From assembly GCA_016196885.1 (NCBI GenBank), contig JACPWU010000039.1, positions 30,001 to 62,000 of the forward strand: a stretch of DNA of 32,000 bases, in the 5' to 3' direction. Both the position numbers and the translations under genes were made by a program. The DNA is from Chlamydiota bacterium. GTDB lineage: Bacteria; Auribacterota; JACPWU01. Position 1 is the first letter of the stretch, and every line of letters starts with the position of its first letter. The notes beneath the pieces were generated by a model. It searched no databases. It was not told the origin of the DNA and saw only the letters and a program-made list of their open reading frames with translations. Positions 1 through 32,000 of this stretch are shown piece after piece.

Positions 1-1
1 T

Positions 2-400
2 TTGAGAATAGTGGCCGAGATTTCTTCTTTGGCTCGGGAGGGAACAGGGGAACTTCTTCAAGAGGTGCTGGAACTTTATCGGGAGATGATGGGAGATGAA
101 CTGAAGGACTTTAACCAGCTTCTCACACTTTTAAAAACTTTTATTCGCATGGTCAATTTCCATCATGATTTTGAGACGCTGGTCAATGAGGGAAGAATTG
201 GGAAGAGGAATAATGAGACCTATTATGTGAGTTTGAGAGATTTGAGCAAGGTCAAGGAGATGGTTCAAGCGGAGTTTGAAGCGGGTGTTCCTTTGCGGGT
301 TGCGGCGCGACGAGCGATTCAGAGACGCTATTATAACCGCTTTTTAAGGGAGGATCGGTCTTTGATTGAGAAACTCATGCGTCGTCATGGCCTTCTCGAT
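2..400 (+). other. Lid/C-terminal helical part of an additional B-type AAA+ module whose core lies upstream of the window
   Basis: NETYYVSLRDLSKVKEMV...RRAIQRRYYNRF aligns by eye with the post-B1 lid ESYYTSLRDLSRMVRVMV...PKAIHRIYGLRM and with the post-B2 lid GYFISPRDIAKIIDVL. Confidence 0.6.
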
Positions 401-3400
401 GTAGACGAGAAGCTGGATTATGACTATGTCTTTGAAGGGCTTGAGCCAGAATCTCGCAATATCAAGGTTTATGAACAGAAAAAAGGGCGCATGGTTCAAC
501 GAAAGGGGGAAGTCGAAGAAGTTCGCACGGGAGAGAAGGTGCCTCTTTTAAATATTCAGTTGGAGAAAAATTTTGAAGGTCTTCGCCGCGACGAAGTTTT
601 AAATGCCAGCACGCGGCGGGGTTTGGCCCAGCTTCTTTCAGCCCTTGGGGGACCTGCCAAGAAATTTTTTAATCCCGTTTTTCTTTTTGGGATTACCTCC
701 GGGGGAAAAAGCACTTTGGCCCGAATCGCAGCGAAGATGCTGGGTGTAGGATATACCCGCATTCAGATTACGGCCCAGACGGATGAGTTTGAACTGTTTG
801 GAAGTTTCCAGCCTTATGAAATTAACATTTCTCCTCAGGATGCGTACGAACGCATTCAGGATGGACTCGCTCGTGGAGAATTTATCAAATTGGAAGAGGC
901 TTTGAGTCGACTAGAGTTTGGTGAAGAGGGAAAACTTTTTCAAAAACTTTTGGAGGGTCACGAGGACTGGGCCGAAAAGTATCATGGGCTTCAAGGTGAG
1001 GCCAGGTTGAAATATCAAAGAGAAATTTTGGAAATATATCTTAAAACAAAAGTGGGTGATTATTTAAGACGGACCGCGGCCATTCTTTATAAAACACAAG
1101 AGGGGCATGTGGTGAGTGCTGAAGAACTTGCTTTTGTAGAGGTGTTTAAGAGCTTGGCCATGCTCATGGACCAGAAAATGGGGCTGCGTTTTGTGGATGG
1201 ACGTTTTCTCACGGCTTATCGCAAGGGGGATTTAATCTTGCTGGATGAAGCCAATCTTGCCAATGAGGAAATGGTCGGGGTTCTCTATCAGATGCTGACA
1301 CGCGGCTATTTGGAATATCAGGGGAGGCTGATTGAATTGGCTCCTGGCGCCACGCCCCGTGTCGTTGCCACGGGGAATCCCTCAACGGATTCGGGACGCA
1401 ATCGGATGAGCGAGGCCTTTATGAATCGCTTTGAAATTATTCAGGTCGAGGATATGAACCCGGATGAAATGGCGGATCTTATTGTGGATCAATTGGCTGT
1501 AGACGGAGTGAATCTGGAACAGGATTTAGGAATGACGCGTGAGCAATTGATTCAATTTGCTGAGATTCAGCGCTCTCTCAACAATCTTCTCAGAACAGGA
1601 AAATTTTCCAATATGGGACAAGAGGAAAATTATGTTTTTACCCTTCGAAATCTTTTGAGAATTGTGGGGGATGTGAGAGAAAGAAAGGCTGCGGGACATC
1701 CCGTCAATATTGAGACCTGGATTCAGGAGGCCTATCTCGAGTATCAGGGGATTTTGGTGAGGCGTGATTGTTATACACCGGATCCGAGCGGTAACTCAGA
1801 CTATCGGTCTTTGCGCAATGTGTTTAGCGTGGCGCTGGGATATAAAAGAGAGGGGAAAACGCCAGAAGAAACACTGGATACGCTTATTCAGGAACGATTC
1901 GGCAAAATTGAGGGAGCCGATGATGCTGTTCAACATCGCATGGAGCTCGATGGTCTGAGCTTGGAAGCGGGTCATTCCGAGGAGGAGGTTTTGGTGGATG
2001 AATTGATTGAGGTTGAATCCACAAAATTTATTGAGACCTATATTGCGAAAGGGATTCGCCAGAGACAGGCTGTTTTATTTGTGGGCCAGTCTGGAGGTGG
2101 AAAAACGGATGTGATTGCGAATGTGGCTAGAAAAACAAATCGAAAATACGTCAGTGTTTCTTTGGGGGATGCCACTTTAGAAAGTTTGATTGGGACGGTG
2201 GAATATGACCGCAGGGAAAAGCGGTTTAAGTATCGGCCGGGCATTTTGGTGATGGCCATGGAAGAGGGATCTATTTTGGCTCTGGAAGAATTGAATATGG
2301 CCAAATCCGGGATTTTGGAAATTTTGAATGAATATTTTGATGAAGGGACATTCACCAATCCTTTCACTTTAGAAAAAGTGAAAGTTCATCCTGATTTTAG
2401 ACTTTTTGCAACCATGAATCCCATGGAAGGAACCCGCGGGGCCAATGAAGGAAGGACTTTGCTTTCTCCTGCTCTTCGAAGCCGATTTCGAGAAGTTTGG
2501 GTGCCTCATGAGAAGACGGATGATGAGATACGTACAATTTTAAAAGGGAAGTTTGAGCAACTCCTCCCTGTAGAAAAAAGTTCTACCTCCGAGGTGACCA
2601 GACTGCCCGAAAATCCCATTATTCCCCTCCCTCGATGGGAGGGGTTAGGGGAGGGTGAACTCAAATCCACCCCCTCCCTAACCCTCCCCACAAGGGGGAG
2701 AGAACTTTTAGGACAGCCTGTACCTGGAGGTGACGAAGATCCCCTTATCGAAAATATGTTGTCTTTTTATCGCCGCTATCAAGGGGATTTTGAGGAAATT
2801 CGAGATGAAAGCTATTACACCAGCTTGAGGGATTTAAGTCGGATGGTGCGGGTGATGGTGCTTCATGTAAAAGAACATGGAATGACGCTAGAAGAAGCTT
2901 TGCCCAAGGCGATTCATCGGATTTATGGCTTGAGAATGACCACGCCCCAGGCAAAGGAGAAATATCAAAAGATTTTATCCGATTTAAATATTCCACAATA
3001 TCAGCCCGGGCAAATTATTTTTGAAAGAGATGAAAACTTCCTTCATGTTTATGAGGTTTCAACAAAATCTCTTAACTCCCCCAACCCTTTAAATGGAGTA
3101 ACTCCCCAGGCCCCTCTTAACCTAAGAGGGGGTATTGATGGAGTAACTCCCCAGGCCCCTCTTAACCTAAGAGGGGGTATTGATGAAAGAGGGGAGGACG
3201 ACAAAACGCTGATTGCGCAACTTCGCATTGATGATCTCCAGAGTCAAACAGCATCCCAAGTTCGTTCAGAGTTAATCTCTCAGGGGGTTGGAGAAGACGA
3301 ACTCGATTCAAGAGCGTCCGAGGCCTTAGACACTCTCCTCTCATCTTCCCAGCTTGTTCAAGACCCCAAAACGGTAGCTGAACTTTCTCATCTTTTAGAA

Positions 3401-6400
3401 GCCTTTGATGTGGGAGAAGAAAGGCATGCAAAAGGGCGATTTAATCCTGTGCTTTTCATGGGAGGGACCAGTGGAGGAAAAAGCAGCAAGGTTCGATATG
3501 CGGCTTTAAATCTTTTGGGTCAGGGGTATACCCGCATTCAATTTAATGAAAGAACAGATGAAATCGACCTTTTGGGAGGCTATGAGCCTCGCGAGGTCAA
3601 AATGGATTTTGATGAGGCTTATCTTGTCTTGACCGAAGCGATGAAGAATGGTGAATGGATCAAAATTAAAAAAGCGCTTCAGGTTTGGAAAAAAGGTTCT
3701 CTTTCGTCAGCGGACGATAAGGCTTTTGAAGAGGAAGAAGCACGGCTTGGAATTGTCCAAGCCAATCAAGAGGCGATGGTGTTTGTTCAAAAATTGTTGC
3801 AGGATGCCTTTAAGGAAGGATCAAATATGGATCCTGAACTTCGCGAGCAGGCTCACCACAAAATAATTAACATGGCGTTCTTAATTAAAAATGGTGTCCT
3901 CAATGTGGAGTTGGAATTTAAAGAAGGTCGTTTCTTAAAGGCCTTGCGACGAGGGGATGTGGTGCTCTTAGATGAAATGAATTTGGCCAGCGAAGAGATT
4001 GTGGCTATTCTCTATCAGTTTTTGCTCACGGGCTATTTGGAATATTACGACCGCGGGCAAGGGAAGATTGCCAAAATTTTCCCTGGAAAAGGTTTTAAGC
4101 TCGCGGCCACGGCGAATCCAGACACTTACAGCGGGAGAAATCGCCTGAGCGAGGCCTTGATGAACCGTTTTGAGATTCATTACATTGAAGATATGGCTCC
4201 TTCGGAAATGGCTGAGATTGTGAATCGGGAGAATGGATTTGAAGGAGAGCGCCAAACGGCAGTGGAAAAATTGTCACAGTTTCAGTCCCTTTTAAATCAG
4301 AAAATGAGAGAGGGGGAGTTCTCCGGGATTTCTTCAGATCCTCAAGGAGGCTACATCTTCACCCTAAGAAATTTGAAGCGCATTGTCAAGGATGAAAGGA
4401 TGTTAGAGGAAATGGGCGAGACGAGTTCTTTCAGAGAGCTTATTTTGCGTGAGGCCTTTCTAGAGTATTCCAGTGTTTTGGGCAGGTCTCCAGAAAATTT
4501 AGCTAAACTCCAAGCGCTTTTTAAAGATTCAACTGAAGGATTTGGAATAGATGTTGAACTTCCAAATTTTGAATTTTCAAAAAATGCAGACGGCGTTTTA
4601 TCGATAGGCTCGATTAAGCTTGAGGAGGTTCGTGACGAGCCGGTTGAAGAAGATTTGGTGGAGCCCTTGGCCGCGGGTCCCCAGACCAATCGTATTCGTT
4701 ATCAAATAGCCAAGGGCTTTCTCGATCGCCGTCGTCCCATGCTTGTGGTCGGCCAATCGGGAGTTGGAAAAAGCGATGTGATTGGGGATATGGCCCGGGA
4801 GCTCAAGTGGAAATACAGGAGTGTATCCCTGGGAAATACCTCTTTAGAGGCTTTAGTCGGGACCTATACGATTGATCGAAACACAAAAAAACTGGTTTAT
4901 GTTCCTGGTATTTTAATTCAGGCCATGCGGGAAGGTTCTATCCTTGCTCTTGAAGAAATTAACATGGCTAGCCCCGCCCTGATCGAAATTTTAAATGAAT
5001 TTTTTGATGAGGAAACCTTCACCAATCCTATGACGGGAGAAAAGGAAAGCATTCACCCTCGTTTCAGACTTTTTGCGACGATGAATCCGGAACAAGGGTT
5101 AACAGGGCTGAATGGCGGTCGAAATGCCCTCTCGCCCTCCCTCCGAAGCCGTTTTAATGAGGTCTGGTTTCCAGAAAATCGCTCTCCCGAAGAAATGAAG
5201 GCTATCATTCGTCAAAAAATGATCAATCGAGGTGTTTTGGAAAAAATGGATTTTGCGGTTGATGAAATTTATCATGTGTATGATGAATATTTTAAAGCGG
5301 TTCTTTCCCAGAAAATCGGGGAAGATTCCAATGAGGGATATTTCATTTCTCCGAGGGATATTGCCAAAATCATTGACGTCCTGGCCGTAGATTTAAAAAA
5401 TGGTATTGAGCCTGCGAAGGCCCTTCAACATGCCTTTGAGCGCGTTCTCATTTATCGCCTCCATTCTGAAAAGGATCGGGTCTATGTTCAGAGTCAAATT
5501 CTGAAACAGACAAAGAAAGATCCCTACACCTGGGAGGAAAGCGAGACTGGTTCTGTCGTTAAGTGTGAGGGCGTCACATTGGGAACCATTTCTCCTGAAA
5601 TGTTGGGAGATTTTATTTTAACGGATCAATCCAAAACAGCCGTGGCCCGGATTCTGGATGCTTTGAGAACCGTTCCTGAAAATGCAAAGAGGCGGTTTAA
5701 TCCTTTGATGTTAATTGGCGATACATCCGTTGGAAAAAGCACCATGGCTGAGCTTGCAACAAGAATTTCTGCTAAACCCCTCACGCGAATTCAGATGAAT
5801 CAGCGTACGGATGAATCTGATCTTTTTGGCAGTTTCCATCCGGTTGAAGTGACTTTGGATAATACCCAAGCGTATGAAGTCGTGACAGAAGCGCTGCAAA
5901 AAAAGCAAATTCTTCGCATTCGACAGGCCCTCGAATATTTAAAGATTTCTAAAAAACGCATTACCGGTTCTTTGGGTCTTGAAGGGGATGTAAATCTTGA
6001 TGACAGCGTTCTTGAGCGCTATGTGCAGGAAATCCTTTTGAAGGGATTCAAAGAAGGGGATGCACGGTCAAGCCAGATTTTTAGAGATCTTGCTATTCTC
6101 CTGGCCAATGGAGGAACGGGAATCGATCTTGAATTTAAGAAAGGTCTTTTCTTACAGGCTATGAGACGAGGAGAAGCAGTTTTATTAGACGAACTCAATT
6201 TGGCGAGTGAGGATGCCCTGGCGCTCCTCTATCAGCTTTTAACCTTGGGATACATTGAGTTTCAGGGAGAGCGGATTTATCCCGCCGAGGGTTTTCAATT
6301 AATCGTCAGTCTCAATCCCTCTTTGGGATATACGGGCCGCAATCCCCTCAGCGAGGCCTTTATGGACCGTTTTGAGATTCATCATGTTCGGGAAATGAAA

Positions 6401-9400
6401 CCTGAAGAAATGGCCTTTATCATCCATCAAAAATACAAACTCGAGAGTCATGGAATTTCTTACGACGACGTTTTGAAACTGGCTCAAATGCAAACCCAAA
6501 TCGATCATTTGAGCCGAGAAGGCGGGTTTGACTTTTTCAACACGGACCGTTCATATCGTTTTGCCTTGAGAAATCTGGAAAGAATCGCCGAAGATTTTAT
6601 CGCCCGCGTCTCTCTCAAGCTGTCCGAAAACCAAACAATTCCCCTCCCTCGAGGGGAGGGGTTAGGGGAGGGTGAGGTCAAATCCACCCCCTCCCTAACC
6701 CTCCCCGCAAGGGGGAGGGAACTTTTCGGGAAGCCTGATGGGGGAGTTAGAGAAATTTTCCTAGAAGAAGCCTTCACGGAATATGGAACGCTTTTAGACC
6801 AGACGGATCGCAACATCCGAAAATTAGTCGGGCGAAATATTTCAAAAGATCTTTTTCAAGGGTTAGAGGCGGCTGTTATTCCTTCTTTGTGGGCTTTCTT
6901 GATCAAAGGAAAACATATTGATCCGAATGGAAGGCTTTTAGAATTCGAATCTTTGAATAAAGAAGGAGATATTATCATTTCTCCTAAGCCTGGAGAGGAG
7001 ACAAGAGTTCCCAAAAGAGTGATTTATCACCTTCTCAAAAATTCTCTGGGTCTTTTTAATCAATATTTTAATTGGGAGGGGATGGGACAATATGCTGAAA
7101 AGTTTGAACATACACAAGAGATTCTGCGGCTCAATGGTGTGGAGGTTTTGAAAAAACCTTCTGATACAGAAACCTTGGCTAATCTCATCGAGCCTCAAAC
7201 CCAGTTGCGTTCGACCGCTCTGACCCGGACTCAGGTGTTAAAGGGTTTTAGAGACGGGAAAGTGGTTGAGATCGGAGACGCTCAGGGCCAGGTGAAACAC
7301 GCACACCGATCTCGACCCGTTTTGATTGTGGGTCAATCGGGCGGAGGGAAAAGCGATATGGTGGGAGATATTGCAAGAGAGCTTCATTGGAAATACACGA
7401 GTGTGTCCCTGGGGGCGGCAACTGTCGATTCACTTATTGGTTCTTATGAATTAGATGAGGTCACAGGGGTTCTTCGTTTCCGAGAAGGTGTTTTGATTAA
7501 GGCCATGCGGGAAGGTTACTGCATTGTATTAGAAGAAATCAATATGGCAGATGCCGCGGTCATTGAGATTTTGAATGAATATTTTGATCGAGGGACATTT
7601 ACATTGCAGGAGCGAAGGGTGCAGGTAGATATTCATCTTGATTTTAGGCTTTTTGCCTCCATGAATCCAATTCAAGGAAAGATGGCCCAGAATTCAGGAC
7701 GTGTTGGACTCTCTCCCGCCTTGAGGAGCCGATTCCGTGAGGTATGGCTTCGCAGTGAGCGTACACGCGGGGAAGAATATCGCATCATGCTGGGGGGGAT
7801 TAAAAAATTTGTGGGACAGCTTTTGAAAGCGGGCACGCAGGATATTGGAGAGGTTCAGGAAAGTCTGGGGGAGGTGATTGAAAATTTAAGAGAGGGGGTA
7901 GGGACTCAAGGAACTCATCAAATGATGAGAAACAATTCAGGCGTTTTGTCTTCTTCTACAAGTGCGCAGGCCGCGGTCAGCGTTTCAACCATGAAAATGG
8001 CAACCCCTGTGGCTGGGGGTGGGAGTGGAGCTTCTGGAGGAGTAACTCAGACAGAAGATTTGGAAGGTAAGAAAAAAACGTATGTGGAAACCTTTGTTGT
8101 GGTGAGTGAAGGAAATGTCCATTTGGCGGAGTCTACTCCGGATGAGCGAGGTCAAACCCACTGGGCTTATGCTCCGGCGACGAACACGCTTTATTATCCA
8201 CCCGATGAATTGGCCACAACTCCCATCGATGAAATGGTGGGGGTTGGCATCCATGAATCCATGCACCGCTATGGAACGCGTTACTTGAGCATTTTTGAAG
8301 AATTTTTAGAGGAAAATAAACTCGCTGGAATGATTTTTAATATTTTGGAAGATGGTCGAATTGAAAATTGGGCCCGCTTGCGTTTGACAGGAACGGCGTC
8401 TTACTTAAGAAAGCTCAACGACAATAAAATCTTTAATAAGCCTATCGCCGAAATGTTTGCCTGGGAAGTCGAGATTCGGGAAGGCCCTCTGGCCGGTCAA
8501 AAAATCAAACGATCCTATTCATCCATGGTGCAAGACTTTTTTCTTTACCTGGCCAAACGTGGATCCGATTCCGATGCCAAAGAAAAAATCGCTGAAATTC
8601 TCGATATCATGGGCCAAGAATCCCAAGAACTTCGTCAAGATTTGGAAACACTCATGAATAAAGGGGTTTTTGGCGGAGCAAAGGATGAAGACATGCTTCA
8701 GAAAAAAATGAGGGGCGTTTTTTCTCTCGTACCCATCAAGACAGATGGACAGGGGCGTATTTTATTTGATCGGGATCCCACCGAGGAATACAAGGATGAG
8801 TTGGCCGAGGAGCAAGGGGTTATTATTCGAGAAGAGATGATGCCCATCGTTTATAAATGGGCCGTTCAGGATGTTCAGGAAGGCCGAGGGAAAGGTGAAG
8901 GGCAGGGTCAACCAGGAAAAGAAGGAGAGGGTGATGGGACTCCTGGCACAGGCAAAGTCAAACCGGGTAAACCCGGAGGGGGCGGCAAGCCTATTTCGCC
9001 CAAAGACTGGAAAAAAATCTGGGAATCTTTAAATCCTGAGGATAAAAGGGCGTTAGAAAAAGCCCTCAAAGAAGGTTTGGGGGACAAGGCAGCTGACCGG
9101 ACCAAATCAAATTCAAAGGATTTTCAAGAGGCTCAGAAAGACGCCACTTTAAGCGCTCCCATTTCTGAGAGAGATCGTTTGCTTAAACAGGTGGGAAACC
9201 GGATTCATGAGCTCACTGGATACCTTCGCGAGATTATTCTCAATGCGACTCGTCCCAAATGGAAACAACCCGAAAGAAGAGGGAGATTCATTGCCCGTCT
9301 TCTCCTCAATGCCATTCCCCGTGGCGCGGTCGGGAAAATGCTCTTCTTCGCCAAGCGTGAGATTCCGACCAAAAAGAATGTGACTTTTACCCTTGTCATT

Positions 9401-12400
9401 GATGCAAGCGAAAGTATGGACGATATGCAAAGGATGGATTCTGCGGTGGGTTATAACGCCCTGAAAGGCGCTTTTATCATGATGGAAACTTTAGAAAATT
9501 TGGGGATCGATTTTAATGTCAGGTGGATTGGAGATACGACAGGTTTATACAAGCGATTTAAAAATCAACCTAATCCGGAGGGAGAAAATATTCCCAACAG
9601 TTTTTCGACGCGTATGGATCGGGAAAAAATCATTCAATCCATGTACGAGTCCATCGGTCAAAAAGGGGGGACAAATGATGCGCTTGCGATTCAAGAAACG
9701 ATCAAAGATATTGAGCGCTATGGGGCTGAAAATCACTATGTAACCGTATTTACGGATGGTATGGGGACGATTCCTCAGGTTCAGGAAATTCTGCAAAAAG
9801 TTCGTGAAAACAAAGGGCGGATCGGGCGATCCAAAACTGAATTTATTGGGGTTGGACTCGGAAATGCAACCAAAATTGTCCCTGATGTTTATGGAAAAGA
9901 ATATTCCATCCATTTGAAGGATCATGAGCTTAGGGAATTACCGGTTCGAATCAAGCGCCTCATGGAGCGTTTGATCAATCGGATTTATCGAGAGGATACC
10001 ACTCGAAAAGCGCCTAGCCCTCTTTCTGGGACTTCCATGAGCGGGGCCAGTGTGGATGGGATGATTGGGCAAGGAAATGCGATTGTTGAGTTCCTAGAGG
10101 AACTCAACAGTTCAAGGTTCAAAAGTTCAAAAGATCAAAGGTTAGAACAGGAGTTTGCGGATGTATTAGACGGACATGAGGTCTATGTCTTTGACGCTCT
10201 CATCAAGGGGCCGCATGATTTTGTGCTGGGGTATCGGGATAAAGTGAATAAAAGGCTTTATGTTTCACGAGAAGTCCTTCACCGCTTGGAAGGCCGTCCG
10301 AATGTTTTACGGGAATATCTCTTTCACGAAGCCCATTGTGACCCGGATGTCGAGGGAAGCCATTATCAAACCATCGCTGAGCAGCAAAGGCTCTATCCCG
10401 AAAATTACATAGGCATGGGATATTTTAGAAATGAAGAGGGGGTTCTTCTTTATTATGCAAGAAATCCCTATCTCAATGAAATGCTTGGATTTTTATGGGA
10501 AATGATACATCCCCTTGAAAAATGGTTTCCGTTTCTGGCTCGTCTTTCTCCTAAGATTGCGAAAGGGGTGTTGGGAAAAGTTTTACGTTCAGTGATCGAA
10601 GAAGAGTTAAAGAATGAAGCACCCCGAAAATATCCTTATAAATACAGAAGCTTTTCTCAAGCCAAGTCTTCTTATGAGAAGGAGCATGGAAAGATTCCTG
10701 AAATATGTCTGAATAGGATGGAGATGCTGCCTTCTTACAGGAAGAGGATTAAACAATTTGGTTTTGAAGATATGTTGCTTTTGCTACCGAACTCTCCTGC
10801 CCGCATGCCCGAGCTTCTAAGACTACTTGAGTGTTTGGAAAAAGTATTTGGAGAGGATGTCCCTCTTTTCTGGCCAGATTTTATGCGTTTGGTTAGTGGA
10901 TCGAGGGATCGAGAGGGCTTGGACTGGAATCCAGGTCTTTTGGAAGGGCTCTTGGATTCTTTTGATGTGCGTTTACCAAGCTATTATTCTCGACAGGAAA
11001 GAAAGAGATGGTTTCAAGAAGCCGTCGATCTGAACTTACGGGCAGGAGCATACGCCTTCGATTTTTGGGAGAGAGCCATGAGGTTCAATGTACTTGGGCT
11101 TGCACTGGATCAACGACAACTCCAAGAAGTCGGAAATATTGTGTTATCTGCAAATGAGAAGTTAGGATCTATGAGAGACAAAGATTTTTTCTCTATCGTT
11201 GGAAGTTGGGGGGAAGCGTTCAAGAGTATAGATCAATTAAGGGAGGCCGTTCAGAAAATCGTTGCAGTGATGAGTCCCTCATACATTCACGATTCGGAAG
11301 CTGCGGACATTGCCTCTATATCGAGAGAATCCAGTGGTTTTGCTGTTGTCTGGAAACTCTGGAGTCGGGTTCAAGAGAGTGAAAGAGAAGTTTTAATTTC
11401 TATGGTTACCAAGATTTGGAGACTTAATATTCAGACCCCTTCTACTAAAGCAAGAATTCTAGAGCATTTCCAATCCATCGCCGATGAAAGCGGCCCGGAC
11501 GCGATTGTCGGGGATTTGGAGGCGTTGTTGGAACGCCTTAAGAAGCCTGTTGGGGATGATGAAGGGGATGTGTATGAATTAGCGACTCCATTGACAGTTC
11601 TAACTCAAGGAGGTTATTTGCCATCAACTTCTTTTTCTCAGGGAGGCTACATTGCCCAAGGGACAGAAGCCAAGGCAGAGTTTTTAGAGAATTTAGCTGC
11701 GGGGAGATATGAGTTTTGCCGAAGGAAGGATTTTGAGGAGGGTTTTAAAAAGATTTTAGAGGGTTATGAGGTTTATGTCGTTCCTGCAATTATCAAGGGA
11801 CCGGATGATTTTTTCCTGGGAACGAAGGACTTCACTCAAAGGAGAATTTATGTGACAGCAGAAGTTTTGGGAATTTTATGCCAATGGTATCGTGATCCGA
11901 AAGACTGTCGTCGTTTGATCAGCGAATATTTCTGGCATGAGGTTCATGAAGAACCTTCACCTGAGCGGCATGAGAGTCTCATTCAGGAGCAGCAAGTCAA
12001 ATTTAAGCAGAATTACACGGGTAAGGGCTACAAGAAAGGGTCTGGTTACTTGATAGATCCTCAGAAGCAAGGCAAGGTTGCCAAAGGAGAATTGGGAGAC
12101 GCCCTGTGTCATTTGATCACCAAAACCCTTCAAGGGGGGCAAACGCCTAAAGATTTCGTGAAGGATGCCTTTAAAGCCTATCGTGCGATTTATGGGAAGG
12201 AAGTCGATTTGGATCAGTGGGATAATGTTGAGGGTGCGTTGATTCCTAACCTGGATCTTTGGGTGGAAATTTTTGGCGTGAAAAGGCTTTTGGAATATAA
12301 CGCCCTTTTCAACAAAGGTTTCCTTTCCGAAGATTATTTTGAGATGTTAACGGGTCTTTCTTTTTCCTATGCATCGGGGGACCCTTTTAAAATGCTGGAA

Positions 12401-15115
12401 TGCATGGAAATGTTCGCTGACGGTGATGACAATTTAAGATCCACTGTGTATTTTTTCGACGAAAGCCTGGAATCAGTGGTTTCTTTGATCCCCAATGGTC
12501 CATCATTTAAAGCTCTCATTTTCAAGCTTATTGAACTCTCTGATGCGATCTTTCGTTCGCCCTGGCATAGTACTGGCCAAAACCGAAGGGCGTATTGGGA
12601 ATTTTTCCTTGAGATGATGAATGTTTTAAAAAAGCGAAATGTCCTCCAGGATGATGGCATGCTTATGGAATTTCTGGATGCGGTGATTGCGGTGATTCAT
12701 CAGGAAGAAGGGGCCGGGCTTCTGGCTTTTGATTTTTTTGGAGAAGGGGTGTGCGAAAGGGAGTCAGAGAATTTTCTGAGAGATGGGAGGCAATTCACTG
12801 AATTTTTCCAGCCTTGGAGCGCTGCTTTAAGTCAGTTGCCTCGAGGGGTCGAAGGGGACGATGAGTCCGAACGTGTTACGGGTGCCGTTTGGAATTTGGG
12901 TCCTGGGCCACTTTTGGAGCGAGGTCCGGTGGCCCTTGGAAGATTATGTTCTGCGACTGGAAAACTGGGTGATGAAAAATACGAGCGATTCCATGCCTTC
13001 TCAACCATTGAGGGTTTGTGGAGGGATGGAATGGATGAATATTTGGGTGAGGTGGTTGAATATTTTGAGTTACTGAAAGACGAATTGGAGGGGGATGTTG
13101 GAGTGCAATGCGCCATGCTTTTTCAGAAGTTAAGTCACTCAGCGGCTAGATTTGGAAAAGGGAGAGAGGTTTTTGAATCGCTTGCTCGTTTGCGAGAGCG
13201 TGAGAGTCGTCAGAGTTGTGTAGATTTTGTCATCGATCTTGTGCAGAGTCGGGAGACTTTTGGCCATCGAATTGCGTTGTATCTTCCCGGGCTCGCCCGT
13301 TTATGGCAATCGGAAGGTTTTGCACTGTTTCAGGAGGAAGAAGCAGAGAAAGAAAGAGGACATTATTTCGATGCAGTTGTCTGGCCTGTGATTCAAAAAA
13401 TGGGATCTAAGAGGTTGTTGCAATATTACTGGGAAGATTTGGTTGAGGCAAGTTGTGCCTCATTCCCGCGAACAGGCTTTTCGGAGAGCTCTGAGGCCTT
13501 GATTGATTTGAACGGGATTCTAGGTCGTGAATTGGACGAACATTGGCCCATTTTTATGAAGATGGCAAGGGCGGGAAACGCCTCTATTGAGGAATTTATC
13601 GTTGCCATGGCTGATGGCTTTGAGCTCTGGAGAAAGAGGAAAAAAGATTTGCTTGAGGTGCTTAAAAAACTTTATTCTCGTAGGGGTTCGCAACAAGCTG
13701 CTGTGATCGACCCTGTTATCGAGATTGTGAGCTGGGCAAAGGGTCATCCCTCTGATGCAAATCATGTGTTGAATCACCTAAAAGATATCGCCGACGAAAG
13801 CGGCCCCGACGCGATTGTAGGGGATTTAGAGGTGTTTTTGGCGAGGTTTCAGAATCCGGGTGAGGAGGATGATGCCGACCCCTATGCTTTTGCTGGACTG
13901 TCATCAGGTTCAATGGGACCGCTTTTGCTTTCTCCTCTTGGGACATTGTCTTCTGGAATTGCTGCCCCTACCGGTACTTTGGAAGGTGCTTTGACTTTGT
14001 GGATTCATTCTGAATTTAAAGGAGATGCGGAGCTTCGGGCTTATATTGGGCGAGGTTCTGCGGCCCAGGTTCTTGAAGCATTGGGATCGGCTCTTGAAAT
14101 ATATTTTGGAAGATTGAGCATCCATCTGGATCGACAGAACGAGATTTTAGGTCGATTGGCCAGTTTAGTGGCTCAAGCGCATCAAGGTGGGAAAGAATCG
14201 GACCCTCTCGCTCAACTGATTGAAGAATTTTTGGGGATGAAGGCGGCTGAACGGGGTCGCCTCGAAAGTCAGATCAGTTCTCGTTTTAGCGAGACAGGGA
14301 GTGTGACATGGTCTTTGGAACAAGACAGTTGGACTTTTAGAGAAGGGGATGAAAATCTTTCGTGGACAGATCAGGACACGGAATTTGTAAATCAGCTCAA
14401 TGAATCAAACACAGACCTTCGCGAGCTTCACTTTGTAGGACGTGAAGGTTTTAGAAATGCTCTGGGCCAATTGGCCATCAGAAGGAGGGTGATAGAAACG
14501 GATGTGTCTTTGATACAGGGGGTAGAAGCAACACTTTCTGAGGATAAAAGTCTGCAATACATCATTATTGATATAGACCTTTTAGTAGACCAGGACGGTC
14601 TTGAGCTTCGTCAAATTCTTCAAAAAATTCCAGAAGGGGTTCGTGTCATTATTTTAGGATCTGAAAATTCATCGGATCAGCGCAAAATCCTTCAAACCCG
14701 ATGGGGGATTGAGACAAATTCAAAACTTCAAGTGATTCAAGTTCCTCATCAAGAAAATAGAGGCCTAGCGGCCCTTCAGCTAATGTCAGGTGCTGTTCAA
14801 CCTTCCCAGATTCGTTTTCTAGGATGGACCGAAAACCAAAAAGAATACGGGATTGAGGCCTTGAGTCAGCGGGGAATTTCTGTTGTTCTTGGCAATAAGT
14901 CCGTGACCTTAGCTCAAATGCTTTGTGCGGCTGACACGCCAGAAAAATATCGAGCGCTGATGGAAAAACTTGAGATTTCCAAGGACGAAATTAATCTGAT
15001 GATGGCTACAATAGAGGAGGGGCATCAGGTTCTTTCACCTCCGGGCATGCGGCGTCTTTTGAATAGCCTTGATGACCTTAGGCAGTCCGAGCAAGAACGT
15101 TTGAGATCGATGTAA
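2..15115 (+). CDS. Giant multi-AAA+ (MoxR/AAA_5, dynein/midasin-like) ATPase fused to an HExxH metallopeptidase-like domain, a VWA/MIDAS domain and a ~1,700-aa C-terminal extension; 5'-truncated by the window edge
   Basis: Uninterrupted ORF from the window edge to TAA at 15113-15115 (5,037 codons, no start in the window). It has six Walker A/Walker B pairs, HESMH at 8252-8266 and MIDAS DASES at 9401-9415. Overlapping and antisense track ORFs are short and look like shadows. Confidence 0.92.
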   Translation: MRIVAEISSLAREGTGELLQEVLELYREMMGDELKDFNQLLTLLKTFIRMVNFHHDFETLVNEGRIGKRNNETYYVSLRDLSKVKEMVQAEFEAGVPLRVAARRAIQRRYYNRFLREDRSLIEKLMRRHGLLDVDEKLDYDYVFEGLEPESRNIKVYEQKKGRMVQRKGEVEEVRTGEKVPLLNIQLEKNFEGLRRDEVLNASTRRGLAQLLSALGGPAKKFFNPVFLFGITSGGKSTLARIAAKMLGVGYTRIQITAQTDEFELFGSFQPYEINISPQDAYERIQDGLARGEFIKLEEALSRLEFGEEGKLFQKLLEGHEDWAEKYHGLQGEARLKYQREILEIYLKTKVGDYLRRTAAILYKTQEGHVVSAEELAFVEVFKSLAMLMDQKMGLRFVDGRFLTAYRKGDLILLDEANLANEEMVGVLYQMLTRGYLEYQGRLIELAPGATPRVVATGNPSTDSGRNRMSEAFMNRFEIIQVEDMNPDEMADLIVDQLAVDGVNLEQDLGMTREQLIQFAEIQRSLNNLLRTGKFSNMGQEENYVFTLRNLLRIVGDVRERKAAGHPVNIETWIQEAYLEYQGILVRRDCYTPDPSGNSDYRSLRNVFSVALGYKREGKTPEETLDTLIQERFGKIEGADDAVQHRMELDGLSLEAGHSEEEVLVDELIEVESTKFIETYIAKGIRQRQAVLFVGQSGGGKTDVIANVARKTNRKYVSVSLGDATLESLIGTVEYDRREKRFKYRPGILVMAMEEGSILALEELNMAKSGILEILNEYFDEGTFTNPFTLEKVKVHPDFRLFATMNPMEGTRGANEGRTLLSPALRSRFREVWVPHEKTDDEIRTILKGKFEQLLPVEKSSTSEVTRLPENPIIPLPRWEGLGEGELKSTPSLTLPTRGRELLGQPVPGGDEDPLIENMLSFYRRYQGDFEEIRDESYYTSLRDLSRMVRVMVLHVKEHGMTLEEALPKAIHRIYGLRMTTPQAKEKYQKILSDLNIPQYQPGQIIFERDENFLHVYEVSTKSLNSPNPLNGVTPQAPLNLRGGIDGVTPQAPLNLRGGIDERGEDDKTLIAQLRIDDLQSQTASQVRSELISQGVGEDELDSRASEALDTLLSSSQLVQDPKTVAELSHLLEAFDVGEERHAKGRFNPVLFMGGTSGGKSSKVRYAALNLLGQGYTRIQFNERTDEIDLLGGYEPREVKMDFDEAYLVLTEAMKNGEWIKIKKALQVWKKGSLSSADDKAFEEEEARLGIVQANQEAMVFVQKLLQDAFKEGSNMDPELREQAHHKIINMAFLIKNGVLNVELEFKEGRFLKALRRGDVVLLDEMNLASEEIVAILYQFLLTGYLEYYDRGQGKIAKIFPGKGFKLAATANPDTYSGRNRLSEALMNRFEIHYIEDMAPSEMAEIVNRENGFEGERQTAVEKLSQFQSLLNQKMREGEFSGISSDPQGGYIFTLRNLKRIVKDERMLEEMGETSSFRELILREAFLEYSSVLGRSPENLAKLQALFKDSTEGFGIDVELPNFEFSKNADGVLSIGSIKLEEVRDEPVEEDLVEPLAAGPQTNRIRYQIAKGFLDRRRPMLVVGQSGVGKSDVIGDMARELKWKYRSVSLGNTSLEALVGTYTIDRNTKKLVYVPGILIQAMREGSILALEEINMASPALIEILNEFFDEETFTNPMTGEKESIHPRFRLFATMNPEQGLTGLNGGRNALSPSLRSRFNEVWFPENRSPEEMKAIIRQKMINRGVLEKMDFAVDEIYHVYDEYFKAVLSQKIGEDSNEGYFISPRDIAKIIDVLAVDLKNGIEPAKALQHAFERVLIYRLHSEKDRVYVQSQILKQTKKDPYTWEESETGSVVKCEGVTLGTISPEMLGDFILTDQSKTAVARILDALRTVPENAKRRFNPLMLIGDTSVGKSTMAELATRISAKPLTRIQMNQRTDESDLFGSFHPVEVTLDNTQAYEVVTEALQKKQILRIRQALEYLKISKKRITGSLGLEGDVNLDDSVLERYVQEILLKGFKEGDARSSQIFRDLAILLANGGTGIDLEFKKGLFLQAMRRGEAVLLDELNLASEDALALLYQLLTLGYIEFQGERIYPAEGFQLIVSLNPSLGYTGRNPLSEAFMDRFEIHHVREMKPEEMAFIIHQKYKLESHGISYDDVLKLAQMQTQIDHLSREGGFDFFNTDRSYRFALRNLERIAEDFIARVSLKLSENQTIPLPRGEGLGEGEVKSTPSLTLPARGRELFGKPDGGVREIFLEEAFTEYGTLLDQTDRNIRKLVGRNISKDLFQGLEAAVIPSLWAFLIKGKHIDPNGRLLEFESLNKEGDIIISPKPGEETRVPKRVIYHLLKNSLGLFNQYFNWEGMGQYAEKFEHTQEILRLNGVEVLKKPSDTETLANLIEPQTQLRSTALTRTQVLKGFRDGKVVEIGDAQGQVKHAHRSRPVLIVGQSGGGKSDMVGDIARELHWKYTSVSLGAATVDSLIGSYELDEVTGVLRFREGVLIKAMREGYCIVLEEINMADAAVIEILNEYFDRGTFTLQERRVQVDIHLDFRLFASMNPIQGKMAQNSGRVGLSPALRSRFREVWLRSERTRGEEYRIMLGGIKKFVGQLLKAGTQDIGEVQESLGEVIENLREGVGTQGTHQMMRNNSGVLSSSTSAQAAVSVSTMKMATPVAGGGSGASGGVTQTEDLEGKKKTYVETFVVVSEGNVHLAESTPDERGQTHWAYAPATNTLYYPPDELATTPIDEMVGVGIHESMHRYGTRYLSIFEEFLEENKLAGMIFNILEDGRIENWARLRLTGTASYLRKLNDNKIFNKPIAEMFAWEVEIREGPLAGQKIKRSYSSMVQDFFLYLAKRGSDSDAKEKIAEILDIMGQESQELRQDLETLMNKGVFGGAKDEDMLQKKMRGVFSLVPIKTDGQGRILFDRDPTEEYKDELAEEQGVIIREEMMPIVYKWAVQDVQEGRGKGEGQGQPGKEGEGDGTPGTGKVKPGKPGGGGKPISPKDWKKIWESLNPEDKRALEKALKEGLGDKAADRTKSNSKDFQEAQKDATLSAPISERDRLLKQVGNRIHELTGYLREIILNATRPKWKQPERRGRFIARLLLNAIPRGAVGKMLFFAKREIPTKKNVTFTLVIDASESMDDMQRMDSAVGYNALKGAFIMMETLENLGIDFNVRWIGDTTGLYKRFKNQPNPEGENIPNSFSTRMDREKIIQSMYESIGQKGGTNDALAIQETIKDIERYGAENHYVTVFTDGMGTIPQVQEILQKVRENKGRIGRSKTEFIGVGLGNATKIVPDVYGKEYSIHLKDHELRELPVRIKRLMERLINRIYREDTTRKAPSPLSGTSMSGASVDGMIGQGNAIVEFLEELNSSRFKSSKDQRLEQEFADVLDGHEVYVFDALIKGPHDFVLGYRDKVNKRLYVSREVLHRLEGRPNVLREYLFHEAHCDPDVEGSHYQTIAEQQRLYPENYIGMGYFRNEEGVLLYYARNPYLNEMLGFLWEMIHPLEKWFPFLARLSPKIAKGVLGKVLRSVIEEELKNEAPRKYPYKYRSFSQAKSSYEKEHGKIPEICLNRMEMLPSYRKRIKQFGFEDMLLLLPNSPARMPELLRLLECLEKVFGEDVPLFWPDFMRLVSGSRDREGLDWNPGLLEGLLDSFDVRLPSYYSRQERKRWFQEAVDLNLRAGAYAFDFWERAMRFNVLGLALDQRQLQEVGNIVLSANEKLGSMRDKDFFSIVGSWGEAFKSIDQLREAVQKIVAVMSPSYIHDSEAADIASISRESSGFAVVWKLWSRVQESEREVLISMVTKIWRLNIQTPSTKARILEHFQSIADESGPDAIVGDLEALLERLKKPVGDDEGDVYELATPLTVLTQGGYLPSTSFSQGGYIAQGTEAKAEFLENLAAGRYEFCRRKDFEEGFKKILEGYEVYVVPAIIKGPDDFFLGTKDFTQRRIYVTAEVLGILCQWYRDPKDCRRLISEYFWHEVHEEPSPERHESLIQEQQVKFKQNYTGKGYKKGSGYLIDPQKQGKVAKGELGDALCHLITKTLQGGQTPKDFVKDAFKAYRAIYGKEVDLDQWDNVEGALIPNLDLWVEIFGVKRLLEYNALFNKGFLSEDYFEMLTGLSFSYASGDPFKMLECMEMFADGDDNLRSTVYFFDESLESVVSLIPNGPSFKALIFKLIELSDAIFRSPWHSTGQNRRAYWEFFLEMMNVLKKRNVLQDDGMLMEFLDAVIAVIHQEEGAGLLAFDFFGEGVCERESENFLRDGRQFTEFFQPWSAALSQLPRGVEGDDESERVTGAVWNLGPGPLLERGPVALGRLCSATGKLGDEKYERFHAFSTIEGLWRDGMDEYLGEVVEYFELLKDELEGDVGVQCAMLFQKLSHSAARFGKGREVFESLARLRERESRQSCVDFVIDLVQSRETFGHRIALYLPGLARLWQSEGFALFQEEEAEKERGHYFDAVVWPVIQKMGSKRLLQYYWEDLVEASCASFPRTGFSESSEALIDLNGILGRELDEHWPIFMKMARAGNASIEEFIVAMADGFELWRKRKKDLLEVLKKLYSRRGSQQAAVIDPVIEIVSWAKGHPSDANHVLNHLKDIADESGPDAIVGDLEVFLARFQNPGEEDDADPYAFAGLSSGSMGPLLLSPLGTLSSGIAAPTGTLEGALTLWIHSEFKGDAELRAYIGRGSAAQVLEALGSALEIYFGRLSIHLDRQNEILGRLASLVAQAHQGGKESDPLAQLIEEFLGMKAAERGRLESQISSRFSETGSVTWSLEQDSWTFREGDENLSWTDQDTEFVNQLNESNTDLRELHFVGREGFRNALGQLAIRRRVIETDVSLIQGVEATLSEDKSLQYIIIDIDLLVDQDGLELRQILQKIPEGVRVIILGSENSSDQRKILQTRWGIETNSKLQVIQVPHQENRGLAALQLMSGAVQPSQIRFLGWTENQKEYGIEALSQRGISVVLGNKSVTLAQMLCAADTPEKYRALMEKLEISKDEINLMMATIEEGHQVLSPPGMRRLLNSLDDLRQSEQERLRSM
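614..1765 (+). other. AAA+ module A1 (AAA_5/MoxR-like, with large insert)
   Basis: Walker A GITSGGKST at 689-715 and Walker B LILLDE at 1232-1249. ATGNP is sensor-1-like, followed by GRNRMSEAFMNRF. An insert of roughly 130 aa, predicted helical, lies between FGSFQPYEI and FVDGRFLTAY. Lid motif is YVFTLRNLLRIV. Confidence 0.85.
2024..2940 (+). other. AAA+ module B1 (AAA_5/MoxR-like, compact) plus lid
   Basis: Walker A GQSGGGKT at 2084-2107 and Walker B variant ILALEE at 2273-2290. Also FATMNP, SPALRSRF and the lid motif YYTSLRDL. The lid is interrupted by the repeat element at 2621-2709. Confidence 0.85.
2621..2709 (+). repeat. G/C-tract palindromic repeat element, copy 1, inserted in-frame in the giant CDS
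   Basis: 89 nt, with 5 mismatches to 6638-6726. The flanks are non-homologous (B1 lid versus A3 lid). Internal hairpins are CCCCTCCC-tcgat-GGGAGGGG, a long G-arm/C-arm pair, and CTCCCC-acaa-GGGGGAG. It is translated as IPLPRWEGLGEGELKSTPSLTLPTRGREL. Confidence 0.9.
3095..3184 (+). repeat. Perfect 2 x 45-nt tandem duplication, in-frame in the giant CDS
   Basis: ggagtaactccccaggcccctcttaacctaagagggggtattgat occurs at 3095-3139 and again at 3140-3184, encoding GVTPQAPLNLRGGID twice. Each unit contains the hairpin CCCCTCTTA-acc-TAAGAGGGG. Confidence 0.95.
3371..4490 (+). other. AAA+ module A2
   Basis: Walker A GGTSGGKSS at 3461-3487 and Walker B VVLLDE at 3959-3976. Also ATANP, GRNRLSEALMNRF and the lid motif YIFTLRNLKRIV. 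The insert is homologous to the A1 insert (begins DFDEAYLVLTEAM). Confidence 0.85.
4690..5475 (+). other. AAA+ module B2 plus lid
   Basis: Walker A GQSGVGKS at 4751-4774 and Walker B variant ILALEE at 4940-4957. Also FATMNP, SPSLRSRF and the lid motif YFISPRDIAKII. Confidence 0.85.
5630..6800 (+). other. AAA+ module A3
   Basis: Walker A GDTSVGKST at 5717-5743 and Walker B AVLLDE at 6176-6193. Also SLNPS, GRNPLSEAFMDRF and the lid motif YRFALRNLERIA. The lid loop is interrupted by the repeat element at 6638-6726. Confidence 0.85.
6638..6726 (+). repeat. G/C-tract palindromic repeat element, copy 2, inserted in-frame in the giant CDS
   Basis: The offset from copy 1 is 4,017 nt, a multiple of 3, so the reading frame is the same. 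It is translated as IPLPRGEGLGEGEVKSTPSLTLPARGREL. Paralogous modules A1 and A2 have only a short loop at this position. Confidence 0.9.
7210..7765 (+). other. AAA+ module B3
   Basis: Walker A GQSGGGKS at 7331-7354 and Walker B variant CIVLEE at 7520-7537. Also FASMNP and SPALRSRFREVW. Confidence 0.85.
8070..8400 (+). other. HExxH metallopeptidase-like domain (resembles the DUF2201_N-type domain found N-terminal to VWA in MoxR partner proteins)
   Basis: HESMH is at 8252-8266, preceded by TNTLYYPPDEL...PIDEMVGVGI and followed about 25 aa later by NILEDGRIENW. From memory, this pattern matches the putative metallopeptidase domain that accompanies VWA-like domains next to MoxR ATPases. Confidence 0.55.
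8875..9000 (+). other. Low-complexity G/K/E/P-rich linker
   Basis: Translated sequence is EGRGKGEGQGQPGKEGEGDGTPGTGKVKPGKPGGGGKP. Confidence 0.8.
9371..9990 (+). other. von Willebrand factor A (VWA) domain with MIDAS motif
   Basis: TFTLVIDASESMDD carries DxSxS at 9401-9415. GGTND places Thr at 9671-9673 and VFTDG places Asp at 9755-9757. The beta-alpha alternation is typical of VWA. Confidence 0.85.
10073..10426 (+). other. C-terminal repeated domain, copy 1 (H-E-x-H-x8-H motif)
   Basis: GHEVYVFDALIKGPHDFVLGYRD...RLYVSREVL...EYLFHEAHCDPDVEGSH (motif at 10325-10363) aligns with copy 2. Confidence 0.6.
11660..12031 (+). other. C-terminal repeated domain, copy 2 (H-E-x-H-x7-H motif)
   Basis: GYEVYVVPAIIKGPDDFFLGTKD...RIYVTAEVL...EYFWHEVHEEPSPERH (motif at 11936-11971). 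Confidence 0.6.
14417..14749 (+). other. Possible divergent receiver (CheY-like)/flavodoxin-fold segment near the C-terminus
   Basis: YIIIDIDLLVDQDGLELRQILQKIPEGVRVIILGS resembles the beta3-alpha3-beta4 stretch of receiver domains. The upstream acidic pair and the beta5 Lys are not evident. Confidence 0.25.
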
Positions 15116-15119
15116 GCCA

Positions 15120-16406
15120 TTACCCTAAAACATGCCAAGGAACGGCAATGATTTTTTCACTCATTCGCACAATCTCATTCCCATTATAAATAAGAACGGC
15201 TGCTTGTGTTTCGGGGTATTCTTTCAGAAAAATTTGTAAATTTCTTGTATCGCTATACTGGGGGTTAGATGCGAGCTTGACCTCAAAGGCAATCAGATGA
15301 CGACCTTGCTCCAGAACAAAATCTACTTCTTTCCCATCCATAGTTCGCCAGTAAAACAGGCGAGGACGGGGCAGCAATAATTGGGATGTCACTTGAAGAT
15401 GTAAAAAAATTAAACTCTCAAACATAGCACCGATTTCTCTGGCTGCCTTTAAATCGTGAATGTCGCTGTAGCCGGCAAGATAAGCGCTGAGTGCGGGATC
15501 TATCCAATATATCTTGGGAGATTTCATCAAGCGCTTGGTCCGATTTCGGTGAAAGGCATTTACACGTGTGACGAGGCATGACGCCTCCAATAAATTGATA
15601 TAGCGATGAATGGTGGGCTGACTCATCGCGATGTCTCTGGCCAATGCAGATTGGTTCAATATATTTCCGGTCCTTAAGGCCAGGGCCTCCATCACGCGTC
15701 TAAAATCCGAGAGGGATTCAATTTGAGAAATTTGGCGTAAATCTCGTTCCAGATAAGTGGCGACATACCCTTCCCACCAGCGAACAATAGAATCTGGCCT
15801 CTTCAGGGTTAAAAGAGGAGGCATGAGGCCTTTGTGGATTTGTTCAATGGGGTCATGAGAGATATTGTTTTTGCCTTCATCAGGAAATTTTCCCCTGAAA
15901 ATATTTTTAATGAGTCCAGAGGGTATATGATTTTGGGTCTCACCCAGTGTCATGGGGTAGAGTGTAAAATAGACCGCTCGTCCCGCGAGCGTCTCACTCA
16001 CCTTTTCCATCAATAAGAGATTGGCTGAGCCTGAGAGAATAAAACGGTTTTTTCTCCCTCCCTCATCGACTTTTCTTTTGATGGCCAATAGGAGAGAAGG
16101 GACGCGTTGAACCTCGTCTAAAACCATATTTTCTTCACTAGATAGAAGCGCCATTGGATCTTTCTGAGCCTGGTTTAGTAGGTCATAATCATCAAAACTA
16201 AGGTAACGCCACTTAGAAAATGGCGCTTCTTTTTGCAAAAGGGTGCTCTTACCCACCTGGCGGGGTCCTGTGAGGATCACGACGGGATGATCTTTCACGG
16301 CGGTTTGTATCTCGGATGTTAGCCACCGGGGTTTGTAATATAATTCATGATCTGAATGAATATCATTCATACCTTGAATAGTATTACAAATGAGTCGATC
16401 GGTCAA
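15120..16406 (-). CDS. AAA_14/DUF4143-family ATPase (COG1373-like) with PD-(D/E)xK-like C-terminal motif
   Basis: 428-aa ORF with Walker A GPRQVGKST and Walker B MVLDEVQ. The C-terminal DGKEVDFVLE...IAFEVK is encoded at about 15276-15329. An alternative start at M13 (MNDIHSD, 16370) is possible. Confidence 0.85.
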   Translation of the reverse strand: MTDRLICNTIQGMNDIHSDHELYYKPRWLTSEIQTAVKDHPVVILTGPRQVGKSTLLQKEAPFSKWRYLSFDDYDLLNQAQKDPMALLSSEENMVLDEVQRVPSLLLAIKRKVDEGGRKNRFILSGSANLLLMEKVSETLAGRAVYFTLYPMTLGETQNHIPSGLIKNIFRGKFPDEGKNNISHDPIEQIHKGLMPPLLTLKRPDSIVRWWEGYVATYLERDLRQISQIESLSDFRRVMEALALRTGNILNQSALARDIAMSQPTIHRYINLLEASCLVTRVNAFHRNRTKRLMKSPKIYWIDPALSAYLAGYSDIHDLKAAREIGAMFESLIFLHLQVTSQLLLPRPRLFYWRTMDGKEVDFVLEQGRHLIAFEVKLASNPQYSDTRNLQIFLKEYPETQAAVLIYNGNEIVRMSEKIIAVPWHVLG

Positions 16407-16467
16407 GGTGTTAGGTTAGAAATTTGGTTAGAAATAGCCTTCTCTTCTAGAAGGTATTGTGTTTCTT

Positions 16468-17643
16468 TTACTTCAAAATAGCGTCAATTCCTTCCTGCCA
16501 GGGGAGGGCTCTTGTATGTTTTATTTTTTGGGGTTGGGGATCCCGAGACAAGAGATAGCTTTCGGTTTTATTCATCTCACTTGAGAAGGTTTCCAGATGT
16601 TTTGCATCTTTAGGATCAACATGTTTTGAGGACTTAATCTCAACAAGCGCCAAAGGCTTTCCGGGTCGCTCGATGATAAAATCAATTTCAGCTCCGTCAT
16701 GTGTTTTAAGATAAGAAAAACGAAAGTTCTTGTTGAGGTATTCACTGCGGCGTACCAGCTCTAGAAAGACAAGGTGTTCAAACGCATTTCCAAAGGCCGA
16801 AGTCTGTTCAAGAAGGAGGACGGTTAACGTCCGATCTAAGGCTCGCTTAACCCCTGTGTCAAAGAAATAAAATTTAGGGTTGGTCAGTTGTCGTTTTCTC
16901 AAGGAGGAGTGATAAGCAGGAACCAAAAATCCCAGCAGTGTATCTTCTAGAATTTGGAAATAAGACTGAACTGTTTTTGTGTCGACACCTACATCACGGG
17001 AAATCTTGGTGTAATTAATAATCTCACCATTCATTTGTGCAGCCACTTCTAAAAAATTTCCGAAGGGTTCTAGCTTGCGGATAAGTTGTTCATTCCAAAT
17101 TTCTTCCTTTAAGTAGGTCCGGCTATAGGCCTCCAAGTATCGGGTTTTCATCTCTTTTTTTGGAAGACACCAGGGCTCAGGCAACATTCCGTATTCCAGG
17201 GCCATTTGAAGATGGGAAGGGTGGGTGCCTGCCTCAAGAAAAGTGAGAGGAAATAGGTGATAGACAAACGCTCGTCCTGCCAGAAGATTGGGTGCGCCCC
17301 GTTTCAATTTTCGAGCGCTTGAACCTGTCATGATAAATTGAAGGGGAGTCCCTTTACGTTTACGTTCCTCTAACTTTCTGTGTATCACATCCAAAAGGCG
17401 TGGAACTTTTTGAATTTCATCGATAACAATGCGTTTACAGGACTGAGGAAGCTCATCCACCATTCGTCCTAACCTCTCGGGGTCTCGAAGAAAAAGATTT
17501 TCCTGTTCAAGGTCCAGAAGATCAATAAAAATGGTATCTTCTTTTTTAAAGCAGGCATGCAAAAGAGAGGTTTTCCCTGTGCCTCTTGCACCCAAGAGAA
17601 AAAAGCTATGTTTTTGTGGGAGCTTTAATATTCTATGGACCAT
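16468..17643 (-). CDS. AAA_14/DUF4143-family ATPase, second divergent paralog
   Basis: 391-aa ORF with Walker A GARGTGKTS and Walker B IVIDEIQ. The C-terminal DGAEIDFIIE...LALVEIK is encoded at about 16633-16689. Confidence 0.85.
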   Translation of the reverse strand: MVHRILKLPQKHSFFLLGARGTGKTSLLHACFKKEDTIFIDLLDLEQENLFLRDPERLGRMVDELPQSCKRIVIDEIQKVPRLLDVIHRKLEERKRKGTPLQFIMTGSSARKLKRGAPNLLAGRAFVYHLFPLTFLEAGTHPSHLQMALEYGMLPEPWCLPKKEMKTRYLEAYSRTYLKEEIWNEQLIRKLEPFGNFLEVAAQMNGEIINYTKISRDVGVDTKTVQSYFQILEDTLLGFLVPAYHSSLRKRQLTNPKFYFFDTGVKRALDRTLTVLLLEQTSAFGNAFEHLVFLELVRRSEYLNKNFRFSYLKTHDGAEIDFIIERPGKPLALVEIKSSKHVDPKDAKHLETFSSEMNKTESYLLSRDPQPQKIKHTRALPWQEGIDAILK

Positions 17644-17744
17644 ACTCCATAATATTAGCGAAAATATGGAGTAGGGTCAACGACCATTTTTTGGGAACGT
17701 AAGAAGCAGATAATGTATTTAAAAGCGTGTCTTTTGGAAAGGTG

Positions 17745-17867
17745 GCGGGTCCTGCCGCTCGATAGCCCCACCGACGGCATCGGTCTTGTTAGAGTCGTCT
17801 GGTTAATGCAAAGCCGATGTCTCGACCTGCTGGCGCTCGGTGGGGCGCCCCATCGAGCGTCACCCGC
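17745..17867 (+). ncRNA. Candidate structured RNA or DNA element of unknown class (four nested helices)
   Basis: Hand-paired helices are 17745-17750/17862-17867, 17756-17763/17852-17859, 17765-17774/17837-17846 (10 bp) and 17776-17784/17813-17821 (with G:T pairs that are wobble only on the + strand). It is locally GC-rich in an AT-leaning intergenic region. Confidence 0.3.
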
Positions 17868-17908
17868 ATGAATAAAAAGGACACACTTTTATACTGGATT
17901 AAGGAGCA

Positions 17909-18074
17909 TCCCAAGGACAGAGATAGAAAATGAGAACCGAGACGCGACAGGTTGGCCCAGATGGACTTGAAGAAAATTCGAGGCATACCTGCAAGGTATG
18001 TCGAGATTTTCTGAAAGTTCAGATGGGTCAACCTGTCGCGTCTCGGTTCTCATTTTCTATCTCTGTCCTTGGGA
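17909..18074 (+). repeat. 166-nt long hairpin (46-bp perfect outer stem, ~35-bp imperfect inner stem, 5-nt loop)
   Basis: 17909-17954 is the exact reverse complement of 18029-18074. The inner arms 17955-17989 and 17995-18028 pair with three tandem G.A/A.G mismatches and three G:T pairs. The loop tgcaa is at 17990-17994. Confidence 0.9.
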
Positions 18075-18123
18075 GCAGGATCGTTCTTCATCTTTTACGC
18101 TTTAAATGATATAACCGTCCCTT

Positions 18124-18837
18124 ATGAAGCTTTCTAATGTAACGATTGTATTGGTTGAGCCCAAGAGTCCGGGTAATATCGGTTCTGTGGCCCGGGTGAT
18201 GAAAAATACAGGCCTTGAGAATCTGATTTTAATTTCTCCTTGTGATTGGCACGATTTAGAGGCCAAGAAAATGGCCGTGGGAGATTTATCTCTGATTGAA
18301 AAGGCGAAAGTTTATTCTGATCTGAAAGAAGCACTCACCCCTTTTCGATGGACAGTCGCCACAACACGCAGGACCCGGCGCAGATTTGATCAGGTTTTGA
18401 CCCCTCGGGAAGTGGCCCAGAAAATTAAGGAGTTTCCTTCACGTTCCAAAGTGGCACTGGTGTTTGGCCCTGAAGATCATGGACTGAGCAATCCGGATTT
18501 GAGCTTATGTCACAGCCTTTCCACCATTCCTTCTTCGCAAAAATTTCCCTCGCTCAATTTAGCTCAGGCGGTCATGGTCTATGCTTATGAAATGTATGCT
18601 GCGGCTTCCTGGGTGAGCAAAAAAAAGCGCAAAGACATTGCAGGGGTTAAAGAGTTAGAGGGCATGTATGATCATTTGGAAAAAATGCTTTTTGAAATCC
18701 AATACTTTACGCGTGGAAAACCAGAAACGTTGATGGAATCGATTCGTAATTTTCTCAATCGGGCTGATTTAAGTTCTCGGGATGTGAGGATCTTGCGAGG
18801 CATTTGTTCCGTGGTTCAAAAGAAAGTGAAGAGATAG
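18124..18837 (+). CDS. trmJ: SpoU/TrmH-family tRNA 2'-O-methyltransferase, TrmJ-like
   Basis: 237 aa. The N-terminus IVLVEPKSPGNIGSVARVMKNTGLENLILISP closely resembles the TrmJ N-terminus. It also has VFGPEDHGLSN and SLNLAQAV motifs. Confidence 0.8.
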   Translation: MKLSNVTIVLVEPKSPGNIGSVARVMKNTGLENLILISPCDWHDLEAKKMAVGDLSLIEKAKVYSDLKEALTPFRWTVATTRRTRRRFDQVLTPREVAQKIKEFPSRSKVALVFGPEDHGLSNPDLSLCHSLSTIPSSQKFPSLNLAQAVMVYAYEMYAAASWVSKKKRKDIAGVKELEGMYDHLEKMLFEIQYFTRGKPETLMESIRNFLNRADLSSRDVRILRGICSVVQKKVKR

Positions 18838-18861
18838 CACAGGGTGTTGAAAAAACAGAGG

Positions 18862-18943
18862 ATTCCCCTCCCTGGATGGGAGGGGTTAGGGGAGGGTGGA
18901 AAATACATCAAAAATCAAAATGTAAATATCAAAGGGGAGAGGA
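18862..18943 (+). repeat. G/C-tract repeat element, copy 3 (intergenic variant with the C-rich arm replaced)
   Basis: attcccctccctggatgggaggggttaggggagggtgg matches the left half of copies 1 and 2. The tail caaaggggagagg matches the element's 3' end. The centre is an unrelated A/T-rich stretch. It lies between the trmJ-like gene and era. Confidence 0.75.
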
Positions 18944-18973
18944 TGGATACGAAATTAAGGATAAGTGTGAATC

Positions 18974-19879
18974 ATGAGTGCCTTTAAATCAGGTTATGTC
19001 GCTATTTTGGGTAAACCCAATGTTGGAAAATCCACGCTGATGAATCGCTTGATCGGTGAGCCTCTTTCTATTGTTCATTCGAGGCCGGGAACCACGCGTC
19101 ATAAAATTTTAGGGATTCTGAATCTACCCGAAGCGCAAATTATTTTTGTCGATACGCCAGGCCTTCAAGATTCAAGAATTTCTCTTGATAAATTCATGAT
19201 TCAAGAGGCCAAAAGTTCTTTGGATGAGGCGGATGTGGTTTTGCTTTTAACCGATGTGAAAAGCGGTTTTCAGGAATGGGATCGTCGGGCGCTTCAATGG
19301 TTAAAGGGAATGACGCAACCCATTCTTTTTATCATGAACAAGTCGGATACCGTCGGTAAGCCCCAAATTCTACCTTTAATAGAAGAGGCGACAAAACTTT
19401 CTTCTTTTCAAGAAATTATTCCTATTTCAGCATTGAAGGGAGATGGACTGGCCGATCTTCAAAAAGTGATTTTGAAATATTTACCAGAGGGACAACCTTA
19501 TTATGAGAACACACAATTGACGGACCGTCCGGAGCGTTTTTTTGTTTCAGAGATTATTCGCGAAAAAGCCCTCGAGTCTCTTCGCAAGGAAGTGCCTTAT
19601 GCGGTGGCGGTTCAAATTGAAGAAATGAAGGAAAGAACAGAAAAAAACATGTTCTATATCAAGGCGATGCTCTTTGTAGAAAAGGAAAGTCAAAAGGCAA
19701 TTTTGATTGGGAAAAAGGGCCAAATGCTTAAAAAAATTGGTCAGGAAAGTCGAGCAAAAATAGAAAATCTCTTAGGAAAGAAAGTTTTTCTCGAATTGTG
19801 GGCGAAGGTGCTTAAAAACTGGAGAAGGGACGAAAGAGCTTTGAGGGAGTTGGGGTATGGGGCTTCTCTGTCATTGTAA
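18974..19879 (+). CDS. era: GTPase Era
   Basis: 301 aa with G1 GKPNVGKST, G3 DTPG and G4 NKSD. The C-terminal KH domain reads VAVQIEEM...AILIGKKGQMLKKIG. Confidence 0.95.
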   Translation: MSAFKSGYVAILGKPNVGKSTLMNRLIGEPLSIVHSRPGTTRHKILGILNLPEAQIIFVDTPGLQDSRISLDKFMIQEAKSSLDEADVVLLLTDVKSGFQEWDRRALQWLKGMTQPILFIMNKSDTVGKPQILPLIEEATKLSSFQEIIPISALKGDGLADLQKVILKYLPEGQPYYENTQLTDRPERFFVSEIIREKALESLRKEVPYAVAVQIEEMKERTEKNMFYIKAMLFVEKESQKAILIGKKGQMLKKIGQESRAKIENLLGKKVFLELWAKVLKNWRRDERALRELGYGASLSL

Positions 19880-20028
19880 TGTTTTGGGCACAAACGTTCC
19901 AAATAGCAACAGGTATTTTTTTGAGTTTGTTTTGAGATTTTTTGTAATATCTTTATTTTAAATGAGTTATGGCGCAATTTATTTTTAGAAAAATGGGGCA
20001 TAAAAAATGCTGTAATCAATCATTAAAA

Positions 20029-20820
20029 ATGAAACCATATCCACTCCATTTTATGGTTTTTTTAACGATTTTCAGCCTTTTCGTCTCCGGCTGTAGCAGG
20101 GTCACTTACCCTAAAGAAACCATTGAGCGAATCTTGCCCCAGGTTCTTCTAAGAGAATACGGTCTCATTGCCCAGGCCAAGCTTCAGGGAGAGACTTTGG
20201 ACGTGGCCATTCATTTTGAAAAATTGTGGGGTACGGACAATTTGGTCGAGAAGCAGGCCTGGAAAGATATTTCAAAGCTGAAATTTGTGGCCAGCCGTGT
20301 GGCTTTGAGCACAGACGCAAAAATAGAATTTATTCGCTATGTGATTTCCGGGAATGATTCGGATGAAGAATTAAATTACATCCGTGCGATGAAAGATGAA
20401 AAGCTTTTGGAATATCAAGGAATTTCTGTGACTCAGTATTGGAATCGAGAGGTGTTGGTCAGAAAAAAATATGATGGGTATCCCGATTTTGAAGAGGTCA
20501 AGTGGGAGGATTTTTTAAGCCGCTTGATTTCAAAGACAGTTCAGGAAAAATACAAGGCGGCTTTGGCCTTGTCAAGTGAGGGCATGCTCAACTTTTGGGG
20601 CGTTTATTTCCCCAAGGAAAGTCCGAACAATCAATTAAGGCAAAATCTCTTTGCGTTGGTTATCCAGTCCAAAGAGAATCCTCAAGGAATGGTTCTTTTG
20701 CAGAATCTGGTTCGAGAGACGACAGAAGAGGTCTGTGGTCAATATCAGAAATTTCCTTTCGAACGCTTGCGTATTTTGAATCTGGAAACAAAAAACGTGA
20801 CTGAAGTACCCTCGAAATAA
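20029..20820 (+). CDS. Hypothetical lipoprotein
   Basis: The track ORF runs 19969..20820. [22 protein letters not shown] is a signal peptide with a lipobox (VSGC), so the start at 20029 is preferred. No recognisable domain. Confidence 0.65.
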
Positions 20821-20821
20821 A

Positions 20822-20890
20822 GTTGTAGGTTATAGGTTTAAAGTTTTAAAGGAGTTTATTTTTTACTTACATCTTATAGCTTCCCTTCCA
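20822..20890. repeat. Heptad-arm inverted repeat E1 with conserved AT-rich loop
   Basis: Left arm is GTTGTAG GTTATAG GTTTAAAG (20822-20843). Loop is TTTTAAAGGAGTTTATTTTTT (20844-20864). Right arm is a CTTACAT CTTATAG CTTCCCT tcca (20865-20890). The arms are only partly complementary. It starts 2 nt after the stop codon, and a CTCAC-rich tract follows at 20901-20940. Confidence 0.6.
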
Positions 20891-21001
20891 ATGTGTTACA
20901 ACTCACCACGCACTACTCACCCCTCACCATTCACTAACGACTTGAATCAGAATCTCTTTGCCTTTCTTTTTCATTTTGAAATTTATTCCCTTACCCTTAC
21001 A

Positions 21002-21424
21002 ATGACACGCATGAAATCTCACACGGAATATCTTTGGTTTAATACCCAGAGGCATCGTGAGTACATTAATATGACCGATCGGGTCAGAGAGGCCCTTGAA
21101 AAAAGCGGGATTCAAGAGGGCATGGTTTTGGTCTCGGCCATGCATATTACGGCGGGTGTCTATGTCAATGATGCTGAAAACGGCTTGATTCAAGACATTG
21201 ATGAAATGCTTCAAAGGCTGGCCCCGGAAGGTCCGCCTTATCAACATCACCTGACAGGTGAGACAAATGGCGATGCCCATTTGAAAAATTTATTGATCGG
21301 CCATCAAGTGATGCTGCCCGTCACAAAAGGAAAATTAGATTTGGGTCCCTGGGAACAGGTCTATTATGCGGAATTTGATGGACAGAGGAAGAAGAGAGTC
21401 ATTGTGAAAGTGATAGGGGAGTGA
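21002..21424 (+). CDS. yjbQ: YjbQ/UPF0047 family protein (secondary thiamine-phosphate synthase-like)
   Basis: The track ORF starts at 20891, but its first 37 codons lie in the low-complexity CTCAC repeat. The family-typical length (~140 aa) fits a start at 21002 or 21011. Motifs include [22 protein letters not shown] and [14 protein letters not shown]. Confidence 0.8.
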
Positions 21425-21457
21425 AATCAATAATGAAATCTAAGCAGAAGTAGAAAG

Positions 21458-22498
21458 ATGATTACAAAAGAAGACATTATCAATCAATTGCGTCATGTCC
21501 ATTATCCCGGCTTCACCCGAGACATCGTATCTTTCGGTGTGATCCGGGACGCTATTTTTGAAAATGGACGTGTCGAGATTGTGCTTTCTTTTACGACAGA
21601 GGCACCTGATAAACGAGGCCAAATTCAAGAAGGGATTCGAAAGGCGCTTTCTTCCTTGCCCGAAGTGAAGGAAATAAACTTCAAGGTGGTTGATATTCCT
21701 CAGGGCTCCCCTCGGGATCGGGCCATGCTGGAAAGAAAAGAAATTCCAGGGGTGCGAAATGTCATCGCTGTGGCCAGTGGGAAGGGCGGTGTTGGAAAAT
21801 CAACGGTGGCGGTGAATTTGGCCTGTGCCTTAAAAATGTTGGGAAGAAAAGTGGGCCTTTTAGATGCGGACATTTATGGACCGAGTATTCCCATCATGAT
21901 GGGGCTTTACGATCGGCCTGGGTTGGCGGAAGATCAGAAATTCATTCCCCCTCAAAAATTTGGTTTGGCGATGATGTCTCTGGGGTTTTTTATAGAAGGG
22001 GATAGCCCGGTGATTTGGAGGGGACCCATGGTGACGGGTGCCATTCGCCAATTGCTTTATGATTCTCAATGGGGAGGGTTAGACGATTTGGTCGTGGATC
22101 TTCCCCCGGGGACAGGGGATGCTCAACTCACCTTGGTTCAATTGGCGCCGTTGAAGGGGGCTGTGATTGTGACCACGCCTCAAGACGTGGCTTTGGTGGA
22201 TGCCCGCAAAGGGGTTTCCATGTTTCAAAGGTTAGAGGTCAAAATTTTTGGGATTGTGGAGAACATGAGTTATTTTATTTGTCCTCATTGCCAACATGAG
22301 ACAGATATTTTGAGTCGCGGGGGAGGAAAGAGAGAAGCCGAACGCTTGAGTGTTCCTTTTTTAGGTGAAATTCCTATGGATTCTAGTATTTGCTCTGGAG
22401 GGGATGGGGGGGTTCCTATTGTGATTCAATCTCCAGAGTCTGAGGTGTCAAGAGCTTTTCTCCATTTAGCGCAGTCGGTTGTAGGACAGCTAAGTTAG
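21458..22498 (+). CDS. apbC: Mrp/ApbC/NBP35-family Fe-S cluster carrier ATPase
   Basis: 346 aa with an N-terminal DUF59-like region, the deviant Walker A VASGKGGVGKST, and the CPHC motif (FICPHCQHE). Confidence 0.93.
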   Translation: MITKEDIINQLRHVHYPGFTRDIVSFGVIRDAIFENGRVEIVLSFTTEAPDKRGQIQEGIRKALSSLPEVKEINFKVVDIPQGSPRDRAMLERKEIPGVRNVIAVASGKGGVGKSTVAVNLACALKMLGRKVGLLDADIYGPSIPIMMGLYDRPGLAEDQKFIPPQKFGLAMMSLGFFIEGDSPVIWRGPMVTGAIRQLLYDSQWGGLDDLVVDLPPGTGDAQLTLVQLAPLKGAVIVTTPQDVALVDARKGVSMFQRLEVKIFGIVENMSYFICPHCQHETDILSRGGGKREAERLSVPFLGEIPMDSSICSGGDGGVPIVIQSPESEVSRAFLHLAQSVVGQLS

Positions 22499-22528
22499 AA
22501 TATTCTTATTTCTTCAGATTCTTTTTTG

Positions 22529-22558
22529 TTGCAATTTTTATCACCAAGGTTTTATAGT
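22529..22558 (+). promoter_or_regulatory. Possible sigma70-type promoter for the DUF4912/GH57 genes
   Basis: TTGCAA at 22529-22534, an 18-nt spacer, then TATAGT at 22553-22558. This is a sequence match only. Confidence 0.3.
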
Positions 22559-22629
22559 AGTCCCAATAGGAGGTTGAATGTGTTTTCCACACTTCAAACG
22601 CTTCTTATATTTGGTGAACGAGGGGGTTC

Positions 22630-23631
22630 ATGGAAAAGAAAACTTTTCAGGGGAAAAAAGATGTTACTCAAGAGAAACCGTCCGTTGTTGCGGAAGTTCC
22701 TAAAAGTTTATCCTCTGAAAAATCCCCTTCCAATTTAGTCCAACCAGATTCTGTTTTAGAAACTCACGCACAGGAAACTGTCGAAGATTCCAAGTTCTAC
22801 ATGGCCCAACAAGGTTGGCCTCTCCCGATGCCGTCTCGGGATCTTGCTTACGATTATGGAGATAATCGCATCGTTTTAATGCCCGTGGATTCTTTTTGGG
22901 CTTTCAGTTATTGGGAAGTGACGAAGGAGCGGGTGGAGGAGGGGCTTCGTTTCTTGGGGTGTTCGCTCGATCAAACGAAGACCGTGCTGCGGGTTTATGA
23001 TGTGACGGGACTCGAGGGGACAGAGGGCTCTCATCATCATTATGACGTGGAGCTTTCGGGAAGGGTCCGGAATTGGTATTTGAATTTGAACGCACCGGAC
23101 CACTCTTTCAGGGTGGATATTGGTTTAAGAAACCGAGAGGGCCGCTTCTTTACCTTGGCGCGTTCCAATACCGTTACCATGCCCCGGGCGGGTGTTTCGG
23201 ATGTGGTAGATGAGCGCTGGATGAGCATGGAATTTGAAAAGATGTACGCCCTTTCCGGAGGGCTTAAAGTAGGTGAGGGTTCGATCGAGCTTCGTCAATT
23301 GATGGAGAAGCGTTTTCAAGAAGGTTTATCTTCCGGGGCGCTCTCCAGTTTCGGGTCCAGTCCCGTGAAGAGAATGGAAAAATCCTTTTGGTTTGTTTTG
23401 GATACAGAGCTCGTTGTCTATGGTGCGACAGAGCCTGATGCGCATGTCACCGTGGCTGGACAACCGGTTCAATTGAGGCCCGATGGCACTTTTACCTTGA
23501 GACTTGCATTACCCGACGGTCGCTTTCCCATTTCAGCAAAGGCTGAGTCCTCAGATGGTAGAGAGGAAAGAACGATCACACCTGTTGTTCAGAGGAACAC
23601 GGAAATTTCCCAACCTGTTCTTAAAAGCTAG
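22630..23631 (+). CDS. DUF4912 domain-containing protein
   Basis: 333 aa with RBS gaggggg before the ATG. DNRIVLMPVDSFWAFSYWEV resembles the DUF4912 signature. It lies directly upstream of a GH57 gene, an association I recall as common. Confidence 0.7.
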   Translation: MEKKTFQGKKDVTQEKPSVVAEVPKSLSSEKSPSNLVQPDSVLETHAQETVEDSKFYMAQQGWPLPMPSRDLAYDYGDNRIVLMPVDSFWAFSYWEVTKERVEEGLRFLGCSLDQTKTVLRVYDVTGLEGTEGSHHHYDVELSGRVRNWYLNLNAPDHSFRVDIGLRNREGRFFTLARSNTVTMPRAGVSDVVDERWMSMEFEKMYALSGGLKVGEGSIELRQLMEKRFQEGLSSGALSSFGSSPVKRMEKSFWFVLDTELVVYGATEPDAHVTVAGQPVQLRPDGTFTLRLALPDGRFPISAKAESSDGREERTITPVVQRNTEISQPVLKS

Positions 23632-23710
23632 TCGTGAGTTGTTAGTTGTGAGTCGTTAGTTTTAAGGGTATTTATTTTTTACTCACGACTCACCCCTCAC
23701 GACTCACGAC
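23631..23710. repeat. Heptad-arm inverted repeat E2 with conserved loop
   Basis: Left arm is GTCGTGA GTTGTTA GTTGTGA GTCGTTA GT. Loop is TTTTAAGGGTATTTATTTTTT (23660-23680). Right arm is ACTCACG ACTCACC CCTCACG ACTCACG AC (23681-23710). It overlaps the stop codon by 1 nt. Confidence 0.85.
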
Positions 23711-23720
23711 GGATTCACCT

Positions 23721-25310
23721 ATGGAAAAAGGCTATTTAGCATTTGTCTTGCACGCACATCTGCCCTTTGTGAGGCATCCAGAACATGATTATTTTCTGGA
23801 GGAGAATTGGCTCTATGAAGCCATCACAGAGACGTATATCCCTTTGATTGATGTGTTCAATGGGCTTTTGAAGGATGGCGTGGATTTTCGGATCACGATG
23901 ACCTTGTCGCCCTCCCTCGTTGCGATGTTGGCAGATCCTCTTTTACAATATCGCTATTTGCGGCATATTCAGAAGTTGATTGAACTGGCCCATAAAGAAG
24001 TGGATCGCACCCGCTGGCAAAGTGATTTTCATCCCTTGGCCTTGATGTATTATCATAAATTCAATCGGGCCAAAGAAGTTTTCGCAAATCAATATCAAAA
24101 CAATTTGCTTCAGGCCTTCAAGAACCTTCAAGATGCAGGAAAACTCGAAGTGATCACCTGTGCTGCCACGCATGGGTTTTTGCCCTTGATGGGGGTGAAC
24201 GCCAATGGAATGAAGGGCATTCGGGCCCAGATCAAAATCGCGGTGGAACAATATGAAAAACATTTCGGCCGCCGTCCGCGCGGGATTTGGCTTCCGGAAT
24301 GCGGGTATGCCCCGGGGATTGATGAAATCCTAAGAGAGGCGGGCCTTAAATTTTTCTTCGTTGAGACGCATGGAGTTTTGCATGCGACCCCCCGGCCCAA
24401 ATACGGGGTTTTTGCGCCTCTTTATTGTCCCTCGGGTGTTGCGGCCTTTGGGCGGGATATGGAATCTTCGAAACAGGTTTGGAGTGCCATAGAGGGTTAT
24501 CCGGGGGACTATGAATATCGGGAGTTTTACCGAGATGTCGGCTTTGATTTAGATTTTGAATATGTCCGGCCTTATATCACGCCCGATGGCAAGCGAGTTC
24601 AGACCGGCATCAAGTATTATAAAATCACAGGGCCTTCCTTGGATAAAAAACCTTACGTGCCAGCTCGGGCCATGGAGAAGGCCGCTTCTCATGCGGGCAA
24701 TTTCATGTTCAATCGTGAGAAACAAATGGAATTTGTTTCGAGTCTCATGGATCGGAAGCCCATCATTGTGGCGCCCTACGATGCCGAGCTTTTGGGTCAT
24801 TGGTGGTATGAGGGTCCTGATTGGCTTAATTTTCTGATTCGCAAAATCTATTATGATCAGAAGACGATTAAGCTGATTGGCCCCATGGAATATTTGGAGA
24901 CGTATCCTACAAATCAAGTGGCCACTCCTTCCATGTCCACGTGGGGCTATAAGGGATTTAATGAGGTGTGGTTGAATGGCTCGAATGATTGGGTTTATCG
25001 CCATTTACATAAGGCGACAGATCACATGGTGGAGTTGGCCAATCGCTTTCAGTCGGCCAATGGCTTGGTGGGACGTGCCGTGCGCCAGGCGGCTCGAGAG
25101 CTTCTTTTGGCGCAGTCCAGCGACTGGGCGTTTATTATGAAGACGGGCACCATGGTGGAATACGCGGTCAAAAGAACGAAAGAGCATCTCTTGCGCTTTG
25201 ACGATCTTTATCATCAAGTTTGTGAAAATAGAGTGAATGAATCCTTCCTGAATGAGATTGAATCTAAAGATAATATTTTTCCGGATTTGGATTATAGAGT
25301 GTATTCTTAG
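23721..25310 (+). CDS. Glycoside hydrolase family 57 1,4-alpha-glucan branching enzyme
   Basis: 529 aa. The N-terminus GYLAFVLHAHLPFVRHPE is typical of GH57 branching enzymes. It also has GIWLPECGY and AELLGHWWYEG motifs. Confidence 0.9.
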   Translation: MEKGYLAFVLHAHLPFVRHPEHDYFLEENWLYEAITETYIPLIDVFNGLLKDGVDFRITMTLSPSLVAMLADPLLQYRYLRHIQKLIELAHKEVDRTRWQSDFHPLALMYYHKFNRAKEVFANQYQNNLLQAFKNLQDAGKLEVITCAATHGFLPLMGVNANGMKGIRAQIKIAVEQYEKHFGRRPRGIWLPECGYAPGIDEILREAGLKFFFVETHGVLHATPRPKYGVFAPLYCPSGVAAFGRDMESSKQVWSAIEGYPGDYEYREFYRDVGFDLDFEYVRPYITPDGKRVQTGIKYYKITGPSLDKKPYVPARAMEKAASHAGNFMFNREKQMEFVSSLMDRKPIIVAPYDAELLGHWWYEGPDWLNFLIRKIYYDQKTIKLIGPMEYLETYPTNQVATPSMSTWGYKGFNEVWLNGSNDWVYRHLHKATDHMVELANRFQSANGLVGRAVRQAARELLLAQSSDWAFIMKTGTMVEYAVKRTKEHLLRFDDLYHQVCENRVNESFLNEIESKDNIFPDLDYRVYS

Positions 25311-25443
25311 AGAAATCCAAAATCCAAAAATCAAAATCCAAAATGACAGTCCAAAAATCAAAATTTTTCAATGCAACAACATCAGGGACATTTTGGATTT
25401 TGGTGTGTCATTTTGATTTTTGATGTTTGATTTTTGGATTTCT
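25311..25443. repeat. Heptad-arm inverted repeat E3 between convergent genes (different loop)
   Basis: The left arm (25311-25364) is built of AAATCCA/AAAATCA heptads. The right arm (25390-25443) is built of ATTTTGG/TTTTGAT heptads. The 25-nt spacer is unrelated to the E1/E2/E4/E5/E7 loop. The right arm encodes the last ~18 codons of the PAP2 ORF. Confidence 0.85.
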
Positions 25444-25954
25444 TCTCCATTTTTCTCCATCCAAAAGCCATGATCATTCCTAAAATGGCACCTCCCAAAA
25501 CATCCGAGGGATAATGGACCCCCATGTAAATTCTGGATAAGGAAACAGCCACCGTGAGGAAGCCTAAAAACCCCACCCAACTTGGATAATAAAATCCTAA
25601 GAACACAGCGATGGCAAAAATACTCATGGCATGACCTGAAGGAAAAGAGGGAGAGTCGGGACAGGCTGTTCGTACGATGGCTTCTTGAAGGACATGGCAG
25701 GGACGCGGGCGGTGGAAGAGAGGTTTAAAGACTTCATGGGAAAGAACGTTGACACTTGCTAAGAGAAGCACTGCAAAGAGGGCGATTCTCCAGCGGTCTT
25801 TTCTCTTGGATAAAAAAGTGCTTAACGCAACGAGTAAAAACCACCCAAAGGATTTAAATTCAGTGATCCAGAGGAAAAAAATGTCCAGAACTCGACTTTG
25901 GATTTGATTGATAGAATGAAAAATAGCGAGGTCCCACTGAGTGAGCATGTGCAT
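25382..25954 (-). CDS. PAP2-family phosphatase (membrane)
   Basis: 190 aa with KPLFHRPRP, PSGH and SRIYMGVHYPSD, the three PAP2 acid-phosphatase motifs. It has multiple hydrophobic helices. Confidence 0.9.
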   Translation of the reverse strand: MHMLTQWDLAIFHSINQIQSRVLDIFFLWITEFKSFGWFLLVALSTFLSKRKDRWRIALFAVLLLASVNVLSHEVFKPLFHRPRPCHVLQEAIVRTACPDSPSFPSGHAMSIFAIAVFLGFYYPSWVGFLGFLTVAVSLSRIYMGVHYPSDVLGGAILGMIMAFGWRKMEKKSKNQTSKIKMTHQNPKCP

Positions 25955-26131
25955 GAGATCGTTCTCTCTTTACTTCGTAGATAACTTTATCTCGGCCTTA
26001 AGAAAATTAAGATTAGAATTTCTGGGGCAAGGAGGGTGAAGCTTGCTCCCGTGTCTAAAATCATAGGACAGATATGAGTTCGAGAGGGACCTTGAACTTT
26101 GGCGTGAATCAAAATGACATTAGATTGTGGG

Positions 26132-26377
26132 TTAAAGTGGAATATGCTCATGAAAACAAGCAGCAATATCTTCCGGCCAATCGTTTGAATAAACAGTCAT
26201 CAAGAGAGGTTCTCGACTCTTCTGAGCTGCTTTGTGAACATCTAAAGGATCTGGGCTATGAGCCAGAAGACGACCCTGTACAGGTGTTGTTGTAGACTCG
26301 TCCATTCTATCAATGGCAATGAGGAGCCATTCTTTCTGGAATTGTTTGCGAAGCTTTTCAAGCTTCTGAGATTTCAT
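26132..26377 (-). CDS. Small hypothetical protein (81 aa)
   Basis: The composition is protein-like (KEWLLIAIDRMDESTTTPVQGRLLAHSPD), and it is on the same strand as PAP2. It competes with an overlapping + strand ORF (26074..26295) that looks less protein-like. The RBS is weak. Confidence 0.45.
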   Translation of the reverse strand: MKSQKLEKLRKQFQKEWLLIAIDRMDESTTTPVQGRLLAHSPDPLDVHKAAQKSREPLLMTVYSNDWPEDIAACFHEHIPL

Positions 26378-26425
26378 CCTTTTATTATAACATGTTTTGA
26401 AAGGTAAACAGGGTAAATATAAGGA

Positions 26426-26586
26426 AAAATAGTTTTAGGCATATGCACTTGATTCCCCTTTGTAGTCGCCCGATTCATCGGGCAAACCCATGCAAGGGGC
26501 ACAGCCCCATGAATGGGGCGACTACAACTTCTTGCCATGGCGCTTGTTATCTAAGGGGAATCAAGTGCATATGCCAAAATAGTTTT
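26426..26586. mobile_element. MITE-like nested element: 11-bp direct repeats, 23-bp terminal inverted repeats, REPIN-like core
   Basis: AAAATAGTTTT occurs at 26426-26436 and 26576-26586. ggcatatgcacttgattcccctt (26438-26460) is the exact reverse complement of 26553-26575. The core at 26461-26526 is listed separately. Confidence 0.7.
26461..26526 (+). repeat. REPIN-like doublet (two GTAG-headed palindromes in inverted orientation), copy 1
   Basis: tGTAGtcGCCCGAttcaTCGGGC ... GCCCCATgaATGGGGCgaCTACa. The 10-bp closing stem is tgtagtcgcc/ggcgactaca. Confidence 0.7.
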
Positions 26587-26664
26587 TCAATAAAGCTTTT
26601 TCTCTGGTAAAATCTAGAAGCAGGAAGCGGGTTGGAATCGGTCTTTGTCCAGGGCGAGGGTTCT

Positions 26665-27672
26665 ATGTTTCTCGTTCGCAGCATTGAGAAAAGAGATTTG
26701 AGTGCGTTCTTTCGCTTGGCTTCCATTCTTGATACTTATAATCTTCCCAAAGATAAAGAATTACTCGCCCAGATTATTCAGACCTCTTTAAATTCTTTTA
26801 AAGGAAATCTTAAAAACCCTCATGAAGGTCGTTTTGTGTTTGTGGCCGAGGAGTTGAGTTCTGGAAAGATTGTGGGCACTTCTGAAATTTTGGCAAAGCG
26901 AGGTCTGCCTCATAATCCTTTCATTTACTGTGATGTGGGGGAGGATTGTTTAAAGAGTCGGACCCTTCATAAAGAAGTGAAACACCGATATATTAAACTT
27001 TGCTCGACTTTGGATGGAGCCACAGAGATTGGAGGGTTGGTGGTAGATCCTCGTTATCGGGGGAAGGGGAGAGGCGTGGGAAAGGCCTTGTCTTATGTGC
27101 GCTTTATGTATATGAAGTTTCATCCCAGAAAATTTCAGAAGAGGGTGTTGGCAGAGCTTTTGGCTTATTTGACCCCGAAAGGGGAGAATCCCCTGTGGGA
27201 TGTTTTAGGAAAACATTTTACGGGTCTTTCTTATCATCGGGCGGATCGTTTGAGTGTTTTTAACAAAGAATTTATTTTGTCCTTGTTCCCTGCTGAGAAA
27301 ATCTACACCTGTCTTTTGCCGGAGCGTGTTCAGAGAATTTTAGAACGGCCCGGGCTTCATACTGTTCCCGCTCAGGTTTTACTGGAGAAAATTGGGCTTA
27401 AATATTTGCGTCAAGTGGATCCATTTGACGGGGGGCCCCTCTATGGAGCAAAGTTGAGTGATGTAACGATTTATCAAAAGACGAAGCTCTACCCTTTTTC
27501 TGGAATGTGTGAAGAAGGCAAAGAGGGCTTGCTTCTTTTTGAAGAATCATCCCGTGTGAAAGCCTGTTATGGTTTAGCAAAAATAATGGGTGAAAATATT
27601 TTTCTTAATCTTGAATCAGTGCGGGCTTTAAATATCCGCAAGGGGAATAGAGTTTTGTTTTATCGTTTTTAA
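26665..27672 (+). CDS. astA: Arginine N-succinyltransferase (AstA family)
   Basis: The track ORF starts at a TTG (26632). The ATG at 26665 has RBS gaggg 5 nt upstream and gives an N-terminus MFLVRSIEKRDLSAFFRLAS, collinear with AstA N-termini. Length is about 335 aa. Confidence 0.8.
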   Translation: MFLVRSIEKRDLSAFFRLASILDTYNLPKDKELLAQIIQTSLNSFKGNLKNPHEGRFVFVAEELSSGKIVGTSEILAKRGLPHNPFIYCDVGEDCLKSRTLHKEVKHRYIKLCSTLDGATEIGGLVVDPRYRGKGRGVGKALSYVRFMYMKFHPRKFQKRVLAELLAYLTPKGENPLWDVLGKHFTGLSYHRADRLSVFNKEFILSLFPAEKIYTCLLPERVQRILERPGLHTVPAQVLLEKIGLKYLRQVDPFDGGPLYGAKLSDVTIYQKTKLYPFSGMCEEGKEGLLLFEESSRVKACYGLAKIMGENIFLNLESVRALNIRKGNRVLFYRF

Positions 27673-27706
27673 CGAACGACGATGAACAAACGACGCAGAA
27701 CGGTTT

Positions 27707-27831
27707 TGCTATGAAAGTGAGGCTCATTTTGTAGTCGCCCCATTTATGGGGCTGCCGTGTGCCCCTTGCATGGATTGCCCGATGAATCGGGCGACTACAA
27801 AAAAAGCATGATTGGGAGAACTTTCATAGCA
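27707..27831. repeat. REPIN-like element, copy 2 (inverted relative to copy 1) within a 12-bp outer inverted repeat
   Basis: The core at 27730-27799 is the reverse complement of the 26461-26526 family, with small indels. The outer inverted repeat is tgctatgaaagt (27707-27718) / actttcatagca (27820-27831). Confidence 0.7.
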
Positions 27832-27863
27832 CACGATGATCTCGAAAGATCATTAAAATTTAT

Positions 27864-28787
27864 ATGAGAGCTCTGGTTGTAGGGGATCCTTCTTTTTTTA
27901 GAATTAGATCGGGGTCTAATCCTCATACTCGAAACAGATGGGGAGTGAAGAAGTGTGTAGATTTGGATTTAGCCAAGCGCCAATGGAAGAATTTTGTAGA
28001 TCGTTTAGAAGAGATGGGTGCTCGGGTGTATGTGATTCCTCCTGTGAAGGATTGTCCCGGAATGGTTTTCCCCGCGAATGCAGGGGTTGTGATTCCAAGG
28101 GAAGAAAAGATTCCCTTTTCTAAAAAAACTTTTCTCTTAAGTTCATTGATCGAAGGGCGCAAAAGTGAAACGAATTATGACGAGCCTTTTTTTCGCCAAT
28201 TGGGTTTTCAAATTGAGAAGATTTCTTGCCCCTTTGAGGGGGAGGCCGATTTTTTCCAGGCAGGGTCTTATTTTATTTTTACATATGGGAAGATTCTCCC
28301 TCAACATTTTCGGATGAAGAGGGGGTGGCCACCTTATGAAAGAGTCTATGGGTTTAGAAGCAGTTTGAATTTCTTAGAGACGGTGACGAAATGGATTTCT
28401 CGCGAGCGCATTTTGCCTTTGGAATTGGCGGATGAACGATTTTATCATGGCGATACGGTTTTTTGCCCATTTGGAGAAGGCTATGATCATGTGCTTGCCT
28501 ATCTACCAGCCCTCACGTCTCAGGCTCAAGGTTTGTTGAAAGAGCATCTCGTCGATCGCTTGATTTTGTTGAGTGATGAGGATGCCTTTAAATACGCAGC
28601 AAATTCTTTTTATTTATCCACAGAGAAGGGGAAATTTCTTATCATGCCTTCGGGTGTGAGTCCCCAGTTAAGGGATCAGGTGATAGAACGGGGGGTGACT
28701 CCCATCGAGATCAATGTGTCTGAATTTTTCGAAAAAGGGGGAGGCTCTGTCAAGTGTATGATTTTAGACTTGGGGCCGATGGGTTAA
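27864..28787 (+). CDS. Amidinotransferase/DDAH-fold (guanidino-group modifying) hydrolase
   Basis: 307 aa. FYHGDTVFCPF resembles the H-x-D-T catalytic stretch of this superfamily. The C-terminal GGGSVKCM carries the expected nucleophilic Cys. Confidence 0.7.
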   Translation: MRALVVGDPSFFRIRSGSNPHTRNRWGVKKCVDLDLAKRQWKNFVDRLEEMGARVYVIPPVKDCPGMVFPANAGVVIPREEKIPFSKKTFLLSSLIEGRKSETNYDEPFFRQLGFQIEKISCPFEGEADFFQAGSYFIFTYGKILPQHFRMKRGWPPYERVYGFRSSLNFLETVTKWISRERILPLELADERFYHGDTVFCPFGEGYDHVLAYLPALTSQAQGLLKEHLVDRLILLSDEDAFKYAANSFYLSTEKGKFLIMPSGVSPQLRDQVIERGVTPIEINVSEFFEKGGGSVKCMILDLGPMG

Positions 28788-28790
28788 GAA

Positions 28791-28860
28791 CAGTTGTGAG
28801 TGGTGAGAGGTGAGTTTTAAAGGTATTATTTTTTTACTCACCCCTCACCCCTCACGACTG
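28791..28860. repeat. Heptad-arm inverted repeat E4 with conserved loop
   Basis: Left arm is cag TTGTGAG TGGTGAG AGGTGAG. Loop is TTTTAAAGGTATTATTTTTTT (28815-28835). Right arm is a CTCACCC CTCACCC CTCACGA ctg, followed by TTTTAT. It starts 4 nt after the stop codon. Confidence 0.85.
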
Positions 28861-28879
28861 TTTTATAATACTTAAGTTC

Positions 28880-28908
28880 TTGCTATCCCAATTGTTCTAT
28901 CTTATACT
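28880..28908 (+). promoter_or_regulatory. Possible sigma70-type promoter upstream of cheW
   Basis: TTGCTA at 28880-28885, a 17-nt spacer, then TATACT at 28903-28908. This is a sequence match only. Confidence 0.35.
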
Positions 28909-28971
28909 GTTCGTGGGTTCGAGGTTTCTAAAATTGAAGGTTGCTCATAAAGGGAATTCTATTACCTCACG

Positions 28972-29481
28972 ATGAGTCAACAGGATCAAGCCGAAAGCCC
29001 ACTTTCTCTTTACGAAGAGGAGTTGTACGGGGAGAAGGAAGTTCGAGAAGCGACCCGTCAGCTCATCGTCTTTTCTTTAGGCCCAGAATACTATGGGCTT
29101 GATGTTTGCGGTGTTTGTGAGGTTCTTGCGTCTTCTCAGATGACGCTTCTTCCGAATGTTCCGCCCCATATCAAGGGGATTATCAATTTGCGAGGGATCA
29201 TTCTTTCCGTTTCAGATCTCAAGGTAATCTTGGGTCTTCCAGAAAGTTCTCAAAATCAAAAAAATCAGATTGTGGTTGCCCAGAGCTGTAAGATAGCCAC
29301 AGGTTTCTGGGTGGATGGGAACACGGAGTCTATTGAAATTTCCATTTCAAAAATTCAACCTTTGGTTTCAACATTAGATGCCCAGAAGGCTTCTCTGATG
29401 CAGGGTCAGGTGGATTATTTGGGAAGGTTGGTAACGGTGTTGGATGTGGATGCAGTGATTCAGAAGACGAGGGTGGGATAA
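28972..29481 (+). CDS. cheW: Chemotaxis coupling protein CheW
   Basis: 169 aa with a CheW-like domain: LIVFSLGPEYYGLDV...VPPHIKGIINLRGIILSVSDL. Confidence 0.9.
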   Translation: MSQQDQAESPLSLYEEELYGEKEVREATRQLIVFSLGPEYYGLDVCGVCEVLASSQMTLLPNVPPHIKGIINLRGIILSVSDLKVILGLPESSQNQKNQIVVAQSCKIATGFWVDGNTESIEISISKIQPLVSTLDAQKASLMQGQVDYLGRLVTVLDVDAVIQKTRVG

Positions 29482-29486
29482 AAAAA

Positions 29487-29550
29487 TAGCGTTCAGCATT
29501 CAGCGTACAGTTTATAAGGAATAATTTTTTTCCTGAACGCTGAACGCTGA
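29487..29550. repeat. Heptad-arm inverted repeat E5 with conserved loop
   Basis: Left arm is ta GCGTTCA GCATTCA GCGTACA g. Loop is TTTATAAGGAATAATTTTTTT (29511-29531). Right arm is cc TGAACGC TGAACGC TGA. Several pairing registers are possible. Confidence 0.85.
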
Positions 29551-29564
29551 AAAAGGGGGGGGAT

Positions 29565-30941
29565 ATGAGCAAACTCTGGTTTGCAGTGTGGTGGACGGCA
29601 TTCATGATGGGCTTTTTAGAAGTGGCGCATGCCGACGAGGTTTCGGATTTGAAAGAGACCGTTCGCCAGATGCAGGTCCAAATGGCGGTCATGCAAGAGG
29701 AGATTCAAGGTTTAAAGACGCAACTTCGTTCTCAGGAGGCAAGCACTGTTTCGAGTCCTGCTCAAGCAGGGGCGCCGTCAGATGTTGCCACACTCAAAGA
29801 AGAAATGGCAGCCGTTGAAGAACAAGAGAAGGGGACTTTGGAACGCTTGGATGAGATGGTGAATTTTGATTTATATGCAACGCTGGCTTTTGAAAATTTT
29901 CAGAATACAGATTCTGCTTTTGATGCCCGCAATGTTGAACTTTTGGCAAGTGCTCATATGACGGATCGGTTGAAGGTCTATACAGAAATTGAGTTTGAAC
30001 GGGCCTCTACAACCTTAGATGAACCTCAGCAGGGTGAAATTGAAGTGGAACAAGGGTGGTTAGAATATACGATCAATGATTATTTTAAGCCACGGTTTGG
30101 CGTCATGTTGGTTCCATTTGGAAAGTATAACTTAGAACATTTTGAGCCCTATCAAGAATTAACAGATCGGCCTATTGCTATCAGGCGAATCATACCCACC
30201 ACCTGGGCGGAGGCAGGCGCGGGATTTACGGGCAATGCTTTTTTAGGAGATAAAGTGGGTGCTGAAGCGTTGAAAGATTTGTCGCTCAATTACCAAATTT
30301 ATCTCGTGAATGGTTTAACCGATTTGATCAGTGACACAGGCACTCGAGATGCAAAAGGTAATTTTGGTTTTGATAGCAATAACAACAAGGCTTTTGTGGG
30401 CCGTTTGGGGATCAGTCCTCTTTCGGATCAGGAGGTGGGTGTCAGCGGCTATGTGGGTGATTATGATAGGGAGAATAACACCCTCTCAGGTGTGGATGTG
30501 GATTGGCATTTTAGCATTTCAAAATTTGAGTTGGTGGGAGAATATGCCTTCCTGAATCTTGAAGAAGGTTTTCAAGGATCTGAAGGAGATGAGGAAGATA
30601 TATTGGCATCTCCCTTGCTTGTTCCTGACAGCATGGATGGAGGCTATGTGGAACTCCGTTATCATTTTTGGTTTGAATGTTTAAACGGTACTTTTTTGAG
30701 AAGAGGTTTTGAGAGTCCCACGTTCACAGCTGTTCTGAGGTACGATCGGGCCACCATCGCGGATGATACAGATGAAGGGGGGGGTGATAATCAGGAAGAA
30801 CGATGGACCCTAGGGTTAAATTATCGTCCTGTCCAGACATGGGTGTATAAAGCGGAGTATCAATTTAACGAGACGGACCATGAGGTTCTTGAACGGGGTG
30901 ATAACGATGGGTTTATTGCTTCCGTGACGGCTGCGTTTTAA
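29565..30941 (+). CDS. Outer-membrane porin-like beta-barrel protein with N-terminal coiled-coil segment
   Basis: 458 aa with RBS gggggggg. The signal peptide ends AHA|DEV. A heptad-like helical stretch (VSDLKETVRQMQVQMAVMQEEIQGLK) is followed by an alternating beta-strand pattern. The C-terminus ASVTAAF ends in Phe. Confidence 0.75.
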   Translation: MSKLWFAVWWTAFMMGFLEVAHADEVSDLKETVRQMQVQMAVMQEEIQGLKTQLRSQEASTVSSPAQAGAPSDVATLKEEMAAVEEQEKGTLERLDEMVNFDLYATLAFENFQNTDSAFDARNVELLASAHMTDRLKVYTEIEFERASTTLDEPQQGEIEVEQGWLEYTINDYFKPRFGVMLVPFGKYNLEHFEPYQELTDRPIAIRRIIPTTWAEAGAGFTGNAFLGDKVGAEALKDLSLNYQIYLVNGLTDLISDTGTRDAKGNFGFDSNNNKAFVGRLGISPLSDQEVGVSGYVGDYDRENNTLSGVDVDWHFSISKFELVGEYAFLNLEEGFQGSEGDEEDILASPLLVPDSMDGGYVELRYHFWFECLNGTFLRRGFESPTFTAVLRYDRATIADDTDEGGGDNQEERWTLGLNYRPVQTWVYKAEYQFNETDHEVLERGDNDGFIASVTAAF

Positions 30942-30945
30942 TAAT

Positions 30946-31062
30946 ACCGTACATCGTGCATCGTACTTCGTACTTCGAATACCGTGCAATCGCAATTTCG
31001 TTGTTACGATGTTCGATGTTCGCTGAACGATGTACTGCCTTTAAGTACGATGCACGATGCAC
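30946..31062. repeat. Heptad-arm inverted repeat E6 (long, different centre)
   Basis: Left heptads are ACCGTAC ATCGTGC ATCGTAC TTCGTAC TTCGAAT. The outer stem gtacatcgtgcatcgtactt (30949-30968) pairs with aagtacgatgcacgatgcac (31043-31062) at 19 of 20 positions. The inner part is made of GATGTTC-type heptads. Confidence 0.8.
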
Positions 31063-31083
31063 TGTCTTTAAGAGGAGAGGTCT

Positions 31084-31551
31084 ATGAAAAGAGTGTTATC
31101 CATTTTACTGGTGATGGCTGGGCTTCTGGCTGCCTCAGGAGTTTACGCAAAAGAGATTGCGGTGATTGTGAATAAGGAGAATGGGACGAGCAACCTTTCG
31201 ATGTCTGAGCTCTCCAGAATTTACGAGGGGAAGATGACGAGTTGGTCGAATGGTTCTCGTATGATGGTTATCAATCGGCCAACGGCTTCCCCGATCCGTT
31301 CGGCTTTTTATCGAACGGTGTTGGGGGTCGAGGCCGGCAAGCAATTTTTTCAGCCGGGGAGTCCCGTGCCTTTTAAGACGATGATTCAAGAATCGGATAC
31401 GGCGACGAAACGCATGGTGAGTCAAATGCCCAATGCAGTGGGCTATATCTATGTTGATGCGTTGGATGATACGGTCAAGGCCGTTTCGATTGATGGGGCC
31501 TCTCTGACACCCGATGATATTAGCAGTGGAAGATATGCTTTGAAGGAATAG
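31084..31551 (+). CDS. PstS-like (PBP_like_2) periplasmic substrate-binding domain protein, short
   Basis: 155 aa with strong RBS aggagagg. The signal peptide ends VYA|KE. IAVIVNKENGTSNLSMSELSRIYEGKMTSW is typical of phosphate-binding-protein-like domains. Confidence 0.7.
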   Translation: MKRVLSILLVMAGLLAASGVYAKEIAVIVNKENGTSNLSMSELSRIYEGKMTSWSNGSRMMVINRPTASPIRSAFYRTVLGVEAGKQFFQPGSPVPFKTMIQESDTATKRMVSQMPNAVGYIYVDALDDTVKAVSIDGASLTPDDISSGRYALKE

Positions 31552-31558
31552 GGAAAGA

Positions 31559-31634
31559 CAGTCGTGAGTGGTGAGTCGTGAGGGGTGAGTTTTATAGGTA
31601 TGATTTTTCACTCACGACTCACCCCTCACGACTG
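31559..31634. repeat. Heptad-arm inverted repeat E7 with conserved loop
   Basis: Left arm is cag TCGTGAG TGGTGAG TCGTGAG GGGTGAG. Loop is TTTTATAGGTATGATTTTT (31590-31608). Right arm is ca CTCACGA CTCACCC CTCACGA ctg, followed by TTTTAC. Extra CTCAC units follow at 31645-31657. Confidence 0.85.
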
Positions 31635-31696
31635 TTTTACTCTTACTCACCCCTCACGGCAGTTTTTACGGTTTTAGAAGAAAGGAGCTTTTGACC

Positions 31697-32000
31697 ATGA
31701 CACGCTGGAGAGTCAGAACCACCCTGATCATTTTCTTTTTTCTGATGGCGCTTCTTCCCGTGGCTCTGGTAGGTTACCGTGCTTATCAGGTAGCCAAACA
31801 TTCCTTGCAGGAGAGGATTGGGCAAAGTTTACAGAGGCAGGCATTTATTGTGATGGATGAAATTAATCGCATGCTTTTTGAACGCTATCAAAATGTGAAG
31901 AGCTGGGCGGTGGACTCGGTGATGGTGGATGTTTTGACGGAGGATGCAGATAGCAGGATCAGTGATCTTTTGAGTACGTTGAAACAGTCCTATGGATTCT
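31697..32000 (+). CDS. Membrane sensor protein (MCP or histidine kinase), N-terminal fragment; continues beyond the window
   Basis: This is not in the ORF track. The ATG at 31697 is preceded by aaaggag. By my own translation the frame is open to the window end (101 codons). It begins MTRWRVRTTLIIFFFLMALLPVALVGY, a TM helix, followed by a periplasmic-looking region. Confidence 0.6.
   Translation, partial: MTRWRVRTTLIIFFFLMALLPVALVGYRAYQVAKHSLQERIGQSLQRQAFIVMDEINRMLFERYQNVKSWAVDSVMVDVLTEDADSRISDLLSTLKQSYGF

What the first reader, a model, noticed from the sequence alone, without database searches (positions are those of the whole stretch)
2..15115. Midasin-like giant polypeptide: six or more concatenated MoxR/AAA_5 modules, an HExxH domain, a low-complexity linker and a MIDAS/VWA domain in one bacterial ORF
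In one reading frame the sequence encodes, in order: (1) the lid of an earlier module; (2) six AAA+ modules, with Walker A at 689, 2084, 3461, 4751, 5717 and 7331; (3) an S/A/G-rich spacer; (4) an HExxH domain (8252-8266); (5) a G/K/E/P linker (about 8875-9000); (6) a VWA domain with a complete MIDAS signature (DASES 9401-9415, Thr 9671-9673, Asp 9755-9757); (7) about 1,700 more residues. In characterised bacterial systems the MoxR-type ATPase has a single AAA module and forms a homohexamer, and its VWA partner is a separate protein (RavA/ViaA, CbbQ/CbbO, NorQ/NorD, CoxD/CoxE). Concatenated AAA modules followed by a linker and a C-terminal MIDAS domain is the hallmark layout of eukaryotic midasin/Rea1. 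This ORF could therefore be a bacterial analogue or relative of midasin. It could also be a cis-fused MoxR-VWA remodelling or conflict machine. The gene is open at the left edge, so it is larger than shown. I cannot establish novelty without searches.
Basis: partly seen in the sequence, partly recalled or inferred. Interest (0 to 1): 0.9.

Follow-up and report, generated by a model that had tools for sequence, protein, structure and literature searches.

The report
Bacterial midasin-like six-module giant ATPase
A bacterial (probably Omnitrophota) protein of more than 5,000 residues carries six dynein/midasin-type ATPase modules, a small metalloprotease-like domain and a metal-dependent adhesion (VWA) domain on one chain, which suggests that the single-chain six-module ATPase architecture attributed to early eukaryotes also arose, repeatedly, in bacteria.

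Summary
Window 2-15115 (+) is one stop-free 5,037-codon ORF, open at the left. Every motif is at the stated coordinates.

The ATPase region is three tandem copies of a two-module unit. Module A is split by a 90-118 aa insert. Module B is compact. The best solved relatives are eukaryotic midasins (E 6e-83), far ahead of NorQ, CbbQ and CobS. A modules are colinear with midasin's insert-bearing AAA2 and AAA6. B modules align with AAA1, AAA3 and AAA5.

A family profile places the VWA with CobT (3e-35), midasin MIDAS (2.5e-23) and NorD (2e-12). All MIDAS residues are conserved. The HExxH domain models confidently (pLDDT 92) and resembles minigluzincins, though weakly.

Orthologs, almost all from Omnitrophota MAGs, have exactly six modules. 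Their ORFs exceed 7,300 aa while still open. Other bacteria encode the HExxH-VWA cassette as a separate gene next to one- or two-module AAA_5 genes, or fused to one or two A-B pairs.

It is therefore a cis-fused, triplicated AAA_5/CobT-like remodelling machine. It resembles midasin in architecture but is not its ortholog. I found no published description. Its substrate and function are unknown.

The parts
2..15115 (+). Giant ORF, 5,037 codons plus stop, 5'-truncated by the window edge
   Evidence: colinear with orthologs; 100% identical independent contig for 6646-17723
80..601 (+). Orphan lid-like / pre-ring helical domain (aa 27-200). It resembles the lids that follow B modules, but no ATPase module precedes it in orthologs
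   Evidence: Internal similarity: aa 27-110 to 900-975 (E 1e-5) and aa 65-246 to 1771-1922 (E 5e-11). No upstream Walker A or Walker-B half in P0004 or the genome loci
614..1981 (+). Module A1 (aa 205-660): Walker A GITSGGKS at aa 230, ~118-aa insert, Walker B LILLDE at aa 411, then its lid
   Evidence: AAA_5
2009..3001 (+). Module B1 (aa 670-1000): compact AAA_5 core (Walker A at aa 695, Walker B ILALEE) plus a dynein-type lid (Pfam DYN_lid, aa 913-959)
2603..2720 (+). In-frame palindromic repeat element, copy 1 (peptide IPLPRWEGLGEGELKSTPSLTLPTRGREL), inserted at the start of the B1 lid and absent from orthologs
   Evidence: comparison with the P0004 sequence
3093..3182 (+). Perfect 45-nt tandem duplication (GVTPQAPLNLRGGID x2) in the B1-A2 linker
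3389..4681 (+). Module A2 (aa 1130-1560): Walker A at aa 1154, Walker B VVLLDE at aa 1320. Colinear end-to-end with Mdn1 AAA2 (residues 468-718)
4694..5551 (+). Module B2 (aa 1565-1850): Walker A at aa 1584, Walker B ILALEE, plus lid
5654..6901 (+). Module A3 (aa 1885-2300): Walker A at aa 1906, Walker B AVLLDE at aa 2059, plus lid
6620..6737 (+). In-frame palindromic repeat element, copy 2, inside the A3 lid. The Logan contig ends here
7274..7921 (+). Module B3 (aa 2425-2640): Walker A at aa 2444, Walker B CIVLEE
7919..8071 (+). S/A/G-rich spacer (aa 2640-2690)
8069..8881 (+). HExxH domain (aa 2690-2960). H2751, E2752 and H2755, plus the conserved N..ED.R motif (aa 2780-2786). Minigluzincin-like core within a helical domain
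   Evidence: Conservation. AF2 pLDDT 92, pTM 0.89. Profile hits to MJ1213 and projannalysin. Foldseek top ten hits are selecase or jannalysin
8876..9001 (+). G/K/E/P low-complexity linker (aa 2959-3000), predicted disordered
8999..10006 (+). Helical pre-VWA segment plus VWA/MIDAS domain (aa 3000-3335). MIDAS residues D3134, S3136, S3138, T3224, D3252
10022..10441 (+). 'GPxDF' domain, copy 1 (aa 3341-3480). Undescribed domain with invariant E, HE, H and Y
   Evidence: no PDB or Pfam match
11618..12037 (+). 'GPxDF' domain, copy 2 (aa 3873-4012), 40% identical to copy 1
12038..15112 (+). C-terminal ~1,025 aa with no detectable relatives. It holds one internal repeat (aa 4546-4660, similar to aa 3775-3878) and no predicted TM segment

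Best explanation
What is shown. The ORF encodes part of a giant cytoplasmic protein. The visible part is 5,037 aa. About 6,500 aa or more is expected from ortholog P0004, and some orthologs exceed 7,300 aa while still open. The source is most likely an Omnitrophota bacterium.

Its conserved core is a covalently linked set of six AAA+ modules of the AAA_5 (MoxR/dynein-midasin) clade. The six are three tandem copies of a heterodimeric unit: module A, which carries a 90-118 aa insert between the Walker A and Walker B halves, and compact module B. An orphan lid-like domain precedes them.

The co-chaperone cassette that other bacteria encode as a separate neighbouring gene follows in cis. That cassette is a CobT/NorD-like protein made of an HExxH (minigluzincin-like) N-domain, a helical segment, a disordered charged linker and a MIDAS-type VWA domain. 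The protein is thus the product of gene fusion plus triplication of a two-gene AAA_5 + HExxH-VWA operon.

What is inferred, by analogy with NorQD, CbbQO, CobST and Rea1:
- The six modules close into one ring. All six keep Walker A, an acidic Walker B pair and the RF arginine.
- The VWA docks on the ring and captures an acidic residue of a client protein through its MIDAS ion.
- ATP-driven ring movements are transmitted to the tethered VWA and linker, pulling or twisting the client.
- The enlarged inserts of the A modules may gate VWA docking, as AAA2H2alpha does in Rea1.
- The conserved HExxH...E/D site either cleaves the captured client or binds a metal.
- The variable N- and C-terminal extensions (GPxDF domains and orphan helical regions) probably provide targeting or scaffolding.

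The client and the cellular process are unknown.
For: Module identity:
- AAA_5, E 1e-50 to 1e-63.
- Midasin is the best solved relative: E 6e-83 for the whole region, 4.7e-57 for A2 alone, 3.6e-57 for a B1 half. NorQ reaches 4e-9, and CbbQ and CobS 1e-5 to 1e-4.
- DYN_lid is above its Pfam cut-off on the B1 lid.

A-B x3 structure:
- Internal repeats.
- Walker A to Walker B distance is 153-181 aa in A modules and 63 aa in B modules.
- A2 aligns end-to-end with Mdn1 AAA2 (468-718) and AAA6 (1871-2102). With the odd modules only separate halves align.

Motif integrity in all six modules.

VWA:
- Family alignment conserves DxSxSM, GxTxDG and DG.
- Profile hits: CobT 3e-35, midasin MIDAS 2.5e-23, NorD 2e-12.
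- 39 of 44 family members hit Pfam CobT_C and 31 of 44 hit VWA.
- AF2 model pLDDT 84.5. Foldseek top hits are NorD VWA and the Rea1/MDN1 MIDAS domains, TM-score (target-normalised) 0.63-0.71.

HExxH domain:
- H, E, H and ED.R conserved at 90% or more.
- pLDDT 92.
- Sequence profile and Foldseek both point only to selecase and jannalysin.

Fusion origin:
- Stand-alone HExxH-VWA genes lie adjacent to AAA_5 genes (L006 coupled; L007 with a 2xAAA_5 protein).
- Architectures with 2, 4 and 6 modules exist.
- In the module tree the 2- and 4-module forms branch basal to the A and B clades.

Other:
- Exactly six modules in all orthologs with enough upstream sequence.
- Taxonomy: 9 of 13 related genome loci are Omnitrophota.
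- No TM segment in the visible part.
- Mechanistic template: NorQD (PMC13036017) and Rea1 (PMC11603028).
Against: - Ring closure was not modelled. The ring region is ~2,400 aa and the predictor's limit is 1,200.
- B modules carry EE instead of the canonical DE Walker B, so their hydrolytic competence is uncertain.
- The peptidase reading of the HExxH domain rests on weak scores: E 2e-4 to 5e-3 for the sequence profile and Foldseek E 0.06. The zinc-site geometry was not measured.
- No client gene is identifiable. The neighbours are housekeeping genes.
- The true N-terminus is missing.
- A VWA 'finger' or MIDAS loop that enters the pore was not identified.
- The source taxon is inferred only from orthologs at 36-48% identity.
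Confidence: 0.72

Rival explanations
1. The architecture is as in the best explanation, but the HExxH domain is not a peptidase. It is the conserved N-terminal client-binding or metal-handling domain of a CobT/NorD-type co-chaperone, and the machine is a metal-centre insertion or activation chaperone like CobST, NorQD, CbbQO and CoxDE. The HExxH...E/D site would hold or deliver a metal ion.
For: - The closest solved relative of the cassette is CobT (3e-35), followed by NorD.
- CobT_C is the commonest Pfam hit in the family (39 of 44 members).
- CobT's N-terminal region weakly aligns with the N.lED.Rve motif (9.6 bits, not significant on its own).
- NorD has the same layout of N-domain, linker and VWA, and it works by linker stretching rather than proteolysis.
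Against: - HExxH with an invariant second His and a conserved Glu is the catalytic signature of zincins.
- The only fold and profile matches are active metallopeptidases, selecase and jannalysin.
- No metalloenzyme client gene lies nearby.
Confidence: 0.3
2. The protein is part of a biological-conflict (anti-phage or predation) system, comparable to the MoxR-vWA ternary systems or to the Omnitrophota giant proteins implicated in predation. The variable N- and C-terminal regions would be the effector or sensor parts.
For: - The N- and C-terminal extensions diverge fast between orthologs (24-39% identity or none).
- GPxDF domains are shared with other multi-enzyme giant proteins.
- The two genes immediately downstream match the PADLOC candidate family PDC-S01 (E 1.6e-116).
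- Omnitrophota giant genes have been linked to predation (bioRxiv 10.1101/2023.11.21.568195).
Against: - The giant protein has only weak generic P-loop hits in PADLOC.
- The remaining neighbours are housekeeping genes.
- No recognisable effector domain (nuclease, protease cascade, TIR and so on) was found.
- There is no TM or secretion signal in the visible part.
- The conserved part is the chaperone core, not an effector.
Confidence: 0.15
3. The gene is a eukaryotic midasin acquired by horizontal transfer and then remodelled in Omnitrophota.
For: Midasin is by far the best solved relative of the AAA region. The only word-index hits to the A3-B3 pair in 5.8 billion proteins were eukaryotic midasin fragments.
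Against: - In the module tree, Omnitrophota modules form their own A and B clades, with bacterial 2- and 4-module forms basal to them. They are not nested in Rea1 modules.
- True midasin fragments sit at distance 0.12-0.29 from Rea1 modules. The nearest bacterial modules (P0049, P0072, P0039) sit at 0.45-0.59, and no module of the window protein is among the five nearest neighbours of any Rea1 module.
- The VWA cassette is closer to bacterial CobT than to midasin.
- The cassette exists as separate bacterial genes.
- There is no midasin linker domain.
Confidence: 0.03
4. The long ORF is an assembly chimera or a decayed pseudogene stitched across the repeat elements.
For: Two copies of a 118-nt repeat lie inside the ORF, a third lies downstream, and a short-read contig breaks at one of them.
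Against: - There is a single colinear alignment to P0004 over 3,423 columns spanning both repeats.
- The same module order is found in about 10 orthologs.
- An independent contig is 100% identical over 11,078 bp.
- There are no stops in 5,037 codons (P about 1e-137).
- Catalytic motifs are conserved in all modules.
Confidence: 0.01

Closest known systems
Eukaryotic midasin (Rea1 / Mdn1 / MDN1)
   Same: - Six AAA_5-type modules on one chain.
- Alternation of compact modules and modules with an enlarged insert between the Walker A and Walker B halves.
- A dynein/midasin-type lid.
- A flexible low-complexity linker ahead of a complete MIDAS VWA domain.
- Best sequence match of the AAA region among all solved structures (E 6e-83).
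- The family VWA profile hits the midasin MIDAS domain at 2.5e-23, with a fold match at TM-score 0.63-0.71.
   Different: - No ~1,700-aa stem/middle/top linker and no ~600-aa D/E-rich region (layout from PMC11603028).
- An HExxH domain sits between the ring and the VWA.
- The VWA is followed by ~1,700 more residues.
- The chain starts with an insert-bearing module after an orphan lid, not with a compact AAA1.
- All six modules keep nucleotide-site motifs. The printed Rea1 Walker-B halves read IEDID in AAA1 and ILDNAN in AAA6, and PMC11603028 states that only AAA2-AAA5 contain all the catalytic motifs.
- Modules are not one-to-one orthologs.
- Bacteria have no pre-60S or UBL clients.
CobS-CobT (aerobic cobaltochelatase AAA_5 + VWA subunits)
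   Same: CobT is the closest solved relative of the linker-plus-VWA cassette (E 3e-35). CobT_C is the commonest Pfam hit in the family. The ATPase partner, CobS, is also of the AAA_5 type.
   Different: - CobS is a single-module protein and scores only 1e-4 against the modules here.
- CobT lacks the HExxH.
- The subunits are separate polypeptides.
- No cobN or cobalamin genes lie nearby.
NorQ-NorD and CbbQ-CbbO (MoxR-type ATPase plus VWA activases)
   Same: An AAA_5 ring works through a partner that has an N-domain, a linker and a MIDAS VWA. NorD VWA is the top Foldseek match and a profile hit at 2e-12. The mechanistic template comes from PMC13036017.
   Different: - These are homohexamers of one-module subunits with a separate partner.
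- They are encoded next to their client enzymes.
- They have no HExxH.
- Their modules are much less similar than midasin's (NorQ 4e-9, CbbQ 1e-5).
Minigluzincins (M. jannaschii selecase MJ1213, projannalysin)
   Same: These are the only sequence-profile and fold matches of the HExxH domain. The aligned region covers the beta-strand plus the HExxH helix.
   Different: - They are ~110-aa stand-alone archaeal peptidases. Here the core is embedded in a 270-aa helical domain.
- The matches are weak (E 2e-4 to 0.06).
- The downstream conserved motif is N..ED.R.
MoxR-vWA ternary conflict systems (Kaur et al. 2020, PMC7159879)
   Same: They use a MoxR-clade ATPase with a vWA co-chaperone, flexible charged linkers and variable appended domains.
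   Different: - They are separate genes with a defining third component (VMAP, iSTAND, FtsH or beta-propeller) and effector domains. None of these was found here.
- Their ATPase has one module.
Omnitrophota giant proteins (bioRxiv 10.1101/2023.11.21.568195; 10.64898/2026.06.07.730766)
   Same: Same phylum. Very long ORFs, rapidly diverging regions, and domains shared with other giants (the GPxDF domain).
   Different: Those reports do not describe a six-module AAA_5 + MIDAS architecture. AAA_5 appears only in one figure legend, and midasin, MoxR and VWA are not mentioned.

Membership tests
Midasin (Rea1/Mdn1) | Six tandem AAA_5-type modules in one polypeptide | tested here: met
   Six Walker A/B modules. 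AAA_5 at E 1e-50 to 1e-63. Six in every ortholog with enough upstream sequence
Midasin (Rea1/Mdn1) | [quoted passage not shown] | tested here: met
   Walker A to Walker B distance is 153-181 aa in A modules and 63 aa in B modules. A2 is colinear with Mdn1 AAA2 and AAA6. Mdn1 even modules align as split halves. The AAA2H2alpha role is described in PMC11603028. Whether the insert is homologous or convergent is not resolved
Midasin (Rea1/Mdn1) | ~1,700-aa linker (stem, middle, top) between ring and acidic region | tested here: not met
   Only a ~50-aa S/A/G spacer separates B3 from the HExxH domain. Midasin alignments cover only the AAA region and the MIDAS domain. No Pfam hit lies beyond the ring
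Midasin (Rea1/Mdn1) | Long D/E-rich flexible region preceding the MIDAS domain | tested here: inconclusive
   A 42-aa G/K/E/P disordered linker is present. It is short and not acidic. Relatives such as P0015 have D/E-rich versions
Midasin (Rea1/Mdn1) | MIDAS-type VWA domain with DxSxS...T...D | tested here: met
   D3134, S3136, S3138, T3224 and D3252 lie on conserved columns. Profile versus midasin MIDAS: 2.5e-23. Foldseek versus the Rea1/MDN1 MIDAS domains: TM-score 0.63-0.71
Midasin (Rea1/Mdn1) | MIDAS domain at the C-terminus | tested here: not met
   About 1,700 residues follow the VWA
Midasin (Rea1/Mdn1) | Module-by-module orthology with AAA1-AAA6 | tested here: not met
   In an NJ tree of Walker-B halves, the window's modules form their own A and B clades. 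True midasin fragments (P0002, P0003) pair with Rea1 modules at distance 0.12-0.29. The tree has no support values
Midasin (Rea1/Mdn1) | Removes UBL-domain assembly factors (Rsa4, Ytm1) from pre-60S particles | not testable with these tools
   This is a eukaryote-specific process and no equivalent is known in bacteria
MoxR/AAA_5 ATPase + VWA co-chaperone systems (NorQD, CbbQO, CobST, RavA-ViaA) | AAA_5/MoxR-clade ATPase with Walker A/B, sensor 1 and arginine finger | tested here: met
MoxR/AAA_5 ATPase + VWA co-chaperone systems (NorQD, CbbQO, CobST, RavA-ViaA) | Partner with N-domain, linker and MIDAS VWA | tested here: met
   AF2 model: HExxH domain, disordered linker, VWA. Profile hits to CobT and NorD. 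NorD layout from PMC13036017
MoxR/AAA_5 ATPase + VWA co-chaperone systems (NorQD, CbbQO, CobST, RavA-ViaA) | One-module ATPase forming a homohexamer, with the partner as a separate polypeptide | tested here: not met
   Six modules and the partner are on one chain here. Relatives do have separate genes
MoxR/AAA_5 ATPase + VWA co-chaperone systems (NorQD, CbbQO, CobST, RavA-ViaA) | Encoded next to the client enzyme (NOR, RuBisCO, CobN and so on) | tested here: not met
   Neighbours are two DUF4143 ATPases, SpoU, Era, UPF0047, Mrp, GH57 and others
Gluzincin / minigluzincin metallopeptidases | HExxH on an active-site helix preceded by an edge beta-strand | tested here: met
   HExxH conserved at 90% or more. 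The model has strands at residues 33-43 and then helix 53-69 carrying the HExxH. The alignment to selecase covers the strand and the helix
Gluzincin / minigluzincin metallopeptidases | Third metal ligand (Glu) on a downstream helix | tested here: inconclusive
   E2783 and invariant D2784 lie on helix 84-105, 28-29 residues after the second His.
Gluzincin / minigluzincin metallopeptidases | Overall fold similarity to known members | tested here: inconclusive
   The top ten Foldseek hits are all selecase or jannalysin (prob 0.90-1.00), but E is 0.06-1 and the target-normalised TM-score is about 0.5. The profile E is 2e-4 to 5e-3
Gluzincin / minigluzincin metallopeptidases | Peptidase activity | not testable with these tools
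   Needs biochemistry
   No hit for the window protein at E <= 0.01. The family is absent from the 25 most-matched families listed for the 44 members at E <= 1
Known anti-phage defence systems (PADLOC-DB) | Specific match of the giant protein to a defence-system model | tested here: not met
   Only weak generic P-loop hits, none better than 1.2e-8 with zero significant stretches. The two neighbouring genes do match the candidate family PDC-S01

The most novel reading that the evidence does not exclude
The bacterial family uncovered here consists of separate or fused pairs of an insert-bearing and a compact AAA_5 module, working with a CobT-like HExxH-linker-MIDAS partner. In this reading, the family is the prokaryotic stock from which the eukaryotic midasin ring (and so, indirectly, the dynein ring) descended. 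The odd/even alternation of midasin modules would then be inherited from a bacterial two-module ancestor rather than invented after a single MoxR gene was hexaplicated in early eukaryotes. The single-chain six-module ATPase would also have evolved several times independently: in Omnitrophota, in the P0021, P0049 and P0072 lineages, and in eukaryotes.
Probability: 0.3. Interest if true: 0.85.

Novelty: new variant of a known kind. Interest (0 to 1): 0.72.

Why it matters
Single-chain six-module AAA+ ATPases are textbook features of two eukaryotic giants, dynein and midasin. The published scenario is that a one-module bacterial MoxR gave rise to the six-module protein early in eukaryotic evolution (PMC3495828).

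This window shows a bacterial protein family with the same design logic: six AAA_5 modules in an alternating pattern, a flexible linker and a MIDAS domain, all in cis. Living relatives represent every intermediate step:
- separate genes;
- one fused A-B pair;
- two pairs;
- three pairs.

That makes the origin of concatenated AAA+ rings testable with real sequences. It also offers a prokaryotic model for how a tethered MIDAS domain is driven by its own ring.

The family adds an unexpected conserved HExxH domain to the MoxR-VWA theme. It also gives a concrete functional handle on one of the enigmatic giant genes of Omnitrophota.

Tried and rejected
1. Whole-ORF homolog search.
2. Recovering the N-terminus. 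Scans of GTDB genomes and JGI metagenomes with aa 1-400 found nothing. The upstream regions of orthologs are too divergent for pattern scans. P0004's contig is filled by the gene and cut at both ends. The N-terminus therefore remains unknown.
3. Single-sequence Pfam, NCBIfam and PDB searches of the HExxH-VWA region gave nothing. Only the family profile worked.
4. The first HExxH-only alignment (A3) mis-aligned the query's end onto VWA columns. I discarded it and rebuilt it as A4.
5. Alignment A1 was too diverse for the genome scan. I replaced it with A2.
6. A seventh module upstream: rejected.
7. A conserved C-terminal domain shared with other giants that end in '...AA': no significant similarity.
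8. The GPxDF domain as a zincin related to the HExxH domain: HHalign probability under 1%, with no PDB or Pfam hits.
9. Relatives of the C-terminal ~1,000 aa: none.
11. Rfam and tRNA scans of the window were empty.
12. Garbarino & Gibbons 2002 is not in the held library.
Full report
**Observation**

Window 2-15115 (+) is one uninterrupted reading frame of 5,037 codons that runs off the left edge. From the base composition of the region, the probability of no stop codon is about 1e-137. The other five frames never exceed 130 codons.

- Walker A at aa 230, 695, 1154, 1584, 1906 and 2444.
- HExxH at aa 2751.
- DASES at aa 3134.

Seven G....GK[ST] matches are seen, against 0.18 expected from shuffles. 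Pfam AAA_5 matches several stretches at E 8.5e-50 and 1.7e-63. Single-sequence Pfam, NCBIfam and PDB searches found nothing in the C-terminal 2,400 residues, so the HExxH and VWA claims needed family-level evidence.

**Is the ORF real and correctly assembled?**

Residues 1-3345 align in a single colinear HSP with the ortholog P0004 (46% identity over 3,423 columns). About ten further orthologs have the same order of parts. An independent Logan assembly contig is 100.000% identical to window 6646-17723, with no gap.

That contig ends inside a 118-nt palindromic repeat. The repeat occurs twice in-frame inside the ORF (2603-2720 and 6620-6737, 88% identical) and once, partially, in an intergenic spacer (18840-18898). 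Orthologs lack the ~40-45 residues encoded by these insertions. The repeats explain why short-read assemblies fragment the gene, but they do not make the window chimeric.

**Anatomy of the ATPase region**

Internal comparison shows three tandem copies of a two-module unit, not six equivalent modules.

- **A modules** (aa ~205-660, 1130-1560, 1885-2300) have a canonical Walker A and a DE Walker B, separated by 153-181 residues.
- **B modules** (aa ~670-1000, 1565-1850, 2425-2640) have them 63 residues apart and carry EE in place of DE.
- All six keep the ...RF arginine. The sensor-1 Asn pattern was found in five. The regex missed A3, whose sequence reads LIVSLNP.

The first ~200 residues resemble the lids that follow B modules. 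However, P0004 has ~1,500 non-AAA residues upstream, and eight genome loci have 700-1,070 such residues, with no further Walker A or Walker-B half. Six is therefore the conserved module number, and the N-terminal piece is an orphan lid-like domain.

**Relation of the modules to known ATPases**

Among all solved structures the best matches are eukaryotic midasins. The E-values are 6e-83 for the whole region, 4.7e-57 for A2 alone and 3.6e-57 for half of B1. NorQ reaches 4e-9, and CbbQ and CobS reach 1e-5 to 1e-4. The B1 lid passes Pfam's cut-off for the dynein lid family.

A2 aligns end-to-end, through its insert, with Mdn1 AAA2 (468-718, 51 bits) and with AAA6. With AAA1, AAA3 and AAA5 only separate halves align. 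Conversely, B modules align continuously with AAA1, AAA3 and AAA5, and only with the Walker-B halves of AAA2, AAA4 and AAA6. The alternation of compact and insert-bearing modules is therefore shared with midasin. In midasin, the AAA2 helix-2 insert sits in the pore and gates MIDAS docking (PMC11603028).

A neighbour-joining tree of Walker-B halves (103 columns, no support values) shows four things:
- Each of the six positions is an orthologous clade across Omnitrophota. Positions 1, 3 and 5 form one group and positions 2, 4 and 6 form another.
- The 2- and 4-module relatives branch basal to each group.
- The six-module proteins P0021, P0049 and P0072 arose independently.
- Rea1 modules do not pair one-to-one with the window's modules.

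The two word-index hits P0002 and P0003 turned out to be genuine eukaryotic midasin fragments.

**The HExxH-linker-VWA cassette**

An exhaustive HMMER search with aa 2680-3480 found 186 relatives. Mapping window segments onto the best 150 of these and the three proteins from the earlier word-index searches (152 sequences in all) gave a graded series:
- stand-alone ~600-aa HExxH-VWA proteins, which are the majority;
- the same cassette fused behind one A-B pair;
- fused behind two pairs (P0014);
- fused behind three pairs (the window protein, P0004, P0005, P0006, P0008);
- fused behind six modules in distant lineages.

Stand-alone cassette genes lie next to AAA_5 genes. One is translationally coupled to an 893-aa AAA_5 protein. 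Another lies next to a 1,101-aa protein with two AAA_5 domains and a midasin-type lid.

A 44-sequence alignment conserves HExxH, a downstream N..ED.R motif, and the full MIDAS set DxSxSM, GxTxDG and DG. Its profile hits CobT (3e-35), the midasin MIDAS domain (2.5e-23 for Mdn1, 1e-22 for Rea1), NorD (2e-12), integrin I-domains (~1e-4) and, over the HExxH part, MJ1213 (2e-4). Of the 44 members, 39 match Pfam CobT_C and 31 match VWA.

The AlphaFold model of aa 2690-3345 is confident (pLDDT 84.5), and only the G/K/E/P linker is disordered. Foldseek ranks NorD VWA and the Rea1/MDN1 MIDAS domains first, with target-normalised TM-scores of 0.63-0.71.

The HExxH domain alone models at pLDDT 92 and pTM 0.89. 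Its top ten fold matches are all M. jannaschii selecase or jannalysin minigluzincins (prob 0.90-1.00, but E 0.06-1). Scattered faint hits to other zincins follow. This agrees with the profile result. The domain is zincin-like, but the evidence is weak.

**The rest of the protein**

After the VWA come two copies of a ~135-aa 'GPxDF' domain, with invariant E, HE, H and Y residues. This domain recurs two to four times in other giant proteins that have no AAA modules, and twice at the N-terminus of P0004. It has no Pfam or PDB match and no significant profile similarity to the HExxH domain.

The last ~1,000 residues have no detectable relatives. No transmembrane segment is predicted in the visible 5,037 residues. 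The regions outside the core diverge quickly between orthologs.

**Organism and context**

Thirteen related loci were found in species-representative genomes. Nine are Omnitrophota, counting Ca. Taenariivivens. Three are unnamed. The most distant is a two-module form from Elusimicrobiota. Ortholog ORFs reach 7,200-7,350 codons while still open at one or both ends.

The window's other genes are housekeeping: SpoU, Era, UPF0047, Mrp, DUF4912, GH57, PAP2, AstA, CheW, a porin and a phosphate-binding protein. The exception is two DUF4143 ATPases immediately downstream, which match the PADLOC candidate family PDC-S01. The giant protein itself matches no defence model.

**Interpretation**

Shown: the protein is a cis-fusion and triplication of a bacterial two-gene system, namely an AAA_5 ATPase with paired modules plus a CobT/NorD-like HExxH-linker-MIDAS partner. 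Its architecture converges on, or is distantly related to, midasin.

Inferred from NorQD (PMC13036017) and Rea1 (PMC11603028):
- The six modules form one ring.
- The tethered VWA docks on it and holds a client through the MIDAS ion.
- ATP-driven movements stretch or twist the linker and the client.
- The A-module inserts may gate docking.
- The HExxH site cleaves the client or handles a metal.

The client is unknown.

**Novelty**

The held literature attributes the six-tandem-AAA protein to early eukaryotes (PMC3495828). Reviews of MoxR-vWA systems list only one-module bacterial ATPases (PMC7159879). The Omnitrophota giant-gene papers do not mention midasin, MoxR or VWA. Searches for bacterial midasin-like proteins found nothing relevant. 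I could not read Iyer et al. 2004 or Garbarino & Gibbons 2002, so an earlier passing mention cannot be excluded.

I rate this a new variant of a known kind (the AAA_5 + VWA chaperone), with real evolutionary interest.

Noticed in passing
window 2603-2720, 6620-6737, 18840-18898: A ~118-nt palindromic repeat (core ATTCCCCTCCCTCGAGGGGAGGGGTTAGGGGAGGGTG). It is inserted twice in-frame in the giant ORF, where it encodes IPLPR[WG]EGLGEGE.KSTPSLTLP.RGREL in two lid regions. A partial third copy lies in the SpoU-Era spacer. Orthologs lack the insertions. From my own knowledge this is reminiscent of Rickettsia palindromic elements inside genes; that comparison was not tested here. A short-read contig breaks at copy 2.
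   Followed up: partly
window 3093-3182: A perfect 45-nt tandem duplication (GVTPQAPLNLRGGID x2) with its own hairpin (CCCCTCTTAACCTAAGAGGGG), in the linker between B1 and A2. It is either very recent or an assembly artefact.
   Followed up: no
window 20821-20888, 23637-23704, 28792-28859, 31566-31633: A family of ~68-nt intergenic hairpin elements (AGTCGTGAG..GGTGAGT / ACTCACCCCTCACGACT) placed just after four + strand genes. They look like REP-type or terminator elements.
   Followed up: no
window 10022-10441 and 11618-12037; also P0016, P0019, P0022, P0023, P0103: An undescribed ~135-aa 'GPxDF' domain (G.I.QG ... GP.DF.LG ... EYL.HE..C ... H..I..QQ ... NY). It occurs in 37 copies across 23 proteins, many of them giant multi-enzyme proteins without AAA modules. 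It has no Pfam or PDB match. The invariant HE and H suggest a metal site.
   Followed up: partly
window 15120-16406 (-) and 16468-17643 (-): Two tandem AAA_14/DUF4143 ATPases, convergent with the giant gene, match the PADLOC phage-defence candidate family PDC-S01 (E 1.6e-116 and 3.5e-67).
   Followed up: partly
window aa 758, 1647, 2507 of the ORF (nt ~2273, 4940, 7520): All three B modules, here and in orthologs, carry Walker B hhhhEE instead of hhhhDE, while A modules keep DE. This is a systematic difference between the two module types, with an unknown effect on hydrolysis.
   Followed up: partly
window 17909-18074: A 69-nt inverted repeat (91% complementary, 28-nt loop) in the 480-nt spacer upstream of the SpoU methylase gene. 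There is no Rfam match.
   Followed up: no
window 26459-26488 / 27772-27801 and 27722-27807: A 30-nt, 97%-complementary inverted repeat flanks the AstA-like gene (26632-27672), and a further hairpin lies just downstream.
   Followed up: no
window 25311-25443: A/T-rich AAATCCA-type short repeats form a 54-nt inverted repeat that runs from the 3' end of the GH57 gene into the 3' end of the convergent PAP2 gene.
   Followed up: no
L002 3634-11051; L003 3046-8589: P0002 and P0003, the only word-index hits to the A3-B3 pair, are eukaryotic midasin fragments. Their modules sit at distance 0.12-0.29 from Rea1 AAA3-6, and the genes are split into several calls, as expected for introns, on ENA metagenome contigs.
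   Followed up: partly
P0021 (4,471 aa), P0013 and P0015, P0049: Distant relatives show other solutions. P0021 has three near-identical two-module units separated by TPR-like repeats, with an N-terminal hydrophobic anchor. P0013 and P0015 have one A-B pair with several TM segments after the VWA. P0049 (7,557 aa) has about 12 hydrophobic segments, coiled coils and HEAT-like repeats ahead of six modules.
   Followed up: partly

What the first reader, a model, noticed from the sequence alone, without database searches (positions are those of the whole stretch)
2..7765. AAA modules alternate between two types (A-B)x3, with a seventh lid at the window edge implying more than six modules
Type A modules (A1, A2, A3) share NP(V/L)(F/M)L..G..S.GKS, a canonical hhhhDE Walker B (LILLDE, VVLLDE, AVLLDE), GRN.(M/L)SEA(F/L)M(N/D)RF, and a mutually homologous 95-130-aa insert between the post-Walker-A strand and Walker B. 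That position corresponds to the helix-2 insert of the MoxR/midasin/dynein clade. Type B modules (B1, B2, B3) share VGQSG.GK(T/S), a Walker B in which Asp is replaced by Glu (ILALEE, ILALEE, CIVLEE), FA(T/S)MNP, and SP(A/S)LRSRF. This indicates an ancestral A-B di-module that was triplicated. It may be a ring of alternating, functionally distinct sites. The first about 130 residues of the window align with the lids that follow B1 and B2. At least one more B-type module therefore lies upstream, and a strict six-module ring is not guaranteed.
Basis: seen in the sequence. Interest (0 to 1): 0.7.

Follow-up and report, generated by a model that had tools for sequence, protein, structure and literature searches.

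The report
Bacterial midasin-like six-module AAA ring
The window holds most of a giant bacterial relative of the eukaryotic ribosome-assembly motor midasin: its six ATPase modules alternate between two types, and the "extra" lid at the window edge is most likely the displaced lid of the last module rather than a sign of a seventh module.

Summary
The sequence features are real. One ORF (nt 2-15115, 5037 aa, open at its 5' end) carries six AAA_5 cores in the order A-B-A-B-A-B. All A modules have a DE Walker B and a 90-125-aa helical insert in the helix-2 hairpin. All B modules have an EE Walker B. In a module tree, A modules form a clade (99.7%) and B modules form a clade (100%). The three A-B pairs align end to end, so a triplicated A-B pair is supported.

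The "more than six modules" inference is not supported. Four relatives reach further upstream: P0001, P0005, the P0003 locus and P0006. They show 237 to 3565 residues before the first lid and no AAA core there. In every ortholog the last module, B3, lacks its own lid. The count is therefore six cores and six lids.

This mirrors yeast Rea1, where AAA6S is absent and the N-terminal domain takes its place. The closest solved structures are midasin rings. Downstream lies a midasin-type MIDAS/VWA domain. The orthologs with a source name come from Candidatus Omnitrophota and are annotated only as "AAA family ATPase".

Verdict: a new bacterial variant of the midasin architecture. Ring closure by the N-terminal lid is inferred, not shown.

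The parts
44..391 (+). lid0: an orphan B-type AAA small domain (five helices) that carries the sensor-2 motif YYVSLRDL (Arg at aa 79).
   Evidence: lidB HMM scores E 1.6e-39. hhalign to midasin lids AAA1S-AAA5S gives 83-98.5% probability. AF2 helices span aa 15-128, with block-mean pLDDT about 85-92 from aa 41 (38-65 over aa 1-40), dipping to 71-80 over aa 61-80. The (S/A)LR(D/E) motif is kept in 6 of 6 lineages.
419..559 (+). Beta-rich connector between lid0 and A1.
   Evidence: AF2 strands lie at aa 140-186.
599..1447 (+). A1 large domain. Walker A is GITSGGKS (nt 689-712). Walker B is LILLDE (nt 1232-1249). The H2-alpha helical insert covers nt 815-1183.
1460..1900 (+). A1 lid, with sensor-2 motif YVFTLRNL.
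2003..2506 (+). B1 large domain. Walker A is GQSGGGKT. Walker B is ILALEE. The arginine-finger motif is LRSRF.
2507..3031 (+). B1 lid, with sensor-2 motif YYTSLRDL. It is interrupted by an in-frame palindromic repeat element at nt 2603-2720.
3386..4174 (+). A2 large domain. Walker A is GGTSGGKS. Walker B is VVLLDE. The insert covers about nt 3599-3907.
4187..4636 (+). A2 lid, with sensor-2 motif YIFTLRNL.
4670..5173 (+). B2 large domain. Walker A is GQSGVGKS. Walker B is ILALEE.
5174..5536 (+). B2 lid, with sensor-2 motif YFISPRDI.
5633..6376 (+). A3 large domain. Walker A is GDTSVGKS. Walker B is AVLLDE. The insert covers about nt 5852-6124.
6389..6871 (+). A3 lid, with sensor-2 motif YRFALRNL. 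It is interrupted by a second in-frame copy of the repeat element at nt 6620-6737.
7205..7792 (+). B3 large domain. Walker A is GQSGGGKS. Walker B is CIVLEE. The arginine-finger motif is LRSRF. All motifs are intact, but no lid follows.
   Evidence: After B3 the lidB HMM matches only its core part, positions 1-31. No sensor-2 motif follows.
7793..8116 (+). Short tail after B3 (aa 2598-2650, read as helical from the sequence; no model was made), then an S/A/G-rich low-complexity linker.
8117..8881 (+). Conserved HExxH domain, with HESMH at nt 8252-8266 and a downstream EDGRIE motif. It is a putative metallopeptidase-like module.
   Evidence: H, E, H, D and E are invariant in 5 orthologs. The only Pfam hit is weak: DUF2201_N at E 0.32.
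9164..9991 (+). MIDAS/VWA domain, with DASES (DxSxS) at aa 3134-3138 (nt 9401-9415), within VIDASESM at nt 9395-9418.
   Evidence: The ortholog profile hits the Rea1 MIDAS crystal structure 6qt8 at E 8.4e-8. Pfam VWA matches 4 of 5 orthologs, best E 1e-11.
10022..15115 (+). Variable C-terminal region. It contains a repeated ~130-aa domain with a conserved 'HE' motif (nt 10022-10441 and 11618-12031). Near the end there is a faint receiver-like stretch.

Best explanation
The finding lies in the AAA+ motor of a giant (probably over 7000 aa) bacterial homologue of midasin (Rea1/Mdn1).

Ring composition. One polypeptide supplies all six MoxR-clade AAA modules of a single ring. The ring was built by triplication of an A-B module pair. 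A modules have a DE Walker B and carry a roughly 90-125-aa alpha-helical bundle on the helix-2 beta-hairpin, like the H2-alpha inserts of Rea1 AAA2/4/6. B modules have an EE Walker B and a plain hairpin.

Ring closure. The chain is cut one domain out of register. It starts with a B-type lid (lid0) and ends with a lid-less B3 core. When the ring closes, lid0 is covalently joined to A1 and is modelled in a defined position relative to A1's large domain (AF2 pTM 0.78; contacts were not inspected). It then sits where B3's own lid would be. There it would supply the sensor-2 arginine, and A1 would supply the arginine finger. The B3 site would then be the nucleotide-dependent clasp of the ring.

Likely action. 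ATP turnover in the ring is used, as in midasin, to pull on or remodel a ligand held by the tethered MIDAS/VWA domain. An HExxH module lies between the ring and the MIDAS domain. A hydrophobic N-terminus, seen in orthologs, probably anchors the protein to the membrane.

Shown: module types and order, clades, lid counts, absence of upstream cores in relatives, and sequence and fold similarity to midasin. Inferred: ring closure through lid0 and B3, catalytic competence of the EE sites, and the remodelling function.
For: Module identity and order:
- Six cores in A-B-A-B-A-B order.
- A clade at 99.7% and B clade at 100%.
- Collinear di-modules.
- Intact Walker A, Walker B, sensor-1 and RF motifs in all six modules of every ortholog.

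Lid accounting:
- Six sensor-2 lids for six cores.
- Full B-lids occur at lid0, after B1 and after B2, but never after B3, in the window, P0001-4 and P0009.
- No AAA core upstream of lid0 in P0001, P0005, the P0003 locus or P0006.
- The lid0 sensor-2 motif is conserved in 6 of 6 lineages.
- lid0 is a genuine AAA small domain: hhalign 83-98.5% to midasin lids and a five-helix bundle in the AF2 model (mean pLDDT 83, pTM 0.78).

Midasin relationship:
- The best PDB sequence hits are midasins, at E 1e-82.
- The best fold hits are the Rea1 and Mdn1 rings 6hyp, 6i26 and 6or5, at E about 1e-17.
- The MIDAS profile hits Rea1 MIDAS 6qt8 at E 8e-8.
- Precedent in Rea1: AAA6S is absent and the NTD takes its place. 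Each AAAL packs on the preceding AAAS. AAA2L/4L/6L carry H2-alpha bundles (PMC6286127).
Against: - The window's own upstream sequence is unknown. The conclusion rests on orthologs that are 40-46% identical.
- No structural model of the closed ring could be made because of the 1200-aa limit, so a lid0-B3 contact is untested.
- P0006-type relatives have an N-terminal lid and also a lid after their last visible B module. An N-terminal lid therefore does not always pair with a lid-less terminal core.
- B3 keeps a short (~50-aa) tail after its core, of unknown role.
- The tree does not show that A and B correspond to midasin's even and odd modules (0.3% and 5% support). Module-specific midasin HMMs do not discriminate either.
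- Asp to Glu in Walker B might impair the B sites.
Confidence: 0.6

Rival explanations
1. The lid at the window edge belongs to a seventh B-type AAA module, and by the A-B rule probably an eighth module too, encoded just upstream. The protein would then have more than six modules.
For: lid0 is clearly a B-type lid. Everywhere else in the protein such lids follow a B core. In the distant relative P0007, the truncated N-terminus does begin inside a B core that precedes a lid.
Against: Three orthologs and P0006 show 237-3565 aa upstream of lid0 with no AAA core. The tests were HMM search with --max at E<=100, hhalign (0.1% probability) and Pfam (0 families). Two of the three orthologs and P0006 start at a Met followed by a hydrophobic segment. 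B3 lacks a lid in every ortholog, so the lid count already balances at six.
Confidence: 0.05
2. lid0 is only a structural cap or vestige. It packs on the A1 large domain, as every lid packs on the next large domain. It does not complete the B3 ATP site. B3 would work, or idle, without a lid, and ring closure would rely on other contacts.
For: In Rea1 the element that replaces AAA6S is a non-lid NTD, and the AAA6 site is degenerate (PMC6286127; LDN Walker B). P0006-type proteins carry an N-terminal lid although their last visible B module has its own lid.
Against: B3 keeps perfect Walker A, Walker B, sensor-1 and arginine-finger motifs in all orthologs. lid0 keeps the sensor-2 arginine motif in 6 of 6 lineages. 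That conservation is hard to explain for a purely structural cap.
Confidence: 0.22
3. The permuted boundary serves intermolecular assembly. lid0 of one chain would complete B3 of another chain by domain swap, giving head-to-tail dimers or filaments or an open spiral, not a closed single-chain ring.
For: A lid separated from its core by about 2400 residues could in principle act in trans. Related proteins carry one or two A-B pairs separated by long spacers, which must combine somehow (P0006, P0007, P0008, P0015).
Against: Six tandem modules with midasin- and dynein-like spacing, and the best fold matches to single-chain rings, favour intramolecular closure. No evidence for oligomers was found.
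Confidence: 0.1

Closest known systems
Eukaryotic midasin (Rea1 / Mdn1 / MDN1)
   Same: - Six AAA_5 modules in one chain.
- Best sequence matches (E 1e-82) and best fold matches (6hyp, 6i26, 6or5).
- Alternate modules carry an alpha-helical bundle on the H2 hairpin (PMC6286127).
- The last module lacks its small domain, and an N-terminal element stands in for it (PMC6286127).
- A tethered MIDAS domain with DxSxS and the midasin-specific pre-MIDAS segment.
   Different: - The order of long and short modules is shifted by one: long-short x3 here, short-long x3 in midasin.
- The N-terminal stand-in is still a recognisable lid with a sensor-2 motif. The midasin NTD shows no lid similarity (hhalign below 3%).
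- All six sites have intact motifs. Midasin AAA1 and AAA6 are degenerate.
- B modules have an EE Walker B, which midasin never has.
- There is no ~1700-aa linker and no D/E-rich region. The ring is followed by an HExxH domain and a short K/G/E/P-rich stretch, then MIDAS, then about 1700 more residues.
- Orthologs have a huge N-terminal extension with a hydrophobic start.
- The host is a bacterium, so pre-60S substrates do not apply.
Dynein heavy chain motor domain
   Same: A single-chain ring of six MoxR-clade AAA modules in which each small domain packs on the next large domain. It gives the second-best group of fold matches (E about 1e-15 to 1e-13). The Pfam families AAA_7, AAA_6 and DYN_lid score weakly.
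   Different: No stalk or microtubule-binding domain, and no N-terminal mechanical linker was detected. Dynein keeps AAA6S. Dynein has no VWA domain. Sequence similarity is far lower than to midasin.
MoxR-VWA systems (RavA-ViaA, NorQ-NorD, CbbQ-CbbO, CoxD-CoxE, CobS-CobT)
   Same: The same AAA clade with a helix-2 insert. B cores hit NorQ, CbbQ and CobS at E 1e-8 to 1e-4. They are functionally coupled to a VWA/MIDAS partner (PMC7159879). VWA_CoxE and CobT_C Pfam hits occur in orthologs.
   Different: Those systems are homo-hexamers of single-module proteins with the VWA domain on a separate protein. Here six diverged modules and the VWA domain are fused in one chain.
Giant proteins of Candidatus Omnitrophota
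   Same: The three orthologs with a source name (P0001, P0002, P0006) are Omnitrophota MAG proteins. AAA_5 is listed among the frequent domains of Omnitrophota giant proteins (bioRxiv 10.1101/2023.11.21.568195). A hydrophobic N-terminus fits the membrane-anchored class (bioRxiv 10.64898/2026.06.07.730766).
   Different: Those surveys do not describe a midasin-like ring, the A/B alternation or a MIDAS domain. Searches for 'midasin', 'dynein' and 'VWA' found no occurrence in either paper.

Membership tests
Midasin (Rea1/Mdn1) family | Six tandem MoxR-clade (AAA_5) modules in one polypeptide. | tested here: met
   AAA_5 scores E 3e-112. There are six Walker A/B pairs and six cores by HMM. Midasins are the top PDB hits.
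Midasin (Rea1/Mdn1) family | An alpha-helical extension (H2-alpha) of the helix-2 beta-hairpin in every second module. | tested here: met
   Core lengths are 259/168/246/168/248/183 aa here and about 130/255/152/215/160/235 in midasins. The insert is at the same alignment position. In the AF2 model it is a helical bundle between two hairpin strands. The phase is shifted by one module.
Midasin (Rea1/Mdn1) family | The last module has no small domain, and an N-terminal domain occupies that place. | tested here: inconclusive
   At sequence level this is met: there is no lid after B3 and there is an orphan lid before A1. Whether lid0 physically takes that place needs a ring structure. The precedent is PMC6286127.
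Midasin (Rea1/Mdn1) family | A MIDAS (VWA, DxSxS) domain tethered C-terminal to the ring. | tested here: met
   DASES lies at aa 3134-3138. The ortholog profile hits Rea1 MIDAS 6qt8 at E 8.4e-8. Pfam VWA matches 4 of 5 orthologs.
Midasin (Rea1/Mdn1) family | A helical linker of about 1700 aa and a D/E-rich region between the ring and MIDAS. | tested here: not met
   Only about 540 aa separate B3 from the MIDAS motif. They contain an HExxH domain and a short K/G/E/P-rich stretch. A profile of aa 2690-3345, which covers most of this segment and the MIDAS domain, matched the PDB (midasin chains included) only over its MIDAS part.
Midasin (Rea1/Mdn1) family | Degenerate AAA1 and AAA6 nucleotide sites with four active sites AAA2-5. 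| tested here: not met
   All six modules keep GK[ST], a hhhh[DE]E Walker B, NP and RF motifs. In the same alignment midasin AAA1 reads IEDID and AAA6 reads LDN.
Midasin (Rea1/Mdn1) family | Orthology of individual modules to midasin AAA1-6. | tested here: inconclusive
   The NJ tree gives 0.3% support for A with AAA2/4/6 and 5% for B with AAA1/3/5. Module-specific midasin HMMs score A and B alike. In phmmer, the A Walker-A segment aligns to AAA2, 4 and 6, but only the AAA2 stretch scores marginally (i-E 0.78; AAA4 and AAA6 are i-E 1.5e4 and 23); the shown B1 alignments are to AAA1, AAA3, AAA5 and the C-terminal half of AAA4.
MoxR AAA+ clade | A beta-hairpin insert in helix 2 and the AAA_5/AAA_3-type core. 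| tested here: met
   AAA_5 and AAA_3 hits. NorQ, CbbQ and CobS PDB hits. Hairpin strands flank the insert in the AF2 model.
   No core was found in the 237-3565 aa upstream in P0001, P0005, the P0003 locus or P0006.

The most novel reading that the evidence does not exclude
Omnitrophota (and some other prokaryotes, such as P0010) may encode true midasin homologues. In them the ring is closed by a still-recognisable lid that sits at the N-terminus of the motor and serves the lid-less last module. On this reading the 'NTD replaces AAA6S' arrangement of eukaryotic Rea1 is the eroded remnant of a circularly permuted lid. Single-chain six-module rings with a tethered MIDAS domain would then have arisen in prokaryotes, by triplication of an A-B pair, before eukaryotes acquired them. 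That contradicts the published view that the six-module chain arose early in eukaryotic evolution (PMC3495828).
Probability: 0.25. Interest if true: 0.8.

Novelty: new variant of a known kind. Interest (0 to 1): 0.6.

Why it matters
Midasin and dynein are the textbook single-chain AAA+ rings. The literature I could read derives the six-module chain from MoxR "early in eukaryotic evolution" (PMC3495828).

This bacterial protein has six midasin-like modules and a midasin-type MIDAS domain. Its module-pair ancestry is still plainly visible, and all six ATP sites look intact. That makes it a simpler and possibly more tractable model for three questions:
- how alternating module types divide labour in such rings;
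- what the H2-alpha inserts do;
- how a ring made from one chain is closed.

The orphan lid with a conserved sensor-2 arginine makes a concrete, testable prediction: the B3 site is assembled across the chain ends. It also offers an evolutionary reading of the Rea1 NTD.

The result also assigns a recognisable machine to one class of the unexplained giant genes of Omnitrophota.

Tried and rejected
- The search for homologous proteins with aa 1-1200 and with aa 1-225 returned nothing. The search for related loci with aa 1-600 in genome and metagenome contigs also found nothing. Only the exhaustive profile search found the family.
- AF2 on a single sequence covering the ortholog upstream region plus A1 (P0001 aa 1150-2032) gave pLDDT 37 and was discarded.
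- A first module tree used alignments in which the A modules had lost their N-terminal half. It was replaced by a split N/C alignment. A Biopython tree run timed out.
- I tested whether the midasin NTD or the region after AAA6 is a cryptic lid. hhalign gave under 3% probability, so no sequence support.
- I tested whether A and B map onto midasin's even and odd modules using module-specific HMMs. The scores did not discriminate.
- I tried to place the organism with Mrp/ApbC. The best identity was only 54%, spread over many phyla. Assignment to Omnitrophota rests only on the source names of three orthologs of the giant protein (P0001, P0002, P0006).
- A PADLOC scan of the giant protein gave only generic P-loop hits. 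No defence-system assignment follows.
- I considered a chimeric B3 + lid0-A1 AF2 model. I rejected it because paralogous rows in the alignment would force the expected fold, so it would not be independent evidence.
Full report
WHAT IS THERE

The window opens inside one very long ORF (nt 2-15115, + strand, 5037 codons, no start). The genes that follow are ordinary cellular genes: two DUF4143 ATPases, spoU, era, mrp/apbC, a GH57 branching enzyme, astA, cheW and a porin.

The first 2600 residues carry six AAA cores. The Walker A motifs are at aa 230, 695, 1154, 1584, 1906 and 2444. The Walker B motifs are LILLDE, ILALEE, VVLLDE, ILALEE, AVLLDE and CIVLEE. Pfam AAA_5 scores E 3e-112.

CHECKING THE OBSERVATION

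Two module types alternate. Best-HSP scores within a type are 166-220 bits. Between types they are 35-58 bits. The one higher cross-score, B1-A3 at 76-82 bits, is caused by a shared repeat-element insertion.

The three A-B pairs align collinearly over about 800 columns at 41% and 36% identity.

The A-specific insert lies between the strand after Walker A and the F.F..G.FL segment before Walker B. It covers aa 272-394, about 1200-1302 and about 1951-2041, and the three copies are alignable with each other.

The first roughly 170 residues of the window match only the lid part of a B-module HMM (E 7e-11). They also match the lids after B1 and B2 by BLAST (E 2e-5 and 4e-5).

RELATIVES

Word-based and pattern-based searches found nothing. 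An exhaustive HMMER search with the three-pair profile found a small family, P0001-P0009 and P0015 (2319 to 441 bits, P0001-P0005 above 1400). Below it came prokaryotic multi-AAA proteins and then what appear to be about 130 eukaryotic midasins (unnamed in the library; inferred from length, module pattern and one sequence matching S. pombe Mdn1 in length).

P0001 is collinear with window aa 1-3345 at 46% identity. P0005 is collinear with aa 1-1701 at 43%. Of the five family members I looked up, the three that carry a source name (P0001, P0002, P0006) are Candidatus Omnitrophota MAG proteins annotated only as 'AAA family ATPase'.

Every hexa-module ortholog has the same A-B-A-B-A-B order. All 22 B modules in nine proteins have an EE Walker B. 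All 18 A modules have DE. GK[S/T] and the RF finger motif are kept in all but one of the aligned modules (P0002's B1 reads RM and keeps the arginine), and the NP sensor-1 motif is kept wherever the alignment resolves it.

MODULE TREE

Cores were aligned in two halves to a core HMM, so that the insert did not break the alignment. An NJ tree with 300 bootstraps gave these results:
- The A clade has 99.7% support and the B clade 100%. Both include the modules of relatives with one or two pairs (P0006, P0007, P0015).
- The position-specific groups A1, B1, B2 and B3 have 98, 96, 76 and 99% support.
- The pair-protein relatives branch outside the hexa-module A and B groups, with 64-65% support.

THE SEVENTH LID

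The inference of more than six modules fails on four counts.

(i) Upstream sequence exists in relatives and holds no AAA core.
- P0001 has at least 1519 aa upstream, and P0005 has 3565 aa from its Met. A and B module HMMs (--max, E<=100) hit only the lid.
- hhalign of the 475 aa just upstream against both module alignments gives 0.1% probability.
- Pfam finds nothing in the P0001 upstream region.
- The genomic locus of P0003 shows a 2813-aa ORF starting at a Met. It has 2479 aa without any core, then lid0, then the first half of A1.
- P0006 starts at a Met and has 237 aa, then the lid, then A.

(ii) A lid HMM built from the segments preceding A modules finds full lids at lid0, after B1 and after B2. 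After B3 it finds only the core part (positions 1-30 to 1-48). This holds in the window, P0001-4 and P0009.

(iii) The window has exactly six sensor-2 motifs, at aa 77, 547, 941, 1454, 1783 and 2185. None follows B3.

(iv) lid0 keeps the (S/A)LR(D/E) sensor-2 motif in six of six lineages.

The count is six cores and six lids, with the B-type lid of the last core displaced to the front of the motor.

KNOWN PRECEDENT

The Rea1 cryo-EM paper (PMC6286127) makes three relevant statements:
- Each AAAL packs tightly on the AAAS of the previous module.
- AAA2L, AAA4L and AAA6L extend the H2 beta-sheet with alpha-helical bundles.

The present protein shows the same three principles, but more transparently.

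The profile of lid0 and its paralogues matches midasin lids AAA1S-5S at 83-98.5% hhalign probability. The midasin NTD and the region after AAA6 do not match any lid (below 3%).

Core lengths alternate long-short here (259/168/246/168/248/183 aa). They alternate short-long in midasins (about 130/255/152/215/160/235). The insert is at the same alignment position in both.

STRUCTURE

An AF2 model of aa 1-840 (lid0, A1, A1 lid, B1 core) used an alignment of 18 paralogous and orthologous units. It reached mean pLDDT 83 and pTM 0.78. In the model:
- lid0 is a five-helix bundle (aa 15-128).
- A small beta unit follows (aa 140-186).
- The A1 insert is a helical bundle (aa 278-389) between two hairpin strands (aa 267-271 and 395-399).

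Foldseek ranks the Rea1 and Mdn1 rings first (6hyp, 6i26 and 6or5; E 1.5e-17 to 4e-16; TM about 0.5 over about 820-865 columns). Dynein motors come next.

DOWNSTREAM OF THE RING

After B3 comes a short tail, read as helical from the sequence, and then an S/A/G-rich stretch. Next is a conserved HExxH domain (HESMH at aa 2751, with H, E, H, D and E invariant in five orthologs). Its only Pfam similarity is weak: DUF2201_N at E 0.32. A K/G/E/P-rich stretch follows.

Then comes a VWA domain with DASES. Its ortholog profile hits the Rea1 MIDAS crystal structure 6qt8 (E 8.4e-8), and the match includes the segment before the DxSxS motif. Pfam VWA matches four of five orthologs.

The remaining roughly 1700 aa are not conserved among orthologs. 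They hold a repeated ~130-aa 'HE' domain that occurs N-terminally in P0001.

HOW IT MOST LIKELY WORKS

I read this as a single-chain hexameric MoxR-type ring of alternating A and B sites. It is closed by lid0 docking on B3. The B3 site would be built from the B3 Walker motifs, the lid0 sensor-2 arginine and the A1 arginine finger.

The helical A inserts are likely to sit at or over the pore side, as regulatory or recruitment elements, as in Rea1. The tethered MIDAS domain is the likely ligand-binding hand, and ring ATP turnover would act on that ligand. The hydrophobic N-termini of the P0005, P0003-locus and P0006 proteins suggest membrane anchoring.

Closure, the activity of the EE sites and the function are all inferences.

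LIMITS

- The window's own upstream DNA is unknown.
- No closed-ring model was possible.
- P0006-type proteins carry an N-terminal lid as well as a lid after their last visible B module.
- Correspondence of A and B to midasin's even and odd modules is unresolved. phmmer pairs the A Walker-A segment with AAA2, 4 and 6, though only the AAA2 stretch scores even marginally, and aligns B1 to AAA1, 3 and 5 and to the C-terminal half of AAA4.
- Another prokaryotic giant, P0010, shows the same pattern of a lid before the first core and no lid after the last. The archaeal P0011 has a conventional lid after its last core.

NOVELTY

The papers I could search treat the six-module chain as a eukaryotic invention (PMC3495828). 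They do not describe bacterial midasin homologues. The Omnitrophota giant-gene surveys mention only AAA_5 as a frequent domain.

The alternation of modules and the missing last lid are known principles in Rea1. The bacterial occurrence is new, and so are the shifted phase, the still-recognisable N-terminal lid, the six intact sites and the EE Walker B. I rate it a new variant of a known kind.

Noticed in passing
window 2603-2720 and 6620-6737; partial copy at 18840-18898: A palindromic repeat element of about 110 nt (…CCCCTCCCTCGAKGGGAGGGGTTAGGGGAGGGTGA…CACCCCCTCCCTAACCCTCCCC…) is inserted twice in frame in the giant ORF. One copy is in the B1 lid (aa 867-923) and one in the A3 lid (aa 2206-2261). 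The two are 88% identical. A partial copy lies in the spoU-era intergenic spacer. The window's paralogous lids lack the insert (A1 and A2 lids, B2 lid). So it looks like a recent MITE- or RPE-like in-frame insertion tolerated in lid loops.
   Followed up: partly
window 3093-3182: A perfect 45-nt tandem duplication encodes GVTPQAPLNLRGGID twice in the linker between the B1 lid and A2.
   Followed up: no
window 20821-20888, 23637-23704, 28792-28859, 31566-31633: A family of hairpin repeats (GTGAG..GGTGAG … CTCACCCCTCAC) lies directly after genes. They are probably repeated terminator-like elements (family D2).
   Followed up: no
window 15120-16406 (-) and 16468-17643 (-): Two tandem AAA_14/DUF4143 ATPase genes converge on the end of the giant gene. 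Both match the PADLOC candidate defence family PDC-S01 (E 1.6e-116 and 3.5e-67).
   Followed up: partly
window 10022-10441 and 11618-12031: A repeated ~130-aa domain has a conserved V(Y/F)V…GP.DF.LG…YV..EV…EY..HE motif and no Pfam match. The same domain occurs twice in the N-terminal region of ortholog P0001 (aa 376-496 and 969-1135), so it has moved between the ends of the protein.
   Followed up: partly
L081 9700-10120 (locus of ortholog P0003): A single in-frame TAG interrupts the orthologous gene inside the A1 H2-alpha insert. The same gene calls appear in two independent assemblies (JGI and ENA). It splits a gene of about 7600 aa into ORFs of 2813 and 4753 aa. It could be a pseudogene, a split gene or readthrough.
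   Followed up: partly
ortholog P0005 aa 1-3565: The N-terminal extension starts with a hydrophobic segment. It then holds repeats of roughly 300-500 aa, each ending with LW…(S/R)RSE(V/M/A)R. The P0003-locus protein and P0006 also begin with a hydrophobic, signal- or TM-like segment.
   Followed up: no
proteins P0010, P0011, P0013 (one search hits): Other prokaryotic multi-AAA giants also alternate two module types. In P0011 (Thermoproteota) modules 1/3/5 group against 2/4/6 at 96% and 99% bootstrap. P0010 has an orphan lid before its first core and no lid after its last, as in this family.
   Followed up: partly
window 21458-22498 (mrp/apbC): The best identity of this conserved housekeeping protein to 185,579 species genomes is only 54%, spread over many phyla. 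The source lineage is therefore not represented in that collection.
   Followed up: partly
window 14540-14700 (aa about 4845-4900): A faint response-regulator receiver-like stretch lies near the C-terminus of the giant protein (Pfam Response_reg, E 0.007-0.015, below threshold).
   Followed up: no

Follow-up and report, generated by a model that had tools for sequence, protein, structure and literature searches.

A small palindromic repeat of about 122 bp, non-autonomous and resembling a MITE or a REPIN, has probably inserted twice, in separate events, into the coding sequence of a giant midasin-like ATPase, each time in a loop of one of the lid subdomains. Few routes are documented by which new peptide segments enter existing proteins; the survival of selfish palindromes in frame is one of them, and it is best known from Rickettsia. 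The present case would extend a process of the kind typified by the Rickettsia palindromic elements (RPEs) to an uncultured lineage and one of its giant proteins, a midasin-like ATPase. The scenario that we propose is that the element moved by transposition and that the two insertions, in one and the same orientation, took place in AAA modules 2 and 5, within loops of their alpha-helical lid subdomains. Three features may account for the persistence of both copies. Each would be read in the single sense frame of the element that is free of stop codons; the net length added would preserve the frame downstream; and the G/C-tract codons would yield a peptide rich in Pro, Gly, Glu, Arg, Ser and Leu, probably disordered, of a kind that a surface loop tolerates.

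Three copies of the element are visible from the source organism, all within the window, i.e. the whole stretch of 32,000 nucleotides that was analysed (Table 1). A 32-nt core pattern, allowing up to 3 mismatches, matched the window at positions 2624, 6641 and 18865 only, the number of matches expected from shuffled sequences being 0.00. The two segments of 89 nt singled out in the original prediction, 2621-2709 and 6638-6726, do differ at 5 positions out of 89 (2636, 2659, 2660, 2690 and 2701); both are on the + strand, at a distance of 4,017 nt (3 x 1,339), and they encode the peptides IPLPRWEGLGEGELKSTPSLTLPTRGREL and IPLPRGEGLGEGEVKSTPSLTLPARGREL. It had also been claimed that the frame used is the sole sense frame without a stop codon, and this proved correct: it is the frame of the giant open reading frame (ORF), and TAG or TGA is present in the remaining two sense frames. 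One antisense frame is stop-free as well in copies 1 and 2. The only open frames of the element correspond to low-complexity peptides of 40 residues, and 40 residues is what each of the two copies adds in the frame of the host ORF. The third copy, said to be rearranged and intergenic (18862-18943), is as described: its left end and left unit (18840-18899) are intact, while A/T-rich sequence stands in the place of the right unit, save for what is left of the last hairpin arm, CAAAGGGGAGAGG, at 18930-18942. Logan contigs from two samples begin inside this copy, and fragmented assemblies of the same samples break there; extending the contig by means of exact-protein matches gave Logan fragments of 1-3 kb only.

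Table 1. Coordinates, in the window, of the host gene, the three copies of the element and the component parts of copy 1
Feature	Position	Strand	Description
Host gene	2..15115	+	ORF of 5,037 aa, open at window start; midasin-like ATPase
Element copy 1	2599..2720	+	Complete, 122 nt; lid of AAA module 2 (B1); encodes RLPENPIIPLPRWEGLGEGELKSTPSLTLPTRGRELLGQP
Left terminal inverted repeat, copy 1	2599..2613	+	CAGACTGCCCGAAAA
Right terminal inverted repeat, copy 1	2706..2720	-	Reads CAGGCTGTCCTAAAA on the minus strand
Left REP-like unit, copy 1	2624..2657	+	Hairpin CCCCTCCC-TCGAT-GGGAGGGG, TTA, second G-arm GGGGAGGGTG
Right REP-like unit, copy 1	2668..2700	-	Left unit inverted: CACCCCCTCCCTAA + hairpin CTCCCC-ACAAG-GGGGAG
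Direct repeat, upstream member, abutting copy 1	2584..2598	+	Imperfect; TACCTCCGAGGTGAC
Direct repeat, downstream member, copy 1	2721..2734	+	TACCTGGAGGTGAC
Element copy 2	6616..6737	+	Complete, 122 nt; lid loop of AAA module 5 (A3); encodes KLSENQTIPLPRGEGLGEGEVKSTPSLTLPARGRELFGKP
Element copy 3	18840..18944	+	Intergenic; about 30 nt upstream of the Era GTPase gene

The element is longer than the 89 nt first attributed to it: with its terminal inverted repeats it reaches about 122 nt. These repeats, of 15 nt each, coincide with the very ends of the element; in each of copies 1 and 2 they are complementary to one another at 12 of their 15 positions. They match CAGGCTGTCCGAAAA and enclose a core of three hairpins. 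The core is built from one unit present twice, the second time inverted, and the order of parts in the unit is C-arm, loop, G-arm, TTA and second G-arm, the C-arm and the first G-arm pairing over 8 bp to make a hairpin; in copy 1 the left and right units are separated by a spacer of 10 nt. An imperfect direct repeat (14/15 nt) abuts copy 1. In a null test on 20,000 random sites, 0.035% of them reached that score, and the repeat may be a target-site duplication; no direct repeat was found in the flanks of copy 2. Since 122 nt does not correspond to a whole number of codons, either the ends of the element or the length of the duplication must be regarded as approximate.

The host protein contains six AAA_5 modules (Pfam AAA_5, 6 stretches, E=2.7e-93). 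Its best homologue, P0001, comes from an Omnitrophica MAG and is 44% identical, and from this one homologue the host would probably be a member of the Omnitrophota; eukaryotic midasins come next, and the comparison with the PDB midasin 6or5 gives E=5e-61, with an alignment that stops short of the insert. A VWA/MIDAS-like region is only weakly indicated (VWA match at E=0.04, below threshold). The original prediction regarded the inserts as secondary, on the grounds that the paralogous modules have short unrelated loops at the corresponding places. Such loops are indeed found in modules A1, A2, B2 and B3, and P0001 is gapped exactly at both sites. Because neither this homologue nor the paralogous AAA modules carry the inserts, these are secondary additions to lid loops of modules 2 and 5. 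The two sites are not homologous either, in agreement with what had been proposed: one lies about 45 aa past the sensor-2 motif 'SRF', the other about 95 aa past 'DRF'. Between the two module types the flanking protein is about 20% identical, against 94% for the DNA of the inserts. In an AF2 model, whose mean pLDDT is only 55.8, two lid helices are joined by a stretch without structure (pLDDT <50) that contains insert 1.

Could the peptide be an ancestral feature of the protein, or one acquired by convergence (a linker motif, for example), rather than the product of inserted DNA? Peptides of the LPLPKGEGRGEGE type do exist in predicted proteins elsewhere, but most of the database matches come from ORFs that cross whole arrays of such repeats. 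This origin is made very improbable by the absence of the peptide from P0001 and from the paralogous modules, by the existence of an untranslated intergenic copy and by the fact that the inserts are 94% identical as DNA whereas the surrounding protein is about 20-35% identical. A technical explanation would be that the assembly has joined contigs of different loci or genomes via a common repeat, and the repeat does fragment short-read assemblies of the same samples. However, the frame is unbroken over 15 kb, the six AAA modules follow one another as they do in P0001 and midasin, and the two full copies of 122 nt are distinguished by 16 copy-specific differences, so that we give almost no credence to such an artefact.

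The distribution of these 16 differences bears on how the second copy arose. It may be imagined that there was one primary insertion only, and that the second copy was derived from the first through non-allelic gene conversion, ectopic recombination or local re-transposition within the gene. The two copies share gene, frame and orientation, their cores are 94% identical, and the gene is internally repetitive (families D1, D2 and D4), which would favour ectopic exchange. On the other hand, there is no flank homology to drive conversion, the sites are non-homologous and belong to different module types, and a third copy is intergenic. Moreover, divergence is far higher outside the core (11/33 positions in flanks and inverted repeats) than within it (5/89), which suggests separate source copies; we therefore consider a purely intragenic origin of the second copy unlikely, and continue to favour two separate insertions. 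At the codon level, copies 1 and 2 differ by 9 non-synonymous and 4 synonymous changes, and from this comparison the inserted peptide is not visibly under selection.

A search for what might mobilise the element returned no transposase, RAYT or parent insertion sequence (IS) in the window; the Y1 transposase domain was absent from the ten non-giant window ORFs that were scanned, and no transposase was found between paired copies at other loci. A composite transposon was also considered, and rejected: the pairs of direct copies at two of these loci (L005 and L037) flank ordinary genes, coding for a 5'-nucleotidase-like protein and a P-type ATPase.

That the element is a dispersed repeat, as was first suggested, is supported by its intergenic copy and by the presence of its core in other genomes. 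More than 119 stretches contain a 21-mer taken from the core; they come from about 70 species genomes or assemblies and represent at least 11 phyla. The core is thus not confined to the source lineage, and many phyla carry related copies. The stretches are mostly intergenic and found in all gene arrangements, with no consistent pattern of orientation or of distance to genes. What the phyla have in common is the internal core, the ends of the element being lineage-specific, and isolated single units occur, as in copy 3 and at many loci of other genomes. A sample of 40 right-half units was taken from other genomes: in 38 of them the arms pair perfectly over 6 bp or more, and at least 4 variants of the arms are seen, changed on both sides, i.e. 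the arms covary. The collection of plasmids gave only right-half matches of 27-43 nt, in rhizobial and related alphaproteobacterial replicons, none of them annotated. Viral contigs gave a single match (locus L122), and phages are therefore no obvious vector. In JGI metagenomes, a spacer-specific pattern for the exact subfamily had no match, and a pattern combining the right end with the inverted repeat found only one unrelated intergenic doublet (L123). Rfam had no match in the window at the gathering score, only generic hairpin or miRNA-precursor matches to the element with E up to 10, and no family overlapping the motif at 18 other loci. No paper in the library searched matched the DNA strings or the peptides of the element, and a query on MITEs common to several phyla returned nothing relevant.

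The better conservation of the core, in a peptide that varies freely, together with the covariation of the hairpin arms, raises another possibility, namely that the element is retained for a function of its own, either as a very stable mRNA hairpin that pauses ribosomes between subdomains or as a Pro/Gly/Glu-rich loop serving the ATPase. As RNA, the 89-nt cores fold at -48.4 and -58.5 kcal/mol, and a canonical G-quadruplex motif with four tracts makes up the G-rich half (-16.7 kcal/mol alone). But the closest homologue and all the paralogous modules work without the insert, the family is mostly intergenic with inconsistent gene orientation and distance, and the ratio of 9 non-synonymous to 4 synonymous changes does not point to selection acting on the peptide. 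Retention for such a function appears improbable to us, and insertion of a mobile repeat that happens to be tolerated is the reading that we retain. Two more specific roles were considered and dismissed. One is a G-quadruplex switch: a genuine four-tract motif exists, but folding of the element as a whole favours the hairpin over the quadruplex. The other is that the left unit is a portable Shine-Dalgarno sequence or 5' hairpin: at some loci a start codon does follow within a few bases, yet the orientation and distance of genes are inconsistent.

Read-through of related units is not limited to the ATPase and extends to proteins, glycosyltransferases among them, of unrelated phyla. The unit is found as an in-frame insert in UvrA, where it accounts for 65 extra residues relative to PDB 2r6f, and in Maf, with about 10 extra residues relative to 4p0e. 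Further in-frame inserts are present in a UvrD/PD-(D/E)XK helicase-nuclease, a TMEM260-like protein, a glycerophosphotransferase/methyltransferase and a GT4 enzyme. A word-index search with the window peptide and the UvrA insert gave no candidates; an exhaustive HMMER search with the peptide gave 7 matches, mostly ORFs crossing arrays of related repeats.

These observations lead to a wider proposal, which we put forward tentatively and would not yet bet on: CCCCTCCC-loop-GGGAGGGG-TTA-GGGGAGGGTG and its arm variants may constitute one undescribed pan-bacterial REP-like module, spread horizontally or kept by a conserved machinery in at least 11 phyla (Patescibacteria and Omnitrophota among them), which is embedded in lineage-specific palindromes and repeatedly becomes a Pro/Gly-rich loop in housekeeping proteins. 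The core is of low complexity, and matches between phyla could in part be due not to shared ancestry but to convergence, the space of possible sequences being small. Should all these core units belong to a single family, the repeat would rank as unusually cosmopolitan for bacteria and would offer a tractable system for studying how such elements move and why the hairpin core stays conserved; if the module is truly pan-bacterial, it would represent a general version of the RPE phenomenon, beyond Rickettsia. At a practical level, the element disrupts short-read assemblies and generates spurious low-complexity ORFs in protein databases.

How does the element compare with the repeat systems already known? 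RPEs (Ogata et al. 2000, summarised in PMC10969869) are described there as palindromes of about 100-150 bp found within unrelated protein-coding genes. The likeness, on the basis of that summary, is one of behaviour: in-frame read-through, addition of a short peptide, a host protein that is not destroyed and a family that is also intergenic (PMC10969869). We do not claim membership of the RPE sequence family, because the best homologue of the host gene comes from an Omnitrophica MAG and not from the Rickettsiales; the host lineage is different, and so probably is the sequence. Moreover, the present core is a G/C-tract double hairpin of many phyla whereas RPEs, as summarised, are those of one genus, and only two genic copies are documented here in the source organism. 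The original prediction held that in-frame survival is uncommon outside Rickettsia, and this needs correction: in-frame fusions of small mobile repeats with host genes are considered 'not unusual' elsewhere, RPEs being the extreme case (PMC10969869).

REP sequences and REPINs, which are mobilised by RAYT transposases (PMC3116915, PMC3337134), provide a parallel in construction, since in a REPIN two short palindromic units are likewise inverted around a short spacer, so that the whole folds as a single long hairpin; units also exist singly, and these repeats are mostly extragenic and present in multiple copies. In the window, by contrast, two of the three copies are intragenic. Other differences are that the present element has no GTAG-like tetranucleotide beside the hairpin and no RAYT gene in the window, and that its ends are inverted repeats and one copy may have duplicated its target, neither of which is produced by RAYT-type transposition. 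Several features are those of bacterial MITEs, of which ERIC, BOX and the Nezha/Anabaena MITEs have intragenic in-frame copies (PMC10969869): small size (122 nt), terminal inverted repeats, no transposase ORF and occasional in-frame fusion with a host ORF. Unlike what is expected of a MITE, however, no parent insertion sequence is known for the element, a flanking duplication is seen at one of two copies only, and it is the core that is found across phyla while the ends are lineage-specific. The element, then, acts like the palindromic elements of Rickettsia and is built like a REPIN or a MITE, and its distribution is unusually broad.

The two segments of the giant gene that had been predicted to repeat each other are identical except at five positions (2636, 2659, 2660, 2690 and 2701) and lie on the same strand, 4,017 nt apart, i.e. 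3 x 1,339. Both are translated in the frame of the long ORF, giving IPLPRWEGLGEGELKSTPSLTLPTRGREL and IPLPRGEGLGEGEVKSTPSLTLPARGREL in the protein; this is the single stop-free sense frame, the remaining two meeting TAG or TGA, and one antisense frame is likewise without a stop. The original prediction is thus confirmed as an observation, and its interpretation is essentially right. The extent has to be revised: the similarity reaches beyond the 89-nt core and covers 122 nt, with 16 differences. The best-supported reading is that of a non-autonomous mobile palindrome, which would have inserted twice into the giant gene, both inserts being retained since they were translatable and harmless. The rearranged third copy exists as well; it keeps the left end and the left unit, but its right unit has given way to A/T-rich sequence of similar length, with just a remnant of the last arm surviving. 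Allowing three mismatches or fewer, a 32-nt core pattern is found in the window at 2624, 6641 and 18865 only, and in shuffled sequence not at all; relaxed hairpin patterns and a right-half pattern revealed no further copies in the window. That the repetition is an assembly artefact is hardly credible. In the Logan assemblies made from the same two samples, breaks fall within copy 3 and at a further intergenic repeat family, which is compatible with a multi-copy element, three copies being seen from the source organism, in 32 kb.

Positions of the repeat element and of other repeats and genes in the window
Feature	Position (strand)	Remarks
Giant gene	2..15115 (+)	>5,037 aa, ORF open at window start
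Copy 1	2599-2720	core 2621-2709; module B1 (AAA2)
Copy 2	6616-6737	core 6638-6726; module A3 (AAA5)
Copy 3	18840-18944	intergenic; left half kept
Tandem duplication	3093-3182	linker after module B1; perfect, 45 nt (15 codons, GVTPQAPLNLRGGID twice), each copy with its own 9-bp hairpin CCCCTCTTA-ACC-TAAGAGGGG
ATPase gene pair	15120-17643 (-)	adjoining paralogous AAA_14 + DUF4143 genes, directly downstream of the giant gene
Near-perfect palindrome	17909-18074	166 nt; 69-nt arms 91% complementary, 28-nt spacer; between divergent DUF4143 ATPase and SpoU methylase genes
ACTCACCCCTCACGACT-type palindromes around a T-run	20821-20888, 23637-23704, 28792-28859, 31550-31643	intergenic, 3' of four + strand genes
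A/T-rich inverted repeat	25311-25443	AAATCCAAAATC-type units; 54-nt arms, 83% complementary; between convergent GH57 branching-enzyme and PAP2 genes
Palindrome clusters	26434-26579, 27722-27807	TTGTAGTCGCC-CGATTCATCG-GGC, in inverted orientation around the next gene
Arginine N-succinyltransferase-like gene	26632-27672	

The outer 15 nt of the element form terminal inverted repeats (consensus CAGGCTGTCCGAAAA); in both genic copies they lie at the very ends, with 12 of 15 positions complementary. Folded as single-stranded DNA, the core interior gives three hairpins, namely CCCCTCCC-loop-GGGAGGGG, a central stem pairing TTAGGGGAGGGTG with CACCCCCTCCCTAA, and CTCCCC-loop-GGGGAG; folded as RNA, the 89-nt core forms a single long hairpin (-48.4 and -58.5 kcal/mol). 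The right half repeats the left one in inverted orientation, and both are instances of the same unit, made of a C-arm, a loop, a G-arm, a linker of 2-3 nt (usually TTA) and a second G-arm with a TG end. The element therefore amounts to a small palindromic unit present as a doublet, enclosed by terminal inverted repeats. Its G+C content is 57-61%, against 45% in the giant gene. Copy 1 is abutted on both ends by an imperfect direct repeat (TACCTCCGAGGTGAC upstream, TACCTGGAGGTGAC downstream), one as good being found at 0.035% of 20,000 random window sites; none flanks copy 2. Such a repeat has the look of a target-site duplication, present at one insertion site out of two. Since 122 is not a multiple of three, the true ends may be off by a base or two, or a duplication may help to keep the frame. 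Several other identities were considered. The G-rich half has the four tracts of a canonical quadruplex motif (-16.7 kcal/mol alone); in the full element the hairpin fold wins over it. The left unit is not consistently placed relative to genes, and was rejected as a ribosome-binding site. No Rfam family matches the element.

Of the other repeats in the window, the near-perfect palindrome is unrelated in sequence to the G/C-tract element, and the ACTCACCCCTCACGACT-type repeats, where same-sample Logan contigs end, look like terminators. The 45-nt tandem duplication could represent an assembly artefact, or else another small palindromic insert that underwent recent duplication.

The giant protein has six AAA_5 modules and is homologous to midasin; a DxSxS-containing region gives a weak VWA match (E=0.04), and there is also a long helical region. 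Its best matches are one homologue from an Omnitrophica MAG (P0001, 44% identity) and then eukaryotic midasins at 23-27%. P0001 can be aligned up to and beyond each site, the insert itself falling in a gap, and modules A1, A2, B2 and B3 show short unrelated loops there in the module alignment. The insertions are secondary, as predicted, and an ancestral peptide is very improbable. Another possibility is that the element arrived once and was then copied within the gene, which we consider unlikely. The contexts are indeed non-homologous, since insert 1 lies about 45 residues past the 'SRF' motif of B1 and insert 2 about 95 residues past the 'DRF' motif of A3; identity between the two module types is about 20% in the protein around the inserts, against 94% between the inserts as DNA. 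In an AlphaFold model of B1, poor overall (four-sequence alignment, mean pLDDT 55.8), insert 1 comes out unstructured between two lid helices, at pLDDT below 50, weakly suggesting a surface loop.

Differences between the copies are dense in the flanks (11 in 33 nt) and sparse in the core (5 in 89); 13 codons differ, nine non-synonymously and four synonymously. Either the core is conserved at the level of nucleotide sequence or structure, or else the copies stem from different source copies with a common core. Selection would seem to bear on the DNA rather than on the peptide. A function of the hairpin or of the loop itself is a somewhat less probable alternative than intragenic copying. As for why a mobile palindrome would be tolerated when read through, every open frame translates the G/C-tract codons into Pro, Gly, Glu, Arg, Ser and Leu, which may be a simple reason.

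Unexpectedly, the core unit recurs in at least 11 phyla and is read through in several housekeeping proteins. The exact 21-mer of the left unit, GGGAGGGGTTAGGGGAGGGTG, scanned against one genome per GTDB species, was found in at least 119 stretches from at least ~70 assemblies (counted by accession prefixes), whereas about 0.3 matches in 1.2e12 positions are expected by chance at uniform composition. Carriers include Sphingomonadales, cultured isolates included, and other Alphaproteobacteria, one Gammaproteobacteria MAG, Syntrophobacterales and other Desulfobacterota, Brocadiales and other Planctomycetota, Nitrospirota, Nitrospinota, Spirochaetota, WOR-3, Acidobacteriota, Chloroflexota, Ignavibacteriota/Kapaibacteria and several Patescibacteria; one viral contig also has the 21-mer. 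Among the matches listed, bases beyond the 21-mer are conserved too, the complementary C-arm is nearly always there, the loop is TTGAT in 31 of 115, across many phyla, and GCTTGC in Sphingomonadales, and in at least one third an inverted right unit follows downstream after 7-63 nt. Among 40 right units, recovered by a procedure biased towards hairpins, 38 fold into perfect hairpins (6 bp or more), with at least four arm variants altered on both strands (CCCCTCCC/GGGAGGGG, CCTCCCCC/GGGGGAGG, CCCTCCCCC/GGGGGAGGG and CCCTCCCC/GGGGAGGG). The core being of low complexity, identity across phyla could partly be convergence in a small sequence space; the common loop would argue for more than that. Around the core the sequence is lineage-specific, e.g. 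in a Syntrophobacteraceae MAG, where a longer palindrome is conserved. The terminal inverted repeats were seen in the window only, and searches of JGI metagenomes did not find the exact subfamily. Plasmids and chromids of rhizobia and related Alphaproteobacteria carry unannotated right-half matches of 27-43 nt. The core unit has no description in Rfam or the searchable literature, where the DNA strings and peptides of the element appear in no paper. At a Falkowbacteria locus (L099), the G/C-tract unit is followed by AAATCCAAAATC sequence similar to that of the A/T-rich inverted repeat in the window.

The relatives are mostly intergenic, in every kind of gene arrangement (27 and 17 tandem, 18 convergent and 10 divergent among the matches listed, from a crude ORF call). 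In several cases a recognisable protein carries a true in-frame insertion. In Sphingorhabdus UvrA a full antisense doublet adds 65 residues between two positions which Geobacillus UvrA (PDB 2r6f) has 4 residues apart, and in an Ignavibacteriota Maf a single unit adds about 10 residues compared with YhdE (PDB 4p0e); the others are a Nitrospinae UvrD/PD-(D/E)XK protein, an Anaerolineae TMEM260-like protein, a Thermodesulfovibrionales glycerophosphotransferase/methyltransferase and an Uhrbacteria GT4 enzyme. In five of the six, the frame in use is the antisense one that reads SPSPNPS. In the sense frame used by the window copies, TTGAT, the commonest hairpin 1 loop of other phyla (loci L003-L121), contains TGA; the window loops are instead TCGAT, TCGAG or TGGAT (2632-2636, 6649-6653, 18873-18877), and with TCGA or TGGA in all three the sense frame stays open. 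Three predicted database 'proteins' (P0100, P0103 and P0104), sharing the recurrent peptide LPLPKGEGRGEGE, result from translation across arrays, tandem or dispersed, of related G/C-tract repeats, and are probably spurious ORFs. A composite transposon was rejected, the direct copy pairs at other loci enclosing ordinary genes, not transposases; no transposase is encoded by the ten other window ORFs that were scanned.

The phenomenon itself, a palindrome retained in frame in protein genes, is of known kind. In-frame fusions are not unusual for intragenic MITEs, Rickettsia palindromic elements (RPEs) being the extreme case (PMC10969869). The terminal inverted repeats and possible target duplication of the window element are MITE features. 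In architecture the core comes closest to a REPIN, with two inverted REP units around a spacer and single units as remnants (PMC3116915, PMC3337134), and the relatives, mostly intergenic and in every gene arrangement, are distributed as is typical of REP-like repeats. REPs are extragenic, however, and two of the three window copies are not. The TTGTAGTCGCC-CGATTCATCG-GGC clusters elsewhere in the window resemble the GTAG-plus-hairpin layout of classical REPs; the gene that they enclose is AstA-like, not a transposase. Since the host is not a Rickettsia and the element is not confined to extragenic positions, we claim no membership of a named family; the likeness to RPEs is one of behaviour, i.e. 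insertion and in-frame retention.

Follow-up and report, generated by a model that had tools for sequence, protein, structure and literature searches.

The window (the whole stretch of 32,000 nucleotides that was analysed) was found to contain a 166-nt imperfect palindrome at positions 17909–18074, on which the sequence itself, a repeat finder and a pair table of the fold agreed. This hairpin lies inside a 480-bp spacer between two divergent genes, an AAA_14/DUF4143 ATPase gene (16468–17643, − strand) and a SpoU-family methylase gene (18124–18837, + strand), and era is located directly after the methylase gene. On the left side of the spacer, two tandem AAA_14/DUF4143 ATPase genes were found at 15120–17643 (− strand). 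A giant ORF at 2–15115 (+ strand) with repeated AAA_5-type ATPase matches runs off the left end of the window; it is longer than 5037 amino acids here and comprises 6849 amino acids in contig JACOUD010000041 of GCA_016178005.1, in which the same organism was assembled independently. The window was found to be free of tRNA and tmRNA genes.

The palindrome TCCATAATATTAGCGAAAATATGGA at 17646–17670 lies 5′ of the first AAA_14 gene and overlaps a predicted −10 box. It was kept upstream of AAA_14 homologues with 80% identity on unrelated contigs (L028 and L029), and because of this conservation it is likely to be an operator. The AAA_14 family itself looks horizontally mobile, with near homologues in MAGs of KSB1, Omnitrophica and Deltaproteobacteria. 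Immediately 5′ of the hairpin, a GC-rich structured domain (17712–17895; approximately 55% GC vs. approximately 42% around it) was shown to be closed by AAAAGCGTGTCTTTT and AAAAGGACACACTTTT, with long-range pairings inside. This domain folds to −81.5 kcal/mol on the + strand vs. −74.4 kcal/mol on the − strand (z = −4.8), it showed no Rfam match, and a 23-mer from it was absent from IMG/VR. The domain may represent another palindromic element or a novel RNA.

Between the hairpin and the methylase gene, a likely promoter was recognized by inspection, which was absent from the output of the promoter scanner:

18087–18126, + strand: likely SpoU promoter and ATG; TTCATC-17-TGaTATAAC with the −10 box at 18110–18115 and the ATG at 18124

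The TGaTATAAC motif (18107–18115, by inspection) ends 8 nt from the SpoU ATG, and the end of the hairpin is separated by 12 nt from the putative −35 box. The same promoter layout (TTGATT-18-TATAGT-7 nt-ATG) was found in one relative (L023). Because the likely promoter is placed between the hairpin and the start codon, the hairpin is probably located outside the SpoU leader. Predicted −10 boxes at approximately 7–8 nt from the start, without a Shine-Dalgarno sequence, were seen for AAA_14 (17643), for SpoU (18124) and for the SpoU gene of the same relative (L023, approximately 4001). As these −10 boxes are so near to the start codons and the Shine-Dalgarno sequence is absent, leaderless mRNAs are suggested for the lineage, and the SpoU mRNA is likely to be of this type.

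The hairpin and its immediate flanks were divided into the following features, with pairings taken from the pair table:

17906–17908, no strand assigned: left flanking GCA, a weak candidate for a 3-bp target-site duplication, with its partner at 18075–18077
17909–17954, + strand: outer 5′ arm and candidate left terminal inverted repeat, 46 nt, perfect complement of 18029–18074
17955–17990, + strand: inner 5′ arm (pair table and folds) with three GA dinucleotides, three wobble Gs and the bulged T17978
17991–17993, + strand: apical GCA triloop, closed by a stem of 9 bp (17982–17990 with 17994–18002)
17994–18028, + strand: inner 3′ arm (pair table) with the partner GA dinucleotides and the wobble Us
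18029–18074, + strand: outer 3′ arm and candidate right terminal inverted repeat, 46 nt, unchanged in contig JACOUD010000028 of the second assembly
17960–61/18022–23, 17969–70/18013–14 and 17980–81/18003–04, + strand: tandem 5′-GA-3′/3′-AG-5′ mismatches (pair table)
17955:18028, 17964:18019 and 17983:18001, + strand: G:T pairs with the G in the 5′ arm throughout (pair table)
17978, + strand: single bulged T (pair table)
Candidate element end sequence: TCCCAAGGACAGAG...

The initial annotation of this DNA had described a 46-bp perfect stem within a 166-nt hairpin, which was confirmed in the window by the sequence, the repeat finder and the pair table. The repeat finder reported arms of 69 nt with 91% complementarity (17909–17977 and 18006–18074), and the pair table contains 72 Watson-Crick pairs. 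The inner arms do pair as described, and their lengths, first given as 35 and 34 nt, were recounted as 36 and 35 nt, a count that varies with the placement of the loop. Each of the three GA sites is a symmetric 2 × 2 loop between Watson-Crick pairs. On the 5′ arm, neighboring sites are 9 and 11 nt apart, and on the 3′ arm they are 10 and 9 nt apart, so that a spacing of about one helical turn holds and the value of 10–11 bp proposed at first was slightly generous (9–11 measured). A G:U wobble is found two to five bp away from each GA loop, and the bulged T is one base pair away from a GA site. The three G:T pairs are all G:U on the + strand, as had been claimed, and A·C on the − strand, where the inner stem carries C·U/U·C and A·C mismatches instead. 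The statement that the flanks share only GCA was also borne out (17906–08 and 18075–77); a 6-bp flank repeat, GGAGCA, is obtained only when it is allowed to overlap the end of the right arm, i.e., when the last three arm bases are counted. Chance alone would produce a flank match of 3 bp in a few per cent of cases.

Folding of the hairpin as RNA, as proposed in the initial annotation, yielded −135.3 kcal/mol for the + strand (z = −23, none of 200 shuffles being as good) and −120.3 kcal/mol for the − strand, and the + strand RNA is favored by 15 kcal/mol. With DNA parameters, the values were −80.6 kcal/mol for the + strand vs. −76.3 kcal/mol for the − strand. A Monte Carlo simulation was performed in which nine random substitutions were introduced into a perfect palindrome with 81-bp arms in 2 million trials. 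All nine substitutions fell within the inner 35 of the 81 positions in 2.9e-4 of the trials, at least six G/A mismatches were obtained in 2e-5 of them, and at least two tandem GA/AG sites in 0 of the 2 million. The claim that the pattern differs from random decay of a palindrome and that it is the + strand that folds is supported by the pair table, by this simulation and by the strand asymmetry of 15 kcal/mol. The structure of the hairpin is real and non-random. Its unusual part is the orderly inner stem, with three in-phase tandem G·A loops and strand-consistent wobbles. Because all non-Watson-Crick positions are stable on the + strand and destabilizing on the − strand, and because the GA loops are in phase, the order of the inner stem implies selection on the folded + strand as a single strand, RNA or ssDNA; as judged from the sequence, the selected form may be either.

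If the hairpin functioned as duplex DNA, either as a cruciform or as a palindrome bound by a protein, it could insulate the divergent promoters of AAA_14 and SpoU from each other or serve as an operator there. Its position would suit this role, as it lies in a spacer of 480 bp between two divergent genes and ends 12 nt 5′ of the SpoU −35 box. However, duplex recognition leaves the one-strand bias of all mismatches unexplained, the mismatched center would be expected to hinder extrusion of a cruciform, and neither of the flanking gene families was found to have the hairpin elsewhere. We consider such a function in duplex DNA very unlikely.

No second full copy of the hairpin was found in the 32-kb window or in approximately 190 kb of fetched loci (blastn, word size 7–9). 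In exact-pattern scans, a 46-mer of the arm was absent from the GTDB species genomes, a 30-mer of the arm and a 26-mer of the inner stem were absent from IMG/VR, and a 23-mer of the arm was absent from the JGI metagenomes. A pattern representing the structure signature (AGAT..TGAA..CGAG on both arms) gave no match in IMG/VR or in the JGI metagenomes. Positions 17700–18100 showed no match to plasmids and phages in a distant-mode blastn search, and blastn against the same two sets did not reveal any insertion sequence whose ends match those of the hairpin. The further copies that the initial annotation had proposed to look for were found in none of these sets, neither in the window and the fetched loci nor in the GTDB, IMG/VR, JGI and plasmid/phage sets, and within this range the hairpin element clearly does not appear to be a widespread family. 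ORFs of 54–80 amino acids within the palindrome had no homologue among approximately 15 billion predicted proteins: the 80-amino-acid ORF gave no match in 5.8 billion proteins, the ORF of 59 amino acids matched only an unrelated low-complexity tandem-repeat protein among 1.84 billion representatives, and an exact look-up of the ORF of 54 amino acids was empty. The literature search returned nothing relevant on hairpins with periodic tandem G·A pairs. For RNA families, no Rfam 15 family was detected at the gathering threshold in the whole window. In a permissive Rfam search of 17600–18200, the best match was MIR2118 with 39.9 bits vs. a gathering score of 85, and such weak matches to miRNA precursors reflect the hairpin shape only.

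The strand preference could also point to a locus-specific structured ncRNA on the + strand, either alone or as the 3′ domain of a transcript of approximately 360 nt that includes 17712–17895. RNase III would cut the outer stem of such an RNA and release an inner hairpin of approximately 70–80 nt, in which the G·A loops would form a protein- or metal-binding face. Each of the nine non-Watson-Crick positions is compatible with RNA pairing on the + strand but not on the − strand, the + strand RNA is stabler by 15 kcal/mol, and the upstream domain (17712–17895) also favors the + strand. RNase III needs roughly 20 bp of uninterrupted dsRNA, a length that is exceeded by the 46-bp duplex and reached in silico by 46 Watson-Crick pairs and five more that include one G:U. 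On the other hand, Rfam gives generic hairpin similarity only, no homologue was found in the collections searched and the hairpin is not conserved in relatives (see next paragraph), the promoter scan showed no convincing promoter upstream on the + strand, and the GC-rich domain is missing next to the hairpin in JACOUD010000028. An ncRNA of this kind is regarded as unlikely.

The closest named relative by SpoU protein was a “Chlamydiae bacterium” MAG with 66% identity, and a SpoU-based scan of the GTDB genomes yielded only relatives with ≤43% identity. Four relatives with 55–66% SpoU identity showed the gene order Aldedh-thiolase-patatin (− strand) followed by SpoU-Era (+ strand); in one of them (L024), this order is unchanged apart from two additional small genes on the + strand that separate patatin from SpoU. 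In the three relatives in which patatin and SpoU are adjacent, their spacer is approximately 65–95 nt. None of the four contains a hairpin upstream of SpoU, and the comparison of the intergenic region in relatives, which had been suggested for detecting covariation, found the hairpin missing at the orthologous site. The left neighbors in the window, i.e., the giant gene and the two AAA_14 genes, differ from those in the relatives, and the hairpin is therefore located at a gene-order break and is lineage-specific. On the other side of the comparison, the AAA_14 homologues with 80% identity on unrelated contigs have only approximately 35 nt of operator-like upstream sequence in common with the window, and their contigs contain neither the GC-rich domain nor the hairpin. 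From these comparisons the hairpin appears to belong to neither flanking gene family and would not be an ancestral regulatory leader. The specific RNA or cruciform function suggested in the initial annotation found no support, as there is no Rfam match, relatives have no hairpin and the likely SpoU promoter lies 3′ of it.

In the independent assembly GCA_016178005.1, the locus was found split over contigs JACOUD010000041 and JACOUD010000028 (L001). JACOUD010000041 stops at window position 17786, inside the GC-rich domain, and the join present in the window is not reproduced there. JACOUD010000028 starts with 71 nt that are foreign to the left flank of the window, followed by the hairpin from window position 17910 on. 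The point of divergence corresponds to the edge of the palindrome, with identity starting at its second base, and this copy of the hairpin is not preceded by the GC-rich domain. The 71-nt flank showed no significant similarity to the window, its left flank and its reverse-complemented right flank included, or to any fetched locus. The 122 nt at 17787–17908 are present in neither contig end of GCA_016178005.1. Within the hairpin, JACOUD010000028 is identical to the window throughout the inner stem, loop and right arm. Its left outer arm has CTCAA where the window has CCGA (a substitution and an indel), which results in a small internal loop, an outer stem of 29+16 bp and a folding energy of −124.8 kcal/mol. 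Because this left arm varies, the perfection of the 46-bp outer stem is not universal.

The perfect outer stem of the window could have been made by an assembler collapsing both arms, and the joining in the window of two contigs that are separate in GCA_016178005.1 may reflect either strain variation or misassembly in one of the two. More generally, a partial assembly artefact would imply that the true left arm is imperfect and that the arms were merged via k-mers common to both in the de Bruijn graph, or that a mis-join occurred at the palindrome. The differing left arm and left flank of JACOUD010000028, the stop of JACOUD010000041 at window position 17786 and the fact that long inverted repeats break short-k assemblies, as with a Logan contig that stops inside a palindrome at 31550–31643, all fit this explanation. 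It is nevertheless very unlikely in our view, since two independent contigs agree completely in the right arm, the loop and the inner stem, GA and G:U features included, and an artefact would yield perfect and not patterned pairing. The Logan contigs of these samples are, moreover, short and fragmentary throughout, so that little can be concluded from where they end. For this reason, the Logan contig ends near 17723 and 17774, which had first been taken for possible repeat boundaries, were discounted.

The two left contexts fit a discrete repeat present in two places, and a strain rearrangement at the element would fit them too. The alternative context of 71 nt rests on one contig start, which could represent a chimeric contig end or a strain rearrangement. 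It is also conceivable that the hairpin is a recombination or transposition site for ssDNA, with the + strand hairpin extruded on the lagging strand or during transfer, and that it marks the edge of a rearranged or acquired segment comprising the giant gene, the two AAA_14 ATPases and the GC-rich domain. The non-canonical pairs and the one extrahelical base are strand-specific, DNA parameters likewise favor the + strand, tandem G·A pairs are generally known to be stable in DNA too, and the hairpin is located at a gene-order break with an alternative left flank that begins at the palindrome edge. Against this stands that no HUH or tyrosine recombinase, TnpA, TnpB or integrase was detected among the window ORFs scanned or listed, that attC core sites are lacking, that the known hairpins for ssDNA recombination are much shorter and less perfect, and that the asymmetry with DNA parameters is small (4 kcal/mol). 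Such a site is improbable here.

We tentatively prefer, at somewhat less than an even chance, to regard the hairpin as a palindromic element that resembles MITEs, is lineage-specific and present in few copies, and is under sequence constraint in its folded, single-stranded form. The element has terminal inverted repeats (46 bp in the window), and it is small and non-coding (166 bp, with ORFs without homologues). No transposase domain was found among the window ORFs scanned or listed. A MITE had been given as the alternative in the initial annotation, and this part of it gained the only positive comparative evidence, i.e., the second left flank and the presence of dispersed palindromic repeats, against which stand the single full copy found in the sets searched and a candidate duplication of GCA only. 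A neutral MITE does not explain the orderly inner mismatches. Among the bacterial palindromic repeats and MITEs, the element would most likely be a new member, set apart by the unusual order of its inner stem.

As a MITE-like element without coding capacity, bounded by the 46-bp terminal inverted repeats, it would have entered a permissive site 12 nt 5′ of the SpoU core promoter by insertion or recombination, with the outer arms as putative recognition sites for mobilization or recombination. Its sequence would have been shaped by selection on the folded + strand and not on duplex DNA, and the three sheared-type tandem G·A pairs would share one helical face, in phase. A transcript in the + direction would form a rod, of which the perfect base of 46–51 bp would be an RNase III substrate and the inner 35 bp, interrupted every 9–11 bp, may resist cleavage or bind protein. 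Mobility, transcription and processing of the element are what we infer from its structure and context.

A dispersed palindromic repeat of 68–72 bp was detected in the window at 26460–26527 and 27729–27800, in opposite orientation and with approximately 92% identity. The repeat consists of TTGTAGTCGCCC..GGGC arms around two small hairpins, which differ by compensatory G/C swaps. These two copies are proven to be a genuine dispersed REP/MITE-like family. The copy at 26460–26527 is enclosed by a palindrome at 26434–26579 (27-nt arms, 96% complementary) in a divergent intergenic region. AT-rich low-complexity intergenic palindromes with units of the AAATCCAAAA type were found at 25311–25443 in the window and at 1298–1442 and 2817–2930 in the relative L023 (66% identity), and they may represent a terminator style typical of the lineage. 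Additional intergenic hairpins at 30943–31068 and 31550–31643 contain short internal repeats (CGTGAGT and GTACGATGCAC units). The latter begins at the stop codon of a PBP-like gene and is 9 kcal/mol stabler on the transcribed strand; it is the palindrome inside which the Logan contig stops. From this sampling, palindromic intergenic elements appear to be common in the lineage.

If MITE-like, the hairpin is a further example of a palindromic element confined to one lineage, here that of an uncultured PVC-type bacterium, and it would serve both as a warning for assembly and annotation (contig breaks and a gene-order break) and as a marker of genome plasticity. If the order of the inner stem reflects RNA processing or a role as recognition platform, the stem would represent a new structured-RNA design. 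A rod-shaped functional RNA or ssDNA of a type undescribed in bacteria is conceivable, in which trimming of the 46–51 bp base by RNase III frees the inner hairpin and the G·A loops on one face form a periodic dock for proteins or metal ions; it would be a bacterial counterpart of a pri-miRNA-like precursor, maybe carried on a mobile palindromic element. We regard this more specific proposal as quite unlikely.

The hairpin was compared with several known types of structured elements. It resembles kink-turn motifs in its tandem 5′-GA-3′/3′-AG-5′ pairs between Watson-Crick pairs, and the contexts UGAA and CGAG are YGAR contexts that favor sheared pairs. A kink-turn was rejected, as the loops are symmetric 2 × 2 loops without a 3-nt bulge and the only bulge is a single T. 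A retron msr-msd was rejected on the basis of the downstream gene, which is a SpoU methylase, and of the neighboring ORFs, in which no reverse transcriptase domain was found. 6S RNA, SRP RNA and ribozymes were rejected because no Rfam 15 family reached the gathering threshold, and an inverton because the sequence enclosed by the arms is palindromic as well and a recombinase is lacking in the vicinity.

Like integron attC sites, IS200/IS605 ends and the CTX phage attP, the hairpin is an imperfect palindrome with mismatches and an extrahelical base that are sensible on one strand only. Unlike it, those sites are shorter, have defined core motifs and are found beside a recombinase. By inspection, the R″/R′ core sites (RYYYAAC/GTTRRRY) of an integron attC were not seen at the stem base, and no integrase was found among the ORFs scanned or listed. 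An end hairpin of IS200/IS605 was also rejected, as the hairpin is approximately eight times longer and no TnpA or TnpB domain was found among the window ORFs scanned or listed. With RNase III processing stems (rRNA, phage T7; pri-miRNA-like rods) the hairpin shares a long unbroken basal duplex with internal loops higher up that could limit cleavage.

Compared to the palindromic MITEs Correia/CREE, ERIC/IRU of enterobacteria, RUP and Nezha, the hairpin showed no sequence similarity, and it was found at one locus and in one alternative context. Its inverted repeats of 46 bp are longer than those of Correia (approximately 26 bp). Membership of the Correia/CREE family, which is marked by a 26-bp inverted repeat, a TA duplication and an IHF site, was rejected, the flanks being GCA and not TA, and the arms are presumably unrelated to the Correia arm consensus. 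We know of no description of regularly spaced tandem G·A loops in Correia/CREE, ERIC/IRU, RUP or Nezha. Bacterial MITEs have been reviewed (PMC3184786). According to PMC2649163, the Correia/CREE family is restricted to Neisseria and consists of inverted-repeat elements beside promoters, the RNA hairpins of which are bound or cut by RNase III; effects of CREE on neighboring genes are described in the same source and in PMC3184786. The hairpin in the window is similar to Correia/CREE, ERIC/IRU, RUP and Nezha in its size class (100–170 bp), its terminal inverted repeats and its lack of genes, as well as in being intergenic, near a promoter and, over its entire length, one long hairpin.

Follow-up and report, generated by a model that had tools for sequence, protein, structure and literature searches.

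Hairpin-forming repeats with stems of tandem heptads directly 3' of stop codons in an uncultured PVC-group bacterium

In many bacterial genomes, heptamers are the most abundant class of long SSRs according to the summary of Mrazek (2007) given in PMC4679880, and intergenic heptamers such as GGGAATC in Xanthomonas and GGGGA(C/T)T in Nostoc have been described (Rehm et al. 2015, PMC4692102). The Xanthomonas repeats are located on average 28 nt past the upstream ORF, 70-75 of them are arranged in convergent pairs, and the majority are transcribed (PMC4692102). In Geobacter metallireducens, multicopy sites formed by 4-5 tandem heptanucleotides or octanucleotides are found as opposite-strand pairs (Aklujkar et al. 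2009, PMC2700814). The published work on heptamer repeats closes with the words "function still to be elucidated".

Repeats of the REP/BIME, REPIN and Correia types are also short dispersed palindromes of intergenic or 3' regions that are co-transcribed, as is proposed here for the elements under study; these repeats can terminate transcription or stabilise the mRNA, and in some of them the inverted arms flank a conserved central motif. Their palindrome, however, is a fixed one of 20-35 nt that starts with a GTAG head, or else their terminal inverted repeats are fixed, whereas in the present elements the arms consist of tandem heptads that vary in number and sequence. Likewise, the repeats SDR4-6 of the Nostocaceae, which Elhai et al. 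in 2008 reportedly found inserted in many contexts, e.g., inside HIP1, carry a conserved module, about 22 nt long, at the exact midpoint of a palindromic context, as some of the elements do here; nevertheless, only two arm contexts are seen in our case, and the phylum is a different one.

The window analysed in this work is a stretch of 32,000 nt from an uncultured PVC-group bacterium that carries seven long hairpin-forming repeats (E1-E7) directly 3' of stop codons. Their stems are made of tandem 7-nt units, and a 22-nt AT-rich centre is common to five of the seven (E1, E2, E4, E5 and E7). An earlier note, made from the letters alone, had proposed the coordinates and the post-stop position of these elements, and direct reading of the sequence agreed with both. 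The features are as follows:

E1: 20822-20886, + strand, 1 nt past the stop, a decayed copy
E1 left heptads: GTTGTAG, GTTATAG, GTTTAAAG
E1 loop: 20844-20865, TTTTAAAGGAGTTTATTTTTTA
E1 right heptads: CTTACAT, CTTATAG, CTTCCCT
Unpaired array 3' of E1: 20903-20944, + strand, about six CTCAC-type heptads (AACTCAC, CACGCAC, TACTCAC, CCCTCAC, CATTCAC and so on)
E2: 23632-23709, + strand, 0 nt past the stop, occupying the whole DUF4912-GH57 spacer
E2 left heptads (four): TCGTGAG, TTGTTAG, TTGTGAG, TCGTTAG, followed by the loop at 23660-23681
E2 right heptads (four): CTCACGA, CTCACCC, CTCACGA, CTCACGA
E3: 25310-25444, unstranded, 0-2 nt past the stop, a 135-nt hairpin between the convergent GH57 and PAP2
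Lone heptad/14-mer tract: 27673-27701, + strand, directly past the AstA stop, CGAACGA, CGATGAA, CAAACGA, CGCAGAA
E4 hairpin and U-tract: 28790-28869 (hairpin to 28861), + strand, 2 nt past the stop, at the end of the AstA-DDAH pair
E4 left side: ACAG, then three heptads TTGTGAG, TGGTGAG, AGGTGAG, followed by the loop at 28815-28836
E4 right side: three heptads CTCACCC, CTCACCC, CTCACGA, then CTGT and the U-tract TTTTATAATA
E5: 29489-29552, + strand, 7 nt past the stop, occupying the whole CheW-porin spacer
E5 heptads, unlike the E2/E4/E7 type: CGTTCAG, CATTCAG, CGTACAG on the left and CTGAACG, CTGAACG, CTGAA on the right
E5 loop: 29511-29532, TTTATAAGGAATAATTTTTTTC, related to the loops of the other copies, with 5 mismatches against the E4 loop
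E6: 30946-31062, unstranded, 4 nt past the stop, a 117-nt nested hairpin in the porin-PBP spacer
E7: 31558-31667 (core to 31635), + strand, 6 nt past the stop
E7 core: ACAG, four heptads, loop at 31590-31610 (1 base shorter), three heptads, CTGT-TTTA
E7 extra right half: 31646-31667, CTCACCC, CTCACGG, CAG, TTTTT

The arms of E3 (AAATCCA/AAATCAA) and E6 (ATCGTRC/GYACGAT) enclose no AT-rich loop motif, and at least four unrelated heptads (NNGTGAG, CGTTCAG, AAATCMA and ATCGTRC) are present within 11 kb. By alignment of PAP2, the right arm of E3 overlaps the final ~20 codons of the PAP2 ORF. Two arrays are unpaired: direct reading revealed no complementary partner for the CTCAC-type array 20903-20944, the true start of YjbQ (21011) being downstream of this array, and the tract 27673-27701, with a TRF period of 14 and kin to the GAACG unit of E5, has no inverted partner. 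A promoter scan detected a promoter-like site at 28880-28908, downstream of E4.

The 7-nt periodicity of the arms, which the earlier note had pointed out, was corroborated by TRF, which reported period-7 arrays in the arms of E2-E7, and by our own scan of the window, in which nine period-7 tracts were found versus 0.17 +/- 0.38 in shuffled sequences. All nine are intergenic, the intergenic share of the window being approx. 8%; in the same scan, periods 4-6 and 8-11 were at background level only. On the + strand, the z values of folding against shuffles were -7.2 for E2 (minimum free energy -38.1 kcal/mol), -6.8 for E3, -10.7 for E4 (minimum free energy -44.7, with a 1-nt mismatch at each seventh position), -4.1 for E5, -5.1 for E6 and -7.7 for E7 (minimum free energy -57.5). 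The claim that every element is a hairpin thus stands for six of the seven, at z -4 to -10.7, and fails for E1, whose arms are degenerate, with no significant inverted repeat, and whose z is -1.06. Modelled folding would give stems of 20-60 bp with a mismatch at each seventh position. As the earlier note had expected of tandem heptads, several pairing registers are possible: the minimum-energy fold of E7 is in a shifted register and the fold ensemble of E5 is diffuse.

Both strands were folded, as had been suggested, and both form the hairpins, the favoured strand differing by element: the + strand is better for E1, E2, E4 and E7, the - strand for E5 (z = -7.1) and E6 (-49.8 versus -46.4 on the + strand, z -5 to -7), and the two are equal for E3 (-53.2 on the + strand, -53.5 on the - strand, z about -7). 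Given that folding energy favours neither strand consistently, selection at the RNA level is not demonstrated and a role at the DNA level is equally compatible. In the five loop-bearing copies, 80% of the stem cells are paired versus 68% after shuffling (0 of 500 shuffles reached 80%), pairing falls to 34-46% of cells when the partners are slid, and nine stem pairs have changed on both sides, which supports that compensatory differences maintain stem pairing across these copies. The earlier statement that the arms differ while complementarity is kept is therefore right as to pairing, but E2, E4 and E7 have the same arm heptads. A search in Rfam 15 gave no gathering-level match, only sub-threshold ones to hairpin models of eukaryotic miRNA precursors.

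Compared with the heptameric SSRs and the cyanobacterial STRR heptamers, the elements share tandem 7-nt units in which a core is conserved and one or two positions vary, a strongly intergenic location close 3' of the upstream ORF, often in convergent arrays able to form a stem-loop, and a length and sequence that vary between close relatives. At least three head-to-tail copies of a unit exactly 7 nt in length, beyond chance, in non-coding DNA and with a bias to ORF ends, are found here as in the long SSRs. Genomes with heptameric SSRs, however, use one dominant heptad genome-wide; the window does not have one or few characteristic heptads (of the kind of GGGAATC, CCCCAGT or TAACTGA), its heptads are not G4-forming, and no conserved 22-nt AT-rich centre has been described for the SSRs. 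The Geobacter metallireducens sites are alike in being inverted pairs of short heptad arrays that form dispersed multicopy families; they differ in that they were read as binding sites of a global regulator, with a variable half-to-half distance (PMC2700814), in that they lack a common centre, and in that no link to stop codons is stated for them. The elements are a lineage-specific version of heptamer repeats already seen in other bacteria, for which Xanthomonas, Geobacter, Nostoc and Beggiatoaceae provide partial published precedents.

A metagenome scan with the pattern TTTT-NN-(CTCACNN)x3 revealed that heptad arrays and hairpins are common, and the loop-bearing family was not found among the matches listed. 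These matches include about 30 inverted-heptad hairpins, with many different heptads, on unrelated contigs. Together with the convergent heptamer pairs of Xanthomonas (PMC4692102) and the paired sites of Geobacter (PMC2700814), they run against the view that the architecture was undescribed. Among the listed hairpins, 20 of 27 lie at most 40 nt from the stop of an inward-pointing ORF, versus 18% under random placement; the start offsets of E1-E7 are 0-7 nt, and the association with gene 3' ends that the earlier note had put forward is upheld by both results. E1, E4 and E7 sit near the stop though the spacer leaves 68-125 nt of room, and the joint probability of their offsets under uniform placement is ~1e-4, by arithmetic from the coordinates.

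From their sequence, E1-E7 are probably terminator-like 3'-end structures. Stable stems directly 3' of genes, as in Rho-independent terminators, are present in six of the seven elements (z -4 to -10.7), and E4 and E7 resemble these terminators in that their GC-rich stem is directly 3' of the gene, a U-tract comes next, and both elements close a gene group; they precede spacers of 184 and 145 nt, and with U-tracts at operon ends they look like terminators. As the earlier note had observed, the T-run follows E4 and E7 only. Unlike Rho-independent terminators, the stems here are of 25-30 bp with periodic mismatches, the loop is of 21-22 nt, and a U-tract is missing from five of the seven. The loops of intrinsic terminators are typically of 3-8 nt; with loops of 21-22 nt or longer, none of E1-E7 is found by a consensus terminator scan. 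The generic scan gave no other candidates at these gene ends (16 found versus 15.7 expected).

Concerning the centre, a search with the E4 loop that allowed up to 5 mismatches recovered the five loops and no other site in the 64 kb of two-strand sequence, and a 24-mer loop consensus matched three loops versus 0 expected. A covariance model scored the five copies at 70-87 bits (E1 70.1, E7 72.8, E2 79.8 and E4 87.3), the next best match being at 15.5 bits. The conserved AT-rich loop noted in these elements is therefore real. A degenerate loop proposed at 19911-19922 went undetected by the mismatch scan and the covariance model and is at chance level; the same is true in both for a look-alike at 16450-16475 (AAGGTATT...TTTTAC). 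All five centres are on the gene strand, with + strand covariance scores 30-50 bits above those of the - strand; because GC skew is positive across the whole window, this single orientation could reflect the direction of transcription or of replication. Other functions for the loop were discarded: no site passes a sigma-70 scan inside any of the elements; AGG is present as for a Shine-Dalgarno sequence, but no start codon of a small ORF follows at a usable distance 3'; GGA, as in CsrA sites, occurs in only two of the five loops; and the WATCAA motif of IHF sites is absent.

The proposal that variable stems with a conserved loop denote a hairpin recognised by a factor was sustained only in part, in comparisons that rest on five loop-bearing copies, all within the window. 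E2, E4 and E7 are simply copies of the same repeat, with pairwise identities of 71-100% in the arms and 77-86% in the loop, so that conservation of the loop does not exceed that of the stems and a loop-binding factor is not required; E4 and E7 additionally have ACAG/CTGTTTTA ends in common. Different arms with the same loop are seen only in E5, which has another heptad and is still paired (arms 38-57% and loop 59-77% identical to the other copies), and in the non-pairing E1, whose loop is 82-86% identical to those of E2 and E4 while its decayed arms go down to ~50%. The loop outlasting the arms in E1 and kept in E5 hints that the centre is under some constraint or moves independently.

In syntenic relatives (SpoU-Era-YjbQ-Mrp-DUF4912-GH57) with 83-85% amino-acid identity, the orthologous spacers are short or unrelated; the elements are absent from them, and the loop motif is absent from the 44 kb covered. 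This indicates that the elements are recent lineage-specific gains and not conserved regulatory or recognition sites, contrary to the selected recognition site that had been suggested. A homologue of E3 was found in one relative (L241, 289-397), at a non-orthologous site; in this E3-type sister family the arms are conserved between species and the centre is not, the opposite of variable arms with a conserved loop. L241 carries further heptads. Logan contigs of the same organism (SRR12113387 and SRR12113416) match the window with no difference or with a single one of 1 nt; these assemblies break exactly inside E1, E2, E4 and E7 and read through the unique-armed E5 and E6, which is consistent with multi-copy sequence at the breakpoints.

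The explanation that we prefer, to which we give an even chance, is that E1-E7, which lie on the gene strand's 3' untranslated or intercistronic stretches, would be copies of lineage-specific dispersed palindromic repeats with slippage-prone heptad stems that act as co-transcribed 3'-end structures. The elements would be transcribed with the upstream gene and function in the RNA. E4 and E7, which carry ACAG...CUGU clamps together with a U-tract and close gene groups, may be terminators of the intrinsic type, and the intra-operon E2, E5 and E6, all without a U-tract, may serve as attenuators or exonuclease barriers. The 22-nt centre would be common to the five copies through descent from a single element, and not through any need for a factor to read it. 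The faster change of the arms would come from replication slippage, by which tandem heptads lengthen, shorten and become homogenised, while either selection on the hairpin or intrastrand templating would keep the two sides complementary.

A possible reading, about half as probable, is that of a selfish element at the DNA level, i.e., a REPIN- or MITE-like non-autonomous transposon whose transposase, encoded elsewhere, reads the ssDNA hairpin by its folded arms or its centre, so that the post-stop position is just where insertions are tolerated. The dispersed copies with arms, centre and ends in common, their presence/absence polymorphism versus close relatives, the E3-type copies at non-orthologous sites in two species and the roughly equal folding of the two strands would agree with this. 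The window also holds a classical REPIN-like family with GTAG-type doublets (26459-26528 and 27728-27801), from which it follows that a RAYT-type system probably exists in the genome. Nevertheless, the heptad elements have neither the GTAG head nor a fixed REP palindrome, a MITE test detected no direct repeat (target-site duplication) or common flanking target at E2, E4 and E7, and the search that had been proposed for a co-occurring transposase, RAYT/Y1 gene or binding protein found none in the window. Furthermore, tolerance alone does not predict a uniform gene-strand orientation with such extreme stop-proximal placement. We consider it unlikely that the 22-nt centre is itself the selected unit, either the binding site of a loop protein or an ultra-small mobile module that enters the apex of heptad hairpins, resembling the SDR modules of Nostocaceae, which are 21-27 nt long and enter palindromes at a precise position. 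Its presence between arms of two unrelated kinds, one built on NNGTGAG and the other on CGTTCAG, its survival of arm decay in E1, the single orientation of the five centres and the SDR5 precedent, as it is cited in PMC4390886 and PMC5861425, speak for it, as do hairpins without it: NNGTGAG/CTCACNN hairpins with unrelated short loops in other organisms and, in the window, E3 and E6, which in an SDR-type comparison of few copies could be "empty". Among E2, E4 and E7, however, the centre is not better conserved than the arms, E5 is the most divergent in both, which fits descent of the whole element, and the AT-rich, low-complexity composition inflates baseline identity. Moreover, no candidate binding protein is encoded nearby, and no copy of the centre was found outside a hairpin in the window, nor any copy at all in the relatives, the metagenome loci or the viral contigs searched, the latter giving no match in two scans with loop and arm patterns. 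A degenerate loop pattern, too unspecific for the purpose, gave at least 118 single matches in a genome collection, in AT-rich genomes, with heptad arms absent among the matches listed. Equally improbable is the broader proposal that heptad-armed hairpins behind stops form a widespread class made by a dedicated process, with the centre an independent unit here; such a unit may be an ultra-small mobile module targeting hairpin apices or a docking site for a loop-reading protein or nuclease.

Two further alternatives deserve far less credit. It is very improbable that the elements are regulated terminators opened by a ring-shaped RNA-binding protein that reads NAG triplets 7 nt apart in the 5' arm, in the manner of HutP, a protein of the Bacillus group. 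Every left-arm heptad of the five loop-bearing copies does end in NAG (GAG or TAG in E1, E2, E4 and E7, CAG in E5), in the same register and abutting the loop; yet any heptad array trivially repeats some triplet each 7 nt, E3 and E6 have no AG series, and the elements follow genes instead of preceding regulated ones. HutP binds three XAG motifs with 4-nt spacers at two sites joined by a 12-17-nt linker and melts the hut terminator (PMC2425495). The right arms here (CTCACNN and CTGAACG) have no NAG series, and the two-site layout is consequently absent. That the elements are integron attC sites is scarcely credible. attC sites are imperfect inverted repeats at gene 3' ends, conserved in structure and variable in sequence, and the likeness is a superficial one of layout, in which several genes on the same strand are each followed by one hairpin; RYYYAAC/GTTRRRY core sites are absent at all element ends, the genes are housekeeping ones kept in the same order in relatives without hairpins, and there is no integrase in the window.

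Inverted heptad arrays hard against stop codons, here and on many environmental contigs, point to a role at the 3' end of transcripts or at least to tolerance there, and several unrelated heptads can co-exist within one genome. The sub-family with a conserved centre offers a handle on whether the whole unit moves, the centre alone moves, or something binds to it. These repeats can supply or overlap the final codons of genes, as with PAP2 and E3, which is a concern for annotation, and short-read assemblies fragment exactly at them. As a separate observation, two DUF4143 ATPases are only 30% identical to each other.

Direct reading of the sequence confirmed the positions that the earlier note had given for the seven inverted-repeat elements, E1 to E7, which lie within approximately 20822–31635 of the window; all seven begin 0–7 nt past a stop codon. 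The 7-nt periodicity attributed to their arms was recovered by TRF, which gives period-7 arrays in the arms of E2–E7. Under a uniformly applied criterion (three units, with at most two mismatches per 14 comparisons), nine period-7 tracts were counted versus 0.17 in shuffled controls; all nine are intergenic, though intergenic DNA makes up only ~8% of the window, and tracts with periods of 4–6 and 8–11 were at background numbers in a scan of the window. In the stems, every seventh nucleotide is unpaired or mismatched, and corresponds to the variable NN of the heptad. When the elements were folded in silico as RNA, the hairpins expected for all of them were significant for E2–E7 (z = −4.1 to −10.7); that of E1, whose arms have decayed, was not (z = −1.06). 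The suggestion that tandem heptads allow several pairing registers agrees with the best fold of E7, which is in a shifted register, and with the diffuse ensemble of E5; likewise, T-runs do follow E4 and E7 only. Additional heptad material, in the form of orphan right-arm sequence, was observed nearby: an unpaired CTCAC-type run downstream of E1 (20903–20944), and another right half (CTCACCC CTCACGG CAG TTTTT) after E7 (31636–31667); both could be remnants of a partial duplication or of nested events. Weak ATCAAAA-type heptad runs, akin to the arms of E3, are present at 18907–18934, 3' of the SpoU gene.

The gene order in this part of the window, which has a GC content of ~45% and a GC skew that is positive all along, is as follows.

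Genes of the window from 18 to 32 kb, in order
SpoU methylase, same strand
Era, same strand
Hypothetical protein, same strand
YjbQ/UPF0047, same strand
Mrp/ParA, same strand
DUF4912, same strand
GH57 (branching enzyme), same strand
PAP2, minus strand
AstA, same strand
DDAH-like, same strand
CheW, same strand
Porin, same strand
PBP-like, same strand

The same-strand genes are housekeeping genes, and PAP2 alone is listed on the minus strand. The GH57 enzyme matches, at 100% identity, a protein that carries the NCBI label 'MAG: Chlamydiae bacterium'. The listed start of the YjbQ/UPF0047 ORF is premature: homology begins at Met41 (21011), downstream of an extra stretch at 20891–21010, and therefore the spacer that holds E1 is 190 nt long. 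E1, E4 and E7 abut the stop although their spacers allow 68–125 nt of room, a placement with a joint probability of ~1e-4 under uniform placement, by arithmetic from the coordinates. The right arm of E3 encodes the last ~20 codons of PAP2 (25382–25445). Compared with its orthologue in L241, a locus from a relative, the PAP2 ORF has 12 additional residues; the E3 repeat seems to have taken over or lengthened the C-terminal tail of this protein.

The 22-nt AT-rich centre, or loop, reported for E1, E2, E4, E5 and E7 is real. The E4 loop, used as a query with up to five mismatches, matches exactly these five loops in 64 kb, and a covariance model built from the five copies recovers all of them at 70–87 bits, with the next match at 15.5 bits and the reverse strand 30–50 bits below the gene strand; therefore, there are five copies, every one in gene orientation. 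A sixth, degenerate loop proposed at 19911 found no support. The claim that different stems carry the same loop was sustained only for E5 and E1. The E5 arms (CGTTCAG/CTGAACG) are 38–57% identical to those of the other copies versus 59–77% for its loop, and the E1 arms are ~50% identical and have lost their pairing, while its loop is 82–86% identical to those of E2 and E4. The claim fails for E2, E4 and E7, which, anchored on the loop, show arms 71–100% identical and loops 77–86% identical, so that loop conservation in this trio is no higher than stem conservation; E4 and E7 also have in common the outer ends ACAG...CTGT-TTTA. Judged by sequence identity, these three are plain copies of one repeat. 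Over the five loop-bearing copies, 80% of the cells are paired versus 68% in shuffles (0 of 500 reach this value), sliding the partners lowers the paired cells to 34–46%, and nine pairs carry changes on both sides. These values are suggestive, not proof, of stem pairing kept above chance across the five related copies.

The comparison with relatives covered six loci from three lineages, the nearest in the databases, whose GH57 is 83–85% identical. Loci L243–L246 keep the gene order of the window, and their YjbQ-Mrp, Mrp-DUF4912, DUF4912-GH57 and post-GH57 spacers contain no E1- or E2-type heptad hairpin; in 44 kb of relatives, the loop was found neither by regular expression nor by the covariance model. 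It follows that the source lineage acquired the loop-bearing elements recently, and that they are not conserved regulatory sites. The loci of the relatives are rich in other heptad tracts. A clear homologue of E3 exists in L241 (289–397), with AAATCMA arms and the GGAAAAGAAATCC / GGATTTCTTYTCC ends of E3, at a non-orthologous site and with a centre unrelated to that of E3; this E3-type sister family thus has conserved arms and an unconserved centre. In L245 (170–270), weak ATCAAAA-type runs akin to the E3 arms fill the YjbQ-Mrp spacer. In L241, an 84%-identity relative, the tmRNA gene, which starts ggggtgatacggattcgac, lies between two heptad arrays that are inverted relative to each other (GAAATTC/CGCAATC on its upstream side, 1338–1372; ATTGCGG/ATTGCAG on its downstream side, 1789–1817), and therefore heptad arms can enclose an entire RNA gene. 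In the same locus, AstA is flanked on both sides by arrays of GGTRACN/GGCGACN heptads or 14-mers, and such arrays also follow the next genes (10130–10165, 11213–11255 and 12545–12585); in the window, AstA is instead followed by another heptad tract (27673–27701) and a REPIN.

Our reading is that the loop-bearing elements make up a single family of dispersed palindromic repeats, which has spread through the source lineage in recent times, and that E3 and E6 belong to sister families. Direct support comes from the dispersal of a common unit, its absence from relatives, the hairpin potential, the gene-strand orientation and the stop-abutting placement. Short-read (Logan) assemblies of the source organism break inside E1, E2, E4 and E7 and read through E5 and E6, with contig ends in SRR12113387 and SRR12113416 exactly at 20842, 23700, 28812, 28860 and 31614 of the window; these repeats thus fragment short-read assemblies, which fits a multi-copy NNGTGAG-plus-loop sequence in the source genome. 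We infer that the elements would be transcribed together with the gene that precedes them and would serve as structures at the 3' end. E4 and E7, with clamped stems and U-tracts, would be terminator-like at the ends of gene groups; long spacers lie downstream of both, with a promoter-like site in one of the two, but the loops are uncommonly long for terminators. E2, E5 and E6 occupy short intra-operon spacers, have no U-tract, and would at most attenuate transcription or stop exonucleases. A terminator scan at the gene ends bearing elements gave no other candidates. The arms of E1 and E5 may have outpaced the centre by slippage and homogenisation of the tandem heptads, with the centre changing at the ordinary mutation rate.

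The main rival is a selfish element acting at the DNA level. The folding energies show no consistent sense-strand preference, as such an element would allow, and the genuine REPIN-like family in the window raises its plausibility; however, the heptad elements lack REP hallmarks and target-site duplications, and no transposase is found near them. Alternatively, the loop may be read by a factor, as the earlier note proposed, or be a mini-module of the SDR type that has inserted into the tips of hairpins. The evidence for either is E5 and E1, among five copies in all, and recognition by a factor is not required by data in which the trio's loop is conserved no better than its arms. Another lead is a HutP-like protein that would recognise NAG at 7-nt intervals: the left arms have NAG in a common register (compare HutP, PMC2425495), but the second site is missing from the right arms, and the elements lie behind genes, not in front of them. 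An attC identity, promoter function, a small-ORF ribosome binding site and a known RNA family were also tested for the elements and rejected.

Beyond the dispersed family of the source lineage, a metagenome scan with the pattern TTTT-NN-(CTCACNN)x3 matched at least 120 loci. Among the matches listed, 120 loci contain 3.96 period-7 tracts per 10 kb, versus 0.22 in unrelated genome loci totalling 870 kb, and at least ~30 inverted-heptad hairpins, with diverse heptads and often two kinds per contig; none of their loops is related to that of the window. An inward-pointing ORF stop lies within 40 nt of 20 of 27 hairpins among the matches listed, versus 18% for random placement. The architecture had been considered undescribed, but precedents exist. 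In Xanthomonas, 186 GGGAATC arrays were described, 89–93% of them intergenic, on average 28 nt past the upstream ORF, with 70–75 in convergent pairs; the majority are transcribed, they differ between species, and the authors did not find a function (PMC4692102). Heptanucleotide sites occur in pairs in Geobacter metallireducens (PMC2700814), and TAACTGA repeats are known from Beggiatoaceae, Cyanobacteria and Bacteroidetes (PMC4679880). Mrazek, as cited in PMC4679880, observed that among long SSRs heptamers are the most frequent, and proposed polymerase slippage. These heptamer repeats are partial descriptions of the architecture in the window; the novelty here lies in heptad hairpins combined with a conserved 22-nt centre, and in the co-occurrence of several types of heptad. 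The observation is genuine and has solid statistical backing, but the elements do not form a new kind; they represent a lineage-specific variant of a class that is already known, though poorly understood.

Other repeats were observed in the window. Two REPIN-like doublets, mutually inverted, flank the AstA gene (26459–26528 and 27728–27801), each a pair of inverted REP-like units starting TTGTAGTCGCCC and 92–97% complementary; the first is nested in another palindrome with 27-nt arms (26434–26579), and the second is enclosed by tgctatgaaagt...actttcatagca. These doublets suggest that a RAYT-type system exists in the source genome. Upstream of the SpoU gene, an inverted repeat (17909–17977 / 18006–18074) has 69-nt arms, 91% complementary, and a 28-nt gap; the related ctcggttctcatttcctatcgctgtccttggg occurs in L241 near 7745–7790, and therefore this is another shared dispersed repeat. 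Finally, an exact 45-nt tandem duplication of 2.1 copies (3093–3185) lies within a giant ORF that occupies 2–15115 and encodes more than 5037 residues.
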